Below are positions 1-64,000 of a stretch of DNA of 64,000 nt, in pieces (the first letter of the stretch is position 1; every line of letters begins with the position of its first letter). The stretch is taken from IMG/VR virus record IMGVR_UViG_3300028048_000039, positions 280,581 through 344,580 of that record. The stretch is one strand, 5' to 3'. The position numbers were made by a program, and so were the translations under genes. This DNA is from a virus. Lineage: Duplodnaviria > Caudoviricetes. The notes under the pieces are model-generated. The model was not told where the DNA came from, made no database searches, and was given only the letters and a program-made list of their open reading frames with translations.

Positions 1-2
1 GC

Positions 3-350
3 CTTAAGGTCGTCAAGCCTTAATGCTGTTCTCTTGACAAAGTTTTTGTCACTAACAACATCAGAGGCGTTACCATTATGCTTTATTACTTCACCGAGAA
101 ATTTAGCAATTTCAAACTTTGAAGCAATGGCCTTTCTCTTATCATCTAAAAAATTGTGAATGGCGGTTGCATACTTAGTTTTTTCTTCCATGGTAACACC
201 ATCGGCAGCTAAGTTTGTTGAGTTTGTAATCTTGTTTTTCTCATTATCAATCTCATTTATCTGCCTACAAGCCTGGTCATAAATCTCCTGGAGAAGTTCT
301 TCGAGCTTTTCTGTTGAATTTAATCTTACCTTGTACCTTTTAGTTTCCAT
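3..350 (-). CDS. Hypothetical helical protein, truncated by the window edge
   Basis: ATG at 350, open to the edge (METKRYKVRLNSTEKLEELLQEIYDQACRQ...); CTATTTAT motif at 367-374 upstream. Confidence 0.75.
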   Translation of the reverse strand, partial: METKRYKVRLNSTEKLEELLQEIYDQACRQINEIDNEKNKITNSTNLAADGVTMEEKTKYATAIHNFLDDKRKAIASKFEIAKFLGEVIKHNGNASDVVSDKNFVKRTALRLDDLK

Positions 351-387
351 AGTAAATTATTTTCTCATAAATAGCAGTAAGCCATTT

Positions 388-1287
388 TTATTCTTCTAAT
401 TCTTTCTTCTTCAACTGGAAATAAAGTTCATAATATTTTTTCATATTGTCCCTAATTTCCTTTGTTGTCATCATTGTTTCTTCCCTAAGGAAGTAAAGAA
501 TTGTACTCTTTTGAAGTTTATTGCTTCCTTCAGGGAGTACCTTGTCCCAATTACGGAATAAGTTTACCAATGCCATACCAACGGTCACCTCTTCCTCGTC
601 CAAGTGATATTCCTCAGCATTTTCTATCATCTTTTCAATACCATCTGATACTTTAACGAGCACTTTCTCAGAAATGCCAAAGTGTTCATCTTCTTCTGTT
701 GAGTATTTTGAATTATTATTCAGTTCCTCAAACATTGTATCATAGGACATATTTCTCTTTCTCTTTTTACTGTATTGGCTACATTTATACATAAGGTAGT
801 TCCTGCATACGGTTCCACAATATGAGTAAGCTTTATATCTTTTTTTAACTTTTTTGTAGTTTTTCTCAGTTGTTTCTCCAGTTTCCATGTCAGTGAAGAT
901 TACCTTTATATATTCAGGGTCCGCATCTGTTGCACCGTTTTTCTCTAGGTCGTGAAGCTCAGCGTCAGTTAAAATTGTAAAAGTTTTACCAGCAGCTTCT
1001 TCTACTGGAATTTCCTCATACTCGTTTATTACTGGTTTATAATGGCTAATCTTCGTTAAAAGATAGGAGATTGTATCATTAAAGTTCTGATAGAACTCTT
1101 CATCCGGGACAAATAATTTATAGCGTCTTATAATTGATTCTATCATCTTAGTAAGTGCTGGCTGGAGAATGGTGTTGAATATAGCATTTCTATCATCTTC
1201 ACTACCAGCATTTATGTAATTTACGACTGCTTGTTCTTCTTTTTCACGGAAATAATTTTTTTCCTTTGGTTTTCTTCCTCTTTTCAT
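388..1287 (-). CDS. Phage sigma-70-like transcription factor (candidate late sigma)
   Basis: Region-2-like motifs LTKMIESIIRRY, DTISYLLTKISHYKP and KAYSYCGTVCRNYL; basic N-terminus. Confidence 0.6.
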   Translation of the reverse strand: MKRGRKPKEKNYFREKEEQAVVNYINAGSEDDRNAIFNTILQPALTKMIESIIRRYKLFVPDEEFYQNFNDTISYLLTKISHYKPVINEYEEIPVEEAAGKTFTILTDAELHDLEKNGATDADPEYIKVIFTDMETGETTEKNYKKVKKRYKAYSYCGTVCRNYLMYKCSQYSKKRKRNMSYDTMFEELNNNSKYSTEEDEHFGISEKVLVKVSDGIEKMIENAEEYHLDEEEVTVGMALVNLFRNWDKVLPEGSNKLQKSTILYFLREETMMTTKEIRDNMKKYYELYFQLKKKELEE

Positions 1288-1425
1288 TTTTTTGCTGTAG
1301 TTAATCCCTACTTAGCAAACATCACTTCTACATTATAAAAATGTACTTTCCAAATATCACACTAAAAAGCAAGTGTCTTTCCTTTGATGTTCGGGGAGTG
1401 TTACCTCCCCGTTAAGCATCTTAGG
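1288..1425 (-). promoter_or_regulatory. Structured mRNA leader / candidate cis-regulatory RNA
   Basis: Five predicted helices in 138 nt, including two GGAAAG-hairpin-GA units enclosed by AACAUCA/UGAUGUU. Confidence 0.55.
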
Positions 1426-2196
1426 TTATTCTTCATATTCATAGTGTGATAGGTCTCTCTGACGTAAGAAGAAGTAATCCTTTTTAGCCAGTTCAATCCA
1501 CCACTCTGCCTCATTATCACTTATTTCCTTATTATATCTCTCAGAAATTGAGTTAGGCCTACCCATTCTGTGTATGTAACCAATCTTTGGAATGACATAC
1601 ATCTTCTTTCCCTTGTAGAGGGCTCTAAGTATGAATTCATACCAGAACACTAACTTGATTGCTGGTTTAAGCTCTCCAAGTGTCTTAAAATCTTCGGTTC
1701 TAAAGATTGCACCTGAAACGTTGAAGTTAAAGTAGTCCATAAATGAGTTAAGGTCGAGATAACCAACTTCCTCAGAGAAAGACGTTGCCCAATATGCCTC
1801 ATTTGCAAAACCAACCTCTCTTCCGGTAGCGTCATCAAGTACTGTAGTTAATGGGAGATATGCAAACATGTTCTCAATATCATTATTGATATATTTCTCA
1901 ACGTTCTTAAACCAAATTGGACTGTATCTATCATCAAATTCAAGTACTGAGAAATACTTTGTCTTAACATTTTCCACTGCATAATTGACTTGTGATGGAT
2001 ATGAAAAATCATTTGTTTTATTTTCAAGCAATTCAAGACCGTCGGCATTCTCAACGGTTTTAAGTGCGTCTGCACTACCCACTACAAGTATCTTCTCGGC
2101 GTTTCCCTTAGCACTTTCAACTGCTGAAGTAAATAGCTGTTTTGTTGTAGTGTCATTAAGTTCTATAATTGGTATAATAATAGTAAGGTCTTTCAT
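1426..2196 (-). CDS. Glycosyltransferase family 2-like (GT-A)
   Basis: LTIIIPI start, VNYAVENVKTKYFSVLEFDD (DxD-like), GAIFRTEDF. Confidence 0.75.
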   Translation of the reverse strand: MKDLTIIIPIIELNDTTTKQLFTSAVESAKGNAEKILVVGSADALKTVENADGLELLENKTNDFSYPSQVNYAVENVKTKYFSVLEFDDRYSPIWFKNVEKYINNDIENMFAYLPLTTVLDDATGREVGFANEAYWATSFSEEVGYLDLNSFMDYFNFNVSGAIFRTEDFKTLGELKPAIKLVFWYEFILRALYKGKKMYVIPKIGYIHRMGRPNSISERYNKEISDNEAEWWIELAKKDYFFLRQRDLSHYEYEE

Positions 2197-2199
2197 CTC

Positions 2200-3306
2200 T
2201 TATTCCTCCTTAGCTTTAATAACATTATTTTCTACATCAATTCTCACTTCCTCAAACTCCTTAAGTCGTCTTTCGAAGAACCCCTTGACGTAAACTTCCT
2301 CAATTTCTTTTTCCTGAGCTTCCTCTGAATAAAGGCCAAATGTCTCCTTTGCGCCATCATGAACTTCTGCGGGAACCTTATCGGTAATCCAGGTCTGAAC
2401 GACATTTGGAAGAATGTTTGAAAGTTCATCAACATTATTAAACCATAATACTGATTTACTAATCTCACCGTCCTTAACCATCCAATCTGATAATTCATTA
2501 GGTACTTTTGCCAATACAATACCACCGCATCTAAGTGCTTCAAGGAGTGAATAACCAAATGTTGTAGAGTCATCATCCCAAATGGTGATTGCGGCTTCTC
2601 TCAATGCTTCAGCAAATGTTTCCTGTGAAAGGCCTCTCAATTCACGGAAAGATACCCACTTATACTCAGGATTTTTCCAGTAGAAAGGTTTAACTATTCT
2701 ATTCATTTCACTCTGGTCCTTGCAGATGACGTTGATAATCATCTTTCTTGGGGTTGTTTCATTGTCCCTAAACACTTTCTTAATAGAAGGTGAAACAATG
2801 TGGGTTCTAAGTGTAGGAAAATACTCCTTAATTCTATTCTCCTGCCCCTTAGTGGTTACAACAGCATCTATAATATTAACAGTATCAAATGTGTGCGAAA
2901 TTGGAAGAAACTCGGTTACGTGATAAGCATTTTGAACAATTGCGACTCTCTTGCAAGAGAGGGTCTTTGTCTGTATCATTACATTTGCAAATATTTCAGG
3001 AATGAAGATAAAGTCACAAGGACCAATCTCAACATTGTCAGTTTCGATATTAGAATGTTTCAATTCAGCATATTCCTTGCCGAGCCAATCACCAACACCG
3101 ACAAAGTCCTTTTCCTGATGGAGCATGGTTACGTCATAACCCTTCTTTGATAGAACTAATGCGGTTTGGTAAATATATTCCAATGCACTGGAAGGATTTC
3201 CCTTTGTATCAAGAATAAAGAAAAATATCTTGAATGTCTTGTTTTTTAATTTTGAGATGTTTTCATCTGTTATTTTCAGCATCTCACTCTTAGTTAATTC
3301 TGCCAT
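2200..3306 (-). CDS. Glycosyltransferase-like protein (GT-B)
   Basis: FIFIPEIF, ETFAEALREAAI and TFGYSLLEALRCG (GT4-like FG.p.lEAm.cG). Confidence 0.7.
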   Translation of the reverse strand: MAELTKSEMLKITDENISKLKNKTFKIFFFILDTKGNPSSALEYIYQTALVLSKKGYDVTMLHQEKDFVGVGDWLGKEYAELKHSNIETDNVEIGPCDFIFIPEIFANVMIQTKTLSCKRVAIVQNAYHVTEFLPISHTFDTVNIIDAVVTTKGQENRIKEYFPTLRTHIVSPSIKKVFRDNETTPRKMIINVICKDQSEMNRIVKPFYWKNPEYKWVSFRELRGLSQETFAEALREAAITIWDDDSTTFGYSLLEALRCGGIVLAKVPNELSDWMVKDGEISKSVLWFNNVDELSNILPNVVQTWITDKVPAEVHDGAKETFGLYSEEAQEKEIEEVYVKGFFERRLKEFEEVRIDVENNVIKAKEE

Positions 3307-3325
3307 ATCTTATAGTTTAATCATA

Positions 3326-3694
3326 TTATTCATTTACTTCTTCTAAAACTCCCCATGAAATTAATGTATTAGCTGCAAGTGCGAGGCTAAATGTCCATTC
3401 AAAGTCACCTTCAGGGGCTGCATTGTCTAACAATGATAAAATGAGAAGTTTTACAAAATCATAGATAATCATATCATTTTGCGGATTTCCCTGCGTCTTT
3501 GTCTCATGTTCAACCTTAGATGCCAATGCAAATTCACCGTTCTCCTGTGCCTCATAAGCTTGAGAGATTTCCATTTCACTAGTACCACCACTCTTTGAAG
3601 AACTAAGACAGATTTCCGTTAGTTTCTGAAGATTTAATGCATATTTCTTTCCTTTAAAAGAAATATATTTCTCGTTTTTGTTAAAAAGTTTCAT
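3326..3694 (-). CDS. Hypothetical protein
   Basis: 122 aa ORF overlapping the upstream gene (ATGA). Confidence 0.7.
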   Translation of the reverse strand: MKLFNKNEKYISFKGKKYALNLQKLTEICLSSSKSGGTSEMEISQAYEAQENGEFALASKVEHETKTQGNPQNDMIIYDFVKLLILSLLDNAAPEGDFEWTFSLALAANTLISWGVLEEVNE

Positions 3695-4287
3695 TTTTCA
3701 AATAGTTTTATTGTATTATCTTTATTCTTTAAGAATGAACTTAAACTCTTATAAGAATAATCAGCCTCAGCATCCTTATTATAATCAGTACTTATCTTAA
3801 TTGCCGTCTTTCCCTCTGGCTTAATCGCTAATAAGTCTGGGTTTGCAGTAATTAGGATATCGCATTTATCCCAAATTGTCTTTGAATCTGTTGGAAGATA
3901 AACCTCTCTTATCTTAGTTCCTAATTTTGAAAGGAAAAAGTAAGTATTCCCAATTGATAGGCCATATTCCTTAGTTGATACAAATAACAACTCAATATCT
4001 TCGTCAGTATCAATGTCCTTGAGCGTCTGTTCAGTCCATTCATTAAGCTCGGTAGCCGTCTTCCTCGAACAAGTACCGCACTTTCCAAAGAGTTCAAACG
4101 CATAGTCAGCATATACAAAATTATTATATGATGCTTCACTCTTAAATGGAAAAACAGCAGACATATCATTACTCCAAAACTCGAAGTCTGAGAGGTCAAA
4201 TTCATGATTATAGCTTTCCAAATAATACTTTATGAAGTTATTTGAAAAATCCCTCACAACATCGTTTAAATCAATTGCTATTCTCAT
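3691..4287 (-). CDS. HAD-family 5'(3')-deoxyribonucleotidase-like protein
   Basis: MRIAIDLNDVVRD HAD motif I variant; C-terminal DYN motif; DD motif IV appears degenerate. Confidence 0.6.
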   Translation of the reverse strand: MRIAIDLNDVVRDFSNNFIKYYLESYNHEFDLSDFEFWSNDMSAVFPFKSEASYNNFVYADYAFELFGKCGTCSRKTATELNEWTEQTLKDIDTDEDIELLFVSTKEYGLSIGNTYFFLSKLGTKIREVYLPTDSKTIWDKCDILITANPDLLAIKPEGKTAIKISTDYNKDAEADYSYKSLSSFLKNKDNTIKLFEK

Positions 4288-5275
4288 TTGTTATTTTCAG
4301 TATTGTTTTTTCAAAATTATTTTTTTCTTCTTCTCTCTTCTGTCTTCTCATGAGAGTACCTAAGTCGATACCATCACGTTTAGGGGCCTCAGATTTATAT
4401 TTTTCAGTTAATTCTTTCTTTTCAAACTTCTTAGGAATATAAGTTCCGTCCTCTACTATGTTACAATCAAATGTAATGACAAAATGCCCGTCAAACCTGT
4501 TAATACTTTCTGGCTTAATGTCATCATATACAAATCGGCAGAGGTCCTTACTGTTCCACGCCTTATAAGAAACCCATGACATTTCATCAAAGTTAATTAT
4601 ATCAGACCTGAAATTCTTGGTTTCCTCGATGGTATGGAGGTTAGAAATTAATATCGCATCAATTTTACCAAACTGGCTTGCCATGATTGGTAGGTAAAGG
4701 TCAACCTTAGCTCTCTTAGCCCCTTCTTCTTGTCTTACAACCATCTTGAGGACAAACTTCTCAATTTCAAACCTTGAAATAAAGCCATTTCTCTTAATTG
4801 TAAGCGTTGTGTCATAGTCATAGAGTCCATTTGGCATCTCTGCATTGTAAATCATTGTATGTTTTGCAGTATCAAAGTTGTCCTGAATTGTCCTTACCGG
4901 GAGTTCATCTTCACCATAGACTTTTATTCTCTTTTCAAAGTCTAACTTTGTTTTTTTCTTCATCTTCTTGTCAGCACCGATGAATTCTAATTCACCATCA
5001 GGACGTTCTACCATAGTAATTGTTGAGGTATCTACATTCTTTGATTCTTCATAAACACGATAGTGCTTATCACGAACCTCTTCCACTTCTTGTGTTACCT
5101 TTTGCTCAAGCAAGTCATTCATAACGCCCCCAGACCGTAGATTTTGGTTAATTTCAACGTCACTATCCTTTCTATCGGAAGTTCCATTAAAAATCTTATC
5201 TGCGGATATCATACCTTGGAAAAAGGAAAACCAGAGTAATGTAAAAAACCTCTTTATCTTACTTATTATCTTCAT
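4271..5275 (-). CDS. Hypothetical protein with N-terminal hydrophobic segment
   Basis: 334 aa; FFTLLWFSFFQGM near the N-terminus. Confidence 0.7.
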   Translation of the reverse strand: MKIISKIKRFFTLLWFSFFQGMISADKIFNGTSDRKDSDVEINQNLRSGGVMNDLLEQKVTQEVEEVRDKHYRVYEESKNVDTSTITMVERPDGELEFIGADKKMKKKTKLDFEKRIKVYGEDELPVRTIQDNFDTAKHTMIYNAEMPNGLYDYDTTLTIKRNGFISRFEIEKFVLKMVVRQEEGAKRAKVDLYLPIMASQFGKIDAILISNLHTIEETKNFRSDIINFDEMSWVSYKAWNSKDLCRFVYDDIKPESINRFDGHFVITFDCNIVEDGTYIPKKFEKKELTEKYKSEAPKRDGIDLGTLMRRQKREEEKNNFEKTILKITNENSN

Positions 5276-5465
5276 CTATTACCTTATCAAGTTCTTTTTC
5301 AAGCTTATTTAAGATTTCTGAATAAAATTTGTTATATTTTTCAAACTTCTTATTAAGTTCACTATCTTCCTTAATGGTCCAGTCATAGTTTCTTAATGAC
5401 CTTTCATATTTCTGGCAAACAATTCTCGCTGCCTTCTCTTGTTTCAATAATTCTTCTAACTTCAT
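5259..5465 (-). CDS. Small hypothetical protein
   Basis: 68 aa, first gene of the minus-strand operon. Confidence 0.65.
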   Translation of the reverse strand: MKLEELLKQEKAARIVCQKYERSLRNYDWTIKEDSELNKKFEKYNKFYSEILNKLEKELDKVIDEDNK

Positions 5466-5545
5466 GATTTTTTATTAAAAAAATAAATGCGGATAAATAA
5501 AAAGTCAAGATTTTATACTATTTATAAAAAAGTATTTTTTAAAAG

Positions 5546-6007
5546 ATGTTAATTTCAGAAGAAAAGTTAAAAAATATAATAGCTGAGAGTATTGCTGAGG
5601 AGTTGGACGAGTCACTTTTTACACAAAAACTTGGTGGTGCAATTAGAAAAGGTGTAAATTGGGCTGGAAATGCCTATAATAAGACAAAAAACTTCTTAAG
5701 GAATGGATATAATGACTTTAAGAAGGGTTATGGTGTTCAACAAAACACGCAAAGACATACTAATGCTACACCTCAGCAGCAACAAACAGTTGATTTAAGT
5801 AAGCCACATCAGTTGCCAAACTTGCTTCAAAACCCAGTTGTCAAGAGACAGAGGACACGTAAGCAGCAGCCAGCACAGCAGACACAACAAAACCAAAACA
5901 CCCAGCAACCACAGCAGCCAATACAGCAAGGACCAACATTTACTAATCAAAACGATAATAAAAACTTTGGTGGCGGTTATGGAATGGATTATGGTACTGA
6001 AGAATAA
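5546..6007 (+). CDS. Gln-rich protein with putative head-targeting leader
   Basis: MLISEEKLKNIIAESIAEELDE leader, Q-rich disordered body, CTATTTAT at 5518. Confidence 0.7.
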   Translation: MLISEEKLKNIIAESIAEELDESLFTQKLGGAIRKGVNWAGNAYNKTKNFLRNGYNDFKKGYGVQQNTQRHTNATPQQQQTVDLSKPHQLPNLLQNPVVKRQRTRKQQPAQQTQQNQNTQQPQQPIQQGPTFTNQNDNKNFGGGYGMDYGTEE

Positions 6008-6059
6008 TTTTTTTAACTTATTAAACTATTTATTAACAGTAAAAAAAAAACAATGTATT

Positions 6060-6212
6060 ATGGCAAGTTCAAGGAAAGGGAGTTCTGCAGCTAAACGAGT
6101 AACATCTGTTAAACAAGTTGTTAAAAGACCATTAGCAACTAGGACCGCTGCTACAAAGAAACCACAACAAAGGAGGGTCACAAAGAGAATAATCTATAAG
6201 AGGTATATTTAA
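6060..6212 (+). CDS. 50 aa highly basic (protamine/histone-like) protein
   Basis: MASSRKGSSAAKRVTSVKQVVKRPLATRTAATKKPQQRRVTKRIIYKRYI; own CTATTTAT at 6026; terminator follows. Confidence 0.7.
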   Translation: MASSRKGSSAAKRVTSVKQVVKRPLATRTAATKKPQQRRVTKRIIYKRYI

Positions 6213-6214
6213 GA

Positions 6215-6241
6215 AATAAGGCGCAAATTCTGCGCCTTATT
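6215..6241. terminator. Bidirectional intrinsic terminator
   Basis: AATAAGGCGCA-AATTC-TGCGCCTTATT between convergent genes. Confidence 0.75.
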
Positions 6242-6566
6242 CTTTATGTATATCTATTCTAATCCTCGCCATTACAGGCTCGGCATCTTTCTTGACCTCT
6301 TCTATAAATAATTCACTCGGTAATTCAAAGGAAAAAGCTCTTGGCGGGCAATGCCAACTAACTGAATCCTTTTCCGTTGGCTTCTCGGTATATAAGGCAA
6401 GGCCAACCTCATCCCTAGCGAGGTAGCAAAAGTCCATAGTAGCTGATTTGACATTTTCTCCATCGTCTTGAAGCGCTAACAACTCAGCTAGCTCCTGTTT
6501 GCTTTTCCTAAGGTACATATTTACCTTATCATTAAATGTCTGTGGAACTTCAGTATAATAATTCAT
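6237..6566 (-). CDS. Hypothetical protein
   Basis: 109 aa ORF coupled (TAATG) to the upstream gene. Confidence 0.65.
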   Translation of the reverse strand: MNYYTEVPQTFNDKVNMYLRKSKQELAELLALQDDGENVKSATMDFCYLARDEVGLALYTEKPTEKDSVSWHCPPRAFSFELPSELFIEEVKKDAEPVMARIRIDIHKE

Positions 6567-7156
6567 TATTCAGCGGCTTTAATTTTCTTATATTTTTCCT
6601 TTTCAATGGCGTATGCAAGTTCATTTGCCTGACGAATAATGGTCGTTATGATGTTCTTGAACCCATTCTTCGTGACATCTTCTTGTTCATCGAGAGCCTT
6701 TACTGCCTCAAATTCAATTGGAGTAATCTTAACACCATTATTTAATGCTTCAAGGAGGCTTCTCTCACCACCCTTAAGTACTCCTTCGTTTTTGTCGTTA
6801 AACTTGAATAACAATCCACGGTTATTAGCTTCCCATTCATTGTCATTTTCAACAAACATAAAACGTTTTGAGAGGTGAATGATACAACAGCATTTCAATA
6901 ATGTTGGGATGTCAATGTCAAATGTTCCAGAAATCATCTTCGCCATCCTCTGTGCAATGGCAATAAACATATTGATATGCATTAGGAGAGCGCCCTTGTA
7001 CGCAACACCAGAGTCTTCGTTTAAACCACAAGGAGCGTTGGTAAGCTCTTCTCTAAGCTTATCAACATCATAAAATTTATCCAGCCCAACGCTTTCAAAA
7101 GTTTTATAAAATTTGACCCATTCGTTAATGGCTACTTCTTCTGTTAATTTTCTCAT
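6566..7156 (-). CDS. Degenerate HD-domain (YhaM-like) protein
   Basis: APC..GVAYKGALLMH and CCCIIHLSK align with APA..HH.y.GGL..H and LLHDIGK but lack the HH and D ligands. Confidence 0.55.
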   Translation of the reverse strand: MRKLTEEVAINEWVKFYKTFESVGLDKFYDVDKLREELTNAPCGLNEDSGVAYKGALLMHINMFIAIAQRMAKMISGTFDIDIPTLLKCCCIIHLSKRFMFVENDNEWEANNRGLLFKFNDKNEGVLKGGERSLLEALNNGVKITPIEFEAVKALDEQEDVTKNGFKNIITTIIRQANELAYAIEKEKYKKIKAAE

Positions 7157-7253
7157 ATCTTCACGTTTTTTCCCAATTCGATAGCAATATATAAAAAAAA
7201 TACTAGAAAAACAAACTTTTAAGACTATTTATGTAGAAAAATAGGCCTAAGAG

Positions 7254-9344
7254 ATGAGAGTTGCAATAAATGAAAACGACATAAGACGAATGGTGAGTGA
7301 GTGTGTGAGATTATTGACTGAAGACAGAGAAGGAAAGAATATAAATCTTGCAAGAAAGTTCCTTGAAACGAGGGGTATTGATGACTTAGAGAGAAGACAA
7401 GAGATACTTGATGATGTTCGTAGGGCAATACCTAACTCAAGGTTGGCAAAGTGTAAATTCTTACTTGGCGTCACAAGGATGTATGTCGATAAAGAATTAA
7501 ATGCTAGAGTTAAGGATAGATTAAATCAGACACTTGAAATTATTGCGTCAGATGCACACGTTAATGAATATGACAGTAACCTCAATGGTGAGAAAGCAAT
7601 AACACTTATAGATAGGTTTAGCACTGCAATAGCTAGTGAACTTTCAAAGGCAAAGGCAGCTTCAGATGCCCAGGAGAGAGTTAGAAATGAAAATTATAGG
7701 ATAATTCCAATAGATACCCCACAGGCTGCCGCTCAATACGGGAAGTACACCAGTTGGTGTGTTACTCATAGTAGTAGTATGTATAATCATTATACAAAGG
7801 AAGGCCTTGGACGTTTCTACTTCTGCCTCAGGAATGGTTTTGAAAGAGAACCAGAAGTTAAGGGTGATGGGTGTCCACTTGATAGTTATGGATTGTCAAT
7901 GATTGCTGTATCAGTTAATTCTGATGGTTCTGTTAACACAATTACTTGTCGCTGGAATCATGCCAATGGTGGAAACGACAATATAATGAAGGTCGGGCAA
8001 CTTGAGGACCTTCTTGGTGTAAACTTCTATAAGACATTTGTACCTTATAGTAGCCAAGAACTTCGTCAAAAGGGAGTAATTCCACTCGAAGAAATACAAC
8101 AAGAACTAGATAATGGTGCTGACCCTAATAGTCTTTTCAAGTCTATTTCTAATTTTACTAATGGATATGCTGTTGTTGAAACAAGAAGTAGTCGTAAATA
8201 CAACTTCATGTCAAAAGATAAGAAGATTCTATTTCCTGACAGGTGGTTTGATTACGCTACCGCATTTAAGAAGGGACTATCAAAGGTTACTATTAATTGG
8301 AGACGTAATATAATATCTAAGGAAGGGAAGTGTTTCATAGGTGATTTCAATGATATTGATACCTGGCCAAGAGAAATTTACGGCTTCCATGAGGGATTTG
8401 CTAGAATAACTTTCTACGGGCAAGAAGAATATGGTTGGAAGGAAAATTATGTAAATGAAAAGGGGAAACTCTTATATGGCACATTTGATGATAAGAAAGA
8501 CTGGTTTGACACCGCAAGAACATTCTCAGGCGGTTTGGGTAAGGTTAGGAAGAAAAATAAGTACAACTTCATAAAACCTAATGGTAAGTTTTTACTTAAA
8601 GTTTGGGTGAACACATACCAGAAACTTTATGTTGGTAGTAACAAGTATAATGCACTTATAAAGGTAGGAAGTAAGGGTAATATTCTCACCAGTGATAATA
8701 AAATGGTATTTAAGAATTGGTTTGATGGTTTAAAGAAAATAAGCTATATAGAACCAGGCCAATGGTCCAGAACACAAGGTCTGATAATTAAGACAAAGGG
8801 AAAGATGAATATTTTTTATCCTGCAACCGAAAGTTTTCTCTTTGGGAATAAGAAGATTAGTACTTGGCCAAAGGACATAAAATATGTTGATGATGCAAAT
8901 AGTTACTGGGGTGATAGAGTAATTATTGGTGTTCGTCAAACTGATAGAGATAAATATAAATTAATATCCTTAAAAGATAAAAAAGAATGCCCTTACCTTG
9001 TTGATAATTTTGAAAAAATTAATAATTATTTTTACTTTGTAACAAAGGATGGTGTCAAAAATATAATGCGTAAAAGCGATTTTCATATTGAACTAGATAG
9101 GTGGGTTGATAGTAAAAGCATTATAGCAATAAAAACTTGGTGGCGTGAATACTTGTTTATAAAAAATGGGGATGTTTTTGACCTTTTTGAAATCTCTAGT
9201 AATAAGCTAACAAAACCTTTGGATAATATTTCTGAAATAGAAAAAATAGAAGATGGAGAAGGAAGGGGAGATATTGCAAGAATAAAGTATAAAGATGTGG
9301 ATGGCTATTATTATCTAGATTATAGAGGTAATATACATAGATAA
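7254..9344 (+). CDS. Leader-bearing protein with YG..TSWC domain and WG-type repeats
   Basis: INENDIRRMVSECVRLLTE leader; YGKYTSWCVT...YNHY; repeats FTNGYAVV, FKKGLSKV, FHEGFARI, FSGGLGKV; CTATTTAT at 7225. Confidence 0.75.
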   Translation: MRVAINENDIRRMVSECVRLLTEDREGKNINLARKFLETRGIDDLERRQEILDDVRRAIPNSRLAKCKFLLGVTRMYVDKELNARVKDRLNQTLEIIASDAHVNEYDSNLNGEKAITLIDRFSTAIASELSKAKAASDAQERVRNENYRIIPIDTPQAAAQYGKYTSWCVTHSSSMYNHYTKEGLGRFYFCLRNGFEREPEVKGDGCPLDSYGLSMIAVSVNSDGSVNTITCRWNHANGGNDNIMKVGQLEDLLGVNFYKTFVPYSSQELRQKGVIPLEEIQQELDNGADPNSLFKSISNFTNGYAVVETRSSRKYNFMSKDKKILFPDRWFDYATAFKKGLSKVTINWRRNIISKEGKCFIGDFNDIDTWPREIYGFHEGFARITFYGQEEYGWKENYVNEKGKLLYGTFDDKKDWFDTARTFSGGLGKVRKKNKYNFIKPNGKFLLKVWVNTYQKLYVGSNKYNALIKVGSKGNILTSDNKMVFKNWFDGLKKISYIEPGQWSRTQGLIIKTKGKMNIFYPATESFLFGNKKISTWPKDIKYVDDANSYWGDRVIIGVRQTDRDKYKLISLKDKKECPYLVDNFEKINNYFYFVTKDGVKNIMRKSDFHIELDRWVDSKSIIAIKTWWREYLFIKNGDVFDLFEISSNKLTKPLDNISEIEKIEDGEGRGDIARIKYKDVDGYYYLDYRGNIHR

Positions 9345-9380
9345 TAAAAAAGGTGAGATTAATTCTCACCTTTTTTATTA
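9342..9380. terminator. Bidirectional terminator
   Basis: TAATAAAAAAGGTGAGA-TTAAT-TCTCACCTTTTTTATTA overlapping both convergent stops. Confidence 0.8.
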
Positions 9381-10600
9381 ATTTCTTTATACCACTCAGC
9401 CCTTCGCTTAGTGACGTTCCTGATATCATACTTATCTTTAACTGTTTCATAAAGATTATCTGTCATCATTTTAACATATTCAGGATGTTCAACAAGCTTC
9501 TTAATTGCTTGTGCCCAGGCTTTATGCTTTTTAGATGGGTCAATTAACATACAATTTCCTTCAGGGTCAATCTCCCCGCCAAACTTAATGAGCGGCTTTG
9601 TTCCAATTGTATATGGGCCAAACTTAGTACAAATAACGGCAGTCTTAGTAAATCCACCTTCAATGAGTTTCAATTCAGACTTGACCTCGTTAAAACTATT
9701 ACACTCAAGTGGGGCAAAGAGAACATCAAGGTTACGATAATGCATTGCAAAGTCTGAAACGTCCTTAGTCCATTCCCTCCTGTATGGTTCATCTTCAACC
9801 ATAGGCCATTGAACACCTTTCATAAACTTCATAAGGAAGTCCTTATACATAGGGGAACAAATCTTGTAATTATCGGTACAAGTCTTTTCATAGGAATACC
9901 AAACTGACTCCTCTGGCTTAATTGGCCTCTGTCCAGTCATCTTTCCGTCCTTTCCAATAATATTTACCGTACCTCTAAGGTCATAACCACAAAGTACAAT
10001 CTGAATTTTATCTAGGATGTCCTTTCCAAGTACATTTACAACACCCTTGAATTGTTCCATATCCTTTTCGTGAGCACTTCCCATAACGAAACCAAAGCGG
10101 AGGCGCTTAGACGGGTTCTTTGTTGGTTGATACTGTTCCTCAGTAGGGTCAATAGCATTTTCAAAAACAAAGACATTTTGATTATACTTCCTTATCTTCT
10201 CGGCAAAAATTGGGGTTGTTGTTGTTACATAGTCAAACCTCTTTATATTCTCAATTATCTTTTCTGGAATACCAAGCGACTTATTTGTAAGATAAAGTGG
10301 GTGCTGAGGACCAACATCCCAATTATCATCGAGGTCAAGAACTGTGGTTATATTGTTTTTCTTGCAATAATCAAGAAATGCCCAAAAGATATTCATATTA
10401 GTACAAAGTCCCTTATGAACGTGAATGATATTATATTTATCAAATGAATGAAAGTCCCCCCAATTTGGAGAATAATTGATTTCAACATCAAATTCATCGT
10501 GAAATTCCTTATCAAGATGCACATGAGGGCTTACAGAACGATATAAGCCTACACCGAAACGGTCACTTGGCACCACTAAAACACTAATCTTTTCTGCCAT
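9359..10600 (-). CDS. Glycosyltransferase (GT-B)
   Basis: GVGLYRSVSPH, LDLDDNW, VTTTT, FENAID, APLECNSFNEVKSELKLIEGG. Confidence 0.8.
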   Translation of the reverse strand: MAEKISVLVVPSDRFGVGLYRSVSPHVHLDKEFHDEFDVEINYSPNWGDFHSFDKYNIIHVHKGLCTNMNIFWAFLDYCKKNNITTVLDLDDNWDVGPQHPLYLTNKSLGIPEKIIENIKRFDYVTTTTPIFAEKIRKYNQNVFVFENAIDPTEEQYQPTKNPSKRLRFGFVMGSAHEKDMEQFKGVVNVLGKDILDKIQIVLCGYDLRGTVNIIGKDGKMTGQRPIKPEESVWYSYEKTCTDNYKICSPMYKDFLMKFMKGVQWPMVEDEPYRREWTKDVSDFAMHYRNLDVLFAPLECNSFNEVKSELKLIEGGFTKTAVICTKFGPYTIGTKPLIKFGGEIDPEGNCMLIDPSKKHKAWAQAIKKLVEHPEYVKMMTDNLYETVKDKYDIRNVTKRRAEWYKEINKKGEN

Positions 10601-10716
10601 ATTATCTAATTTTTATAAAATAATTTTCTTTATGAAGAAGATATACTCATTTTTAGAAAAAGTAAAGAGAAAAATCTATTTAATAAACTATTTATATGAA
10701 AAAATAGGGTTTTATT

Positions 10717-11088
10717 ATGAAAAAAGAGTATATAGATTTCGTTTGTGCCTTGCATGGATACCTTATTAGGTCAAAGGAAATACATTGGAACACAAATTCT
10801 AATGCAGAGCACCTATTATCTGATGACTTCCATGCTGACCTCCTTGAATGTGAGGATAAGTTTATGGAATGCTGTATGGGTATGGAGGGAAAACATTTTC
10901 AGTTAGGCAAATTACTTCCAATGGTACCTAATGCTGAAGCGTTTATACCAATGTTGAAAGAATTGGAACGTGATATTCTTGATATGAAGAAGAAATGTAC
11001 TGCACCAACTGATGGTGGCCTTAACAATATCCTTGATGATATGTTAGAGTGTGTTAATAAGTACAAATATAGAGCAACACAGAAGTAA
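10717..11088 (+). CDS. Dps/ferritin-like four-helix protein (DUF5856-like)
   Basis: KEIHWNT..AEH..DDF....EDKFMEC Dps-like pattern; CTATTTAT at 10688. Confidence 0.65.
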   Translation: MKKEYIDFVCALHGYLIRSKEIHWNTNSNAEHLLSDDFHADLLECEDKFMECCMGMEGKHFQLGKLLPMVPNAEAFIPMLKELERDILDMKKKCTAPTDGGLNNILDDMLECVNKYKYRATQK

Positions 11089-11089
11089 T

Positions 11090-11737
11090 ATGAGGAAAAC
11101 TCTAATTATAACAGAAAAACAGCTTGATGAAATATGTGGCGGTAACGGTGCATACCTAGATAATCTTGCTATAAAGCCAGATGTTGGCGGTGACTTTGCT
11201 AATAAAGTTACTACTGGTGGTGAGAATAAGGAAGGCTATTCAAAACCACTTACTGGCGACGACTTTGTTAAGGATGTTGGTGCTGCTAATAACTGGAGGT
11301 TATACACTAGAAGTACATTAAACCGTGGACCTATGGCTGGAACAATGTCCCCTGCGGTATGCGAAATGACAAAGCGTGAGTGGGAAGAGAAAATTTTAGA
11401 GGCCCATGGAAACAAGAGACTAAATGATAGAACATTTGATGGCCAAAGTTATGGCGCAGCAACAGTTGCTAAGTGTAGAATGAATAAAGCCATTAAAAAA
11501 ACGGCTTCACTGGACCCAGAAACCAGAAAAGAGGGATTAAGGACACTTAGTAAAATGAAGACAAATGGTGTTAAAAACCTTGAAGCCGCACAGGGTCTTG
11601 ATAAAATCATACAAGATAATAAGCCAGAGGGTGAAAAGATAACCTCAGCACCTAAGACATATGGAAATAATGGTGCTCATAGTAAGAAGACTCCAGGTGT
11701 ATTCCTGAACGAGCATAAAAAGAATAAAATAAAATAA
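11090..11737 (+). CDS. Hypothetical protein with leader motif
   Basis: ATG at 11090 just after the upstream stop; MRKTLIITEKQLDEI. Confidence 0.7.
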   Translation: MRKTLIITEKQLDEICGGNGAYLDNLAIKPDVGGDFANKVTTGGENKEGYSKPLTGDDFVKDVGAANNWRLYTRSTLNRGPMAGTMSPAVCEMTKREWEEKILEAHGNKRLNDRTFDGQSYGAATVAKCRMNKAIKKTASLDPETRKEGLRTLSKMKTNGVKNLEAAQGLDKIIQDNKPEGEKITSAPKTYGNNGAHSKKTPGVFLNEHKKNKIK

Positions 11738-11749
11738 AAACAATATATT

Positions 11750-12118
11750 ATGCAAACTTGTCTAGAGAAAAAAGGTATTGAAGCAAGAAATGAAACTATC
11801 GTAAGAAATGATTATCTTAAAACAGATGAATATTCTGCAACACACCCAGATGCATTAAGTGATGGTGACCCTCAGGGTAAGGGTACTGGCCATGGTGGTC
11901 ATACTTGGTCTACTCCTGATTGTACCCGTCCTACCGGTATCAGTTATGCAAACTTTGATACTGAAAATGGTGGTGGTCTGTATGACATCGAAGGAAGAAA
12001 TGGCATTGGTGGACGTAATTTCCTCATGAACATTTCAGTTTATAATAAAAATAAGGAGTATGGCCCAAACTTAGTTGATACTGCACTTAACGTAGCTGAT
12101 GGTCAGATTAGGATTTAA
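11750..12118 (+). CDS. Gly/Asp-rich hypothetical protein (probable virion protein)
   Basis: HPDALSDGDPQGKGTG; lies in a late-motif operon. Confidence 0.65.
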   Translation: MQTCLEKKGIEARNETIVRNDYLKTDEYSATHPDALSDGDPQGKGTGHGGHTWSTPDCTRPTGISYANFDTENGGGLYDIEGRNGIGGRNFLMNISVYNKNKEYGPNLVDTALNVADGQIRI

Positions 12119-12948
12119 TGAGTTTATTTAAAGACATAGCAAAGCAAACCCTACTTCTTGAACTTACAGATAGCCAAGAAAGGGATAAGGACATTGAAAA
12201 CGCAATTAATAATGTCCTTAGGGTAAGAATTGGCTATGACGATGAACAGGGTGGCAAGGGTAAAAATCTTCGTTACATTCTTCCAGTTGCATTTGGACTG
12301 AGCAAGAGTGGAAATAAGGTAATTCGTGCTTACCAACCTTCTGGTTCATCAAAACGTGGTGTCCCTAACTGGAAACTTTTCCGTATGGATAGGATTTATT
12401 CATGGGATAATGGAAAAAAGACGTTTAAGGACTATAAAGATAAACTTATTGATTTAGGTTTGAATACACATGGTGATAATAGCATGACAAAACTATTTGC
12501 AATTACACCGTTTGCCAATGATGATGTACAGGTTGCTGATACAACAACACAAATTGGGCCAAATCCAGTTGTAAAGGCTGATATTAATCCTACAAATAAA
12601 TTGCAAAATCCAACAATTAACAAAGATAAAGAGAATTTTACTCCAAGCGGAGTAATAAATCAGCAAAAACCTATTGACAAAACCGCCCCAACTTCTTACT
12701 TTAAAGATAAAGCGGAGGCTCCTGATACGAAACCAGTATATAAACAGGATGTTAATCCACAAGATGTTCAACCTACAGAGCCTAATGTTGGACCTGAGAC
12801 AGGAAAAATTGAAAGTCCAGCAACTGAACCAGTTACAAGGGATGACATTCAGAACAATGAGTTTACAAGGACTTATAGGGACCTTACTGATAGGATGAAC
12901 AATCTTTATAAAGATAATGAAGAAGAAAACGAAGAAGGAGAAGAATAG
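12118..12948 (+). CDS. Stand-alone WYL-domain protein with disordered C-terminus
   Basis: IENAINN..RVRIGY....R.ILPVAFG....VIRAY....WKLFRMDRI is the WYL signature; LLLE at the N-terminus. Confidence 0.75.
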   Translation: MSLFKDIAKQTLLLELTDSQERDKDIENAINNVLRVRIGYDDEQGGKGKNLRYILPVAFGLSKSGNKVIRAYQPSGSSKRGVPNWKLFRMDRIYSWDNGKKTFKDYKDKLIDLGLNTHGDNSMTKLFAITPFANDDVQVADTTTQIGPNPVVKADINPTNKLQNPTINKDKENFTPSGVINQQKPIDKTAPTSYFKDKAEAPDTKPVYKQDVNPQDVQPTEPNVGPETGKIESPATEPVTRDDIQNNEFTRTYRDLTDRMNNLYKDNEEENEEGEE

Positions 12949-12951
12949 AAT

Positions 12952-13554
12952 ATGGGACAACTTTCAACACAAGAAATTGCCGCTGTTTTAAATAACAGGA
13001 CAGTACAATTAACAAAACAACAAGGTAGTCAGCCAAGAAGAGCAGCACAAAGCTTAGACGAAGATGCTGCTGTTGCTAGAGGTGATAAATTCCTAGAAAC
13101 ACTTGGTTTTGATGGTGACGGTGATAGTGAATATGCTTCACATCCAGTTTCCATAAATGAAATACAAGAAGATATGTCAATTAGTCAGGAAGCTCTTAAG
13201 AAGAGCAAGATGAATCCCGCAATCAAGAACATGTTAATGGAAACAAGTAAGGTGGAGCAGTCTAAAATTACTGATAACTTCAGTGGGGACAGGCTTAACA
13301 AGATGAAGGCCCTTATGAAAGAGGACGGAAGAAAGGTAAGTTCTGCAGGTTCATCTTCAATTGACTATAGTGTCATTAAGGCGATAGTAAATGAATGTTT
13401 AAATGAATATTTTTCAAAGAATAAACTTAATGAAAGCGCAAATCTTACCGGAGTAACAATTAAAGATAATAAAATTTCATTGGTAGATGGTAAGGGAAAT
13501 GTTTTTAGAGCAAAACTTGAATTTGTTGGAAATAAAAATGACAAAAGGAAGTAG
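12952..13554 (+). CDS. Hypothetical protein
   Basis: 200 aa; internal IDYSVIKAIVNECLNE...LNES resembles the leader motif. Confidence 0.7.
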   Translation: MGQLSTQEIAAVLNNRTVQLTKQQGSQPRRAAQSLDEDAAVARGDKFLETLGFDGDGDSEYASHPVSINEIQEDMSISQEALKKSKMNPAIKNMLMETSKVEQSKITDNFSGDRLNKMKALMKEDGRKVSSAGSSSIDYSVIKAIVNECLNEYFSKNKLNESANLTGVTIKDNKISLVDGKGNVFRAKLEFVGNKNDKRK

Positions 13555-13562
13555 AAGTGAAG

Positions 13563-13585
13563 ATGGGGTGAAAAAATCACCCCAT
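13563..13585. terminator. Bidirectional terminator
   Basis: ATGGGGTGA-AAAAA-TCACCCCAT between convergent genes. Confidence 0.75.
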
Positions 13586-13590
13586 TCTTT

Positions 13591-16500
13591 TTATACTTCA
13601 TATTCCTCAACCTCTTCTGAACGGTTTTCTACTGCATCATACAAGTCATAGAGTGTTCCAATTATAATATCTGGGTATTCTTTTGAAACAAAGTTTCCTG
13701 TATTTGGGTCAACATCAACAATTCTCTCCAACTCAGCAGGAAGTTCTCCTTCCTCAATCTTTTCAAGGCCCTCACTTGTAAGTCCATCAAGGAACTTGTT
13801 GAATGCGTTACGGATACTCTCTATTCCAAGGTCCTTCTCCCTCTGAATACGTGCATCATAATCGTTTACAATCTTTTCCCAATCCATACCACATTCTTTT
13901 AAGAATGGAATTTCCCATTGTGGATGATTTTTCCAAAATCTAATCTCCTTATCCTCCATTGTCATGAGTTGTTCGTATGTATCCTGGTCACTTGCCTTGT
14001 TAGGATAACCACCGCAAAGCTCACATTCTTCCTTTGTAAAATATTTTCTCTCGTCTGGCTTTGCTACTAATATATTATTTCTAACTTCTGGCTTAAAACA
14101 TACTAACAATGGTGTAATTCTCTTATTAAACTGGTCGATGTACTTTGGAACATTATATTCCTGACCTTCCTCACATAATACATCATTATCGATATCAATA
14201 ATATTTTGTGGAACAAGCTCGCAATTAAGTATTATTTCTTCTTCAATACTAACATCTGGATGATGCTTCTTCACAAAGTCATTAAATGATAACTTCTTTC
14301 CATCTGGAGCTAGCTTACCATCAACATTATCTTTTTTCCATTCCTTTTCTAACGTCGTCCTAACATCCTTCTTTTCATTGAAAAGTCCATCGCCACTCTT
14401 GAAATAATGCGTAACCTTCTTTACATCAGCCTGTGACTTCGATTTACCAGTGTTGATGTAATAAACGACCTCGCCCATATTAGCATTGACGTTATTCTTC
14501 AATAATAGTTCCATCCAAGCCTGTCTTGACTTTGGTCTGCCTGCCTTTGTAATTGTTTTACAATCTTCAACATATTCCTTAAGCGTTTTTTTAACTTTAC
14601 CCTTTGAAGCTATCTGTTTCAACGGAATTTGATAATTGTAAATTTTCTCAATATAAGCATAATACTCGTCTATAAATTCCTGACCCTTATTTTGAAGAAG
14701 AAGTCGCACACCTTTATTAATAAAGTTCTCAATATAAACTGGCATCTTCTTACTCTTAACTGTATTTCCCACAATTTTAACGTCCTTCGGAAATGGCTTC
14801 TCTGGGAAGTAATCAATATAGTTCTTTCTTGAGATATTCAATGAACCTGCAATCTTTTCGTCAAGACCACAACCCATCTTATTAATACCTTTCGGACTAT
14901 AATGTTTATCACACATATAAATGTCATTAAATTCCGCAAGGTCAGCCTCGAATTCTGTATATTCCTTACCTTCCTTTGTTTCCCTCGAAAGACCTGGGCT
15001 TACATATGGATGTTCCTTTGTATATCTATACTTTTCTGGTAATCTAAAGTTAAAACCATCGGTATCACCAACAATTGGTTCATAATTATATTCTTCACCT
15101 AATCCATTATCAGTTCCAAGTTTTGCAAAATGACTAATCATAAGCCTCAGTGACTGTCTTCCCGTACAAGTTGTACGTTCTGCGCAATCCACAGATTTCC
15201 ACGGATAAACCGAGCCTACATTACTACCATAAGAACCAAAGAACGAGTTACAAAATACCTTTCTAACTGCCTGCATATTATCTGCAACAGCATAATCACT
15301 CAATGCTTTGTCATAATCAGCCTGTTCTTCGGCAGTTAACTTCTCCCCACTGTTCATTTTTTCTTCATATTTTTCAACAATCTTGTTTGCCGCCTTCTTC
15401 AGTCCCTTATAATGCTCTCTTGATGTCAAGAAAAAGTTCAAGAATTTCAAGGTTGCACCAGAAATATCCTTTGTATCCTCAATTCCCCAAGTTAAGATAA
15501 TTGACGGGTAAAGTGAGTTATAATCAAGTTTTACAAGGCCCCTACTACCAGTACTTCCAACCTTTAAAAGTCTTGAAAGACCACCAGTGAATGCGCCTGT
15601 ATTCTCAGAATATGGAATTGCTAAGTTATTTTCATAACTCCATGCAAGCATCAATGCTTTCCACTGACCTGCGGTTCCCATTGTACAACACTTCTGAAAC
15701 GGTAATGGAAGACATTTACAAATGTTAAATGCACTCTGATTAAGTGCTAACTCAACCTTATCGCACTCCCAAAGGTCATCAAGAAGATAACGCTCTACAA
15801 TATATCTTCCAGTCTTAAGAACATAGCCCTCAGCTAAATTATTAAATATTGGGATAAAGTTTCTCTTTGTTTTCCCATCAAATGAAAAACTTTTTTCGCA
15901 ATTTTCATCTAAAAGATACCAATCACCATTATCATTATTAAATGCATAATGTGAAACATTATCATTAAATACACTTGAAATTTTAGCACCCGGAACATAC
16001 ACACGATTGTCCTTTTTAAGGTCAAGATATGCCGTTGCATATTTCAAATTTGCCTCTTTAAAGTTTGAATCCACTGCCTGTGCCCTTCTCACTGCATGAA
16101 GTGAATCTGTTATCACTGTATATGGAACGATTGTTTGATGAAAAGTTTCTACCTCGCCACCAAGTTTGAGAATTGTTTCTTTATCATTCTTCACAATTCC
16201 CCTTCCATCAAAATATTTTTTTGAAAGGTCCTCCAATGTTGTTCCAAGACGTTTGCAAGCACCAATAATCAAGTTCCAGTCGAATGCCTCTCCATTATGT
16301 GCTGTAATAATATCTGGCTTAAACGTATAAATTATTTTCAAGAATGTTTCTATATTTTTCAACTCAGAAGCATCCTTTTCTTCCTTAGTTTCACCTTCAG
16401 TTGTATAAATCTTCTCAAAAATATACTTTTTACCGTGATAGATTACTGGACGATTAAACCTTATACCAAACTGTTCTATTCTATCTTTTTCAGTATTAAG

Positions 16501-17067
16501 ACCTGTTGACTCCAAGTCAAATACCATTCTTAAAAGTTGGTCATAATCTTCAAGACCCTTGAAAAATCTCTTTCCTGTTGATATTAAAAACTGTTCCTGA
16601 GGTGTAACACAAAGATATTGTTTACTATCGCTCTTTTTATCTTTCTTATCTGAATAAACTGGGTTCCTTGCTTCACGAAAAAATGATAGGAAGTCTGAAT
16701 AACTCATTGGCCCTAATGCAAAAAACATAAAAGTATAACCATTGAGAATTTCCGGCACAACCTCACCCTCTGTATTTGTTGTATCAAGTGCCTTTACTCC
16801 AATTCTCTTTCTCCTCATAAGGTCCTTGAGTTCTTCTCTATCACCATCACATAACTTTACACACGCACTCTTCTTTGCCCAGAGAAATGGGATAAATGGA
16901 TGCGTTGTCATACATTTTTCATCATTTTCATTGCGATAATATACTTTTATGAAGTCGTCTTTATAAGAATATTCAAGATTGACAATCCCCTTCTGAGGGT
17001 CATTACCCTCGATAAATGAGTTTATAACATTTGTTGTTATTTCTTTTTTAATAAATTTTTGTGGCAT
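13591..17067 (-). CDS. Family B DNA polymerase
   Basis: ExoI FDLESTG, ExoII HNGEAFDW, ExoIII YLLDD; polymerase motifs LDYNSLYPS, KVFCNSFFG, GDTDG. Confidence 0.93.
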   Translation of the reverse strand: MPQKFIKKEITTNVINSFIEGNDPQKGIVNLEYSYKDDFIKVYYRNENDEKCMTTHPFIPFLWAKKSACVKLCDGDREELKDLMRRKRIGVKALDTTNTEGEVVPEILNGYTFMFFALGPMSYSDFLSFFREARNPVYSDKKDKKSDSKQYLCVTPQEQFLISTGKRFFKGLEDYDQLLRMVFDLESTGLNTEKDRIEQFGIRFNRPVIYHGKKYIFEKIYTTEGETKEEKDASELKNIETFLKIIYTFKPDIITAHNGEAFDWNLIIGACKRLGTTLEDLSKKYFDGRGIVKNDKETILKLGGEVETFHQTIVPYTVITDSLHAVRRAQAVDSNFKEANLKYATAYLDLKKDNRVYVPGAKISSVFNDNVSHYAFNNDNGDWYLLDENCEKSFSFDGKTKRNFIPIFNNLAEGYVLKTGRYIVERYLLDDLWECDKVELALNQSAFNICKCLPLPFQKCCTMGTAGQWKALMLAWSYENNLAIPYSENTGAFTGGLSRLLKVGSTGSRGLVKLDYNSLYPSIILTWGIEDTKDISGATLKFLNFFLTSREHYKGLKKAANKIVEKYEEKMNSGEKLTAEEQADYDKALSDYAVADNMQAVRKVFCNSFFGSYGSNVGSVYPWKSVDCAERTTCTGRQSLRLMISHFAKLGTDNGLGEEYNYEPIVGDTDGFNFRLPEKYRYTKEHPYVSPGLSRETKEGKEYTEFEADLAEFNDIYMCDKHYSPKGINKMGCGLDEKIAGSLNISRKNYIDYFPEKPFPKDVKIVGNTVKSKKMPVYIENFINKGVRLLLQNKGQEFIDEYYAYIEKIYNYQIPLKQIASKGKVKKTLKEYVEDCKTITKAGRPKSRQAWMELLLKNNVNANMGEVVYYINTGKSKSQADVKKVTHYFKSGDGLFNEKKDVRTTLEKEWKKDNVDGKLAPDGKKLSFNDFVKKHHPDVSIEEEIILNCELVPQNIIDIDNDVLCEEGQEYNVPKYIDQFNKRITPLLVCFKPEVRNNILVAKPDERKYFTKEECELCGGYPNKASDQDTYEQLMTMEDKEIRFWKNHPQWEIPFLKECGMDWEKIVNDYDARIQREKDLGIESIRNAFNKFLDGLTSEGLEKIEEGELPAELERIVDVDPNTGNFVSKEYPDIIIGTLYDLYDAVENRSEEVEEYEV

Positions 17068-17101
17068 AAATTAACTTTCCTTTTTTTTATCTTATTTTTC
17101 C

Positions 17102-17142
17102 ATCCTAAATCACTTAGGATATTTTCTCCGATGGTAAATATA
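17102..17142 (-). promoter_or_regulatory. polB promoter element TATATTTACCATCGGA and leader hairpin
   Basis: 16-mer at 17127-17142 is identical to 59691-59706; hairpin ATCCTAA-5nt-TTAGGAT at 17102-17120. Confidence 0.6.
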
Positions 17143-17155
17143 CAAAAGTTTTAAG

Positions 17156-17194
17156 AAAAAAACAAGCCCAGCCACGAAAAACATGACTGGACTT
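17156..17194 (-). terminator. Intrinsic terminator
   Basis: AAGTCCAGTCATG-TTTTT-CGTGGCTGGGCTT then a T tract (minus strand; G-U pairs). Confidence 0.65.
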
Positions 17195-17239
17195 TGAAAA
17201 GTATTATTTTCACAACAAAACCATGGCTGTACCCATAAT

Positions 17240-17626
17240 TTATTTTCTAAATTTCCATTGATATAATGCCAATTTTTTTTCAATTTCTTCCATTTCTTCC
17301 CCAAAATACATTGCCAACCTCCCAAATTCTGGGTATTCCTCAAGATTTTCAATATCAATCCATGCGAGCGGAAAAATCTTATATGTTGTATATTCCATAG
17401 AATAACAAGTCGTTTCTTGAAATGTCTTAAGCGGTAAGTCAGTCTTAACACGATAGACAGTTGAATAAGTTGTCTGGTCGGGAGTAATGTCACCTAATGA
17501 TGAAGGGTTTACTTCGTCCCAGAATGGTCCCCAAACGTACTCAGGGGTGTCTGAAAAGAAGAAATCGTACTCATAAGTACCATCAGTATCCTTGCAAATT
17601 GGCTTTATGTATGCTAATACACTCAT
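17240..17626 (-). CDS. Acidic hypothetical protein, paralog of 17626-18090
   Basis: LAYIKPI...DGTYEYDFFFS..EYVWG. Confidence 0.75.
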   Translation of the reverse strand: MSVLAYIKPICKDTDGTYEYDFFFSDTPEYVWGPFWDEVNPSSLGDITPDQTTYSTVYRVKTDLPLKTFQETTCYSMEYTTYKIFPLAWIDIENLEEYPEFGRLAMYFGEEMEEIEKKLALYQWKFRK

Positions 17627-18090
17627 TATTCTTCAAAATTTTCATCTGGTATAGAATCAATGAGGTCGTCAATGGCTGTATCATCACCCTTTTCAACTTC
17701 CTCAAAGTCAGTTAATTCAATTCCAACCTTATTAAGCTTCTCTTTTACTGTGTCAATTGGTTCTCCAAACCTTAAGAAGAACGGAACATCATCAATTGAG
17801 AGTCCGTCTTTCTTAATTTCAGAAAATATTAATGGGGTAAGCCCATCAATACAATCTTGAATGGAGAAACAAAAACTTTTCTTTGCAATAATCATTTCAC
17901 AAGGAAAAATAGCTCTAGCTGTCAATGAAAGACAATTTTTCTCAGGACGAAGGTCAGGAATAATGACAGATGGGACAACGTTAAAGAAGTCACCCCATAC
18001 AACATCAGTATCTTCAGTGAAGTCAAACCTGTAAAGATACTTTCCGTCAACTGTCCGTCCTATTTCATCAACAAATGCTAAATATTCCAT
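17626..18090 (-). CDS. Acidic hypothetical protein, paralog of 17240-17626
   Basis: LAFVDEIG..DGKYLYRFDFT..DVVWG. Confidence 0.75.
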   Translation of the reverse strand: MEYLAFVDEIGRTVDGKYLYRFDFTEDTDVVWGDFFNVVPSVIIPDLRPEKNCLSLTARAIFPCEMIIAKKSFCFSIQDCIDGLTPLIFSEIKKDGLSIDDVPFFLRFGEPIDTVKEKLNKVGIELTDFEEVEKGDDTAIDDLIDSIPDENFEE

Positions 18091-18094
18091 ATCC

Positions 18095-18760
18095 TTATAC
18101 TGGTTGTTCTGGTTGCATTATACCAATAAATTCTCCAGGAGTTATAACGTGCATAACAGTATCCCTAATTGTCTTTGATGAAAATACTTGATAGAAGTTG
18201 TAGTCAGCCTTAGGTGGATAATATAGGTCATTTGAGTCACCATCATATTGGAGTATGCCACAGCCACAGTCGGTATCGACAACAAAGTAAGTTATATTCT
18301 GTTCTCTCAGCATCGGAATAACTTTCCATACACTTCCGTTCCAAACAAGAGTATGTCTATTCTCGTCCTGAGCATCTTCATCAGCAGGAAGGCAGTCATG
18401 GACTACAATACAACCACCCTTATTAAGGTGTTTAAAACTGTTTATAATATCTCTAGACACCTGTTCCTCAAAGTGAAGTCCATCAATGAAAATGATGTCA
18501 TATTTCTTATCTGGAGGACACATTTCAAAAAACTCGTCAGATGTCATCTTATATGTAAGAATATTGTCCTCTATATATTTCTTGATTGACAGGTCATATC
18601 CACAGTCATTACCAATATTAGGCTCATAAGGGTCCACACACTCTTTATATTTGCAGTTAATCCTCATAAAGTTGAACTCAGGCTCTGCAATACCTATCTC
18701 AAGATAAGATTGATAGTTAAACTTGTCAATCAACATGTTAATGATGTCGGTTCTTTCCAT
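18095..18760 (-). CDS. Class I SAM-dependent methyltransferase (Methyltransf_24-like)
   Basis: YLEIGI, MTSDEFF, YDIIFIDGLH, GGCIVVHDCLP, WNGSVWK. Confidence 0.85.
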   Translation of the reverse strand: MERTDIINMLIDKFNYQSYLEIGIAEPEFNFMRINCKYKECVDPYEPNIGNDCGYDLSIKKYIEDNILTYKMTSDEFFEMCPPDKKYDIIFIDGLHFEEQVSRDIINSFKHLNKGGCIVVHDCLPADEDAQDENRHTLVWNGSVWKVIPMLREQNITYFVVDTDCGCGILQYDGDSNDLYYPPKADYNFYQVFSSKTIRDTVMHVITPGEFIGIMQPEQPV

Positions 18761-18763
18761 AAT

Positions 18764-19027
18764 TTATGCTTTTTTAAAATCTAATATTCCTAACTCCCAA
18801 TCCTTAAATTTAGCACGATACTGTGATTGGTAAGTAACACCAAACCCTACATTAGCAGTAAAGGCGCAATAAAATTCATTTCCCTTATTATACATATACC
18901 TCTTATCTGGAATATGTGGAGAAGCATAATATTCTCCATGTTTAAAGTAAAAATTCCTTTTTCTCCAACCTTTAATAGCCATAAGCCATTTTAATGCATA
19001 ATATTTAAATGCTCTACTCCGTTTCAT
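18764..19027 (-). CDS. Small basic hypothetical protein
   Basis: 87 aa ORF in the operon. Confidence 0.55.
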   Translation of the reverse strand: MKRSRAFKYYALKWLMAIKGWRKRNFYFKHGEYYASPHIPDKRYMYNKGNEFYCAFTANVGFGVTYQSQYRAKFKDWELGILDFKKA

Positions 19028-19104
19028 TTTTATTGATACTTGTTTTATTTATTTTTCATCTTCTTTCTTAATAATTTTATTAATATTTAGCTCCTTTGTC
19101 AAGA

Positions 19105-20103
19105 CTAAATCCCAGATTTTTTCATATCATCTTTAATATCTTTTATCATTTCTTCATAGGAATGATAAAGTTTTTTACCTAAAAAGGTATTTTCTTTAAA
19201 ATTACTAAAATAGAAGAGTTTTATACCATTAGTTTTACATTTATTTAATTTTCTTATATCTCTTTCTTGTATTTCTTTTAAAATTTGTTTTCCTTCAGTT
19301 TCCTTTTGGCCTTTATGAAAATATTTAGGTATAAAATGTTGTACACCTTGAATTTCAATTCCTATTTTATATTTTGGAAAAAATATATCAATTTCTTGAA
19401 GTCCTAAAATATCTTTGTTTTTATAGTTTCTAATACATTCCTCATTATTAAAATCCTTTTTAATCATCATAAAAATATCAGTTTCCATAAGGTGTCCCTT
19501 TTTATCACATTCAGGGCAGCCATGACCTTGTAGGTGTTTATCTGGTGTTTGCCAAAACTCTCCATGTTCAGGGCAAATTATACAAACTTTGGTCTTATAT
19601 CCATTATAATTAACTTTACTATAATCGTATTTTTTGTTTTGTATTTTCTTTGCTTTTTTAATAAAAGTACTATTGGTTACCCTTCCTCGTGTATTCCACA
19701 TATCTATTTTACCACATTTAGGACAACCAGCACCGCTTAAGTGACTATGGGGTGTTTGCCAAAACTCTCCATGTTCAGGGCAAATTATACAAACTTTGGT
19801 CTTATTGTTATAATATGTAACATTAGAATAATCATATTTATTTTTATGAATTTTTTTGGACATGTTTATAAAATTTTCTAAAGTTGAAGAACATCTATTA
19901 TGTGTATGTTGGCTTTTACATTTAGGGCAACCTTGTCCTCTTAAATGTTTATCTGGCGTTTGCCAAAACTCTCCATGTTCAGGACAAATTATACAAACTT
20001 TAGTTTTACAACCTTTATATTCTACTTTAGAATAATCGTATTTATAACAATGTATGGTATTTGCCTTTTCTTTAAAAAGGTCTATTGTGTATTTTAACGG
20101 CAT
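19105..20103 (-). CDS. Zinc-ribbon-repeat (DUF723-like) PD-(D/E)xK/Vsr-type putative homing endonuclease
   Basis: 3x YDYS.V.Y...KTKVCIICPEHGEFWQTP..HL.G.GCP.C; C-terminal EIDIFFP..KIGIEIQG.QH; more AT-rich than neighbours. Confidence 0.8.
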   Translation of the reverse strand: MPLKYTIDLFKEKANTIHCYKYDYSKVEYKGCKTKVCIICPEHGEFWQTPDKHLRGQGCPKCKSQHTHNRCSSTLENFINMSKKIHKNKYDYSNVTYYNNKTKVCIICPEHGEFWQTPHSHLSGAGCPKCGKIDMWNTRGRVTNSTFIKKAKKIQNKKYDYSKVNYNGYKTKVCIICPEHGEFWQTPDKHLQGHGCPECDKKGHLMETDIFMMIKKDFNNEECIRNYKNKDILGLQEIDIFFPKYKIGIEIQGVQHFIPKYFHKGQKETEGKQILKEIQERDIRKLNKCKTNGIKLFYFSNFKENTFLGKKLYHSYEEMIKDIKDDMKKSGI

Positions 20104-23100
20104 TTATTTATCTTTTTCTGTTTTTATTACTGCATTTATAACAAGTTCCTTTCTTAATACAACATCCCATATTTTTTCATATTGAGTATTTCTGAATATC
20201 TGATAATAGATATCCACGTCCTTTGTCTGCCCAATTCTGTAGCATCTATCCTCAAACTGTCTACAGGCTGAAGGTACGTAGTCAATGTCGTTGAATATAA
20301 TAATATGAGAAGCAATAAGATTTATACCAACGCCAGCAGCAATTATCTGTCCAATAAATACCATTACATTTGGGTCGTTGGTAAATGCTTCCTGTGCCGC
20401 ATCTTTCTGCTTTGAGTTCATCTTGCCATTATAAACAACACACTTATCTCCAAAATGCTCTTTGAGAATATTTAACTCATCATCATAGCAAGTTGCAATT
20501 ACTACTTTTTCACCGTTTTTAATAAATTTTTCAGCAAGTTTTATTGTATTAGGAACCATTTGGTTAGAGCAGTATCTTCTGTAGATAGCACCTTCAAGAA
20601 GGTCTTTGTTTATTTCCTTCGTTGGGTCTGTTTCGAGTTGTGCTCTTTCATATTCTTCCCAAAGACGTTCATATTCCATTGTCTGTTGCATATCAAAGTC
20701 GTAACGGAGTTCGTGAAGTATTTTTTTCGGCAGTCCTTCGTTTATTTCTTCTTTTATTCTACGGAGGTAAATACTTGAAATGATGCTTTTTAGTTCATCC
20801 AAATTTGATGCTCCATTAGTTATAGTTATCATTCTTGCATTTCTTCTGATATAATCTTTAAGTTCTTCTTTTTCGTTATCTGTTAACTCAAACCAATTAT
20901 TTTTATGTTTATTTTTTAAATAAATAGTAGTTAATCGGTTTTTTTCGCCTTTTGCGGGTATTTTTTTACTATCACAAAATCTACTCATGTAATATTCCCA
21001 ATCTTCAGCAATATAATGTCCTATTAATTGGAGAAGACAGTACAGATTTTGAGGACTATTTGTAATCGGAGTGCCGGTAGCAAGGTAAATGCTGTCAGGA
21101 TTACCTCTCTTGATGAGGTCCTTGATGATTTTATATCTTATGGAAGTATTATTTGACAATCTATGTGCCTCATCTATAATGATAAGTGACTTCCGATTGA
21201 ATATATATCTTAACAATGGACTATTTTGGAAAGCAATTTCAACGTTTTCCTTGCTTCTTGTTTTAGGGATTTCATAAAATTTATCAAGAATGTCAAAATT
21301 AATAATAATGAAACGATTTTCTTTCCAATTTCCTTGTTCTAATGCTTCTTTTCTTAATTCTTCAACCGAGAGGCCACTTTTTCCTTCTGCATAACCAAGA
21401 AATTTTTCAAGGTCACCCTTAGTTTTTCCATTAAAAGAGTCAATTAATGTTATATCACGCTCTGGAACATACCACATAAGTTCCCTTTTCCAATTTGTCT
21501 TAAGAGAAGCAGGACAGATAATCAAAATTGAGTCAAAATTCCCTTCAACAGCGGCAACGGAAAGTTCATTGGTGTTATGAGTAACTATATAATTTTTACT
21601 TGTTAAATAAGTATGTTCTGAATAATCTACCATAAGACATCTAGCATCTCCGTTACGTACATATTCTGCAGAAACAATATATTTAGAGCAGTATTTTAAA
21701 AAAGTTGGATGATATTTTTCCGCTTTTCGTTTTAGATAAAATGGGTTAAATTTTACTTGTATTCTAACTTGATATTCAGGATTTATTTTACCTTTATGAA
21801 TATATTTTCCTACTCTTGCAACACCTCCAAGTGAAAAGACTAATTCGGCGATATCTTTTGCTAAAAGTTCAGAATTAGTAGAAAACGTTATCCTATTTTG
21901 TTTTCCAATAGTTCCATCAGTATCCATCAATCCCCTTAATAAGTCAATTCTTTGTTCTACAGAGCCAAATTTATATTCATCAGGAATAAATTTTTTAATC
22001 CCTACTATATTTAACCCAAGCCTTTTAATTTCAGTATAAAATTTGTTTTCATGCTGCCTTATTTTATGCTGTATTCTATATCTTGGACAAGAACTACTTC
22101 TATCTTCTTTGAGAATCATATCTTCATTTAACAGTAAAGAAATACGCTCTGATGTTTCTCGTTCATTATCTGGTATCGAAATATTTATACTGCCACTGCA
22201 TAAATTTCCATCTCCTATACAAGCCCCAAGAATATAAGGATGTATTAAATATTTTTTTTCTTCGTATTCTACGGCATTTGAAACAGGAATTTCATATTTA
22301 CTTCTTGGTTTCAGACCTTGTTTAATGCGATATTCATCAGAATATTGCAAACCGCTTTCAATCATTTCTTTTAAAGACATTGTCTTCCATCCCTGTTTCC
22401 TTTGGACCATATTTTTTGTTCTAACTTTCCATAAATGGTCAAGACCGCATTCGACTTGTGTTCCATCACTAAATTTAACTAAATATATTTCTTTATCTTT
22501 ATGTTCAAAGATTTTAGTAATTGGATGCGTCTTTCCGTCTTCACCGTAGATAAGGTCACCTATTTTAAGGTCCCCCATTAGTTTAAAGCCTTCTGTAGTG
22601 GGTATTAAAGAAGTAATTGGCTCCATTTTACCCAATCCCATGTCATCTGCCAATATACACTTTTTGCGGGATAATAAAAATTTTATAGCCTCCTTCTGGT
22701 GGTCCTTCAGCTTCCTGTTAGGGTCTTTCGCTGAGGAAAGTCTATCATAACGGTCAAAATCAACATTAACATTATGAAAATCTTCAACAAGAAAGTTATT
22801 AAGCACTGCCTTTTTAGGAATAAAGAGCCTCAGCGGGTTCATGTTCTGCCTATATTTAACAATACAATGAAAAGCCCCATCTGTTACGGCCAATAATGTA
22901 AAGATTTTTAACTTTTTAGGAATGAATTCTATATCATATTCTTCCTGAAGCTTCTTTCCAAAGAAATCAACGATGTCAATAGTCTTGTTAATGGTTAGCG
23001 GGGTGAAGTTATGGTTCTTCAAGATATAATCAACATTAAATTCAGTAAGCAATGAAGTCCTACCCAATAGAAAAACATCCCTTTGCATCTCCAGGAGATG

Positions 23101-23163
23101 AGGGTTATTGCCTTTGTAATTTCTTAAAAGGTCTATTGCTTCATTTTTTGCTTTATTCGTCAT
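20104..23163 (-). CDS. SNF2/SMARCAL1-like helicase containing an intein
   Basis: ILADDMGLGK|T Walker A, IICPASLK.NW, IIIDEAH, ATGTP, QFEDRCYRIGQ. Confidence 0.9.
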   Translation of the reverse strand: MTNKAKNEAIDLLRNYKGNNPHLLEMQRDVFLLGRTSLLTEFNVDYILKNHNFTPLTINKTIDIVDFFGKKLQEEYDIEFIPKKLKIFTLLAVTDGAFHCIVKYRQNMNPLRLFIPKKAVLNNFLVEDFHNVNVDFDRYDRLSSAKDPNRKLKDHQKEAIKFLLSRKKCILADDMGLGKMEPITSLIPTTEGFKLMGDLKIGDLIYGEDGKTHPITKIFEHKDKEIYLVKFSDGTQVECGLDHLWKVRTKNMVQRKQGWKTMSLKEMIESGLQYSDEYRIKQGLKPRSKYEIPVSNAVEYEEKKYLIHPYILGACIGDGNLCSGSINISIPDNERETSERISLLLNEDMILKEDRSSSCPRYRIQHKIRQHENKFYTEIKRLGLNIVGIKKFIPDEYKFGSVEQRIDLLRGLMDTDGTIGKQNRITFSTNSELLAKDIAELVFSLGGVARVGKYIHKGKINPEYQVRIQVKFNPFYLKRKAEKYHPTFLKYCSKYIVSAEYVRNGDARCLMVDYSEHTYLTSKNYIVTHNTNELSVAAVEGNFDSILIICPASLKTNWKRELMWYVPERDITLIDSFNGKTKGDLEKFLGYAEGKSGLSVEELRKEALEQGNWKENRFIIINFDILDKFYEIPKTRSKENVEIAFQNSPLLRYIFNRKSLIIIDEAHRLSNNTSIRYKIIKDLIKRGNPDSIYLATGTPITNSPQNLYCLLQLIGHYIAEDWEYYMSRFCDSKKIPAKGEKNRLTTIYLKNKHKNNWFELTDNEKEELKDYIRRNARMITITNGASNLDELKSIISSIYLRRIKEEINEGLPKKILHELRYDFDMQQTMEYERLWEEYERAQLETDPTKEINKDLLEGAIYRRYCSNQMVPNTIKLAEKFIKNGEKVVIATCYDDELNILKEHFGDKCVVYNGKMNSKQKDAAQEAFTNDPNVMVFIGQIIAAGVGINLIASHIIIFNDIDYVPSACRQFEDRCYRIGQTKDVDIYYQIFRNTQYEKIWDVVLRKELVINAVIKTEKDK
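21574..22626 (-). mobile_element. Class 3 intein (351 aa) with LAGLIDADG homing endonuclease
   Basis: Inserted between K and T of Walker A; starts MEPITSLIPT; block B CGLDHLW, block F ARCLMV, block G VTHN; motifs YILGACIGDG and LLRGLMDTDG. Confidence 0.9.
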
Positions 23164-23221
23164 CTTGAGTAACTACATAATTTAGGTTATTGTAAATATA
23201 TAATTTTTTTATTTTAAAAAC

Positions 23222-23320
23222 AAATATTATTAATAATTTTTATATTATTTAAATTATTATAATATTATTATATAATATTATTTTATTAAAATAATTATCA
23301 CGCATGCGTGCGTGCGTGTG
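23222..23320. other. Candidate replication origin
   Basis: 77 nt of only A/T (23222-23298), then CACGCATGCGTGCGTGCGTGTG; sits at the coding-strand switch. Confidence 0.4.
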
Positions 23321-23368
23321 AGGTTTTTTGTTTCTGAGAACTATTTATGAAAAATAAAACAACTAGAG

Positions 23369-23908
23369 ATGGCTCTTCAAAATAAAGATAAAAAGAAAAA
23401 GGTACCTGTTACGAGGAATAATAAGTTCTTCAGTGGGGAAGATTTTGCCCTTGAACTGGATTTTGCTACTGAATATTTGGAACAAGATGCAAACCAGACA
23501 ATAATTCTTTATCGTGTGGACCTTGAAAAGACAAAAGTAAGTGACATTTACCATGAAGCAAAGAAAGATGCTGTTCGTTTCCTTCCACCAATAGAATTAC
23601 CTGTTATCTTTGAGGTTGAAGATGCTGAATTAAAGGCATATAATACTAAATTACAGAAAGGTATGTATGCTCAAACTGGTAAATTAAAATTTAGTGTATT
23701 ATTAAGGACCCTTGAGGAAAATAACTGTGACATAAGTCGTGGTGATTACATTGGTGTCCAAATTACGCCAGAACATCGTGAGTATTTTACTGTTTCTGAT
23801 GATGGAAGAGTTGAAATGACCGCAAATAAGATGACGATGTACGGTACTATGCCTTATGCAAGGACAATTACCTGTGCTTCTGTCGATGCTAATGAATTTG
23901 AAGGATAA
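23369..23908 (+). CDS. Probable neck/head-closure protein (gp14-like)
   Basis: Position before the tail-completion and sheath genes; DIY.E...F..P.E pattern; CTATTTAT at 23341. Confidence 0.55.
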   Translation: MALQNKDKKKKVPVTRNNKFFSGEDFALELDFATEYLEQDANQTIILYRVDLEKTKVSDIYHEAKKDAVRFLPPIELPVIFEVEDAELKAYNTKLQKGMYAQTGKLKFSVLLRTLEENNCDISRGDYIGVQITPEHREYFTVSDDGRVEMTANKMTMYGTMPYARTITCASVDANEFEG

Positions 23909-23915
23909 TTGAGAT

Positions 23916-25004
23916 ATGAGTAGAGAGTATAAAAATGTCCTTGACCTACGAAATGAGGCTTATGGTCCTGAGAGGAGAAGAAATATAGCAAAGGAAATGC
24001 TTAAGGACTCCACTCCGTTTCCAAATCCGCTAGAATATAAAGATATTGATGAGGAATTTAGGAGATGGGTTGAAGAGGACCTTGATATTTCTTATGACGG
24101 GGAACGCCTTCCTACCATTGCATTATTCTCCAACCAGAGATTTTCTGAATATATGCAGTCTTGGGCTAGCGTAGATGTAAAGAAGAACATATTGCTCAAT
24201 TTTAAGACCATCACAAGGGAAAATAATCCAAAGGGTGGTTCCATCCTTGGTCAGACCAGAAACATTCCAGGAGATAAGACCTTTTTAATGCAGAGAGTAG
24301 AGCGTCAGGACGATGCCGGCAGAAAATATTATATTGATTATCGAGTAAAACAGCCGTTTGCAATTGATATGCTTTACACAATAAGCATTGTTACTAACAA
24401 GTATGAATTACTTAATGAGTTTAACCAGAAGGTAAATGATAAATTTAAAGCAATTGACTGCTACATTAGACCAAAGGGACACTTTATTCCAATGAAACTT
24501 ACTGATATTTCCGATGAATCAGAATATAGCATTGATAACAGGCAGTTCTATTCCCAATCCTATGCTGTGACGGTGATGGCTTATATAGTTCCTGAGGATA
24601 GTTTTGAGGTTAAGGAGCAACCAAGGCTTGCATTTTTGGGTTACGAAGGGGACGATTTGAGAACATCTTACGCTGACATCGAAGAATTACCTTGTGATTA
24701 TGACGAAAAATGCCCTTATGGTTATGTTCCAACTGATATTACTATTCACTTTGGAAAGTGTGATAGTTCCTATAAATTTAAAATAGATACTGACTTTAAT
24801 ACTAAAAGTTTTGAATTAAAAAACGTCAGAAGCTTTAAAATGTATGTAAATGATACAGAAGTAGAGCTAAATGATAACCTTAAGGTAAAAAAGAATGATG
24901 AAATAAAGATTAAAGGTTTAAAAAAGACAAATCCTTATGAGGATTCTGAGATAAAGATAGCTGGTTATTGTCCAAGTGAAACCTATGAAATGGAAAAAGC
25001 CTAA
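23916..25004 (+). CDS. Probable tail completion/terminator protein (gp15-like)
   Basis: P....D..Y.I pattern and position just upstream of the sheath gene. Confidence 0.5.
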   Translation: MSREYKNVLDLRNEAYGPERRRNIAKEMLKDSTPFPNPLEYKDIDEEFRRWVEEDLDISYDGERLPTIALFSNQRFSEYMQSWASVDVKKNILLNFKTITRENNPKGGSILGQTRNIPGDKTFLMQRVERQDDAGRKYYIDYRVKQPFAIDMLYTISIVTNKYELLNEFNQKVNDKFKAIDCYIRPKGHFIPMKLTDISDESEYSIDNRQFYSQSYAVTVMAYIVPEDSFEVKEQPRLAFLGYEGDDLRTSYADIEELPCDYDEKCPYGYVPTDITIHFGKCDSSYKFKIDTDFNTKSFELKNVRSFKMYVNDTEVELNDNLKVKKNDEIKIKGLKKTNPYEDSEIKIAGYCPSETYEMEKA

Positions 25005-25084
25005 TATTTTAGCTCAAAAAAAGATTTTTTGAAATATTTAATCTATTTATTAGAAAATAATAAAGTTAAAAATAAGTTTAGAAT

Positions 25085-27886
25085 ATGATTAGTGATGCAA
25101 GAGGTGGCCACGTTTCACCTGGTATTTACACAGAGGAGAAAGATGTTACCTATTCAGTCAAGAGTCTTGGTATAACAAGTCTTGGACTTGTTGGTGAAAC
25201 TCTTTACGGACCAGCATTTGAAAATGTAGAAATCAAGGATTGGTCTGAGTTTGTTGACTACTTTGGTGGTACATCTCCTGAGAAATTCAAGGGTAATGGC
25301 CTTCCAAAATATGAATTACCTTATATAGCAAAGAGCTATCTTGAACAATCAAAGAGTCTTAACGTTGTACGTGTTCTTGGTCTCTCTGGTTATGACGCAG
25401 GAAAGGCTTATGTTATTAAGTCAACCAATACTGGAAATCCAGCTATCATCCTTAGAAGTAAGATGACATATGATTTTAATCCAAGCGATATTTGCAACCC
25501 TAACCCAGACGATAAACCTTCTGAGGTTGTTGAGAGTATTGAAATAGGACCTTATACACCAGTTGTTTATAATTCAGTATGTCTCCCAGAGAACAGTAAA
25601 AGTGAAAAAATTAATGCAGACGGTAAGTTCAGCATTATAGTTAATTGTGTTAGTGGATTTGGATATTCAGATAAATATGTTTATAATGTTTCATTGAATT
25701 CAAGTGATAGTGATTACATTTATAGAGTAATTAGTAGTGACCCTTCAACTGGTACTACCCCAATCTACATTGAGGCTGTTTATGAGAGTTCATTTGAAAA
25801 TAATTATGAATATTATGAAGTACTTTCAGCAGGCACTGAAGTTTCTGGTAAAACTGAAGTTCATTGGGAATTTAATTGTACTAAGATTGATGAACTTCCA
25901 TCAGGTGCGACTAATATTTTCGAAACAACTGATTTTGAAAGTCATAAACTGAATAGTTCTTCTTCTACAAAGCCTTATGACTACGTTATTTATGAAATAG
26001 TTGATAAGGTTGACCAGGAAATACTTCCATTAGATGATGAAAAGTTCTGGAACTTTAAGGAAGAATATCGTCCAGCCCAGACCCCTTGGTTCGTATCTGA
26101 GGCGTATGCTTCTACTGAAGGTGACGGAGAGTCTGCAGCCACAAAGGTTACAATGAAGAAACTCTTCAAGTTTATAACAATTTCTGATGGTGATGCCGCT
26201 AACTATCAAGTTAAGGTTTCAATTCAGAATATTAAACCTGAAGATGGTACATTTGACGTAGTAGTTCGTGACTTCAACGATACTGACGTAGCACCAATAA
26301 TTCTTGAGAGATTTACAAGGTGTTCATTAGCAGAAGGAAGTTCTTCTTATCTTGCTTACAAGATTGGTAGCTTCGACGGTGGTTATGTTTCAAAGTCTAA
26401 GTTCATTACCGTTGAGATGGCAGACCAGGAAGACCTTTCAGGTTCAGTACCTTGCGGTATAATTGGTTATCCAATTCCTGAGTATGTAGAAGGAAAGACA
26501 GTAAAAGTTGGTTACAATACAGTATTTAACCCATCACTTAAGGCTAAGAGACAGTATTTTGGCGGAATGGATGACATAGACATAATCAAGTACAAGGGTA
26601 AATATGCTTATGATAACCAGGGTGATGCAGACCCAGATAAGATTACTAATGGTTTCCACATGGACTCCATTATTTCTCACGCTACTTCTGCAACAGTTTA
26701 TGTTGACGGCGTTAATAATTATGTATTTGATACTGTTTCAGTTAATAAGGTTACTTCCGATGATTATGAACCAAGAATGATTAATGCTTCTTATATTAAC
26801 AACACAATTTATAAGGACATTAACACTCGTAAATTTACCGTTTATTTCTACGGCGGTTTCGATGGTTGGGACATTAATCGTGAAGCTCGTACAAATACTG
26901 ACGATTACAAGGCTACTAAGTATGCTGTAACAAATTCCGACGTATTTACAAATGTTGAAACAAATGGTCTTAATAGAGCACTTGACCTTCCTTCAACCGC
27001 AATTACCAGTGACTACTATGCATACCTTGCAGGTTACAGAGTATTTGCTAATCCTCAGGATGTCGACATTAACTTGTTAGCAACTCCTGGTATTGACTGG
27101 TATAATAACAATCTCCTTGTTGAGGACGTTATTGACATCGTTGAAGATAGGGATAACCGTGGTGGTGACGTACTTTATGTAATGAATTCACCATTCGTTG
27201 TAGATGGCGAAATGCTTTCTCCAAGTGAACTTGCAGACGAGTTTGTTTCAAGAGAAATTGATTCATCATACGTATGTACATATTATCCTTGGATAATGTA
27301 TTACGATAGCTCTAACAAGAGATACGTAAATCTTTCTCCAACCAAGGACGTTGTTCGTGATATGGCCGAAACTGATAACAATTTCTTCCCTTGGTTTGCA
27401 CCAGCAGGTATGCAGCGTGGTGAAGTAAATTGTATCAAGGCTGCCTTCAAGACCACTCTTGATGATGAAGATACTCTTTATGAGAATATGATTAACCCAG
27501 TAAAGACATTTGCTAAGGACGGTGTTAAGATTTGGGGTAACAAGACTGCTTACAGAGCAGAGAGCCCACTTAACAGAATTAATGTTCGTAGACTTATGAT
27601 TAGGGTTAAGAAGCTCGTAACTGAGGCAGCTAAGGACCTTATCTTCGAACAGTATGATGACACTCTTGAAAAGCAATTCAGAGGCCTTGTAGAGCCTATT
27701 CTCGCAGACGTTAAGTCTAACAGAGGTATCTACGATTACAGAGTAATCACCGAGGTAACTGAAGAAACAAGAGACCAACACATACTTCCTGCAAAGATAC
27801 TTATCAAACCTACACCAACTCTCGAATACATCAGTATATCATTTGTTGTATACCCAGAGAGTGTATCTTTCGAAAGTGAGTCTTAG
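25085..27886 (+). CDS. Contractile tail sheath protein (gp18-like)
   Basis: SPGIYTEEKD, GETLYGPAF, PWFAPAG..RG, INPV..F, IWGNKT, LNRINVRRL, IKPT..LEYI. Confidence 0.95.
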   Translation: MISDARGGHVSPGIYTEEKDVTYSVKSLGITSLGLVGETLYGPAFENVEIKDWSEFVDYFGGTSPEKFKGNGLPKYELPYIAKSYLEQSKSLNVVRVLGLSGYDAGKAYVIKSTNTGNPAIILRSKMTYDFNPSDICNPNPDDKPSEVVESIEIGPYTPVVYNSVCLPENSKSEKINADGKFSIIVNCVSGFGYSDKYVYNVSLNSSDSDYIYRVISSDPSTGTTPIYIEAVYESSFENNYEYYEVLSAGTEVSGKTEVHWEFNCTKIDELPSGATNIFETTDFESHKLNSSSSTKPYDYVIYEIVDKVDQEILPLDDEKFWNFKEEYRPAQTPWFVSEAYASTEGDGESAATKVTMKKLFKFITISDGDAANYQVKVSIQNIKPEDGTFDVVVRDFNDTDVAPIILERFTRCSLAEGSSSYLAYKIGSFDGGYVSKSKFITVEMADQEDLSGSVPCGIIGYPIPEYVEGKTVKVGYNTVFNPSLKAKRQYFGGMDDIDIIKYKGKYAYDNQGDADPDKITNGFHMDSIISHATSATVYVDGVNNYVFDTVSVNKVTSDDYEPRMINASYINNTIYKDINTRKFTVYFYGGFDGWDINREARTNTDDYKATKYAVTNSDVFTNVETNGLNRALDLPSTAITSDYYAYLAGYRVFANPQDVDINLLATPGIDWYNNNLLVEDVIDIVEDRDNRGGDVLYVMNSPFVVDGEMLSPSELADEFVSREIDSSYVCTYYPWIMYYDSSNKRYVNLSPTKDVVRDMAETDNNFFPWFAPAGMQRGEVNCIKAAFKTTLDDEDTLYENMINPVKTFAKDGVKIWGNKTAYRAESPLNRINVRRLMIRVKKLVTEAAKDLIFEQYDDTLEKQFRGLVEPILADVKSNRGIYDYRVITEVTEETRDQHILPAKILIKPTPTLEYISISFVVYPESVSFESES

Positions 27887-27912
27887 TAGTTAAAAGATTT
27901 TGCAAAATGAAG

Positions 27913-27942
27913 AAATCCGTACAGAAATGTGCGGATTTTTTT
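27913..27942 (+). terminator. Intrinsic terminator
   Basis: AAATCCGTACA-GAAA-TGTGCGGATTT plus T tract. Confidence 0.8.
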
Positions 27943-28044
27943 ATCTAAATTGGTCTTTATAAAAACAAAGTTTTTATGTATTTAAAAACTCGGCAATTTA
28001 AGACTTGCTTACTATTTATGTAAAAAATAGTCTATTCTATTGCA

Positions 28045-28650
28045 ATGAGAGTATATAATAAACGAAGCAACATATTACAAAATAACGAACCAGTACTTCC
28101 CGCCCCATCTTCATTGGAATATGGCGAGTTGTCAATTAATTATGCTGCAGGGCATGAAACAATAGCAATAAAGAACGATAATAACGAGATTATAACCTTT
28201 TTACCTGGTAAACAGGGTCCTCAAGGTCCTCAGGGAGAACAAGGAGAAGTTGGAGTACAAGGACCGCAGGGGATAGGTGGTGCTCAGGGACCACAGGGTG
28301 CTGATGGTACAAGCGGTGATGAAGGAAAGCAAGGACCTCAAGGTGCTAACGGTTCTAATGGAACTGATGGTAAGCAAGGCCCACAGGGTGCCGATGGTAT
28401 AAATGGAAAACAGGGTCCTCAGGGAGTAAATGGTTCTAACGGAACCAACGGTACTAATGGAAAGCAAGGACCTCAAGGTCCAGAAGGGCCAAGCACAATT
28501 CCTACAATTGGAACAGGAGATGAAGGAAAGGTACTTAAGGTGGTAAACGGCATTTGGGCATTAGTTACACCAATTAATGTATATTCAGGTTCAGGAACCC
28601 CTCCTGCATCTGTAGGAATTGGCGGAGATTTATATTTACAGACAAGTTAG
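28045..28650 (+). CDS. Collagen-like fibre/decoration protein
   Basis: [11 protein letters not shown]-domain; 32 uninterrupted Gly-X-Y triplets; CTATTTAT at 28012. Confidence 0.85.
28207..28494 (+). repeat. Collagen Gly-X-Y repeat (32 units)
   Basis: GKQGPQ...GPEGPS. Confidence 0.9.
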
Positions 28651-28733
28651 TTCTTAGATAAGGAAAATAAATATTGGGATAGTAAATCTTGTGTAAGCAA
28701 GCATATTATTACTTATTAAAAAAAATTGTTACT

Positions 28734-30035
28734 ATGTCGTATTTTATTAAGATAGATAATATATGGACAAAAATATTGACTTGCTATAAGAGAGAAAATA
28801 ATGTATGGCTTGAAATAAATCAGGCTGAACTTACTCAATATTTAAATACTAATATTTCCTTTTATGCAGGACATATTAGTGGTGACCATACCCTATCGGT
28901 AGTAGGCGCTACAAATGTCAGTGGAGAGACAAGTTCTTATATTGCATTATATGATGGCCGTTATGACGTTACAAGTGCCGCAATTTGGCTTATCTTAACG
29001 GGTAGTACATATGCAACCATTGGGGAGCATACAGGTATTGTAACAATATTATCATCAGCAACTGCATCTAATGTTTCGATAGGGGCATCTTATCAGGGAT
29101 TAACTGATGTTAAAGACTTAGTTCTTACTTATAAATCAGGAAGTAGTGCCCATACCGACGTGGAAGTTATTGTTGATGAAAGTGGTAACACAGAAACAAC
29201 CACAATTACAGTAATTGAAAATGAAGATGGAAGTTCAAATACAACTTCAACCACAATTATTACCGATGAAAGCGGAAATACCATTGGTTCGCAGAAATCT
29301 GAAACAAATACCAACGCTGATGGCTCTTATAATGGGTCCACTACCAACTATAATGAAAATGGTGAAGCAACTGATACAACCAACGTTACTGGCGATACCC
29401 AAGGAAACGTTGACACTCAGGATATCGTTTACGATGACCAAGGTGTTCCTACGGTAACTGGATATACCATTGATACTTCTAATAATCCTGAAGGAAGTAA
29501 AGACATTACAGGTGACGGAGTTAATACGGGGTTCTATCCGTTTGATGGCGGAGACGGATTTGAACTACACATTAAGTTTAGGTCAGCAAAGTTAGAACAG
29601 CCAAATCCACCACTTGTTGAGGATACAGAAGATAAAGGTAGCAACTATCACTTTACTATCTTGTGTTCCAAAGACCCACGTTCTCCTTATCCAGGATTCC
29701 ACATACGGTGGACACTTTCTAAAACCAACTACAATTCAGGAAACCTTGTTTTTGGATACAGAGGAAGAACGGGAAGTTCAACAAACAGAAGTCTTGCACT
29801 ATCCAAGCATGACAATTTGTACGAATACCGTATTGTCTATGACCCTGAATTGAAGAAGTATCCTAGTAAGTTTAGGTGTGAAGACCTTCTAAACGGTGCT
29901 GCTACAATTTCGTTGAATATCGACTTTAATCCACTCAACTACGGACTTACCTTAGGTTACAACATTAACATGTCTGGAGAGCCTTACAGATATTCTAATG
30001 TAGATATTCTTGAATTTAGTGTTACAAAACTATAG
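28734..30035 (+). CDS. Putative fibre/adhesin with Ig-like and Thr-rich beta-hairpin segments
   Basis: ATG at 28734; W....G..YATI...TG.VT Ig-like segment; T/N/D-rich repeats; beta-rich C-terminus. Confidence 0.6.
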   Translation: MSYFIKIDNIWTKILTCYKRENNVWLEINQAELTQYLNTNISFYAGHISGDHTLSVVGATNVSGETSSYIALYDGRYDVTSAAIWLILTGSTYATIGEHTGIVTILSSATASNVSIGASYQGLTDVKDLVLTYKSGSSAHTDVEVIVDESGNTETTTITVIENEDGSSNTTSTTIITDESGNTIGSQKSETNTNADGSYNGSTTNYNENGEATDTTNVTGDTQGNVDTQDIVYDDQGVPTVTGYTIDTSNNPEGSKDITGDGVNTGFYPFDGGDGFELHIKFRSAKLEQPNPPLVEDTEDKGSNYHFTILCSKDPRSPYPGFHIRWTLSKTNYNSGNLVFGYRGRTGSSTNRSLALSKHDNLYEYRIVYDPELKKYPSKFRCEDLLNGAATISLNIDFNPLNYGLTLGYNINMSGEPYRYSNVDILEFSVTKL

Positions 30036-30139
30036 CAAAAATTTTCCCATTTTTGGCGATTGTTTATGCAATAAAATTCTCGAATTTGAAGTACATAAAT
30101 TGTATTTTTTTTACTATTTATAAGAAAAAGAGGACTGTT

Positions 30140-30484
30140 ATGAAAAAATTCGTTTTACTTTTATTTTTTGCCTCAATAGTAGGTAGCTGTTGTTTATTCC
30201 GTCATGGTCATAAAGACAAAGATGGAGTAATCTCTGGTGCTAGTATGAGGACAGAGTTCTCATTTGAGGCTACTATGCAGCAAGTTGACTCTGTATGCAT
30301 AGCTGATACACTTCCGACACTTAATAAGTGGCTTTCAAGAAAGTTTGAAGACTTTGAAACCGGGTTCATTAATGAAAAACTCATGTATATCAAAGTTTTG
30401 AATAATAAGAAAGAGGTAATCTACATTCTTCTCATTGATAAAGAAGAACCTTACCCATTTGAGAAAAGAGTTGCGGAGAAATAG
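30140..30484 (+). CDS. Putative lipoprotein
   Basis: MKKFVLLLFFASIVGS-C lipobox; CTATTTAT at 30114. Confidence 0.7.
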   Translation: MKKFVLLLFFASIVGSCCLFRHGHKDKDGVISGASMRTEFSFEATMQQVDSVCIADTLPTLNKWLSRKFEDFETGFINEKLMYIKVLNNKKEVIYILLIDKEEPYPFEKRVAEK

Positions 30485-30486
30485 TT

Positions 30487-31116
30487 ATGAGAAAGAAGAA
30501 TTTAGTCTTAGGTTGTACACCATCAGTCCTCGATGGAACAGAATATCACTTTACAGGTGACTCACAGCAGGAATTACCAACAAATTATTCTTATAGAGAA
30601 TATCTTCCACCAATACTCAATCAGGGTGAACAGTCAATTTGCGTTCCATGTTCAGTTTCTGCATATCTTAATTGGAAGGAAAACCTCAAGGATGGGTCAA
30701 CAAAGGATAATAAAGTTGCCTTAATGGACATTTATAACAGTAGGCCTAATAATACCAATGGTATGACCTTTAAGGATGCTCTCAATTTTCTTAGACATAA
30801 GGGAGTAAAGAGCAAGGCTGGTAAATTAATGATAGATACTTATTCACTTGTTCATAGAGTTAGGGACCTTCAGTATGCAATTGTAATGAATGGCCCTTGT
30901 CTTGGTGCTCTCCCAGTATGGTCCAATACCGATGATTTCTGGAAGGATGATAATGCTAATAATTTTTATGGTTATCACGCAATTTCCATTGTAGGTTATG
31001 ATGAAGAAGGCTTCATTATTAGGAATTCCTGGGGAAAAAGTTATGGTGATGGTGGTTATTATAAGGTGCCATACTCTGACTTCCTTAAATTTGTGGAAAT
31101 TTGGACAATAGTTTAA
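30487..31116 (+). CDS. Papain-like C1 cysteine peptidase
   Basis: NQG..SIC, HAISIVGYD, IRNSWG..YGDGGY. Confidence 0.9.
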   Translation: MRKKNLVLGCTPSVLDGTEYHFTGDSQQELPTNYSYREYLPPILNQGEQSICVPCSVSAYLNWKENLKDGSTKDNKVALMDIYNSRPNNTNGMTFKDALNFLRHKGVKSKAGKLMIDTYSLVHRVRDLQYAIVMNGPCLGALPVWSNTDDFWKDDNANNFYGYHAISIVGYDEEGFIIRNSWGKSYGDGGYYKVPYSDFLKFVEIWTIV

Positions 31117-31176
31117 GTAAATCATTGATTTTTTAACAATTTTTCGTTATTTTCTCTTAAAAGAAGTTTAAGAGAT

Positions 31177-32094
31177 ATGAAAACTATTTTAGTTACTGGA
31201 GGAGATGGCCAGTTAGGACTTACATTATTTGAACAATCAGTGCTTTTAGGCAAACCTGAGGATAATTATGTCTTTCTTGGACATAAAGACCTTGATATTA
31301 CCAGTAAAAAGTCAATAGAGGAAGCATTTAAGAAGTATAAACCAGACATTGTAATCAATTGTGCTGCATTTACCAATGTAGAGAGTGCTGAAACAAAGAA
31401 AAAAGAGGCATATAATATTAATAGCACGGCAGTTGAAAATTTAAAGAAGGCATGTAAGAAGCATAATGCCTTTCTTTTCCATTTTTCAACTGATTATGTT
31501 TATGACGGTACAAAGAATACCCCATACACAGAGGAAGATGATGTAAATCCATTAAATATCTACGGTTCTTCTAAACTTCTTGGTGATATGATGCTCTTAG
31601 GTAATGAAAACGTCATAATATTTAGAGTTTCATGGCTATATTCCAATTATGGTAACAATTTCTTCAAGAAAGTTATGGAATTTGTCAAAGAAGGCAAGCA
31701 AATGAGTGTGGTTATCGACCAAATTGGTACCCCTACTTACGCTAGAGACCTTGCAAATACCATTATATTCATAATAAATGATGAAAAATATATTGGTAAG
31801 TCAGGAATATATAATTTTTCAGAAGAGGGAACGTGTTCTTGGTATGACTTTGCAAAGGCGATAGAACTACTTGCAAGAGAACATCAGTATGGTCCATTAA
31901 ATAATAGTATTTTTAACCCATTTATCATTCCTTGCAAAACTGCAAGCAGAAAAGATAAAGCAAAACGTCCAAGTTATAGCGTTTTAGACAAAAGTAAGTT
32001 TTATGAAGACTTTCATTTTTTAAAAAGGCCGCATTGGCTTGAGGCACTTAATATATGTATGAATATTGAGCTGTCAAAAATGGTATTAAATTAG
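31177..32094 (+). CDS. rmlD: dTDP-4-dehydrorhamnose reductase
   Basis: TGGDGQLG, INCAAFTNV, STDYVYDG, PLNIYGSSK, DQIGTPTYA, RPSYSVLD. Confidence 0.92.
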   Translation: MKTILVTGGDGQLGLTLFEQSVLLGKPEDNYVFLGHKDLDITSKKSIEEAFKKYKPDIVINCAAFTNVESAETKKKEAYNINSTAVENLKKACKKHNAFLFHFSTDYVYDGTKNTPYTEEDDVNPLNIYGSSKLLGDMMLLGNENVIIFRVSWLYSNYGNNFFKKVMEFVKEGKQMSVVIDQIGTPTYARDLANTIIFIINDEKYIGKSGIYNFSEEGTCSWYDFAKAIELLAREHQYGPLNNSIFNPFIIPCKTASRKDKAKRPSYSVLDKSKFYEDFHFLKRPHWLEALNICMNIELSKMVLN

Positions 32095-33737
32095 GGTGTC
32101 CAAACATATTTTATAAGTCCACAGTCATATATTTTAACATAACCGAGACTATTAGTCATTTCAGTTTCTGTCATAGTTAATGGTAGTCCATACTTTTTAT
32201 GGAGTGTCTGTTTTCTAAAGCCGAATTTATGTTGTCTTTTAGCTCCATCATAAGGGCTATAATATCTATATTCTGCCGGCGTATAGCCACAAAACTTAAA
32301 ACCTATTTTAGTATATAGATTATCACTTTCATTTATTGTCCATCTTCTGTCAGCGAATGATTTTACTTCGCTTGGGGCATATTCTTTTGTGAAAAACTTA
32401 AATATTTTTCCACCAATTCCTTGACAAACGACATTATTTTTACTTGCAAACCTTGTAAGTTCCCACTTATCTTCGCCGTCTTTTTTAAAAGTCATTACTG
32501 CAACGAGTTCTTCAGAAGAAAATGCTCCAAGATATATGCTTGAGCCAACAAATCCTTGTATGTGATTTTTTTCAAGAAATACTTTTGCTGTTTCTTTATC
32601 TATTTTCTTGACGATGCATTTTCTTGCCATTATTTTCTCTGCATTTTCATATTTTTTTAGAATATGCCTTATTTTTGATAGCACGACATCTTTTGCATTT
32701 ATATATTCATCTTCGAAAATCTGTAACAGCCCAATTCCCCTTTCCTTACATTTTTCTGTTTTTGATAAGTGGTAGTTTTTGTCTTTATTATGCCAATAAA
32801 GGCCATTATATTCAATGGCAACATTGAGAGATGGAATAAATATGTCAAGCTCTTTTCCATCTAAGACATTTCTATCGTGTTCTATAACATTTTCTTCCCC
32901 TATAAGCGTCTTGACATAGTTAAGTATCTCTATTTCATTCTTTGAGAATGGCTGAGTACATTTTGGACAGCCATTTCCTTGAAGATGCTTATCTGGCGTC
33001 TGCCAAAATTCTCCATGCTTAGGGCAAATTATACAAACCTTATTTTTGGCAGTGACATATTTCACTTTTGAGTAGTCATATTTATCACCATGTATCTCCT
33101 TAGCACGTTTTAAAAAATCAATATTTGTTAATCTTCTACTTTTTGCGTTAATTTCTTTTGCACACTTTGGACACAATGTACCATTAATATGAATGTATGG
33201 GTTTTGCCGAAATTCACCATGTTCAGGACAGATAATTTTTACTTTTTTATTCATCCCGTTATATGTGGTTTCAGAATAGTCATATTTATCGCCATGTACT
33301 TCTTTTGCTGCTGCAATAAAAGTTTGTGTTGTGTATTTTTGTGGCCTTTTAATAGATTTAGAACAACTAGGACAACCTTTTCCCTTCAAATGGTTATGCG
33401 GGTCTTGCCAAAATTCACCATGTTCAGGACAAATTATGCATACTTTGGTGGTATTGTTAATATACTTCACTTTTGAATAGTCATACTTGTTGCCATGTAC
33501 TTTAATGGCATCAGAAATAAAGCGCTCTAGGTCTTTTTTCTTATTCCCGTAGCAATCTGGACACCCCTGCCCAGCAAGGTGCTTATCTGGCGTCTGCCAA
33601 AATTCTCCATGCTCAGGACAGATGATACATACTTTTGTCTTATTACTAATATAATTTACTTTTGAATAGTCGTATTTATTTCCGTGAATTTGCCTTGCTT
33701 CATTTTTAAATTCTTCAGTTGTCTTTTTTTTACTCAT
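32091..33737 (-). CDS. Zinc-ribbon-repeat endonuclease fused to a GNAT/Mom-like domain (putative homing endonuclease)
   Basis: 4x CP(E/K)HGEF repeats; ELDIFIP..AIEYNGLYWH; C-terminal NHIQG, ELTRFAS, SFADRRW, YDCG; CTATTTAT at 33781-33788. Confidence 0.8.
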   Translation of the reverse strand: MSKKKTTEEFKNEARQIHGNKYDYSKVNYISNKTKVCIICPEHGEFWQTPDKHLAGQGCPDCYGNKKKDLERFISDAIKVHGNKYDYSKVKYINNTTKVCIICPEHGEFWQDPHNHLKGKGCPSCSKSIKRPQKYTTQTFIAAAKEVHGDKYDYSETTYNGMNKKVKIICPEHGEFRQNPYIHINGTLCPKCAKEINAKSRRLTNIDFLKRAKEIHGDKYDYSKVKYVTAKNKVCIICPKHGEFWQTPDKHLQGNGCPKCTQPFSKNEIEILNYVKTLIGEENVIEHDRNVLDGKELDIFIPSLNVAIEYNGLYWHNKDKNYHLSKTEKCKERGIGLLQIFEDEYINAKDVVLSKIRHILKKYENAEKIMARKCIVKKIDKETAKVFLEKNHIQGFVGSSIYLGAFSSEELVAVMTFKKDGEDKWELTRFASKNNVVCQGIGGKIFKFFTKEYAPSEVKSFADRRWTINESDNLYTKIGFKFCGYTPAEYRYYSPYDGAKRQHKFGFRKQTLHKKYGLPLTMTETEMTNSLGYVKIYDCGLIKYVWTP

Positions 33738-33804
33738 ATAACAGTTCTTTTAGGGTCTGATATTTTTTATAAATATACAAATAAATAGAAAGAAAAACAA
33801 AAAA

Positions 33805-33828
33805 AACGTGCATAAATTTATGCACGTT
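33805..33828 (-). terminator. Terminator after the tail tube gene
   Basis: Perfect 24-bp palindrome AACGTGCATAAATTTATGCACGTT with a T tract on the minus strand. Confidence 0.75.
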
Positions 33829-33851
33829 CTCTTTTTCAGATAAATTGTAGA

Positions 33852-34340
33852 TTAGTAGCAAAGTATGCAATAATCTGGACGGAGTGTAACTGCGATTGTA
33901 GCAATATCATCCTGGCTATAACTCAAATCATTGAAGTTAATGTTGGTAATGAAGCAACCCTTAAGAAGCCACTTCTGTACAACAGCACCTGTTGGGTCAA
34001 GAAGGTCCAACTCAACATCGCGTTTGTAACCTGCAGCATAACCCTGACGTCCAGTAACTGTTTCTGAACCAAGTCTAACCCACTCCATCAATGCCTGAGA
34101 TGTTGAAGGTCCGATTGGGTCACGGAAAGTTAACTGCATTTCCTGCCAAGTATATCTACCAAGAACCCATGTTGAGGTGTTCAAGAACTGAATTTCAGTT
34201 GCGTTCTGGTTCAAGTTTGGACGAGCACCAGATTCAACGGTCCACTCCTGAATACCGAGGTCTGAAGGAAAACGGAAGATAAATCTATTTTTCCTTAAGG
34301 GTTCTATCTGATTCGGCATTTTAAGTAATAAATCACTCAT
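33852..34340 (-). CDS. Tail tube protein (gp19-like)
   Basis: EPLRKNRF, GRYTW, YKRDV.L.LLDPTG.VV.KW.L.G, LSYS; CTATTTAT at 34372-34379. Confidence 0.88.
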   Translation of the reverse strand: MSDLLLKMPNQIEPLRKNRFIFRFPSDLGIQEWTVESGARPNLNQNATEIQFLNTSTWVLGRYTWQEMQLTFRDPIGPSTSQALMEWVRLGSETVTGRQGYAAGYKRDVELDLLDPTGAVVQKWLLKGCFITNINFNDLSYSQDDIATIAVTLRPDYCILCY

Positions 34341-34403
34341 ATACGTATATTATTTAATCGATTATTTTATAATAAATAGTGTTATTTTATTTTTTTAGTT
34401 TTG

Positions 34404-35156
34404 TTACAATAATTTAATATTAAAGTACAAAAGGTGGTCTGAGTGCTTGTTGAGGTCATAATAATCATCAAGCATACCTTGTATTTCTTTATCAGCCTCT
34501 TCTCTGCTTACTTTTCCGCCATCTTCTCTTGAAACACATATTTTAGCATTGAAACATGCCTCTTCAACTTCCTCATCATCGTACTCATCATTGTAATCTG
34601 GGTCTATAGTGCTCATTGGTGTTGATGCTGCAGCCTTAGCGGCCTCTCTTGCCCTGTCAGCCATTGTATTGATATCATCAATATTGGCATCTTCTTTTAA
34701 GGTTTTTTTTCTTGACTTCTTGGTCTTTCTTCCTTCATAAACGCCGTCTTTTCCGTACATTAATTTTGCCTTATATGTGCGCAATGTTTCGGTTGCCATG
34801 GCGATAGGCCCCTCATGAGCATCAAGTGCTTCAAGCTTCTCAAGGTCCTTATCAAGTTTATAGTGTTCCCATGCGTCTATGTTTCCTGGTTTTACGATGT
34901 CGTTATAGACATTGTTAAGATAAAGTGCAACGTCTCGGTCACTAGCAGTTCCGTCTAATGTCTTTTTTCTTGCTTCTTCCACTTCAGGAATTCCAGCAGG
35001 AACGTAATCTGGGTCAGCTTCATCATCACCATCTTCTTTATCCATGAAGAAATATTCGTTAAGTTTTAACCCACTATCTTCTTTCAACACTCTCTTTACG
35101 CTTTCAGCAACAATTTTCCTGAGAGTGGCCTCGTTTATTTTAACTCTCTTTTTCAT
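34404..35156 (-). CDS. Acidic protein with leader motif
   Basis: MKKRVKINEATLRKIVAESVKRVLKE; internal TLKE. Confidence 0.75.
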   Translation of the reverse strand: MKKRVKINEATLRKIVAESVKRVLKEDSGLKLNEYFFMDKEDGDDEADPDYVPAGIPEVEEARKKTLDGTASDRDVALYLNNVYNDIVKPGNIDAWEHYKLDKDLEKLEALDAHEGPIAMATETLRTYKAKLMYGKDGVYEGRKTKKSRKKTLKEDANIDDINTMADRAREAAKAAASTPMSTIDPDYNDEYDDEEVEEACFNAKICVSREDGGKVSREEADKEIQGMLDDYYDLNKHSDHLLYFNIKLL

Positions 35157-35158
35157 AA

Positions 35159-35527
35159 TTATTTCATTTGCTGTGGATTATTCTTTTCTTGCTCTGGCTT
35201 ACGGTCTGTCATGCTCCACACTTTCTTAAGCATAATGTAGTTTTCGTCCTCAGGTGTGTCAGCTAATTCAGCCATTGCTCTCAATGACATCTTTCTAATA
35301 TCATCAATAAGTTTCCTTGCTTTCTCACTAGCATTTCCGTTTCCAGTTTCAGGTTCCACTTCCGTGGTTTCCATTGGTTCCTCGTGCTCATCACTAGGCA
35401 TAAGGTCCTCATCTCTCTCTTCATAAGGTTCATCATTGAAGTGAAGTGCCTCGTTAATAGTCTTAGGCATCTTCTTTGATAACTTCCTTATAGCAGAAAC
35501 GTTCTCTTTTAATGTATGTTTTTTCAT
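35159..35527 (-). CDS. Hypothetical protein with LKE/INE sites
   Basis: MKKHTLKENV...TINEAL; CTATTTAT at 35547-35554. Confidence 0.75.
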   Translation of the reverse strand: MKKHTLKENVSAIRKLSKKMPKTINEALHFNDEPYEERDEDLMPSDEHEEPMETTEVEPETGNGNASEKARKLIDDIRKMSLRAMAELADTPEDENYIMLKKVWSMTDRKPEQEKNNPQQMK

Positions 35528-35658
35528 AGTACTGCAATATTTTTATATAAATAGTTATAAAAATCGTTTTTTCTTGACAAAAAACCAATAGTTTCTTATA
35601 TTTTTAGAAAATGTCGACTGACATATTTATTTTTGAATAAGATTTAATATAATTAGAT

Positions 35659-36297
35659 ATGGTTGAAGAAAAAAAGTGTATTGAAAACGAAAAGAAAAAG
35701 CGTAACATTGAGGCAACAATTAAAATGATTGATAAAACCCTCTCAGAAATGAGGGAACGCCAAAAAAATGGAACCACAAGTGACATGGCAATTAAGATTG
35801 TTGAGGATGAAAAGAAACAATTAGAAATGGAACTCTCCGTACTTGAATCACCGATAAATGATTGTGAACAACGTAGTGAGTACCCAGAAACTAAGTCTAA
35901 CAGCCCTAAGGCTTATGTAATTAACAAGGAATACCTCCCAAAAGTAGATGACATTACCCTTAAGTATGAACCAATATTTTCAAATATGTTCTATTTTAAG
36001 TATGAGGACGTTCCGGAATATTTTGTTAAGGAAGCTAGGGTAGTTGATGACAAGCATGAACTCATTGTTACATATAATGAGGCAGTTGAGTTCGACGCAT
36101 TCAATTATTTTTTAAATTTAAAGCGACTTAATAAGGAAGGAACAGCAACATTAGAAAAACTAAACAGGGAAGGTAAAGTTGTTAGGGCAGATAAGTGGAA
36201 TTGTGTTGTATCTAAGGTCTTCCCGGCAATTCATTCTTATGCCAAGGAAGATGTATTAACGACAACCATTCTTTTTAAGATAAAAAATAGACTATAA
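35659..36297 (+). CDS. Coiled-coil plus divergent tail-tube-like domain
   Basis: C-terminal half aligns by eye with 33852-34340 (YEPIFSNMF, LNREGKVV, SYAKEDV). Confidence 0.65.
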   Translation: MVEEKKCIENEKKKRNIEATIKMIDKTLSEMRERQKNGTTSDMAIKIVEDEKKQLEMELSVLESPINDCEQRSEYPETKSNSPKAYVINKEYLPKVDDITLKYEPIFSNMFYFKYEDVPEYFVKEARVVDDKHELIVTYNEAVEFDAFNYFLNLKRLNKEGTATLEKLNREGKVVRADKWNCVVSKVFPAIHSYAKEDVLTTTILFKIKNRL

Positions 36298-36818
36298 TGG
36301 CATTACAACCAATAAAGAAAAGCGGACCTTATCAAAAACCAAGGTCCAAGACAGTAAAAAAGAGAAAAACGACAGCCCAACCTTCAAAGAAGAAGACAAC
36401 AACTAAGAAAACCACTAGGTCACACCCTAAATATGGAACTTCAAAGCTGGAAAAGAGATTTGAAAATGACTTTTTAAAGAAGTTGGGCGTGAAGTATGAA
36501 AGACAATTTTATGCACCAGACATTAAACGATATTATGACTTTTATCTTCCTGAGAAGAACGTTATAATTGAGGTTGATGGAACATATTACCACTCCTTTG
36601 GGCTAGTTTATGAGCAAATGAGTCCAATGCAAAAGAGAAATCATCGTGTTGATGAAATAAAGAACGAGTGGGCAGCAATGCATGGCTATGCGTTGTTAAG
36701 GATTTGGGAGCATGACATTAATAATAACCCAGTTAAGGTTATGGAAATGCTCAAGGAATTCTTGGGTGTGCAGGAAAAGAAAAATTTAATAAAGGAAAAT
36801 AAGAAAAAAAGACATTAA
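36297..36818 (+). CDS. DUF559/Vsr-like endonuclease with Lys-rich N-tail
   Basis: TSKLE, YYDFYLP, IIEVDGTYYH, D..KN..A...GY.LLRIWE.DI. Confidence 0.8.
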   Translation: MALQPIKKSGPYQKPRSKTVKKRKTTAQPSKKKTTTKKTTRSHPKYGTSKLEKRFENDFLKKLGVKYERQFYAPDIKRYYDFYLPEKNVIIEVDGTYYHSFGLVYEQMSPMQKRNHRVDEIKNEWAAMHGYALLRIWEHDINNNPVKVMEMLKEFLGVQEKKNLIKENKKKRH

Positions 36819-36829
36819 TAGAGAGAGAT

Positions 36830-38158
36830 ATGCCAGAAAGAAATGAAAAAATGCTCAAACAGCTAAAGAGCAATTATGAAATGTACGAGAGGACAAAGAA
36901 GGAAACGGAGAAGAATATGCGTCGTGCCGAAAATCCTGATGGTACAAAGAGATTTACCGAGGAAAAGATTAAGGAAAATCTTGCCCTTATTTCTGAAGCT
37001 GAAAAAGATATAATTGAACAGTTTAAGAACTTCGGAGGTACAATGGAAGAACTAACCGGGAAGCAACAGGAAGTGAGGATTGAGATTACCCCTAATAGAG
37101 TTGAACCAACACCAGCCATAAAGAAGGAAGACATTGACAATGAAACACTCATGAAGGCGAAGGCTTCACTTGAGGAAGCTGAACGTCAGCGCAAGGAGAT
37201 AATCGAGTCACAGGAGAGTGCAACCGCAACAAGATTGGAGCAGACTTATATTCCGCCAAAGGACACTTATAGCCGTGAGGAAGCATTTGACGTAATTCCA
37301 CTCCCTTCAAAGGGTGAGGCTTATAAGGAGAAAATTGCAAAGGTATCAGTTGCATACCTTACTGCTTATGATGAAAACATGATTGTTTCTCCAAACCTTT
37401 ATCGTGATAATCTCATTCTTGACTATATTATCAATGAAAAGCTTCTTAGCAAGGAAATAGACCCAATGGACCTTCTTGAGGGTGACAGGGAAGCTATCTT
37501 GTTATTCCTTAGGGCTACTGGTTATGGTAATGAATATCCAATTACAGCAACCGATGCTGCAACTGGAAAGGATTTTGACACGATAATTGACCTTTCAAAG
37601 CTGGAATATAAAGATTTTAAACTTAAGGGTGACAGTAATGGTTGGTTCCCATTCACACTTCCAGTAAGTAAGAAAGAGATTAAATTTAGGTTTCCAACAC
37701 ATAGAGATACCGTACTCTTGGAGAAGATGCAGGAAGCTGAGGAACCAAGAATTATGAAGGAAACAATAAGTAACTATGTTGAAACACTTGATAAGTACAT
37801 CGATGATGAAAAGGAACTTCCGAAGGACCAAAAGGCGAAGGTTCGCCAGGCAATTGCCACAATTACCAAGTGGGGTGAAGATATGCCATCAGAGAATTCA
37901 CTTAAATTCAACCATGCATTGACTAATAGACTTAACCTCTTGATTATGGCAGTTGATGGTATTACCGATAAGAAGTACATCGCAGACTTTGTTAGGACAA
38001 TGAATGTTAGAGATTCTTCTGCGTTGAGGAAGTATATGACACAAAATGAGCCAGGTGTTAATTATAACATTACAATCAATAGACCTGAGGAGTTGGGAGG
38101 TGGCTCCATGACTACGTTTCTGCAATTTGACAAATTTCTATTTCTTAATATCACCTAG
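36830..38158 (+). CDS. Baseplate hub / tail assembly chaperone (gp26-like)
   Basis: LPSKG..Y, LTA.DE, LL.GDR.AIL.FLR..GYG..Y, M...DS..LRKY....EPG; directly upstream of the tape measure gene. Confidence 0.75.
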   Translation: MPERNEKMLKQLKSNYEMYERTKKETEKNMRRAENPDGTKRFTEEKIKENLALISEAEKDIIEQFKNFGGTMEELTGKQQEVRIEITPNRVEPTPAIKKEDIDNETLMKAKASLEEAERQRKEIIESQESATATRLEQTYIPPKDTYSREEAFDVIPLPSKGEAYKEKIAKVSVAYLTAYDENMIVSPNLYRDNLILDYIINEKLLSKEIDPMDLLEGDREAILLFLRATGYGNEYPITATDAATGKDFDTIIDLSKLEYKDFKLKGDSNGWFPFTLPVSKKEIKFRFPTHRDTVLLEKMQEAEEPRIMKETISNYVETLDKYIDDEKELPKDQKAKVRQAIATITKWGEDMPSENSLKFNHALTNRLNLLIMAVDGITDKKYIADFVRTMNVRDSSALRKYMTQNEPGVNYNITINRPEELGGGSMTTFLQFDKFLFLNIT

Positions 38159-38408
38159 TGAATATGAAAAGAACCTTAGGGATGAGATTTATGGCTGTAT
38201 GAAGCACATTGGAATGTCCTATGACATGATAATGAAGCTGCCAATTCAGGACCGAAAGGCAATAATTCACAAGCATAACTTAGAGCAGGAACAGATTGAT
38301 GCCAGAATTCATGATAATGGCCAGTCTTCAACTGAAAGACACTATGAAGGAGAACAACTTAACGATTTCGCAAGACTTGAACAAATGCGAAGAAAAAATG
38401 GGGGCTAA
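38127..38408 (+). CDS. gp51-like chaperone extension, probably expressed by frameshift
   Basis: +1 frame overlapping the end of the upstream gene; L.DEIY...KH..SY..IMKLPI.DRK; first ATG lies inside the conserved part. Confidence 0.55.
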   Translation: MTNFYFLISPSEYEKNLRDEIYGCMKHIGMSYDMIMKLPIQDRKAIIHKHNLEQEQIDARIHDNGQSSTERHYEGEQLNDFARLEQMRRKNGG

Positions 38409-38420
38409 GCCTCCATTTTT
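38394..38420 (+). terminator. Intrinsic terminator
   Basis: AAAAATGGGGGC-TAA-GCCTCCATTTTT. Confidence 0.7.
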
Positions 38421-38478
38421 CTTTTTAGAAAAATCACATAATACTATTTATTTGTGATAAAATGCTTAAACGTTAAAT

Positions 38479-41400
38479 ATGGCAGAATTAGATGACTTAC
38501 TAAGGTCGCAAAAAGAAACTAATGACCTTTTAAAAGAATTAATTAAAGGTGGTGGCTATTCTAAAGATAGTGGCCGCATCTCATTTGGTGATATCTATCG
38601 TCCTAGTTCTGATTTTGATAAAAAATCATTTAAGGAAAGAAAAGAGGAAATTAGGAAATTATATGAGGAAGAAAAGGAAATTGAAGAAGCTTCACTTCGT
38701 AGACAGAGGCAAATTTTAAAGGAAAAGAGGGCCCAGAATGACGCAGATTTAAAGAGGTTAGAAAAAGAAATTGAGAGAGGGGAAAGGCGAATCAAGCAAT
38801 TAGAAAAAGAAGTGGAGCTTGAAAAAGATGCTGCAAAGGCAGCAGAAAAGAAAGCTCAACTCCAAAAGGAAAGGGAAGACCAGGCCAAAAAGGAAAAGGA
38901 GTATATAGACGATGCCAGAAAAGAGGCGGAGCTTGATAGAAATATTGAAAGAACAAAGAAAAGCTTTCAAGACACACTTAAGACAATAAAAAGTAGTATA
39001 GATAGTGCCGTAAGTGGCGTAAGGTCTTTTAATGAGGCTTGGGCAAAGGCAGACCATGCTGCCGCTAGTTATGCCAGGACCATTGGTGGTACCGCAGCCG
39101 CAATGGAAAAACTCCGCAAGCAAGGCATTAATACTGTTGTACATAGTAAGATTGGCATTAAGTATGACATGTCAATTGATGAACTCCTTAAGGCACAAGA
39201 AGCATATTCCAAGGCGATAGGAAGAAACATCATGGTTGATGTTACCCAACAGGAGAGTATTGCCGCTATGTCTAAGATAATGGGCCCTGAAGGTGCAAAT
39301 CAATTAGCAACAGCGTATGAAAACTTTGGTCTTAGCCTTAATGGGACAGCGAAACATGCCGGAAGGATGTTTAAGGAGGCTGCTGAGGCCGGTATTTCAT
39401 TTGACAAACTTTCACAGAATGTTCGTGATAACATTCACATAGCGCAAAATTATACATTTAAGAATGGTATCGCTGGTCTTGAGAGCATGGCAAAGAAAGC
39501 CGCTGCAATCAAGATGGACATCAAGCAGATTGAGAGCTTAGCTAATAAGGTAAGTACAATCGAGGGTTCAATTAATACCGCTGCTAAGTTACAAGTTCTT
39601 GGTGGTTCATTCGCTGCCTTCTCAGACCCTATGGGAATGTTGAAAGAAGGCCTTACTGATATGGAAGGCCTTATGGACCGTATCATTAAGATGACTGGTG
39701 GCCTCGGTTCATTTGATAAAAAGACTGGTGAGGTTAGAGTAACAGCATTTAATAAGGCTAGAATTAAGGCTGCTGCTGATGCTATGGGTATGGATTATAG
39801 TCAGATGATGACCCAAATTAATGCTCAAGCAAAGAGAAAGGAGATTGAAGCACAAATTAATTCATCATCAAATGCTCGTGGCCTTAATGAAAACATGAAG
39901 GAACTTCTCAAGAATTCAGCAACGTTTGAGAATGGTAGGGCTGGTGTAGCGATTAATGGTGAATTCAAATCAATTGATGAATTGACGAATGATGACTTCG
40001 AAGACCTTAAGCTCTTAACACAGGACCAGAGTGCTGATATCAAAGACATTGCTCAGAATTTAAGAAGTTTGCTCGACATTAGGTCTGGTGCCCAGAAACA
40101 AAAGGATGCTAATAAGGCTAGGATTTCTGAAAGATTACGTCTTGGTGAAATAGAAAAGAAATTAACAGACACAATTGCGCATTCAAATACCTTATTAACA
40201 CTTTATCTTGCTGGTGGAATGCTTAATGGTATAGGCGGTTGGCTAAGTAATTTAGGCCAGGGTCTTGGTCTCTTTGGAAAGGGTGGTCTTACTCGCAAGA
40301 TTTTTAACCTATTCGGTAGAAGAGGCGGTGGAGGTAACATCATTGGTGCTACTAGAGGGGGTGGTTTCTTCAGTAGAATTTTAGGATTTGGTGGCGGTGG
40401 AACTGCCGGAGGATTTAGTACTAGAGGGCTACAAAGAATAGTTAGTAACAGCGGAAAGACATATTTTACAAATGGTGCTGGCCAGATATGGAATGCTGCC
40501 GGTACTAGATTAACTGGCCAAGTTGCTAAAAATGTAGCAAATAGCGGTCACGCAGTTGGAAGTACGATTTTTAAGGGTGGCATTGGAAGAAGTGCAACTA
40601 GATTGGCAACTAAATTAGGAGGAAGAGGGGCAGGTAGGGCTATCGGTAACTTTGCAAAGTTTGCCGGGGGACCAGCAGGTGCTGGTGTTCTTGCTGGTGT
40701 GACTGAAGGTATTTTTACTGGAATAGATGAATTTAGTGGAAATAAGAATTATGGAACAGCAAAGAAAGTAGGTAGAACTGCTGGTTCAACGATTGGTGGT
40801 ATTGGCGGTGGTCTTGCTGCGGGTGCAGCAATTGGTTCATTTGCGGGACCAATTGGTGCGCTTATTGGCGGTACAATCGGTGCTATTGCTGGTAGTTCTA
40901 TAGGCAAGTGGATTGGTGGTGGGTTTGCAAGTCAAGAGAGAAGAGAAAGGAAGAAGAAGGAATATGGACTTGAAGAATTACAAGGTGACTATAATGTTAG
41001 AAAATTAAAGAAGATTGAGGATGCAGTAGAAACAGGAAATATTGATGCAAAACTTCGTAGGGAACTTAAAAAGAAAGGCGATACTGCAATATTAGAAAAA
41101 ATTAGAGCAGCTAAGAAAGCCAATGGTGGCGAGGATGCCGAAAAGAACATCGCTGAGGCTTATTTCACAGTTGAAAATGCTTACTTTGGCAATGGTGCTG
41201 GAGGAGCGGAGAGCAAGAGTCGTGGAAAGATTAAAGGTGCAAAAGAATCTTCTGGTTTTGGACAGGCCATTCTTGATTCAGCTAAATTTGGACCATTTGC
41301 CGGTCTTGCAATGGGTGTTAAGATGCTTAGTTCCGCAGGAGAAGGCATTAATATAAGGGGACGCTTAGAAAAAGGCATTGGTACATTAGCAAAGGCAACA

Positions 41401-41691
41401 CCAATTGGTATGGCCGTAGATGCGATTGGCAAACTTAGGGGTGGCGATGCTCAAGCAGGTGCTGGTAATGCCACAGCTAATACAACAACCCCAACATCAT
41501 CTGTGCCTTCTTCAATGAATATCAATGTAAATGGTACAATTAAACTTACTGATGCACAAGGAAAGTCATTTGATATTGCTGGCCAGTTATTGAAGGATAA
41601 TGTATTCATTAAGGAACTTTCATTACGCATTAAAGAAGCAATCGGATGGAACGAAACAATGACATACAACAAGGATAGAGAGAGGACATAA
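38479..41691 (+). CDS. Tape measure protein
   Basis: 1070 aa helical, Ala/Gly-rich, glycine-zipper hydrophobic segments; between chaperone and baseplate genes; CTATTTAT at 38444. Confidence 0.8.
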   Translation: MAELDDLLRSQKETNDLLKELIKGGGYSKDSGRISFGDIYRPSSDFDKKSFKERKEEIRKLYEEEKEIEEASLRRQRQILKEKRAQNDADLKRLEKEIERGERRIKQLEKEVELEKDAAKAAEKKAQLQKEREDQAKKEKEYIDDARKEAELDRNIERTKKSFQDTLKTIKSSIDSAVSGVRSFNEAWAKADHAAASYARTIGGTAAAMEKLRKQGINTVVHSKIGIKYDMSIDELLKAQEAYSKAIGRNIMVDVTQQESIAAMSKIMGPEGANQLATAYENFGLSLNGTAKHAGRMFKEAAEAGISFDKLSQNVRDNIHIAQNYTFKNGIAGLESMAKKAAAIKMDIKQIESLANKVSTIEGSINTAAKLQVLGGSFAAFSDPMGMLKEGLTDMEGLMDRIIKMTGGLGSFDKKTGEVRVTAFNKARIKAAADAMGMDYSQMMTQINAQAKRKEIEAQINSSSNARGLNENMKELLKNSATFENGRAGVAINGEFKSIDELTNDDFEDLKLLTQDQSADIKDIAQNLRSLLDIRSGAQKQKDANKARISERLRLGEIEKKLTDTIAHSNTLLTLYLAGGMLNGIGGWLSNLGQGLGLFGKGGLTRKIFNLFGRRGGGGNIIGATRGGGFFSRILGFGGGGTAGGFSTRGLQRIVSNSGKTYFTNGAGQIWNAAGTRLTGQVAKNVANSGHAVGSTIFKGGIGRSATRLATKLGGRGAGRAIGNFAKFAGGPAGAGVLAGVTEGIFTGIDEFSGNKNYGTAKKVGRTAGSTIGGIGGGLAAGAAIGSFAGPIGALIGGTIGAIAGSSIGKWIGGGFASQERRERKKKEYGLEELQGDYNVRKLKKIEDAVETGNIDAKLRRELKKKGDTAILEKIRAAKKANGGEDAEKNIAEAYFTVENAYFGNGAGGAESKSRGKIKGAKESSGFGQAILDSAKFGPFAGLAMGVKMLSSAGEGINIRGRLEKGIGTLAKATPIGMAVDAIGKLRGGDAQAGAGNATANTTTPTSSVPSSMNINVNGTIKLTDAQGKSFDIAGQLLKDNVFIKELSLRIKEAIGWNETMTYNKDRERT

Positions 41692-41738
41692 AGTGTTGAA
41701 TTTTTTAACGAAATAACTTATATTATATAGAGATAGAT

Positions 41739-44700
41739 ATGGCAGATTTAAGTTATAGAGCGAATAACCTTAGTATTGGTACTGGTGGTATTACAAGCTT
41801 CCTCGGTTCATTATCCCATAGGGCTTGTAATAATGGCCTTTTTACCTTTACTACAGCAATGAACTTCCGTAGGGCAAACACGGTTAATAATTATCAAGGT
41901 GGTGCCTTTGGAAGATATGACTACAGTAGTTATTCAGATGGTGATATAGATGATACGACGAGGGCTGTGGTTTCATTACTTGATGGAACCATGCTTGGTC
42001 GTAGTTATACATATAGAAGTTTTATTGGTGATGGTTACACGACAAACGGAGCACCAATGAATTCCGGTTTAAGGTTTATTTCAACTGATGAATTTACAAA
42101 CTTCAGTAGTTTATTGAGAGAAGTTGCTGTATCAAGAAACTATGACGAAAACTATAATTTAGACAAGTATCATGACAATAGTTCTAAGTTTGTTGCTGAA
42201 AACTATGAAAATAATACTCTTGATGATGGTTTAGGCGTTTCATCTTATTCAACATTACCATATACATTTCTCGGTGACCAATTCAACGTTAATGCCGCTT
42301 ATAAGTTAGGTGTTAATCACAGCACATTAATCAAATATGGTGAGCGTTTCCGTGAGGTTGCTGAAAATAATGAAACACTTGTAAAGGAAGGTGTAGGGAG
42401 AGAAGAAGAATATAGAACTTATAGTGAAATACAGCCAGACGTAGAACATCCATTTGATAATAATCTTAAGAATTATTTTACACAACTTCCAAGGGAAAAA
42501 TATTATAGGGAATTTCCTGGGTTAGAATCATTTGCCTTAGAAGAACTCGATAAATATTATGACTTAAAGAGTTTTGATGGTGAAAATATCACTAATCCTT
42601 ACGTTAAGAAGATGTTTGACCGCTCGCTTCCTGAAAACTTCAAGAACAAGAATACATTTACTGAGGATTTAGAGTTTGGTGATGAATACAGTACCCAAAG
42701 TAACATAAGAAATCAATTAGCAAGTATTAAATATAATTTTGCTAGAAATGGCCTTTATGAATATTATTCAAAGGAAAGAGAAAAATATTCTTCAGAACTT
42801 GAAAATAATTTGGCTAAGTATCCTTCTGGCTGGATTGTTTATTCATACTTAAAAGAATATCAGAGACCTGGTGATAAAGGGGAAGAATTCTCAAATTATA
42901 GTATTAATGATAAAAAGGCTCCAGTGATAAATGGGACTGTCAGTATTGGTGGTGATAAGTTTATTACTAAAAATAAGAAGAGCTCATTATTCTCATTCCT
43001 TAATGAAGCAGAGAATGGAAATGAAATAACAATCTCAGAATCTGAGACTGCTGATAATTCTGCGATAAAGATTTCTGACGATTTTAACAAAGCCTCATCT
43101 GGATTATTAAGAAAAGTGAATGCAATGTTTAAGCAGGAAAAGATTGGTACTATTGTAAATAGGTTCCACACATCAATAAGCGGAGTTACACTGAAAGATA
43201 GCGATGTAATAAGTGCTTATGATGAAAAGTTTGGCATGTCCAGGGGACGTAACTTGCTTAAAAAGACAACGAGTGATAAGACAAATGGTTATGAAAATCC
43301 TTATTGTAGAGTATGGACAGCACATCATCAATATTCTAAACTTAAACATCGTATTCGTCCATTTTATAATGACTCAGAAGCACCAATGGATATAAAGGAT
43401 ACCCAAGCAAATTATGGCGGACTGAGACCGAATGGTGGTGCGACTCACCTGAATGATTATTCTGTGTTAAGGCCTAACGGCTATGTAAGGATAACGCCAA
43501 AAGAGGATATGGTTTCATCTCCAATAAAAAATTACATGTTCTCACTTGAAAACCTTGCATGGAGAGACGCCCCAGAATTAAATAACCTTTCCCCAGAACA
43601 GCGTGGTCCTAATGGTGGTAGAATAATGTGGTTTCCTCCATATAATTTGAAGTTTTCAGAAAACATTAATGCTGAATGGAACGGAAATAAGTTCATTGGT
43701 CGTGGAGAACAAATTTTTACTTATGTTAATACTGACCGTGCTGGCGTATTATCATTTACATTGTTGATTGACCACCCATCCATTCTTAATAAATGGGCCC
43801 GTGCCGTCAAGAATGACGCTAGCGATAAAACAAATAGGGACTTAGAAATCTTGAGATACTTTGCTGGATGTGACGACCTAAGTAGTCAAACAACTGGTGA
43901 AGTAAAAGTTCCTGGCCTGGTCTATTCAACGCCGAAGCCAAAGGAAGATAATGTGGAACCAGACCCAACACCGGAAGGTAACAAGAAAATTGCTTATGTA
44001 GTATTCTTCCCAAACAATTATTCAGGAACGGATAATAAGAGTGTTAGTAAAACAATAGAAACGTTGGATGGTTATGAAATAGTCAATGGTGCTAAGGAAA
44101 TAAGACCAGAGGATAAAGACTTAGCAAATCAAGATGAGAAGTGGAAAGATGAAAACACAAGCGAATATTCATTAAATATTAGTCCATCAGGAGATGTCGT
44201 TGCAAAGATAAGAAGCGAATTAAGCTTGAAGGACGAAAATATGGAAATAAGATTCCTTGCCGGTGATAATGGGCTTGTTAATATTAAGAATGAATTTACT
44301 GGTGATAAGATATTTGGACAGCCAGCTTCTACAGTTAAGATATCAAGTATAGAGGTTGCTGGTTTTGCATCAAGCCATGGCTGGGAAACCGAGGGTAGAA
44401 ACCCTAAACTTGTTGAAAGAAGAAGGGCATTTATTAAGAACGCACTTCTCTATGAGTCAAAGGAATTAAAAGACGAAATGTTTAGGAACCTCAGGACAGG
44501 AGAAGCATGTATCATTAAGATGCCAGACGATGTTTTGAAGAGCGAAAGACAAATTAATGCCCTTGAAGCTAAGATTGCGAGGGCGGCAGTTGCGATTTTT
44601 AACATTGAATGGAAAGAGGAGATAAAACCTTCAGATGAAAATACAGGACAAGAAACAGGTACTGCAAAAACTGCAAGCGGAAAGACAGTTACCGGCTCCA

Positions 44701-45323
44701 ACGAATTGGATAAGGAAAAAAATGAAAAGAAAGAAGAAACTCCAGCACAGGAAACAGTTGTGGTTGAGCCAATAGAAAGACCTTCTGACGACCTAACCTT
44801 TGATAATGAATTCCTTTATTTCCAAGAAATAGGAAATGGTAATGAAGATATGGTTAAGAAGAATATAGTTGACAAGGTAAGGTACTTCAATCCAGCCTTC
44901 CACTCAATTACCCCAGAAGGTTTTAATGCTAGACTGACGTTCTTAAATCAATGCACAAGACAAGGGCCTACACATTCAACCTCTCAAGCTAATACTGAAA
45001 GTTCAGATTATCTTAAGTATGCTGGTAATTTGTCATTTGGTAGACCACCATATTGTATATTGAGAATTGGTGACTTCTTCCATACGAAGATTTGTATTGA
45101 TTCTATAAGTATAACATATGGTGCTGGTGGTGACGTCTTATGGGACCTTAATCAGGAAGGTGTTGGTGTTCAGCCAATGTTTGCTGATGTTAATATTAGC
45201 TTTAAGTTCATTGGTGGTCAGGATATCGGTGGTGTTGTTGAGACATTACAGAACGCAGTTTCAAGTAACTTCTATGCAAATGCTTCTGTTTATGACTTTA
45301 CAGCAAGAAGAAAGGAAAAATAA
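41739..45323 (+). CDS. Baseplate / tube-initiator protein with OmpA-like insert
   Basis: MWFPPY...W....IGRGE..Y.NT.R and PP..LRIGDF; IEVAGFASS...NPKLVERRR (OmpA-C-like). Confidence 0.65.
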   Translation: MADLSYRANNLSIGTGGITSFLGSLSHRACNNGLFTFTTAMNFRRANTVNNYQGGAFGRYDYSSYSDGDIDDTTRAVVSLLDGTMLGRSYTYRSFIGDGYTTNGAPMNSGLRFISTDEFTNFSSLLREVAVSRNYDENYNLDKYHDNSSKFVAENYENNTLDDGLGVSSYSTLPYTFLGDQFNVNAAYKLGVNHSTLIKYGERFREVAENNETLVKEGVGREEEYRTYSEIQPDVEHPFDNNLKNYFTQLPREKYYREFPGLESFALEELDKYYDLKSFDGENITNPYVKKMFDRSLPENFKNKNTFTEDLEFGDEYSTQSNIRNQLASIKYNFARNGLYEYYSKEREKYSSELENNLAKYPSGWIVYSYLKEYQRPGDKGEEFSNYSINDKKAPVINGTVSIGGDKFITKNKKSSLFSFLNEAENGNEITISESETADNSAIKISDDFNKASSGLLRKVNAMFKQEKIGTIVNRFHTSISGVTLKDSDVISAYDEKFGMSRGRNLLKKTTSDKTNGYENPYCRVWTAHHQYSKLKHRIRPFYNDSEAPMDIKDTQANYGGLRPNGGATHLNDYSVLRPNGYVRITPKEDMVSSPIKNYMFSLENLAWRDAPELNNLSPEQRGPNGGRIMWFPPYNLKFSENINAEWNGNKFIGRGEQIFTYVNTDRAGVLSFTLLIDHPSILNKWARAVKNDASDKTNRDLEILRYFAGCDDLSSQTTGEVKVPGLVYSTPKPKEDNVEPDPTPEGNKKIAYVVFFPNNYSGTDNKSVSKTIETLDGYEIVNGAKEIRPEDKDLANQDEKWKDENTSEYSLNISPSGDVVAKIRSELSLKDENMEIRFLAGDNGLVNIKNEFTGDKIFGQPASTVKISSIEVAGFASSHGWETEGRNPKLVERRRAFIKNALLYESKELKDEMFRNLRTGEACIIKMPDDVLKSERQINALEAKIARAAVAIFNIEWKEEIKPSDENTGQETGTAKTASGKTVTGSNELDKEKNEKKEETPAQETVVVEPIERPSDDLTFDNEFLYFQEIGNGNEDMVKKNIVDKVRYFNPAFHSITPEGFNARLTFLNQCTRQGPTHSTSQANTESSDYLKYAGNLSFGRPPYCILRIGDFFHTKICIDSISITYGAGGDVLWDLNQEGVGVQPMFADVNISFKFIGGQDIGGVVETLQNAVSSNFYANASVYDFTARRKEK

Positions 45324-45345
45324 AAAGATAATAGTGCTTAGATTT

Positions 45346-45657
45346 ATGGCTACATTTGACAGATATTCACAATTTAGAGTTGGAAATGAAATAAAGTTAG
45401 TATATTTTGGTGAGATACCAAAGAAAACTACTGACATCATAGAATATTATAAGAAAGGAATAACGAGGCTTGACCAGCTTTCTTATCAGTATTATAATAG
45501 CCCTGATTATGGGTGGCTCATTCTTCAAGCAAACCCTCAGTATGGGGCTCTTGAATTTAATATTCCAGATGGAAGTGAGTTGAGAATACCGTACCCACTT
45601 AATACTTCACTTAGTGACTATCAAAAATCTATTGAGAATTATAAGAAATATTATTAA
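45346..45657 (+). CDS. Baseplate wedge LysM-like protein (gp53-like)
   Basis: RLDQLSYQYY.SP.YGWLILQANP...IP.G..LRIP; ATG at 45346. Confidence 0.8.
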   Translation: MATFDRYSQFRVGNEIKLVYFGEIPKKTTDIIEYYKKGITRLDQLSYQYYNSPDYGWLILQANPQYGALEFNIPDGSELRIPYPLNTSLSDYQKSIENYKKYY

Positions 45658-45672
45658 AATTGTATTTAAGAA

Positions 45673-48600
45673 ATGAAAAGCGAAAGTTTTGGAAGAGTTA
45701 GATATGTAGAGCCAACTAGCCCACAAAATGTTAATGGTAACATGGACGGTGGTGTTGATGATTCAATAGCGTTTCCATATGAAGATTATAGCATGGCCGT
45801 AGACCTCTCAATAGAGATTGCGGATAGATTTTCATGTGGTAATACCTGTGATACAAACAGTATCAAGACATATCTTTTTTCCAGTGAAAACGGAAGCTTA
45901 TCATTTGTTGGTGGGTCAAAGGTCGATGGTCATTACAACAATGAACGTGTATTAACCACAAACTATACGGACGTTTCAATGACCAATCCAGTGGATAACA
46001 CGCAAGAATGTCTTGGAATTGAGTCTATCAATATTACATACAATAGCTGGCTCTACCCACAAGTAACAATTAGGTTTGTTGATGTCAGGGGTGCGACGGT
46101 AATGCAACAAGCAGAAGAAAATTATTATGCTAAAGACGATAAGGATTGGCACATCAGCAAACTCTACCAAGCATTATTTACATTCCCATATCCTATTTTT
46201 ACCTTGAGAGTTAAAGGTTTTTACGGCAAGGCAGTTAAATATAAGCTTGCTTGTCAGAGTACAGATATTGAGTTTGATTCAAATGTAGGAAGTTTTGTTA
46301 TTACAGCACAATTTGTTGGTTATATGTTCGGAATATATGCCGATATGCCAATGACATTTGTTGCAATAGCACCTTATATGAAGGGAGGAAAGGAATATTG
46401 GCAGGATAACATAGATAGTGGGGTATTTAGGTTTAAGGACGTAAATGGAACCCCAGGCAGTGCCTTCATTACAATTCCAGAATTGAAGAAAAAGCTTAGA
46501 AAAATTGTCATAGACGAGGAATATACATCTGCTGCTGCTGAGGGCCAACAAGTTGAATCAAATTATGATGCAAGAGTAGAAGAATTAAAGGGGATTAGTG
46601 AGAAAAATCCATTCAATACTTTTACTTGTAAAACATTTGGTATGCCGAAAAATGTTTCCTACAATGTTGGTATAAAAACAAATTTGCTTGAGAATATAAA
46701 GGCAACAACGGTAATCATACTAAAAGAGGGAGATATTAATAGTTTTACGGCTAAAGTTTCAGAATATTATGCCGCTATAAAGGAGTTTGATAAAAAGTTT
46801 TCAACTAATTATTGTGTTAAAAATTTAGGGGCTTTTAAATATGTAATTGAGAATTACCTTGATACGCCAGTTAATTCTAAAAAAGGTGATTTTGATAATC
46901 TATTAAGGACGATTGTTAAATACGAAGATGGAAATATACATCTTGCTGGTAAGAAGGGGTTTTTTGGTGTCGCTCCAGACCCAGGTGATTTAATTGGTTG
47001 TATGATTTACAAATATGCAACCGCAGCAACCGTAGAATACGATAAATGGGAAAAGGAAATAATGGATTATGTGGTCGCCACCCAAAAAAATACCGGAGCA
47101 TATAGCTTCTTAGTATTGCCAGGAAATTTAAGCGAAATAAGTAACGATATAGCGTCAGAAGAAACTAAACGCCTTTATGCTGAAAAGACAGAAAGAATGA
47201 AAGAGGCGAGGGAAAAGATGAATGAAATCATCGAGAAAAAACTAGGTTTCAGACCATCAATAAAAAATATATTTGACTTAGTTTTTGCCCATATAGATAC
47301 ATTTACACACTGTTATTATGAAACATTGGATGAAATACGCTCACAATTAGAAAGTGACAGCACAAAGAGATTAAAATCAACATACAGTGTTGCTCCTGGT
47401 TTTTCAGATACAGAAGATAATTCTGAAATTAGTAAAAGAAGTGATTACCTTCCTCCTTTTACTGCTTATTATAAATATAGAGACACTGATAAGATAAAAG
47501 AACTTCAATGGGCAGGTGAATTGAATAATGGAGATGACTTATCTGAAGTAAAGTTTGTCTATAATTTATTAAGTGCAGCAAAAGATTACTATGACGCAAA
47601 CCGTAAAGCAGATGAAGATGAGGGTGATACAACAACTAGTAGTCTTCTTAATGCCGGCATTGATGTTTCAACGGATACGTTTATACCAGCGACCCCTTAT
47701 GACTTTGCTTATAAGGGAAAGGGAAACCCATACAATGATTTAAAGGCTGATATAGACTCTCCAGATTTCTTAGGAAAATTATTCTTTAAATTTGCATTGA
47801 GGGCAAAAGAATATGATATGCCATTAGATGTAAATGCAGAAGAAACCCCTTATTTTGCTGGTTTATTTGGCAAGATAGAGGCAAAAAATCTATATAGGGC
47901 CATTGGAGATAAACCATCAATAGGTTTATTTAAATTTTTAAAAGCATATGCAGACGGGGACAATAAATTGGCGGATACTAAGTACTTTATGAATGTGATA
48001 ACAGGAAAGAGAGATGAAGAAGGACTTAGTAAAGTATGGAAATTCGGTGCGGATAACTTAAATGATAATCTTTATACTGGAAGCGGAAATAATTTCCAGT
48101 ATTGTTTCAATAAGAAGGATAAACAAAAGTATAATTTCTTGCCTCTAGACCTTTCTAGTATCAATAGAATAAAAAGTGACTTTGCAAAGGGCCCTAATTT
48201 GATAAATGACCCAGATTATGTAACACTTTCAGATAGAGAAAACCTAGAATATAAAGGCAGTTTTGAATATGGTAAGCCATTAAAATGTGGTGACTTCATT
48301 GTCCTGAACACTGGAACATATGTTGATAAAATTTTAGAGAATGCATTAAGAGTAGATAAGGATGAAGCCAAGAAACAGCAGAAGGAGAAGGAAGAAGAAG
48401 CAAAGAAAGAGAGTGGTGATAATGCTACTCAAGAACCAGTACCGGTCAATGAAAAGACTAAGGATGGTGTTTATATGGCGAAAAGAGAAACAAAGAACTT
48501 TAGTAAACTCTTTGGAAAAGATTATGCGCTTATAAAAGATGACAACGACAAGTCTTATATTTGTGATAAAAATATTATAGTTGCTGGCCATAAAATCGAC

Positions 48601-51600
48601 GAAGATAGTGGCGAAACAGATGAAAATTATAATAAAGTAGGTACTGAAGCATTACAGAGTTGGATAGCTGCCGAAAGTCCAGACTTAAATAAGGTCTTTT
48701 TACGTTATCCATGCCAAATTAATGATACGACGAAAAGCCCACTATATTTTAAACAATATGACGGTAAGAGTTTAATAGACTATCAAGATAACAATCTTTC
48801 AAAGGCATTTTTATTTTTAATGTCAATCCCTGTCCAGGGTAGGAATTTTGCCCTTTACGGCGATGGAACCATTAAGAACCCTAAACAGAGAGTAAGTGTG
48901 GTTCTCAAGATAAGGCTTCTTAGGGAGGGTGCGATTTATTGGAGGCAGGATATGATTAAGAATAATGGTTCAGATGACCTTAATCAATCAGACCCAATAA
49001 AATTGCCAGATGGTTATGCTCATCCTGGTCCTGACGAATTTTTTACACAAGGAAATGACAATAAGGAGACAATCCAAATTTCAACAAGTAGTGGTTACGT
49101 CAATATAAAAGAACCAATTGACCTCATACCAGGTGGTAGAGTAAGTAGTAGAAGGGAAACCATAAAACAGTTGTTTATGAAATGGGCTACTGATACAAGT
49201 GATACTGGTTTTGTAAAAAATAATACAAGACTTAGAGACGAAAAATTTTATGAAGACCCAAAAACTGGTAAGTTAGACATTAAACTTGCTGACCCAGCTC
49301 TTAAAAACACTACAGCCATTACTTCATTAAATAAAGAAGCTCAAAGTCTTCAGGCCTTTTTAAGGGATGTCTATTTTGGCCTTTATACAACCATTACTAC
49401 CCTTCCAACGGTTAGATTTAATGAGGCCCATATGCAATATGCGTTTTATGATTTCATGAGAGCATTGAGGTCCATATATAAAGAAGATGTAGATGCAGTT
49501 GAAGACAACCCAGTTGAAGAGGCTAAGAAAATAACGGAAGCAGCAACTCAAGACCCATTTAAGAGTAAAGACATTAGGTTGGCAATATATATGTCATTAA
49601 AGAGTCTGTATGATAAATGGATTTGTTCTGCTTGCGGGCAAAAGACATGGAACCTTGCAGATTCTAATAGTGACTTTTCTAATTTTACCTATATAGATAC
49701 ATATTATCATGACATAGGATACTTACTCAACGTCAATATTGATACTGTTTCTGATTGGCTTCAAACGCTTCTGCCATCTTCAGAGCTTTATGCCCAAGAT
49801 ACATCATTCCATTATCAAGGAAAGAGTGTATTTGAATTTTTAGCTGGTGTTGCTGAAAACTGTGGCGGACTTCTAATGGCACTCCCACAAAGGTTTGGGC
49901 TTGCCTCAGAAGATGATGTTATTAATATGTTTACACCACAGCCGATAACAACCAATTGGGATGAGGATACATGTTCATTCTTGTTTATGTATAGTTATAA
50001 ACCGTCTGAACACTTAGGCGATGGTGAGGACGTTGATATGAATGGTTGGTCACAGAAAGGTGATGGCTTCGACTTAACCGATGAAGAAGTCACTGGTGAA
50101 TTATTCAACGATGATGGTTATGCCATTCCTGGATTTGGTGTAACCTATGCAAAACAAAATCAATCAATCTTTAAGAATATTACACTTACCACAAAGGACG
50201 CTGGTGTAACTGAAGCTTCATTGGCTGCTACATTTAACATTGCTGCTCAGCAAGAAAAGAAGGGGCCAAGAGAAACAATACTTTATGGACAGGACATATA
50301 TCGTATATATAGTCAGTATTCTTATAGTTGTGGTGTTGAAATGATGGGTAATATGCAGATTACACCACTTATGTATTTCCAGCTTAATAATATTCCAATG
50401 TGGCACGGAACATACATGGTTAAGAAGGTTACACATGACATCACTGCCGGAAATATATCAACGAAGTTTGAGGGTATGAGGGTTAATAAATATGCAATCC
50501 CATTAAGCGATATCGGTGTTATTTCAACGGCACTTGCTCCTCCAAGAGAAACAACTTCTGGTACCTTAATGACTGCAGATGGTGCTGTCTTATCAGAAGA
50601 ACAACCAGGCGACCCTAATGTTCAAACCCCAGAATTGGATTATACCATTGCTAATGCTATAAGTGAAACAAACCCATTATTTGTTCTCACACCAGCACAT
50701 AGTAATGACAGTAAGGATGCAAAGAAAAATGAAAATTATTGGAGTAGTAAGGTAATTGAACTTGTTAAAACGGCGTTAGACGGCTTGAATTCCGGCAAGC
50801 CAGATAATGAGAAGTATTTATATTATATTTGTAATACAAATACACCAGGTCAATATAACCTATCGGACGCTAGGGCGTTTGCAAATAAATATGGCTCAGA
50901 AAAAGTAGTTTCAATCGTACCACATTGGAACATAGGTATGGGTAATCGTTTTGATGTCTTCTATGGAATTGACAATGGCTCAACATATAAGATAAATAAG
51001 AAAAGCCCATATTTAGCACAATGTTTTAAGCGTGGTGCAGAAATAAATAAAGAAAATAAAGACTTTAATGGAAAACGCACGAAGGGAGGTCAAGATGGGG
51101 CAATTAGTACAAGCGGTAATTTCCAGGCAGGTAATAAGAATGACGTTAAGGACGATGCATTAATTTGGGATAATGTTACACCACCAGCAGTTGTTCTTGA
51201 AATGTGGTTTGGTGACTATTATAATAAAGATTGCAAGGATAAGATAACATTTACTAATGGTGCTGTTGATTTAATCCCAGATGGCCCTAATTCACAAGTA
51301 TTTGATGGTGATGGAAATTATGCTGTTATGGGATACTGGTTATTAGACTTACATGGAGGTAGGAGCGAAGCTGCAGCTATTATTGTTGATGGAATAATGA
51401 ATTATGTTTCTTGGCTTAAGGGAGGTAAGGGTGCAATGGAAGGCGTTAATATCACGGCTCAATGTGGCTCACAACAAACGGGCGATACCAGTAGTTTTAC
51501 CCCAGAAGGTTATAATGGTGAGATTACCAATGAAAAAATGAAGGCCGTACTTAAGAATTTTAGTAGTTTTACATCACAACAATATGGTGAAAAATATCGT

Positions 51601-52113
51601 GAAAAAGTTAGGAAAGGAAAGCCTGGTTATACATATCCTAAACGGATTGATGGTGGTGAATATAATGGGGAATGGATACTTGAAAAAGGTACTTATGTTG
51701 GGTGCTGTACCTCTGGTCCTTCAACTTGGTATAAACGTGAAGGCTCAGATTTATCTTGGACATGGTGGGGAACTGGAGGCGTTGGTGGCTCAACCTACCA
51801 AGAAACTAGTGGTTATCTTAGAGGTGCAGGCTTTAGATTAATATGGCACGGACATCTCGCAGATACAGCGAATGTTACGCCGAACATGTTAGCCCCTGGA
51901 GATATTGGCACATTCCATGTTATAGATAGCAGTGGAAGGGCAACATCACATGGAGTAATGTGGACAGGAAAAGATTGGAGAAGTGATTGTATTCAGAACA
52001 GATTAAGTTGCTATCCTGGCGGTAAAGATAGGCAGGGTGACCACTCAGTTTGTATTTGGAGGCACCCAGATTACCAGGAGCCAGGACATACAGATTTCCC
52101 TGACTTACCATAA
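45673..52113 (+). CDS. Large baseplate hub / tail-associated lysin with Amidase_3-like and CHAP/NlpC-like domains
   Basis: Hub motifs (LGIESINI, V.MMGN.QI.P.MYF.L.N.PM..G.Y.V.KV.H); TPAH/E/PHWN/VVLE amidase pattern; C..GDI..H..MW.G..W.SD..Q. Confidence 0.7.
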   Translation: MKSESFGRVRYVEPTSPQNVNGNMDGGVDDSIAFPYEDYSMAVDLSIEIADRFSCGNTCDTNSIKTYLFSSENGSLSFVGGSKVDGHYNNERVLTTNYTDVSMTNPVDNTQECLGIESINITYNSWLYPQVTIRFVDVRGATVMQQAEENYYAKDDKDWHISKLYQALFTFPYPIFTLRVKGFYGKAVKYKLACQSTDIEFDSNVGSFVITAQFVGYMFGIYADMPMTFVAIAPYMKGGKEYWQDNIDSGVFRFKDVNGTPGSAFITIPELKKKLRKIVIDEEYTSAAAEGQQVESNYDARVEELKGISEKNPFNTFTCKTFGMPKNVSYNVGIKTNLLENIKATTVIILKEGDINSFTAKVSEYYAAIKEFDKKFSTNYCVKNLGAFKYVIENYLDTPVNSKKGDFDNLLRTIVKYEDGNIHLAGKKGFFGVAPDPGDLIGCMIYKYATAATVEYDKWEKEIMDYVVATQKNTGAYSFLVLPGNLSEISNDIASEETKRLYAEKTERMKEAREKMNEIIEKKLGFRPSIKNIFDLVFAHIDTFTHCYYETLDEIRSQLESDSTKRLKSTYSVAPGFSDTEDNSEISKRSDYLPPFTAYYKYRDTDKIKELQWAGELNNGDDLSEVKFVYNLLSAAKDYYDANRKADEDEGDTTTSSLLNAGIDVSTDTFIPATPYDFAYKGKGNPYNDLKADIDSPDFLGKLFFKFALRAKEYDMPLDVNAEETPYFAGLFGKIEAKNLYRAIGDKPSIGLFKFLKAYADGDNKLADTKYFMNVITGKRDEEGLSKVWKFGADNLNDNLYTGSGNNFQYCFNKKDKQKYNFLPLDLSSINRIKSDFAKGPNLINDPDYVTLSDRENLEYKGSFEYGKPLKCGDFIVLNTGTYVDKILENALRVDKDEAKKQQKEKEEEAKKESGDNATQEPVPVNEKTKDGVYMAKRETKNFSKLFGKDYALIKDDNDKSYICDKNIIVAGHKIDEDSGETDENYNKVGTEALQSWIAAESPDLNKVFLRYPCQINDTTKSPLYFKQYDGKSLIDYQDNNLSKAFLFLMSIPVQGRNFALYGDGTIKNPKQRVSVVLKIRLLREGAIYWRQDMIKNNGSDDLNQSDPIKLPDGYAHPGPDEFFTQGNDNKETIQISTSSGYVNIKEPIDLIPGGRVSSRRETIKQLFMKWATDTSDTGFVKNNTRLRDEKFYEDPKTGKLDIKLADPALKNTTAITSLNKEAQSLQAFLRDVYFGLYTTITTLPTVRFNEAHMQYAFYDFMRALRSIYKEDVDAVEDNPVEEAKKITEAATQDPFKSKDIRLAIYMSLKSLYDKWICSACGQKTWNLADSNSDFSNFTYIDTYYHDIGYLLNVNIDTVSDWLQTLLPSSELYAQDTSFHYQGKSVFEFLAGVAENCGGLLMALPQRFGLASEDDVINMFTPQPITTNWDEDTCSFLFMYSYKPSEHLGDGEDVDMNGWSQKGDGFDLTDEEVTGELFNDDGYAIPGFGVTYAKQNQSIFKNITLTTKDAGVTEASLAATFNIAAQQEKKGPRETILYGQDIYRIYSQYSYSCGVEMMGNMQITPLMYFQLNNIPMWHGTYMVKKVTHDITAGNISTKFEGMRVNKYAIPLSDIGVISTALAPPRETTSGTLMTADGAVLSEEQPGDPNVQTPELDYTIANAISETNPLFVLTPAHSNDSKDAKKNENYWSSKVIELVKTALDGLNSGKPDNEKYLYYICNTNTPGQYNLSDARAFANKYGSEKVVSIVPHWNIGMGNRFDVFYGIDNGSTYKINKKSPYLAQCFKRGAEINKENKDFNGKRTKGGQDGAISTSGNFQAGNKNDVKDDALIWDNVTPPAVVLEMWFGDYYNKDCKDKITFTNGAVDLIPDGPNSQVFDGDGNYAVMGYWLLDLHGGRSEAAAIIVDGIMNYVSWLKGGKGAMEGVNITAQCGSQQTGDTSSFTPEGYNGEITNEKMKAVLKNFSSFTSQQYGEKYREKVRKGKPGYTYPKRIDGGEYNGEWILEKGTYVGCCTSGPSTWYKREGSDLSWTWWGTGGVGGSTYQETSGYLRGAGFRLIWHGHLADTANVTPNMLAPGDIGTFHVIDSSGRATSHGVMWTGKDWRSDCIQNRLSCYPGGKDRQGDHSVCIWRHPDYQEPGHTDFPDLP

Positions 52114-52139
52114 TATTTATATTTAAAAAAGAAGAACTT

Positions 52140-52727
52140 ATGCCAGATAATGTAAATTGTTCAGTAAGTACGACAGGAGATTTTAACCCACCAGTTGCTG
52201 GTGGTTCGTGGATGGAATCAGTTGTAAATATGGGTAATTGGTACATGGAAAATGTTTTCACTTATCACGGGGCATGTCACAATAAGTGTAGTAAAACAAT
52301 ACATAGTTCGTACTATGATTGTCCTTTGGTGCCTAATGGAAGCGTCCGTGATGATTGTAGCGGCTATGTTTATGCTTGTCTTACTCTTTTTAATAGAAAC
52401 ATATATGTATCTGGTCTTGGCACTGGCTCATTAGCACGAACATATACTAGTCAAGATACAGAAATAGCAAAGAAATTAGCAGCAAACGGTTTTACTTATA
52501 TACCATTTGACTATAATAAATTACAACGTGGAGATATTATAGCAAGTCAGAAGCACGTTGAAATAGTTGATGACCATACAAAAAATAGGTCATATTCGTG
52601 GGGAAACGTGAGAAATGGAAAATCACGTGGCGAATGCTGCATTTCTGGAACTGCGGCCCAAATTAATGGTACTTCATGTAAAATTGCATCAAATGGTTAT
52701 ACAGCAATCTGGCGTTATACTGGATAA
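52140..52727 (+). CDS. NlpC/P60-type peptidoglycan hydrolase
   Basis: RDDCSGYV, LQRGDII, HVEI, YSWG. Confidence 0.75.
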   Translation: MPDNVNCSVSTTGDFNPPVAGGSWMESVVNMGNWYMENVFTYHGACHNKCSKTIHSSYYDCPLVPNGSVRDDCSGYVYACLTLFNRNIYVSGLGTGSLARTYTSQDTEIAKKLAANGFTYIPFDYNKLQRGDIIASQKHVEIVDDHTKNRSYSWGNVRNGKSRGECCISGTAAQINGTSCKIASNGYTAIWRYTG

Positions 52728-52728
52728 A

Positions 52729-52761
52729 TTTGTTTTTCTAAAATTTTCTTTGTATGTTTGC
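52729..52761 (+). promoter_or_regulatory. Bacteroidota sigma-A-type promoter
   Basis: TTTG-N20-TATGTTTG matches the -33 TTTG / -7 TAnnTTTG consensus. Confidence 0.6.
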
Positions 52762-52767
52762 TGTGAC

Positions 52768-53349
52768 ATGAAACAGATTGCAAACATATTAACGAAGAAT
52801 AAGTTTTCAGGCAGTACATTGTATAATGTAACAGCAACTAAGGGAGGTCTTATTGAGGGGCTTCCTACATTGGTTATTGGTAACTCATTGACAAAGGACT
52901 ACTTCCCGAATTATAGTATCATTGATGCAAAGGTTAATGATGATACCTTCTGGACTTATGGTCCGAGGGAAAAGAGGGATAGATATGAAGAAAACCTAGT
53001 TAAGTTTAACAGGTATGCAGTCGATAATGCCATCAAGAACGTGAAGTATGTCTTTGTTCCAATTATAACATTGACAAAGAAGAGGTTTGATGACCTCATT
53101 ACGTTCATTGAGACAATTAGTGGGAAGACATTTATATATAATAATATGTGTTATGTCTATAAGGACGGTAGTGACGATGTGTTAGGTATATCACTTTCAG
53201 ACCTTGAGTATATTGGCTACGATATCAAGGTATTCCTTTCAAAGATTTATAATAATACTAGTTTAATTAATATTTCTTCAAAGGATATACCATTGGAAAT
53301 TAGGGACCTTTTTCAAGGAAATATGTATGTTATACCTTATATAATGTAA
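52768..53349 (+). CDS. Hypothetical protein
   Basis: ATG at 52768 just after the promoter; LPTLVIG, FWTY. Confidence 0.7.
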   Translation: MKQIANILTKNKFSGSTLYNVTATKGGLIEGLPTLVIGNSLTKDYFPNYSIIDAKVNDDTFWTYGPREKRDRYEENLVKFNRYAVDNAIKNVKYVFVPIITLTKKRFDDLITFIETISGKTFIYNNMCYVYKDGSDDVLGISLSDLEYIGYDIKVFLSKIYNNTSLINISSKDIPLEIRDLFQGNMYVIPYIM

Positions 53350-53389
53350 TTTTTTCTTATTTCACTACTATTTATGTAAAAGAATTATT

Positions 53390-53692
53390 ATGGGATTAAA
53401 ATTTGTACATAAGAGATTTCCTAAGAGGGAAGCCGTAGAGGAAAAGCCTGCGGTAGTTGTCCCTGCACCTGTAGTTAAGGAAAAGAAGGTGGAGGAAAAA
53501 CCCAAGAATAAGAAAGCAAAAAAGAGTAATAATATGATTACATTAGAACAAATCGAAGCCGCTGAAACTGCAGTTGAAGCTATTGCTCCTGAGACTGTAA
53601 AGCGTGTTAAAAAAGACCGTGGTCTTATCGAAAGAACTGAATCTTCAAAAATAATACTTACCGAAGATAATAGGCAGGTACTTAACGATTAA
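53390..53692 (+). CDS. Lys-rich hypothetical protein
   Basis: 100 aa; GLIERTE..IILTED..LLND-like end; CTATTTAT at 53368. Confidence 0.7.
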   Translation: MGLKFVHKRFPKREAVEEKPAVVVPAPVVKEKKVEEKPKNKKAKKSNNMITLEQIEAAETAVEAIAPETVKRVKKDRGLIERTESSKIILTEDNRQVLND

Positions 53693-53700
53693 TATTAGTC

Positions 53701-54591
53701 ATGTTGCTTAAAGAGGATTATAAGAAGAAATTTAGACGTTGCATATTAGAATATACTTCACTCGACAACGGACTTTACGAAGTTGGAGATGAAGACCCAA
53801 ATGCTGCACCAGCAGGTGTGCCTGGTGGCAATATGGGTGGTGACCCAGGAATGGGCAGTCCTGATGCCGGAATGGGCGGAGACCCTAATATGGGAGGTGA
53901 CCCAGGAATGGGTGGAGACCCTAATATAGGCGGAGACCCTAATATGGGAGGTGACCCAGGAATGGGTGGTGCTGCTCCAGGTGGAGACGGACAAGGCCCA
54001 GAAGGTTTCCAGCCACAGAACGTAGACCCTAATGCTGGTCTTGATGGCATGGGTTCAGACCCAAATGCTGAGAATGGTGGTGAAAATCCAGGGCCAGAAC
54101 CTGGCCCAGATGCCGCACCACAGGGACCAGATGATGAAATGCCTGAGGAAGGTGGGGAAGAAGAGGAAGTGATTGATGTTGATGAATTAACTGATACACA
54201 GGAAGAAACCGAAAAGAAAGTTGAAGCCCTCTCAAAGAAATTTGAAAAGGTTATGAATTCTCTTGACAGTATCGAGAAGCGTATTAGTGACATTGATGCT
54301 CACACCAATCAGTACCTTGGTTCTCTCAAGACCGAGTTCGAGAAGAGAAATCCAACCCCAATGCAGAGAATGACAATGCGTTCAGCAAAGTCTGCACCTT
54401 ATGGCATGACGCCTAATGAGTACATGAATAATTACGCACCAGATAATTATAGCTCTGAGAGCGATAACAATGGTGCTGACGACCCACAGTATAAGATTAC
54501 CAAGGACGATATTGATAACTTTACTGATTATTCATCAATTGCTAAGGAATTTGATGGCAAGATGGGTCTTCATGATATTTTAGGCTATTAA
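53701..54591 (+). CDS. Acidic Gly/Pro-rich protein with coiled coil (scaffold/core-like)
   Basis: MLLKE...ILEY...LYE; GGDP(N/G)M repeats; EVIDVDELT. Confidence 0.7.
   Translation: MLLKEDYKKKFRRCILEYTSLDNGLYEVGDEDPNAAPAGVPGGNMGGDPGMGSPDAGMGGDPNMGGDPGMGGDPNIGGDPNMGGDPGMGGAAPGGDGQGPEGFQPQNVDPNAGLDGMGSDPNAENGGENPGPEPGPDAAPQGPDDEMPEEGGEEEEVIDVDELTDTQEETEKKVEALSKKFEKVMNSLDSIEKRISDIDAHTNQYLGSLKTEFEKRNPTPMQRMTMRSAKSAPYGMTPNEYMNNYAPDNYSSESDNNGADDPQYKITKDDIDNFTDYSSIAKEFDGKMGLHDILGY
53836..53964 (+). repeat. 18-bp coding tandem repeat (GGDPGM/GGDPNM)
   Basis: About 7 units, e.g. GGAGGTGACCCAGGAATG and GGCGGAGACCCTAATATG. Confidence 0.85.
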
Positions 54592-54604
54592 AAGGAAAGG
54601 CAAT

Positions 54605-54640
54605 TGGGCTGCAAAAATTTTTGTGGCCCATTTTGTTTTT
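54605..54640 (+). terminator. Intrinsic terminator
   Basis: TGGGCTGCAAAA / TTTTGTGGCCCA plus T tract. Confidence 0.7.
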
Positions 54641-54708
54641 TCAAAAATTTATTTGTATATTTACTAAAAAATATTTTAATAATAATTTGTTTAAAAAAAT
54701 TTAAGATT

Positions 54709-55731
54709 ATGGGAAATTTGATTGATTTACCGAACATTAATCCTGAATCAATAGTTATTGATGGGGAAAAAACTTCTAAAAGTGTAAAAAATTCATCATT
54801 CGATGAAAAGAATTATTTGAACATTCGTTTGAATAAAGATGAAAGTGAGAAGACAATTACAATTCGCCTTCTTCCAATGGACCTTCAGACAGGTAATCCA
54901 TTTGTAAAAATTCACGTTCACAATGTTGAGGTTAATAAGAAAATGGTTGCACAGGGTGCAAAGCCATATAAATCTTATATATGCCTTCGTAAGACAGAGG
55001 ACATCGACCATGAGAAGTATGGAAGAAAGTGTCCTTATTGTGAGTTGAATTATCAGGCTTATCTTGAATCAACGAAGGAAACCGACCCAATTAAGAAACA
55101 GGAGCTTCAGAATGCTTCAATTGCAAATAGAGAGCGTGAGGCTGTCATTGTTAGATGTATTGAGAGAGGTAAGGAGGATGAAGGCGTTAAATTCTGGAAA
55201 TTTAATCTTCGTGCAGACAAGACTGACCCTTATCATCAGATTATAAAGTTGTACAACCTCCGTAAGGAAGCTGCCGAGAAGAAGGGTAAGACTGAGAATA
55301 TCCTTGACATTTATGAGGGACGTGACCTTAGTATTACCATTACCGCAGATGGTACCTCAGCACCAACAATTGTTGATGATAGTGATAGAAGTCCTCTTTC
55401 TGAGAATGCAGAACAGATGAAGGCATGGATTTATGATAAGAAAAAGTGGCAGGATGTATTTACATGCAAGCCTTATGAGTATCTTAAACTTGTTTCAGAG
55501 TTCCGCATCCCTTGGTTTGATAAGGAACATAACATCTGGGTTGACAAGGAAGAGTTTGATGGCGTACATAATGACGAAGTAAAGGAAGCAAATGATAAAA
55601 TTGCTACCGCCGAGAAACAACTCGTTATTGAAGATATGCCTGAAGCTCAGCCAGAACCAGTTGTTGAGAAGAAAGATGGCTTTATTAATTCAATAAGCAT
55701 TGAAGAGGACGAGGACGGTCTTCCATTTTAA
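54709..55731 (+). CDS. Single-stranded DNA-binding protein (gp32-like)
   Basis: IRLLP, H...C...CPYC, GRDL.I; acidic tip EEDEDGLPF; ATG at 54709. Confidence 0.85.
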   Translation: MGNLIDLPNINPESIVIDGEKTSKSVKNSSFDEKNYLNIRLNKDESEKTITIRLLPMDLQTGNPFVKIHVHNVEVNKKMVAQGAKPYKSYICLRKTEDIDHEKYGRKCPYCELNYQAYLESTKETDPIKKQELQNASIANREREAVIVRCIERGKEDEGVKFWKFNLRADKTDPYHQIIKLYNLRKEAAEKKGKTENILDIYEGRDLSITITADGTSAPTIVDDSDRSPLSENAEQMKAWIYDKKKWQDVFTCKPYEYLKLVSEFRIPWFDKEHNIWVDKEEFDGVHNDEVKEANDKIATAEKQLVIEDMPEAQPEPVVEKKDGFINSISIEEDEDGLPF

Positions 55732-55733
55732 TT

Positions 55734-56360
55734 ATGAGTCACGGAAAAATAATCTTTAAATATGGAACCATGGGAAGTGGGAAAAGTCTCCACCTTCTCG
55801 CTACCGCACATAATTTTCAGGAGCATTGCATTCCTTTTATAATACTTAAAAGTGCAGTGGACACTCGTGATGGGGAAAACGTTATACACTCTCGTGCCTT
55901 AGGGGATAGGGAGTGTATAAGCGTCCTCCCTTCTGATAACATTTTTGAAATTGTTTCTGATTATTATAAGGAAACATTTCAGGGAGTTGACCTTTTTAAG
56001 TGGATACTTGTTGATGAAGCACAATTCCTTACAGAAAGTCAGGTTGAAGAACTTGCAGCAATAGCAGATAAGTATGGTGTTAATATAATTTGCTATGGAT
56101 TGAGGACTGACTTCCAGAGCCACTTATTTCCGGGGTCTAAACGTCTCTTTGAAATTGCTGACTCAGTTGAGGAAATAAAATCCAGTTGCTACTGTGGTTG
56201 CAAGACAGTATTCAATGCGAGGGTTAATGCTAACAAGGAAATTGTTACTGACGGAGAACAAGTAGAAATTGGCGGTGATGATAAGTATGTTTCATTGTGT
56301 AGAAAATGTTATTTCAAGAAGATAGGCCATCCATTGTATAATAAGGACATGAAAAAGTAA
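55734..56360 (+). CDS. tdk: Thymidine kinase
   Basis: GTMGSGKS, VDEAQFL, YGLRTDF, LFPGS, C.CG, Y.SLCRKC. Confidence 0.95.
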   Translation: MSHGKIIFKYGTMGSGKSLHLLATAHNFQEHCIPFIILKSAVDTRDGENVIHSRALGDRECISVLPSDNIFEIVSDYYKETFQGVDLFKWILVDEAQFLTESQVEELAAIADKYGVNIICYGLRTDFQSHLFPGSKRLFEIADSVEEIKSSCYCGCKTVFNARVNANKEIVTDGEQVEIGGDDKYVSLCRKCYFKKIGHPLYNKDMKK

Positions 56361-56363
56361 GCA

Positions 56364-57125
56364 ATGAAGAAGGACGGAAAAATATTATTTGAAATGTACA
56401 CAATGGACACTATTAGATTAAATGGTGACCAGTATGTTATTTCTGAAGGGCTGATTAGGACATACCCAATTGAAAAAGTTGTTGAATGTCTTGCAAGGTT
56501 ATTTAACTTAGCGACTGATTCAAAGCTTTTACCACAAGTTGAAGCTGGTCAGTCAAAGTATAATGGCCTTATAAATATTGCTGAAGGAAATAATGACACA
56601 AAAGAAATCCTAGTGTTTGTTCCAGATTCAGAATATAATAAGGAAAATATTGATAAGTATATGAATAAGTGGGGATACTTTTGTTCATATAAACGTAAAT
56701 ACCTAAATAAAGCTGACCTCATAATCCTTCAATATGAAAAGAAGTTTGATATTGACGTAACAGACTATATTAAAAAAAGTGGGGTTATTTATCATATTGC
56801 CCCTAACAATGTAGTTGAAAAAATTATGAAGAAGGGGCTTATTCCTAAAAATTCTACATGGCAGTTTTCACACGAAGGAAGAGTTTATTGTTTCTATCAG
56901 CCATTATCAGACTTTGGTTTTAACGAATTTGTTAACGATTTTCAATATAATAAGAAAATAGGTAAAAATAATAATGGTTTTTCGTTACTTCAGATAGATG
57001 TTTCATTACTAAACAATGATGTAAAATTTTATGCGGACCCAAGGCAGATAAATGCTGTCTATACAATGGATAATATTCCTCCGCAAGCAATTAAAATAAT
57101 AAGAACAAAAAAATTTGATAATTAA
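56364..57125 (+). CDS. Tpt1/KptA-like ADP-ribosyltransferase-fold protein
   Basis: IYHIA....KIMKKGLIPK...RVY, LLQID, FY.DP, VYT..NIPP.AI. Confidence 0.6.
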   Translation: MKKDGKILFEMYTMDTIRLNGDQYVISEGLIRTYPIEKVVECLARLFNLATDSKLLPQVEAGQSKYNGLINIAEGNNDTKEILVFVPDSEYNKENIDKYMNKWGYFCSYKRKYLNKADLIILQYEKKFDIDVTDYIKKSGVIYHIAPNNVVEKIMKKGLIPKNSTWQFSHEGRVYCFYQPLSDFGFNEFVNDFQYNKKIGKNNNGFSLLQIDVSLLNNDVKFYADPRQINAVYTMDNIPPQAIKIIRTKKFDN

Positions 57126-57127
57126 TT

Positions 57128-58357
57128 ATGGCACAACCATTAAAGAAAGTACCGATTAAGAAGAAATCTACGATTGCAGACCTTAAGTCAAAGATGGGTC
57201 TTGGTGTTTCAGTTGAGAAGGGTAAAATTCAGGGTTCAAGTAATGCTGATAAACCTATTGATTGGCTGATTATGCCAAAGGCATTCCAGGAAGCACTTAA
57301 GTTACCTGGATTTCCACAAGGTTATGTTTCCACTGTCTGCGGCCACTCAAATACAGGAAAATCCACACTCATTAACCATGCGATTGTTGCTGCTCAGAGA
57401 CAGGGTCTTATCCCAGTAATTTATGATACTGAGAATAACTTCGACTTCAAGTATGCAATTGATATGGGTATGGTTGCAGAACCTGTTTATGGCGATGTTC
57501 AGGTTGAGAAAGTAGACCCAGTTACCGGAGAAGTAAGTTGGGTTACAGAGAATAGGATAATTGAGTATGATGGTCCATTCTTCTACTTTAACAATGCAAT
57601 CCTCATTGATAGATATGGCGATAAGGATTATGCAACAGGTAAAACATTGGCAAAGAAGAGGAGCAAGGCAATCATTGAGGACATTGTCTATTCAATTAAT
57701 GAGTTCTTGGAGTATCAGGCAAATGGCGACATTGAACAGGGTCTTGTCTTTGTATGGGATTCAGTTGGAAGTGTTGGTGGATTGAAGGCATATAATAGTA
57801 AGGTTGGAAACCCTATGTTTGACGCTGGTACAATCTCAGCAGCATTCCAGGAAATCATGGATAGTTCAATTCCATCATCAAGGAAGGTTTCAGCAAAATA
57901 CACAAATACTCTTATATTAGTAAATAAGGTATGGCTTGATGCAACATCAAATCCAGTTGGACCTCCAAGTCTTGAAATGAAGGGAGGAAAGTCTATCACT
58001 TACAGAAGCCGCTTGATAATTCTCGTTGGTGGGCAGCTTAAAGCATCTGTCAAGAGGTTATCAGCAATATCAAAGGGATTGACTTATAACTATGCTATTC
58101 AGACAAAAGTAAAAGTCTTGAAAAATCAGCTTCCGAGCCCATTTAATGTAACATACGAAGGCGACTTCATTTGTACTGATATCGGAATTATCGGAACAAG
58201 TAAGGAAGAACAGGATGAGTACAAGAAGAATAGGGCCCCTGAACTCCTCAAGAAGTTGAATGAGATTGCAATTAACAACGGAAAGAGTGAAACCGTTACC
58301 AATGTTGAAGATATCTCGTTTGTTGAGGAAGATGGTGAAGAAATGATACTTGAGTAG
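57128..58357 (+). CDS. RecA/UvsX-like recombinase
   Basis: GHSNTGKST Walker A, YDTE, WDSVGS, NKVW, MKGG. Confidence 0.88.
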   Translation: MAQPLKKVPIKKKSTIADLKSKMGLGVSVEKGKIQGSSNADKPIDWLIMPKAFQEALKLPGFPQGYVSTVCGHSNTGKSTLINHAIVAAQRQGLIPVIYDTENNFDFKYAIDMGMVAEPVYGDVQVEKVDPVTGEVSWVTENRIIEYDGPFFYFNNAILIDRYGDKDYATGKTLAKKRSKAIIEDIVYSINEFLEYQANGDIEQGLVFVWDSVGSVGGLKAYNSKVGNPMFDAGTISAAFQEIMDSSIPSSRKVSAKYTNTLILVNKVWLDATSNPVGPPSLEMKGGKSITYRSRLIILVGGQLKASVKRLSAISKGLTYNYAIQTKVKVLKNQLPSPFNVTYEGDFICTDIGIIGTSKEEQDEYKKNRAPELLKKLNEIAINNGKSETVTNVEDISFVEEDGEEMILE

Positions 58358-58363
58358 AGTAAG

Positions 58364-58392
58364 AAACCACGGATGAAAATCTGTGGTTTTTT
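58364..58392 (+). terminator. Intrinsic terminator
   Basis: AAACCACGGAT-GAAA-ATCTGTGGTTT plus T tract. Confidence 0.8.
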
Positions 58393-58430
58393 ATTTGCTT
58401 TTTCCGAAAAAAATATGTATATTATAATAT

Positions 58431-59663
58431 ATGAATCAACCAGTAAGAAAAATAATAAAGGAAAGTCATCCTGAGGTAGGAGTTAAACCAATCTACACAT
58501 TGCTTGTAGATGGAAACAACCTACTTAGGATAAGTATGACCGATACTAAGGTCAATGCTGATGGTATTCATTATGGTGGTATATTTCAATTTTTCCTTCA
58601 GTTGAAACTGCTCATGAGGGATTATAAATATGATTACATTTACATTGTATTTGATGATACTGATAGTGGAATATTGCGTTACCAATTATATAATGAATAT
58701 AAGGCAAATCGTGATAAGAATTATGCAAAGCATTTAATAAATGGTGCTGAGGAAACTGATTATTGGAAGAGATTAAACCAGACGATTAAGTGCATGGAGA
58801 AAGCAATATACGATAAACAAAAGAAGAAAAAGAGAGAAGATAATCTTTCAGAAGAAGAGCTTGCATTGAGAGAGGAACGCAGGAAGAAGAAGGAGATTGT
58901 TGACGAAAACTTTGAAAGGGAAAGGAACATCATTATGATGTATTGTATGGAGCTTTTCATAAGAGTTCTCTTTGATGACAAGACCGAGGGTGATGATTTC
59001 ATTGCATATTATGTTCTCCATAAGAAACCAGAGGAAAGGATTGTCATTGTAAGTACAGACCAAGACCTTACCCAATTAATTTCACCAACCGTGTCCGTTT
59101 ATAATAAGAAGTTGAGAAAATATCTCTCAGTTAAGAACTTTAAAAACATTAAGGGCTTCCCGGTTGAGAATGTCCTTCTGAAGAAGATATTTTGTGGTGA
59201 TACTTCAGATAATATAGGTAACATTAAGGGGCTTTCTGAGGCGAGGCTTATGGAAATGATGCCGGAAATTGCTGAAAGGCCAGTTACCGTTGATGAAGTG
59301 AAGAAGAGGGCACAGAAATTGATTGATGAAAGGGTAAATGAGAAGAAGAAACCACTTCAATGGCATGAGAACATCATTAATGGAGTATCAAATAAGGAAT
59401 ATAATGGTGACTTCTATGAAATAAATGAGAAAATTATTGACCTGAAGCACCCATTATTGACGAAGGCTGCTGAGGAGAACATTGAGAACATGATGTACGC
59501 CCCTATGGACCCAGAAGGTCGTTCATTTGAGAACCTTTATGCGATGATTAAGCGTGATGGTATTGAGGACCTAATTAATCCAAACGTCTTTGCAAGTTTT
59601 TTCATTCCATTTAAGGAATTAGCAGATAGAGAAAAAAAGAGATTTGAAGAAAATATTGAATAA
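58431..59663 (+). CDS. 5'-3' exonuclease / flap endonuclease (T4 RNase H-like)
   Basis: LLVDGNNL, YKANR, EGDDFIA, STDQDL.QL, GDTSDNI..IKG. Confidence 0.92.
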   Translation: MNQPVRKIIKESHPEVGVKPIYTLLVDGNNLLRISMTDTKVNADGIHYGGIFQFFLQLKLLMRDYKYDYIYIVFDDTDSGILRYQLYNEYKANRDKNYAKHLINGAEETDYWKRLNQTIKCMEKAIYDKQKKKKREDNLSEEELALREERRKKKEIVDENFERERNIIMMYCMELFIRVLFDDKTEGDDFIAYYVLHKKPEERIVIVSTDQDLTQLISPTVSVYNKKLRKYLSVKNFKNIKGFPVENVLLKKIFCGDTSDNIGNIKGLSEARLMEMMPEIAERPVTVDEVKKRAQKLIDERVNEKKKPLQWHENIINGVSNKEYNGDFYEINEKIIDLKHPLLTKAAEENIENMMYAPMDPEGRSFENLYAMIKRDGIEDLINPNVFASFFIPFKELADREKKRFEENIE

Positions 59664-59690
59664 TTTTTTGGGGAAGTGGAAAATATTTTA

Positions 59691-59706
59691 TATATTTACC
59701 ATCGGA
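59691..59706 (+). promoter_or_regulatory. Promoter element TATATTTACCATCGGA
   Basis: Identical to the element upstream of polB; TTTG about 20 nt upstream. Confidence 0.6.
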
Positions 59707-59755
59707 TTCTAGAAAAGATAGTTTACTGATTGTTTAACTTTTAATTTTTAATTTT

Positions 59756-60514
59756 ATGGAAGAAATTAGAAAGAAGTCCAATGAACCTAGGGACTATAAA
59801 GAGAGGTTTGAGTTCGTATTAACAACTGGAGGCAATATCATTTGCCAGCGTTATTTTAGAATTAACAATTTTAACGAGAAGTCACTTCGTTCTTATGAGT
59901 TAACCAGCGCAATCAGGGAGTGTGTGGCTACCATTGACAAGGACCTGAGGGAGAAGACGCAGGTTTACCTTGAGTTGTATGCTCCAAGAATTTTTAGCTC
60001 TGTTGAGGAGATGAATAAGTTTATCTCAAAACCAGAGAATACTAAGGATTTCCACATCGGTGAGGGCATCGTTGTAAGAGGCGAAAAGGAAAGCGATTAT
60101 GCGTGGGTTGGTAATGGTCAAGTAATGGCACTTGGCTATAAGTTTGACAATGGTGAGTTGTCAGAGAATAGTCCTGAGTCTAATAAGACCACTTATAAGT
60201 TTGCCTTTAAAATGGACGGAAGAGAGGTTTGCTCAATGGAGTGGGATGGTTACTACCCTAAGTTTATTAGGGATAAGATTGACCTTGCTAACAAGTGGGG
60301 TAAGTTTAAGGATGAGGATGCTGACCGTCTTTCAATGGAGCAGTATCTCATGTATAAGATAGCGCAGGGTAGAAAGGACCTTGTCTATGGACTTATTAAG
60401 ACCATTTGTTTCGCTTGTAGTGACTTTAATAATGAAAACTACACTACTGATGTGGATGGAATCATTGAGAAGTGGAATAAGGATTCACAGGCGTTGAATT
60501 GGAGGGTTTTGTAA
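59756..60514 (+). CDS. Hypothetical protein co-transcribed with the helicase
   Basis: NIICQRYFRI, YPKFIR..IDL. Confidence 0.75.
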   Translation: MEEIRKKSNEPRDYKERFEFVLTTGGNIICQRYFRINNFNEKSLRSYELTSAIRECVATIDKDLREKTQVYLELYAPRIFSSVEEMNKFISKPENTKDFHIGEGIVVRGEKESDYAWVGNGQVMALGYKFDNGELSENSPESNKTTYKFAFKMDGREVCSMEWDGYYPKFIRDKIDLANKWGKFKDEDADRLSMEQYLMYKIAQGRKDLVYGLIKTICFACSDFNNENYTTDVDGIIEKWNKDSQALNWRVL

Positions 60515-60531
60515 AAAAATATTTTTAAGAA

Positions 60532-62055
60532 ATGGCAAGTGAACAGATAAAGAAAAATGATTTTGGGTATCTAGGAACTGATTATCAGTTCAAACTATCA
60601 AAGATATTCCTCGAAGAGCCAAAATTCTTTGAGGACTTATCTTCTATAGTTAATCAGAATGCGTTTACTGAGCCACACTTGCGTTTTATTGTTGGTATAA
60701 TAAAGGACTATTATACATCAAAGGGCGTTATTCCGACATATGAGATGCTTAACATACTTCTTAAGGATAAACTTAGGACAACATCTGATGTGGAGGAATA
60801 TGATGCAGTTATTAAGAAGATTAGGTTTGAAACATCATACGATGGTTGTGATGAAATTAAGGAAATGGCATTAAGATTTTTCAGGCAACAAAATCTTATT
60901 AAGGTTGCAAATAAAATCATTGAAATTGCTAATAGTGGTGATGAAAATAGTTATCAGCAATGCCAGAAACTTATGGAAGAAGCAGCTATGGTTGGTCAGG
61001 AAGATGATTTTGGTTTCAATATCTATGATATCGAAGATAAGGCATTGGCAAATGATTATACAGTTTCCATACCAACAGGTATTGACCAGCTTGATAAAGT
61101 TCTTGGTGGTGGGCTTGATAAGGGAAAGATAGGTTTGTTGATTGCTGCTGCAGGATTTGGTAAAACAACATTTACAACAGCAATTGATGCCTATGCAGCC
61201 ACTTATAAGTGCGATATGAATAACCATAATGGTTTCAAAGTTCTCCAAATTTACTTTGAGGATGATGATGTTGATATTACGAGGAAGCATTATTCAAGAA
61301 TTACGAAGAGAGAAGCGAGGGATATGAAGCGTCTTGACCCAATTGATAGGGAAGAAATTGAGACGATACTTAATAATTTCCAGGATAAGGAGCTTCTTAA
61401 AGAAAATCTTCGACTCAAGCATTTCAAGACAGGAACAAAGAGCGCAAGCGATATAGAACTCTTTGTAAAACGTCTTATTAACACCGGGTTTAAACCAGAC
61501 CTTATCTCAATTGATTATTTTGAATGCCTTGCACCTGAAAAGGGTGGTTATGCAAGCGATACTGAGTGGACAAGAGAGGGTGTGACTATGAGAAAGCTTG
61601 AAAATATGGCTCACGACCTTGATTGTGCGATATGGGTGCCTACTCAGGGAACCAAGGACAGTATGAATAGCCCAGAGGTTGTTCGTATGGACCAGGCTAG
61701 TGGTTCAGCAAAGAAGGTACATGTTGCTCAGTTGATTTTATCAATTGCGAGGGCAATAACCGACATTGATAATAATAAAGCAGTTATTTCAATTCTTAAA
61801 AATCGTTCAGGTAAGTCTGGTAGGGTGTTTAATAATGTTCTCTTTGATAATGGAACCAGTACCATATCTTGCTCAGAGGTAATGGAATATGCTGATGCTA
61901 GTAAGGAATGGGCTGATGAACAGGAAGCAGAGAAATATGAAAAAACTAAAAAACAACAAAGAGACCTGAGGGAGAGGTTTAATAAGAGCCGAGAAGGGGT
62001 AAATGAGACACAAGGGTCTGGTAATAACTTTGTTGGATACATTAACCAAAAATAG
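60532..62055 (+). CDS. Replicative DnaB-like helicase (gp41-like)
   Basis: IPTGI..LD..LGGG, AAAGFGKT, IDYFECL, W..TQ, LKNR.G. Confidence 0.92.
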   Translation: MASEQIKKNDFGYLGTDYQFKLSKIFLEEPKFFEDLSSIVNQNAFTEPHLRFIVGIIKDYYTSKGVIPTYEMLNILLKDKLRTTSDVEEYDAVIKKIRFETSYDGCDEIKEMALRFFRQQNLIKVANKIIEIANSGDENSYQQCQKLMEEAAMVGQEDDFGFNIYDIEDKALANDYTVSIPTGIDQLDKVLGGGLDKGKIGLLIAAAGFGKTTFTTAIDAYAATYKCDMNNHNGFKVLQIYFEDDDVDITRKHYSRITKREARDMKRLDPIDREEIETILNNFQDKELLKENLRLKHFKTGTKSASDIELFVKRLINTGFKPDLISIDYFECLAPEKGGYASDTEWTREGVTMRKLENMAHDLDCAIWVPTQGTKDSMNSPEVVRMDQASGSAKKVHVAQLILSIARAITDIDNNKAVISILKNRSGKSGRVFNNVLFDNGTSTISCSEVMEYADASKEWADEQEAEKYEKTKKQQRDLRERFNKSREGVNETQGSGNNFVGYINQK

Positions 62056-62066
62056 AGAAAAAAAAT

Positions 62067-62097
62067 TGCCCATTTTTAAAAAGAAATGGGCATTTTT
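62067..62097 (+). terminator. Intrinsic terminator
   Basis: TGCCCATTT...AAATGGGCA plus T tract. Confidence 0.7.
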
Positions 62098-62127
62098 CCC
62101 TATTTATTAAGAAAAATAAATTGGAAT

Positions 62128-64000
62128 ATGAATGTTAGAAAAAGTGATAATTCTCTAGAAGAATTTGATAGGCAAAAAGTTAAGGATGGAATATGCAAAG
62201 CATACGAAGCAACCGGGGAACAATGTGTGGATTTAATCCTCGAAAGTATTGTAAATAATCTGTTTCTCTATGATAATATCAAGAGTTCTGAAATCAGAAG
62301 ACAGGTAGAGGATGCTCTTATGAGCATAAATAAGAAGGTAGCAAAGGAATATTCACAGAAATATGCTGATAAACTGCCTCGTATTAAGAAGCAGGACTTC
62401 ATTAAGGCGTATATTGAGGCTTCAAATGCTGCTTCTGGCTCAAAATTCGACTCAAATGCCAATGTAAGTAGCAAAAATATCGTCACATTGGGTCAGGAAC
62501 TTTATAAGGAAGATAATATTAAGCAGAATAGATACATTCTCTGTGATAAAATTAGAAAAATCTACTCAAAAAAGCTGTCTGAGCAGTATCTTAACGACTT
62601 GGAGTCACATGTTCTTTATAAACACGATGAATCAGGTACTCCTGGCTATCCTTATTGCGTTGCCATCACTATGTATCCGTTTCTTGTTGACGGTTTAAAG
62701 AAACTTGGCGGAGAATCAATCGCACCAACAGACCTCAAGTCTTATTGCGGTGAGTTCATTAACCTTGTTTATTCAATCAGTTCGCAGTTTATGGGTGCTG
62801 TCGCCACTCCTGAATTCCTTATGTATATGGATTATTTCATTAGAAAGGACTATGGAGACGATTATATCAACAGAATTGACGAAGTGGTTGACCTTAGCGT
62901 CAAGAAGCGCACAATCGGTGCTGTAATTGATAACTGCTTCCAACAGGTAGTCCATTCAATGAATATGCCTGCAGGAAACCGTGGCTATCAGACGGTATTT
63001 TGGAATGTAGGTTACTTTGACAAGCCATACTTTGAGGGCGTGTTCGGCGATTTTGTATTTCCTGATGGCACAAAGCCTGTTTGGGAGACATTATCTTGGC
63101 TTCAGAAGAGATTTATGAAGTGGTTTAACCATGAGAGAACTAAGTATACCTTTACTTTCCCTGTTGAAACAATGGCTCTTCTTACTGATGGCAAGGATGA
63201 CTTCATTGATAAGGAATATGCTGACTTTACTGCAGAAATGTGGGCTGAAGGGCATAGTTTCTTCTGTTATCTTTCCGATAGCCCTGACAGTCTCTCATCT
63301 TGCTGCCGTCTAAGAAATTCATTGAAGGATAATGTTGATGATGAGCATAACTTCACTACTCACCAGTATTCAATGGGTACTGCATCTGTCGCTACTGGTT
63401 CCAAGTCAGTTATGACAATGAATCTTCCAAGATTGATACAAAATGCAACAAACAAGTATTTCAATGCACATAATATTTCATTGGAGAAGGGAAAGAGCAT
63501 TCCTGAGCAGGGAGTGAAGTATGATAAGACTGAACTTTATGAGTACATCAGAAATGAAGTTCGTGACTTGACCGAGAGAGTGCATAAATATCAGACTGCA
63601 TTTAACGAGACAATCAAGGACTTCCTTAATGCAAATATGCTTGATGTCTATCGTGCAGGATTCATTGATATGAGGAAGCAGTATCTTACCGTAGGTGTTA
63701 ATGGTATCACTGACGCAGCAGAGTTCTTAGGAATAAAGGTTGCGCCAAATGACGAGTACAAGGATTTTGTAAATAATATTCTTGAAACTATTAATATTGC
63801 AAATAGAAAGGATAAGACAAGGGAGTGTATGTTTAACTGTGAATTTGTACCTGCCGAGAATCTTGCGGCAAAGAATTATAAGTGGGACAAGAAAGACGGT
63901 TATTGGGTAAGTCCTAATAGAAATCTTTATAGTTCTTACTTCTATAATCCTGAAGATGCAGAAATTTCCGTACTTGACAAGTTCAAACTACATGGAAATC
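62128..64000 (+). CDS. nrdD: Anaerobic (class III) ribonucleotide reductase with ATP cone, truncated by the window edge
   Basis: Not in the ORF track (no stop in window): MNVRKSD..EEFDRQK ATP cone; YKHDE, PYCVAI, SQFMGAVA, TFPVET, SSCCRL, GSKSV.T.N, YLTVGVNG, EFVPAE. Confidence 0.93.
   Translation, partial: MNVRKSDNSLEEFDRQKVKDGICKAYEATGEQCVDLILESIVNNLFLYDNIKSSEIRRQVEDALMSINKKVAKEYSQKYADKLPRIKKQDFIKAYIEASNAASGSKFDSNANVSSKNIVTLGQELYKEDNIKQNRYILCDKIRKIYSKKLSEQYLNDLESHVLYKHDESGTPGYPYCVAITMYPFLVDGLKKLGGESIAPTDLKSYCGEFINLVYSISSQFMGAVATPEFLMYMDYFIRKDYGDDYINRIDEVVDLSVKKRTIGAVIDNCFQQVVHSMNMPAGNRGYQTVFWNVGYFDKPYFEGVFGDFVFPDGTKPVWETLSWLQKRFMKWFNHERTKYTFTFPVETMALLTDGKDDFIDKEYADFTAEMWAEGHSFFCYLSDSPDSLSSCCRLRNSLKDNVDDEHNFTTHQYSMGTASVATGSKSVMTMNLPRLIQNATNKYFNAHNISLEKGKSIPEQGVKYDKTELYEYIRNEVRDLTERVHKYQTAFNETIKDFLNANMLDVYRAGFIDMRKQYLTVGVNGITDAAEFLGIKVAPNDEYKDFVNNILETINIANRKDKTRECMFNCEFVPAENLAAKNYKWDKKDGYWVSPNRNLYSSYFYNPEDAEISVLDKFKLHGN

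Follow-up and report, generated by a model that had tools for sequence, protein, structure and literature searches.

The internal proteins IPI-III and Alt of bacteriophage T4 carry a capsid targeting sequence (CTS) or propeptide that is removed by the prohead protease gp21 (PMC9026906, PMC3012670). The protease cleaves after L/I-X-E, and Asp blocks processing (PMC9026906). In the giant phages phiKZ, 201phi2-1 and SPN3US the propeptides of head and ejection proteins are likewise cut by gp21-like proteases (PMC9026906). Here, we report a conserved helical peptide of 22 residues, referred to below as the tag, on 16 late-type proteins encoded by the 344,580-bp genome of a T4-type rumen Bacteroidota jumbo phage. 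With a probability of roughly 60%, the tag acts as a detachable, cleavable prohead-targeting (encapsulation) peptide, and it may best be read as a new variant of the T4 capsid-targeting principle.

The T4 system is the closest counterpart, and both are found in a T4-type phage with a Peptidase_S77 protease and a Gp23 capsid. The T4 CTS is also a short peptide common to unrelated late proteins, with L/I-x-Glu at the junction to the cargo (PMC9026906, PMC3012670), and it shares with the tag the use of Glu, which is required in T4, rather than Asp (PMC9026906). Alt is processed at both termini (PMC9026906) and the tag is located at the N- or C-terminus, while the set of cargo varies between related phages in T4 and its relatives as it does among the tag carriers (PMC9026906, PMC3012670). 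The tag differs from the CTS in length (22–30 residues as opposed to 10) and in consensus, and homology is therefore not claimed. It also differs in being a predicted amphipathic helix with three sites, which may be C-terminal or internal and present in 2–3 copies per protein. The tag is far more numerous than the CTS, with 16 copies in this genome and about 8,000 clusters, and is known here from sequence alone. The systems of phiKZ, 201phi2-1 and SPN3US resemble the present one in that many of their head proteins have propeptides with several redundant cleavage sites behind Glu, by which the propeptide is removed entirely, and in their paralogous internal-protein families (PMC9026906). However, phiKZ-type propeptides have no single conserved transferable motif and another cleavage motif, whereas the phage studied here is T4-like by capsid and protease. 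Microcompartment encapsulation peptides and encapsulin cargo-loading peptides are also short, terminal and attached to unrelated cargo through a linker, and they dock onto a shell or scaffold; those of microcompartments are amphipathic helices that work at either the N- or the C-terminus. They serve other kinds of shell, are not cut off by a protease and are unrelated to phage heads, and the analogy is one of principle only.

The tag and its carriers

The tag consensus is x-I-[NTS]-E-x-x-[LI]-[KR]-x-[IM]-[IV]-x-E-[SC]-[IV]-x-x-[VL]-L-x-E. In a six-frame HMM scan of the whole 344,580-bp genome the 16 copies scored 23.8–36.8 bits and the next match 9.2 bits, while a second, independent tool gave 27–41 bits with the next match at 15 bits. 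A profile scan of the genome and its relatives, as suggested in the original prediction, thus recovered 16 copies here and the tag in 10 of 12 related jumbo phages, at 1 to 15 copies each. The window, which is the whole stretch of 64,000 nucleotides that was analysed, holds three of the 16, in ORFs 5546, 7254 and 34404 (Table 1). The original prediction had described an N-terminal leader shared by unrelated ORFs, and these three genes do start with the peptides it quoted. In the whole genome, however, only 12 copies are N-terminal, with three C-terminal and one internal, and seven of the 16 carriers are paralogous. This independence of position, including proteins with 2–3 copies, points to an encapsulation-type peptide and not to a leader alone. 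The tag sequence has the pattern of an amphipathic helix, and AlphaFold2 (pLDDT 91) predicts a helix at residues 10–25 that breaks exactly at the junction Glu26/Asn27. The tag is accordingly a short amphipathic predicted helix at either terminus, set off from its cargo by a break. A search of the protein atlas with the tag alone returned generic helices only.

Table 1. Tags, tagged and untagged genes and late-promoter-like elements in the window (positions in the 64,000-nucleotide stretch)
Feature	Positions	Strand	Remarks
CTATTTAT before tagged gene 5546	5518–5525	+	28 nt before ATG
Tagged gene, 153 aa, Q/N-rich basic cargo	5546–6007	+	HMM 23.8–30 bits
Tag of ORF 5546	5549–5614	+	HMM
CTATTTAT before tagged gene 7254	7225–7232	+	Late-promoter-like element
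Tagged gene, 696 aa	7254–9344	+	HMM 32–38 bits
Tag of ORF 7254	7263–7328	+	Leader ends in LLTE at residue 23
Untagged gene with short N-terminus MRKTLIITEKQLDE	11090–11737	+	HMM ≤5 bits
Untagged gene	12952–13554	+	Four [ILV]-N-E sites vs 0.21 expected (Poisson p = 7e-5)
Tagged gene, 250 aa, acidic cargo, second gene of late operon	34404–35156	-	HMM 35–53 bits
Tag of ORF 34404	35076–35141	-	HMM
CTATTTAT, late-promoter-like element heading operon 35527->34404	35547–35554	-	
Untagged gene, M/G/D/P-rich like head-module protein g250556	53701–54591	+	Starts MLLKE/D

The seven paralogous carriers share a domain with each other and with a 1999-aa head-module protein, which leaves some 10 independent families of cargo. 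With the tag masked, no similarity remains between these families, in agreement with the predicted modular tag on diverse cargo. Pfam and PHROGs gave almost no functional match for the tagged proteins, and the WYL and possible ART folds proposed earlier for cargo in the window found no support in either collection. In ORF 7254 the tag is followed by a paralog of the first module of the 1999-aa protein and then by WG repeats (WG_beta_rep match), in line with the WG-repeat cargo proposed earlier; the ORF 7254 product is 48.5% identical to g242640 over 468 aa. The gene of the 1999-aa protein lies beside the portal gene, the latter named by its position. No solved structure clearly matched the shared domain of the cargo, which was modelled well (pLDDT 91; Foldseek E > 1, VIA-align Z ≤5.3). 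No relatives of the 34404 protein were retrieved in an IMG/VR search, and 20 kb of the window, compared with phage records by megablast, matched none of them.

Shorter or weaker versions of the motif had been proposed in ORFs 11090, 12118, 35159, 53701 and 56364, as well as an internal copy in 12952. Scored with two profiles the former reached at most 5 bits, and the internal stretch of 12952 reached 7 bits; all lie within noise and were rejected as tag copies. A bare [LI]-x-E within residues 1–10 is present in 12–18% of all proteins of the genome, without enrichment in late genes. The N-terminus of 11090 resembles only that of the head-module gene g251116, MKVRRIIITNKQLNE (blastp-short pairing), and the gene lies within a late operon behind CTATTTAT at 10688, which hints weakly at a short propeptide. 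The product of 12952, by its sites, is a candidate head-protease substrate. The start of 53701 resembles short leaders (MKQLLKE/DK) on homologs of another cargo, which is given here as a lead only.

Late-type units, head module and junction sites

All 16 tagged genes are found in units led by the late-promoter-like element CTATTTAT, nine directly behind it and seven in operons behind it, compared to 88 of 389 other genes (Fisher p = 1.4e-10). The association with this element anticipated in the original prediction is thereby substantiated, and the full tag is confined to these units. ORF 34404, for example, starts 2 nt downstream of 35159–35527 (-), which is itself behind CTATTTAT. The element also precedes the sheath and tape-measure-like genes, the gene of a 572-aa protein in the portal position and that of the 1999-aa head-module protein, and no CTATTTAT was found before UvsX, exonuclease or DnaB. 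In the relatives, 18 of 28 tag genes are located behind [CA]TATTTAT. As the CTATTTAT-led units are common to structural genes, the tag genes are probably expressed late.

The genome encodes a prohead protease (PF03420, Peptidase_S77) at genome positions 253468–254034 (99.1 bits, E = 3.8e-29) and a capsid protein matching PF07068, Gp23 (210.7 bits). The head module is arranged in the order 572-aa portal-position protein, small core-like proteins, protease, acidic 625-aa scaffold-position protein and capsid protein, in which the labels portal and scaffold reflect position and composition alone. No other proteins of the genome are as rich in [ILV]-N-E as the 1999-aa protein and the portal- and scaffold-position proteins. 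Among complete tag-bearing genomes the protease was present in four of five. A real modular tag, its link to a late-promoter-like element and a T4-type protease and head module are thus established for this phage.

Three [LIV]-x-E sites are found in each tag, and their Glu residues are its most conserved positions. In 310 copies the Glu columns were the most informative (279/280, 275/308 and 283/292 Glu), with only two Asp in total. L, I or V is located two residues before each of the three, a small residue follows the first two, and the conserved Glu with L/I/V two residues upstream matches the cutting motif of T4 gp21. Against a prohead tag, the conserved Glu could instead serve partner binding.

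The junction between tag and cargo could be followed in the cargo family of g270116 (73 homologs), where leaders of 4–42 aa in 64/64 cases placed their final [LI]-x-E in one and the same alignment column, a count from one homologous family in which the cases are not independent. Some of these leaders are full tags or halves of one and others are peptides unrelated to it, down to a minimal MITE; MRKLIKE also occurs. The junction Glu is invariant in the family alignment (A4). Such variable leaders with one common ending at the junction are what a propeptide cleaved off by a gp21-type protease would be expected to look like. In the g11173-like cargo family (28 homologs) the tag is retained, or decayed in a few, which is neutral with regard to cleavage. 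Of 16 C-terminal tags, 14 had [LIVM]-x-E on the side facing the cargo, 4–13 residues before the tag, and the tag can lie at opposite ends in orthologs. The placement of protease-type sites follows the position of the tag relative to the cargo.

Proposed prohead targeting and its alternatives

If the tag is a prohead-targeting peptide, an amphipathic helix of about 16–20 residues, produced late in infection, would anchor its carrier to the scaffolding core of the T4-type prohead. Cleavage by the gp21-type protease at [L/I/V]-x-Glu, both within the tag and where it meets the cargo, would then sever the two. The cargo would be retained in the head and probably reach the host together with the DNA, where it may act.

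The alternative that survives best, and which we consider possible though rather unlikely, is a helix for general docking or oligomerisation with no connection to the capsid, binding one common partner (host protein, phage hub protein, membrane or nucleic acid) or associating with itself, in which the Glu would serve binding and not cleavage. Such a helix agrees with the amphipathic pattern and the predicted fold, with the occurrence of the tag at both ends of proteins, inside them and several times in one protein, and with tags on chromosomal genes of two Prevotellaceae isolates; a consensus and length different from those of the T4 targeting sequence, to which no homology is claimed, are also in its favour. 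It leaves unexplained, however, the strict rule of Glu and not Asp with L/I/V two residues upstream, the [LI]-x-E that ends unrelated leaders at the cargo junction and the cargo-side sites of C-terminal tags. Nor does it account for the restriction of the tag to late units in which structural genes are found as well, or for the paralogy of tagged cargo to a head-module protein in which these sites abound.

It is more doubtful that the motif is a protease-processing module only, that is, a multi-site cleavable spacer between polyprotein modules without targeting, the carriers reaching the head or another site of the protease by other means. The three sites per tag are in favour of such a spacer, and internal copies do lie between the modules of multi-tag proteins, often after x-[NDG]-E-S-[KR]. 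However, a cleavage site needs about three residues, and MITE or MRKLIKE suffice in some homologs, whereas about 20 helix residues are conserved across about 8,000 clusters, which argues for a second function such as binding. In T4, moreover, targeting and processing reside within one short propeptide.

Least probable by far is a nucleic-acid feature (recombination cassette, translation-initiation region or regulatory RNA element) or a chance likeness of low-complexity K/E-rich N-termini, since, although one subfamily shares promoter, 5' untranslated region and tag as near-identical DNA and such cassettes move as DNA, the 16 copies use the same codon at only 45.7% of their identical residues (42.2% expected from codon usage), which shows randomised synonymous sites and hence a conserved peptide, and rules out conservation at the DNA level, while C-terminal and internal copies exist and the HMM E-values of 1e-5 to 1e-10 leave a clear gap to noise.

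Distribution and implications

In public data about 8,000 protein clusters contain the tag, nearly all of them from related jumbo phages. Many metagenomic proteins carry 2–3 copies, internal ones included, which exceeds the need of a simple address tag and speaks against a prohead tag. The canonical tag had no match in 50,697 phage records (tblastn), a word-index search with residues 1–40 found one foreign protein only, and literature searches for the motif string and for CTS-like tags in jumbo phages gave no description of this peptide. The complete relative G008 had no tag, and in the search for a replacement it had no shared leader family and no CTATTTAT excess either; heads can therefore be assembled without the tag. 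It was not found in G012 either, a genome at 48% completeness.

Should the tag be a capsid address, proteins delivered to the host could be listed from their sequence, 16 in this phage and about 8,000 clusters in public data. These would be the first phage proteins to act in the infected cell, almost all of them without assigned function and from abundant uncultured Bacteroidota phages. T4 proteins of this class include the anti-restriction protein IPI* and the host-modifying ADP-ribosyltransferase Alt. The T4 tag has been used to load foreign proteins, and a tag working at either end could become a practical handle for doing so in phages of the present kind.

A few tag copies are located in bacterial chromosomes, in Segatella bryantii DSM 11371 and, beside an IS1595 transposase, in Prevotella sp. 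MA2016. Against a prohead tag, these copies sit where no capsid exists. With copies on chromosomes and transposons, one may ask if mobile elements or hosts also make use of this route. One bold extension, which we hold to be improbable when taken as a whole, would make the tag a universal position-independent 'pack me' peptide of this rumen and gut jumbo phage clade, with the roughly 8,000 clusters as a catalogue of capsid-delivered proteins, and would at the same time have the promoter-plus-tag cassette escape onto IS1595 transposons and Prevotellaceae chromosomes. Only an infecting phage would activate the genes there, and their products would be loaded into its progeny, either as stowaway transposon products or as a host 'Trojan horse' against the phage. 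In the subfamily with near-identical DNA, promoter, 5' untranslated region and tag are common to phages and the S. bryantii chromosome.

The tag and its late-promoter-like element

The three clearest cases of the original prediction (ORFs 5546, 7254 and 34404, numbered by window position) do open with the peptides quoted for them. A loose regular expression gave 10 copies of this 22-residue tag in the genome as a first pass, and an iterated profile run on the six-frame translation gave 16, scoring 23.8–36.8 bits, with the next match at 9.2 bits and everything under that value being noise. The same 16 copies were returned by a second, separate search of the genome at 27–41 bits, the next match reaching 15. 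Their alignment (A1) has the consensus x-I-[NTS]-E-x-x-[LI]-[KR]-x-[IM]-[IV]-x-E-[SC]-[IV]-x-x-[VL]-L-x-E. The shared motif is real, but it is not exclusively the leader it was taken for: 12 copies are N-terminal, 2–8 residues past the Met and mostly behind basic residues, three occupy the extreme C-terminus of tandem paralogs of ~815 aa, and one is internal, behind a DUF3008 domain. Weaker (L/I)xE cases that had been listed alongside score 5 bits or less in the profile, and since a bare [LI]-x-E is found within the first 10 residues of 12–18% of all proteins here, without enrichment among late genes, these noise-level cases cannot be counted as copies; the internal copy claimed in ORF 12952 scores 7 bits. 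ORF 11090 and the head-module gene g251116 have a short N-terminus in common that differs from the tag and is a lead only.

Where the 16 copies share an amino acid they share its codon as well 45.7% of the time, against 42.2% predicted from codon usage alone. Judged from this near agreement, selection is acting on the peptide, and an origin of the similarity at the nucleic-acid level or by chance is contradicted and highly improbable.

The late-promoter-like element CTATTTAT has 78 genomic sites, 52 on the forward and 26 on the reverse strand, against 20 and 25 for a control read backwards, and at 65 of the 78 an ORF starts 12–75 nt downstream. The extended consensus consists of a T-run at -17 to -13 followed by A-CTATTTAT-nnn-AAAAaxA. 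The element lies upstream of the genes for the sheath, the tape-measure-like protein, the portal-position protein and the 1999-aa head-module protein and of one core-like gene, and not upstream of UvsX, exonuclease or DnaB; we infer a late timing for the units it leads. The predicted association with the tag was borne out, as all 16 tagged genes belong to such units versus 88 of 389 other genes (Fisher p = 1.4e-10), nine directly behind the element and seven as downstream operon members. Among the relatives, [CA]TATTTAT precedes 18 of 28 tag genes, and no excess of CTATTTAT was seen in the distant relative G008.

Coordinates of the tag-related features and of neighbouring genes
Feature	Location	Remarks
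CTATTTAT sites in the window	367, 5518, 6026, 7225, 10688, 20920, 23341, 25043, 28012, 30114, 33781, 34372, 35547, 38444, 53368, 62100	
Shared cargo domain family	window 7254-9344; genome 181797-183932, 216424-223856, 269053-271078, 242640-248639	seven tagged proteins (7254, g181797, g216373, g218954, g221400, g269053, g270116) together with two modules of the 1999-aa protein
C-terminally tagged tandem paralogs	genome 216424-223856	
Head module	genome 242-258 kb	contains capsid gene and protease gene, the latter at genome 253408-254139; head-core candidates g250556, g251116, g251766 and g253167; scaffold-position protein g254269
Late operon	window 10717-13554	
First gene of late operon	window 10717-11088	DUF5856 (PF19174, 50.8 bits); also matches phrog_858, annotated as starvation-inducible regulator
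Proposed WYL protein	window 12118-12948	
Protein rich in [ILV]-N-E	window 12952-13554	4 vs 0.21 expected
Protein rich in [ILV]-N-E	genome 213368-215464(-)	6 vs 0.75 expected
Protein rich in [ILV]-N-E	genome 215473-215799(-)	3 vs 0.11 expected
Low-complexity protein	window 53701-54591	starts MLLKE|D, as short leaders elsewhere
Low-complexity protein	genome 250556-251047	in the head module
Segatella bryantii DSM 11371	L143:6932-7195	87-aa tagged ORF adjoining a GH2 glycosidase
Prevotella sp. MA2016	L147:5795-6823 (-)	342-aa ORF with internal tag, abutting an IS1595 transposase (PF12762, 146 bits)

A putative link to the head protease

The source IMG/VR record, whose final 64 kb form the window, is 344,580 bp long with 35% G+C and a completeness of 93% (CheckV). 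The phage is T4-type, with a prohead protease matching Peptidase_S77 (99 bits) and a major capsid protein matching Gp23 (211 bits). Its head module runs from the 1999-aa multi-module protein through a 572-aa portal-position protein, four small core-like proteins, the protease and a very acidic 625-aa scaffold-position protein to the capsid protein, while the window holds genes for the tail sheath, baseplate hub, tape-measure-like protein, UvsX, exonuclease and DnaB helicase. Capsid protein homologues were found on more than 596 IMG/VR contigs at 46–72% identity; the nearest entries of the phage collection share just ~40% identity with this protein.

We regard the tag as a cleavable prohead-targeting peptide, with a probability of roughly 0.6. 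It would target its carriers to the prohead and be cut off, as is the T4 capsid-targeting sequence, which works likewise, although the tag is a different peptide in being longer, predicted to be helical and position-independent. Cuts would be predicted behind LLTE23 in the 7254 protein and behind LKE in the 34404 protein, for example. A link to the head protease is supported, at the level of sequence, by the sites in the tag columns, the leader/cargo junction and a placement of sites that depends on tag position.

Column statistics were drawn from 310 copies in the best 150 metagenomic proteins; as top-scoring matches, these are in part bound to resemble the consensus. Three Glu columns carry the most information (279/280, 275/308 and 283/292, with Asp seen twice in total), each with L, I or V two residues ahead and the first two followed by a small residue, giving the site forms L-[TN]-E|S, [VI]-K-E|S and L-[KN]-E|. 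The T4 protease gp21 cleaves after L/I-X-E, where Asp blocks processing and permits targeting, and the propeptides of phiKZ contain several redundant sites (PMC9026906).

The cargo family of the tagged gene g270116 comprises 73 homologs, and in its full-length alignment an [LI]-x-E at one column ends the N-terminal extension in all 64 of 64 extended members. These extensions vary in length from 4 to 42 residues and fall into eight or more types, which include the complete tag, either half of it, peptides unrelated to it, MKPTYMKYILNE and MITE on its own. In the family alignment A4 the junction Glu is invariant, as are the putative catalytic residues of the cargo, and AlphaFold2 (pLDDT 91) places the tag helix at residues 10–25 with a break at Glu26/Asn27. 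If the tag were a general docking helix, which we hold to be unlikely, both this junction rule and the rule of Glu, not Asp, would go unexplained. That it is purely a processing spacer is more doubtful still, given that some 20 residues are conserved where three would suffice.

As regards site placement under the prohead-targeting reading, this genome's three C-terminal tags are preceded by VNE, VNE and VRE. In the homolog family, 11 of the 13 tags at a C-terminal or internal position have [LIVM]-x-E 4–13 residues upstream, the chance of such a motif within an interval of this kind being estimated at ~20%. T4 Alt is trimmed at both ends (PMC9026906). The motif [ILV]-N-E occurs 7 times in the portal-position protein (0.61 expected), 6 times in the scaffold-position protein (0.67) and 10 times in the 1999-aa protein (2.15), and is concentrated in the small core-like proteins too. 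Three proteins beyond the head module in which it is likewise in excess (see table) are candidates for further substrates of the head protease.

Carriers and their cargo

The description of the carriers as unrelated applies to nine, which have no mutual similarity, but not to the other seven, which have a common domain when the tag is masked, so that about 10 independent cargo families are represented. ORF 7254 is 48.5% identical to the 1999-aa protein over 468 aa. Invariant residues of the domain are Y, C, Y, D-x-Y-G-L-S-M and R-W-N-H, and its AlphaFold2 model (pLDDT 91) had no clear match among solved structures. Pfam and PHROGs name almost nothing in the cargo besides WG repeats and DUF3008, with a weak endolysin-like match on one degenerate carrier. 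That the cargo proteins act as injected host-takeover or anti-defence effectors, as originally predicted, is a hypothesis. The WYL domain that had been proposed was not found by Pfam at E <= 0.01; the protein has a stretch, W-K-L-F-R-M-D-R-I, which we take to resemble WYL domains.

An ortholog of the ~815-aa tandem paralogs, encoded by the related genome G005 and 36–42% identical to them over ~600 aa, has half a tag at its N-terminus and a C-terminus without one. Homologs of 7254 in G005 and a second relative, G006, have other leaders at the same place. Long low-complexity stretches rich in Met, Gly, Asp, Pro and Asn were observed in two proteins (see table).

Distribution among relatives, metagenomes and bacteria

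Twelve large relatives contain 15, 3, 14, 6, 4, 1, 10, 0, 3, 8, 9 and 0 copies, with the canonical form M-[NK]-K-[KQ]-x-I-R-L-T-E-S-D-L-H-R-I-V-K-E-S-V-N-R-[VI]-L-[KN]-E. G001, G003 and G007 are rich in tags and G006 is poor in them; the complete, tag-free genome G008 has no shared leader family. On the strength of this varying copy number and of G008, which has neither the tag nor another leader family, the tag system is, by genome comparison, an accessory trait that only some members of the clade possess. A tblastn search of 50,697 phage records found no cultured phage with the tag, nor did a literature search find a paper with the motif.

A profile of 47 tags, run against 1.84 billion representatives, matched 7,959 clusters with a cut-off of E <= 1e-3, of which 312 remain at E <= 1e-10. 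The best 150 tagged proteins mostly have 2–3 copies each, and their 310 copies divide into 128 N-terminal, 160 internal and 22 C-terminal ones. Many small metagenomic proteins (P0003-P0152) have two to four tags, set apart by modules of 60–150 residues that are rich in both acidic and aromatic residues, internal copies often being preceded by x-[NDG]-E-S-[KR]. Some of them hold an apparent translated intergenic region, which suggests that they may have arisen when adjacent tagged genes fused. In IMG/VR, 100 stretches match a degenerate DNA pattern that encodes the 15-residue core; the 29 contigs examined are fragments or jumbo genomes, and the protease is present in four of the five complete ones.

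The core DNA pattern also occurs in 21 stretches among 185,579 species genomes, nearly all of them rumen Prevotellaceae or Bacteroidaceae MAGs, in which phage DNA may have been mis-binned; two come from isolates (see table). Chromosomal copies are at odds with a capsid role unless expression takes place during infection. Recent transfer of a cassette of promoter, tag and cargo appears to account for these few copies, and in S. bryantii the upstream DNA, including the promoter element and the 5' untranslated region, is nearly identical to that of the phage copies.
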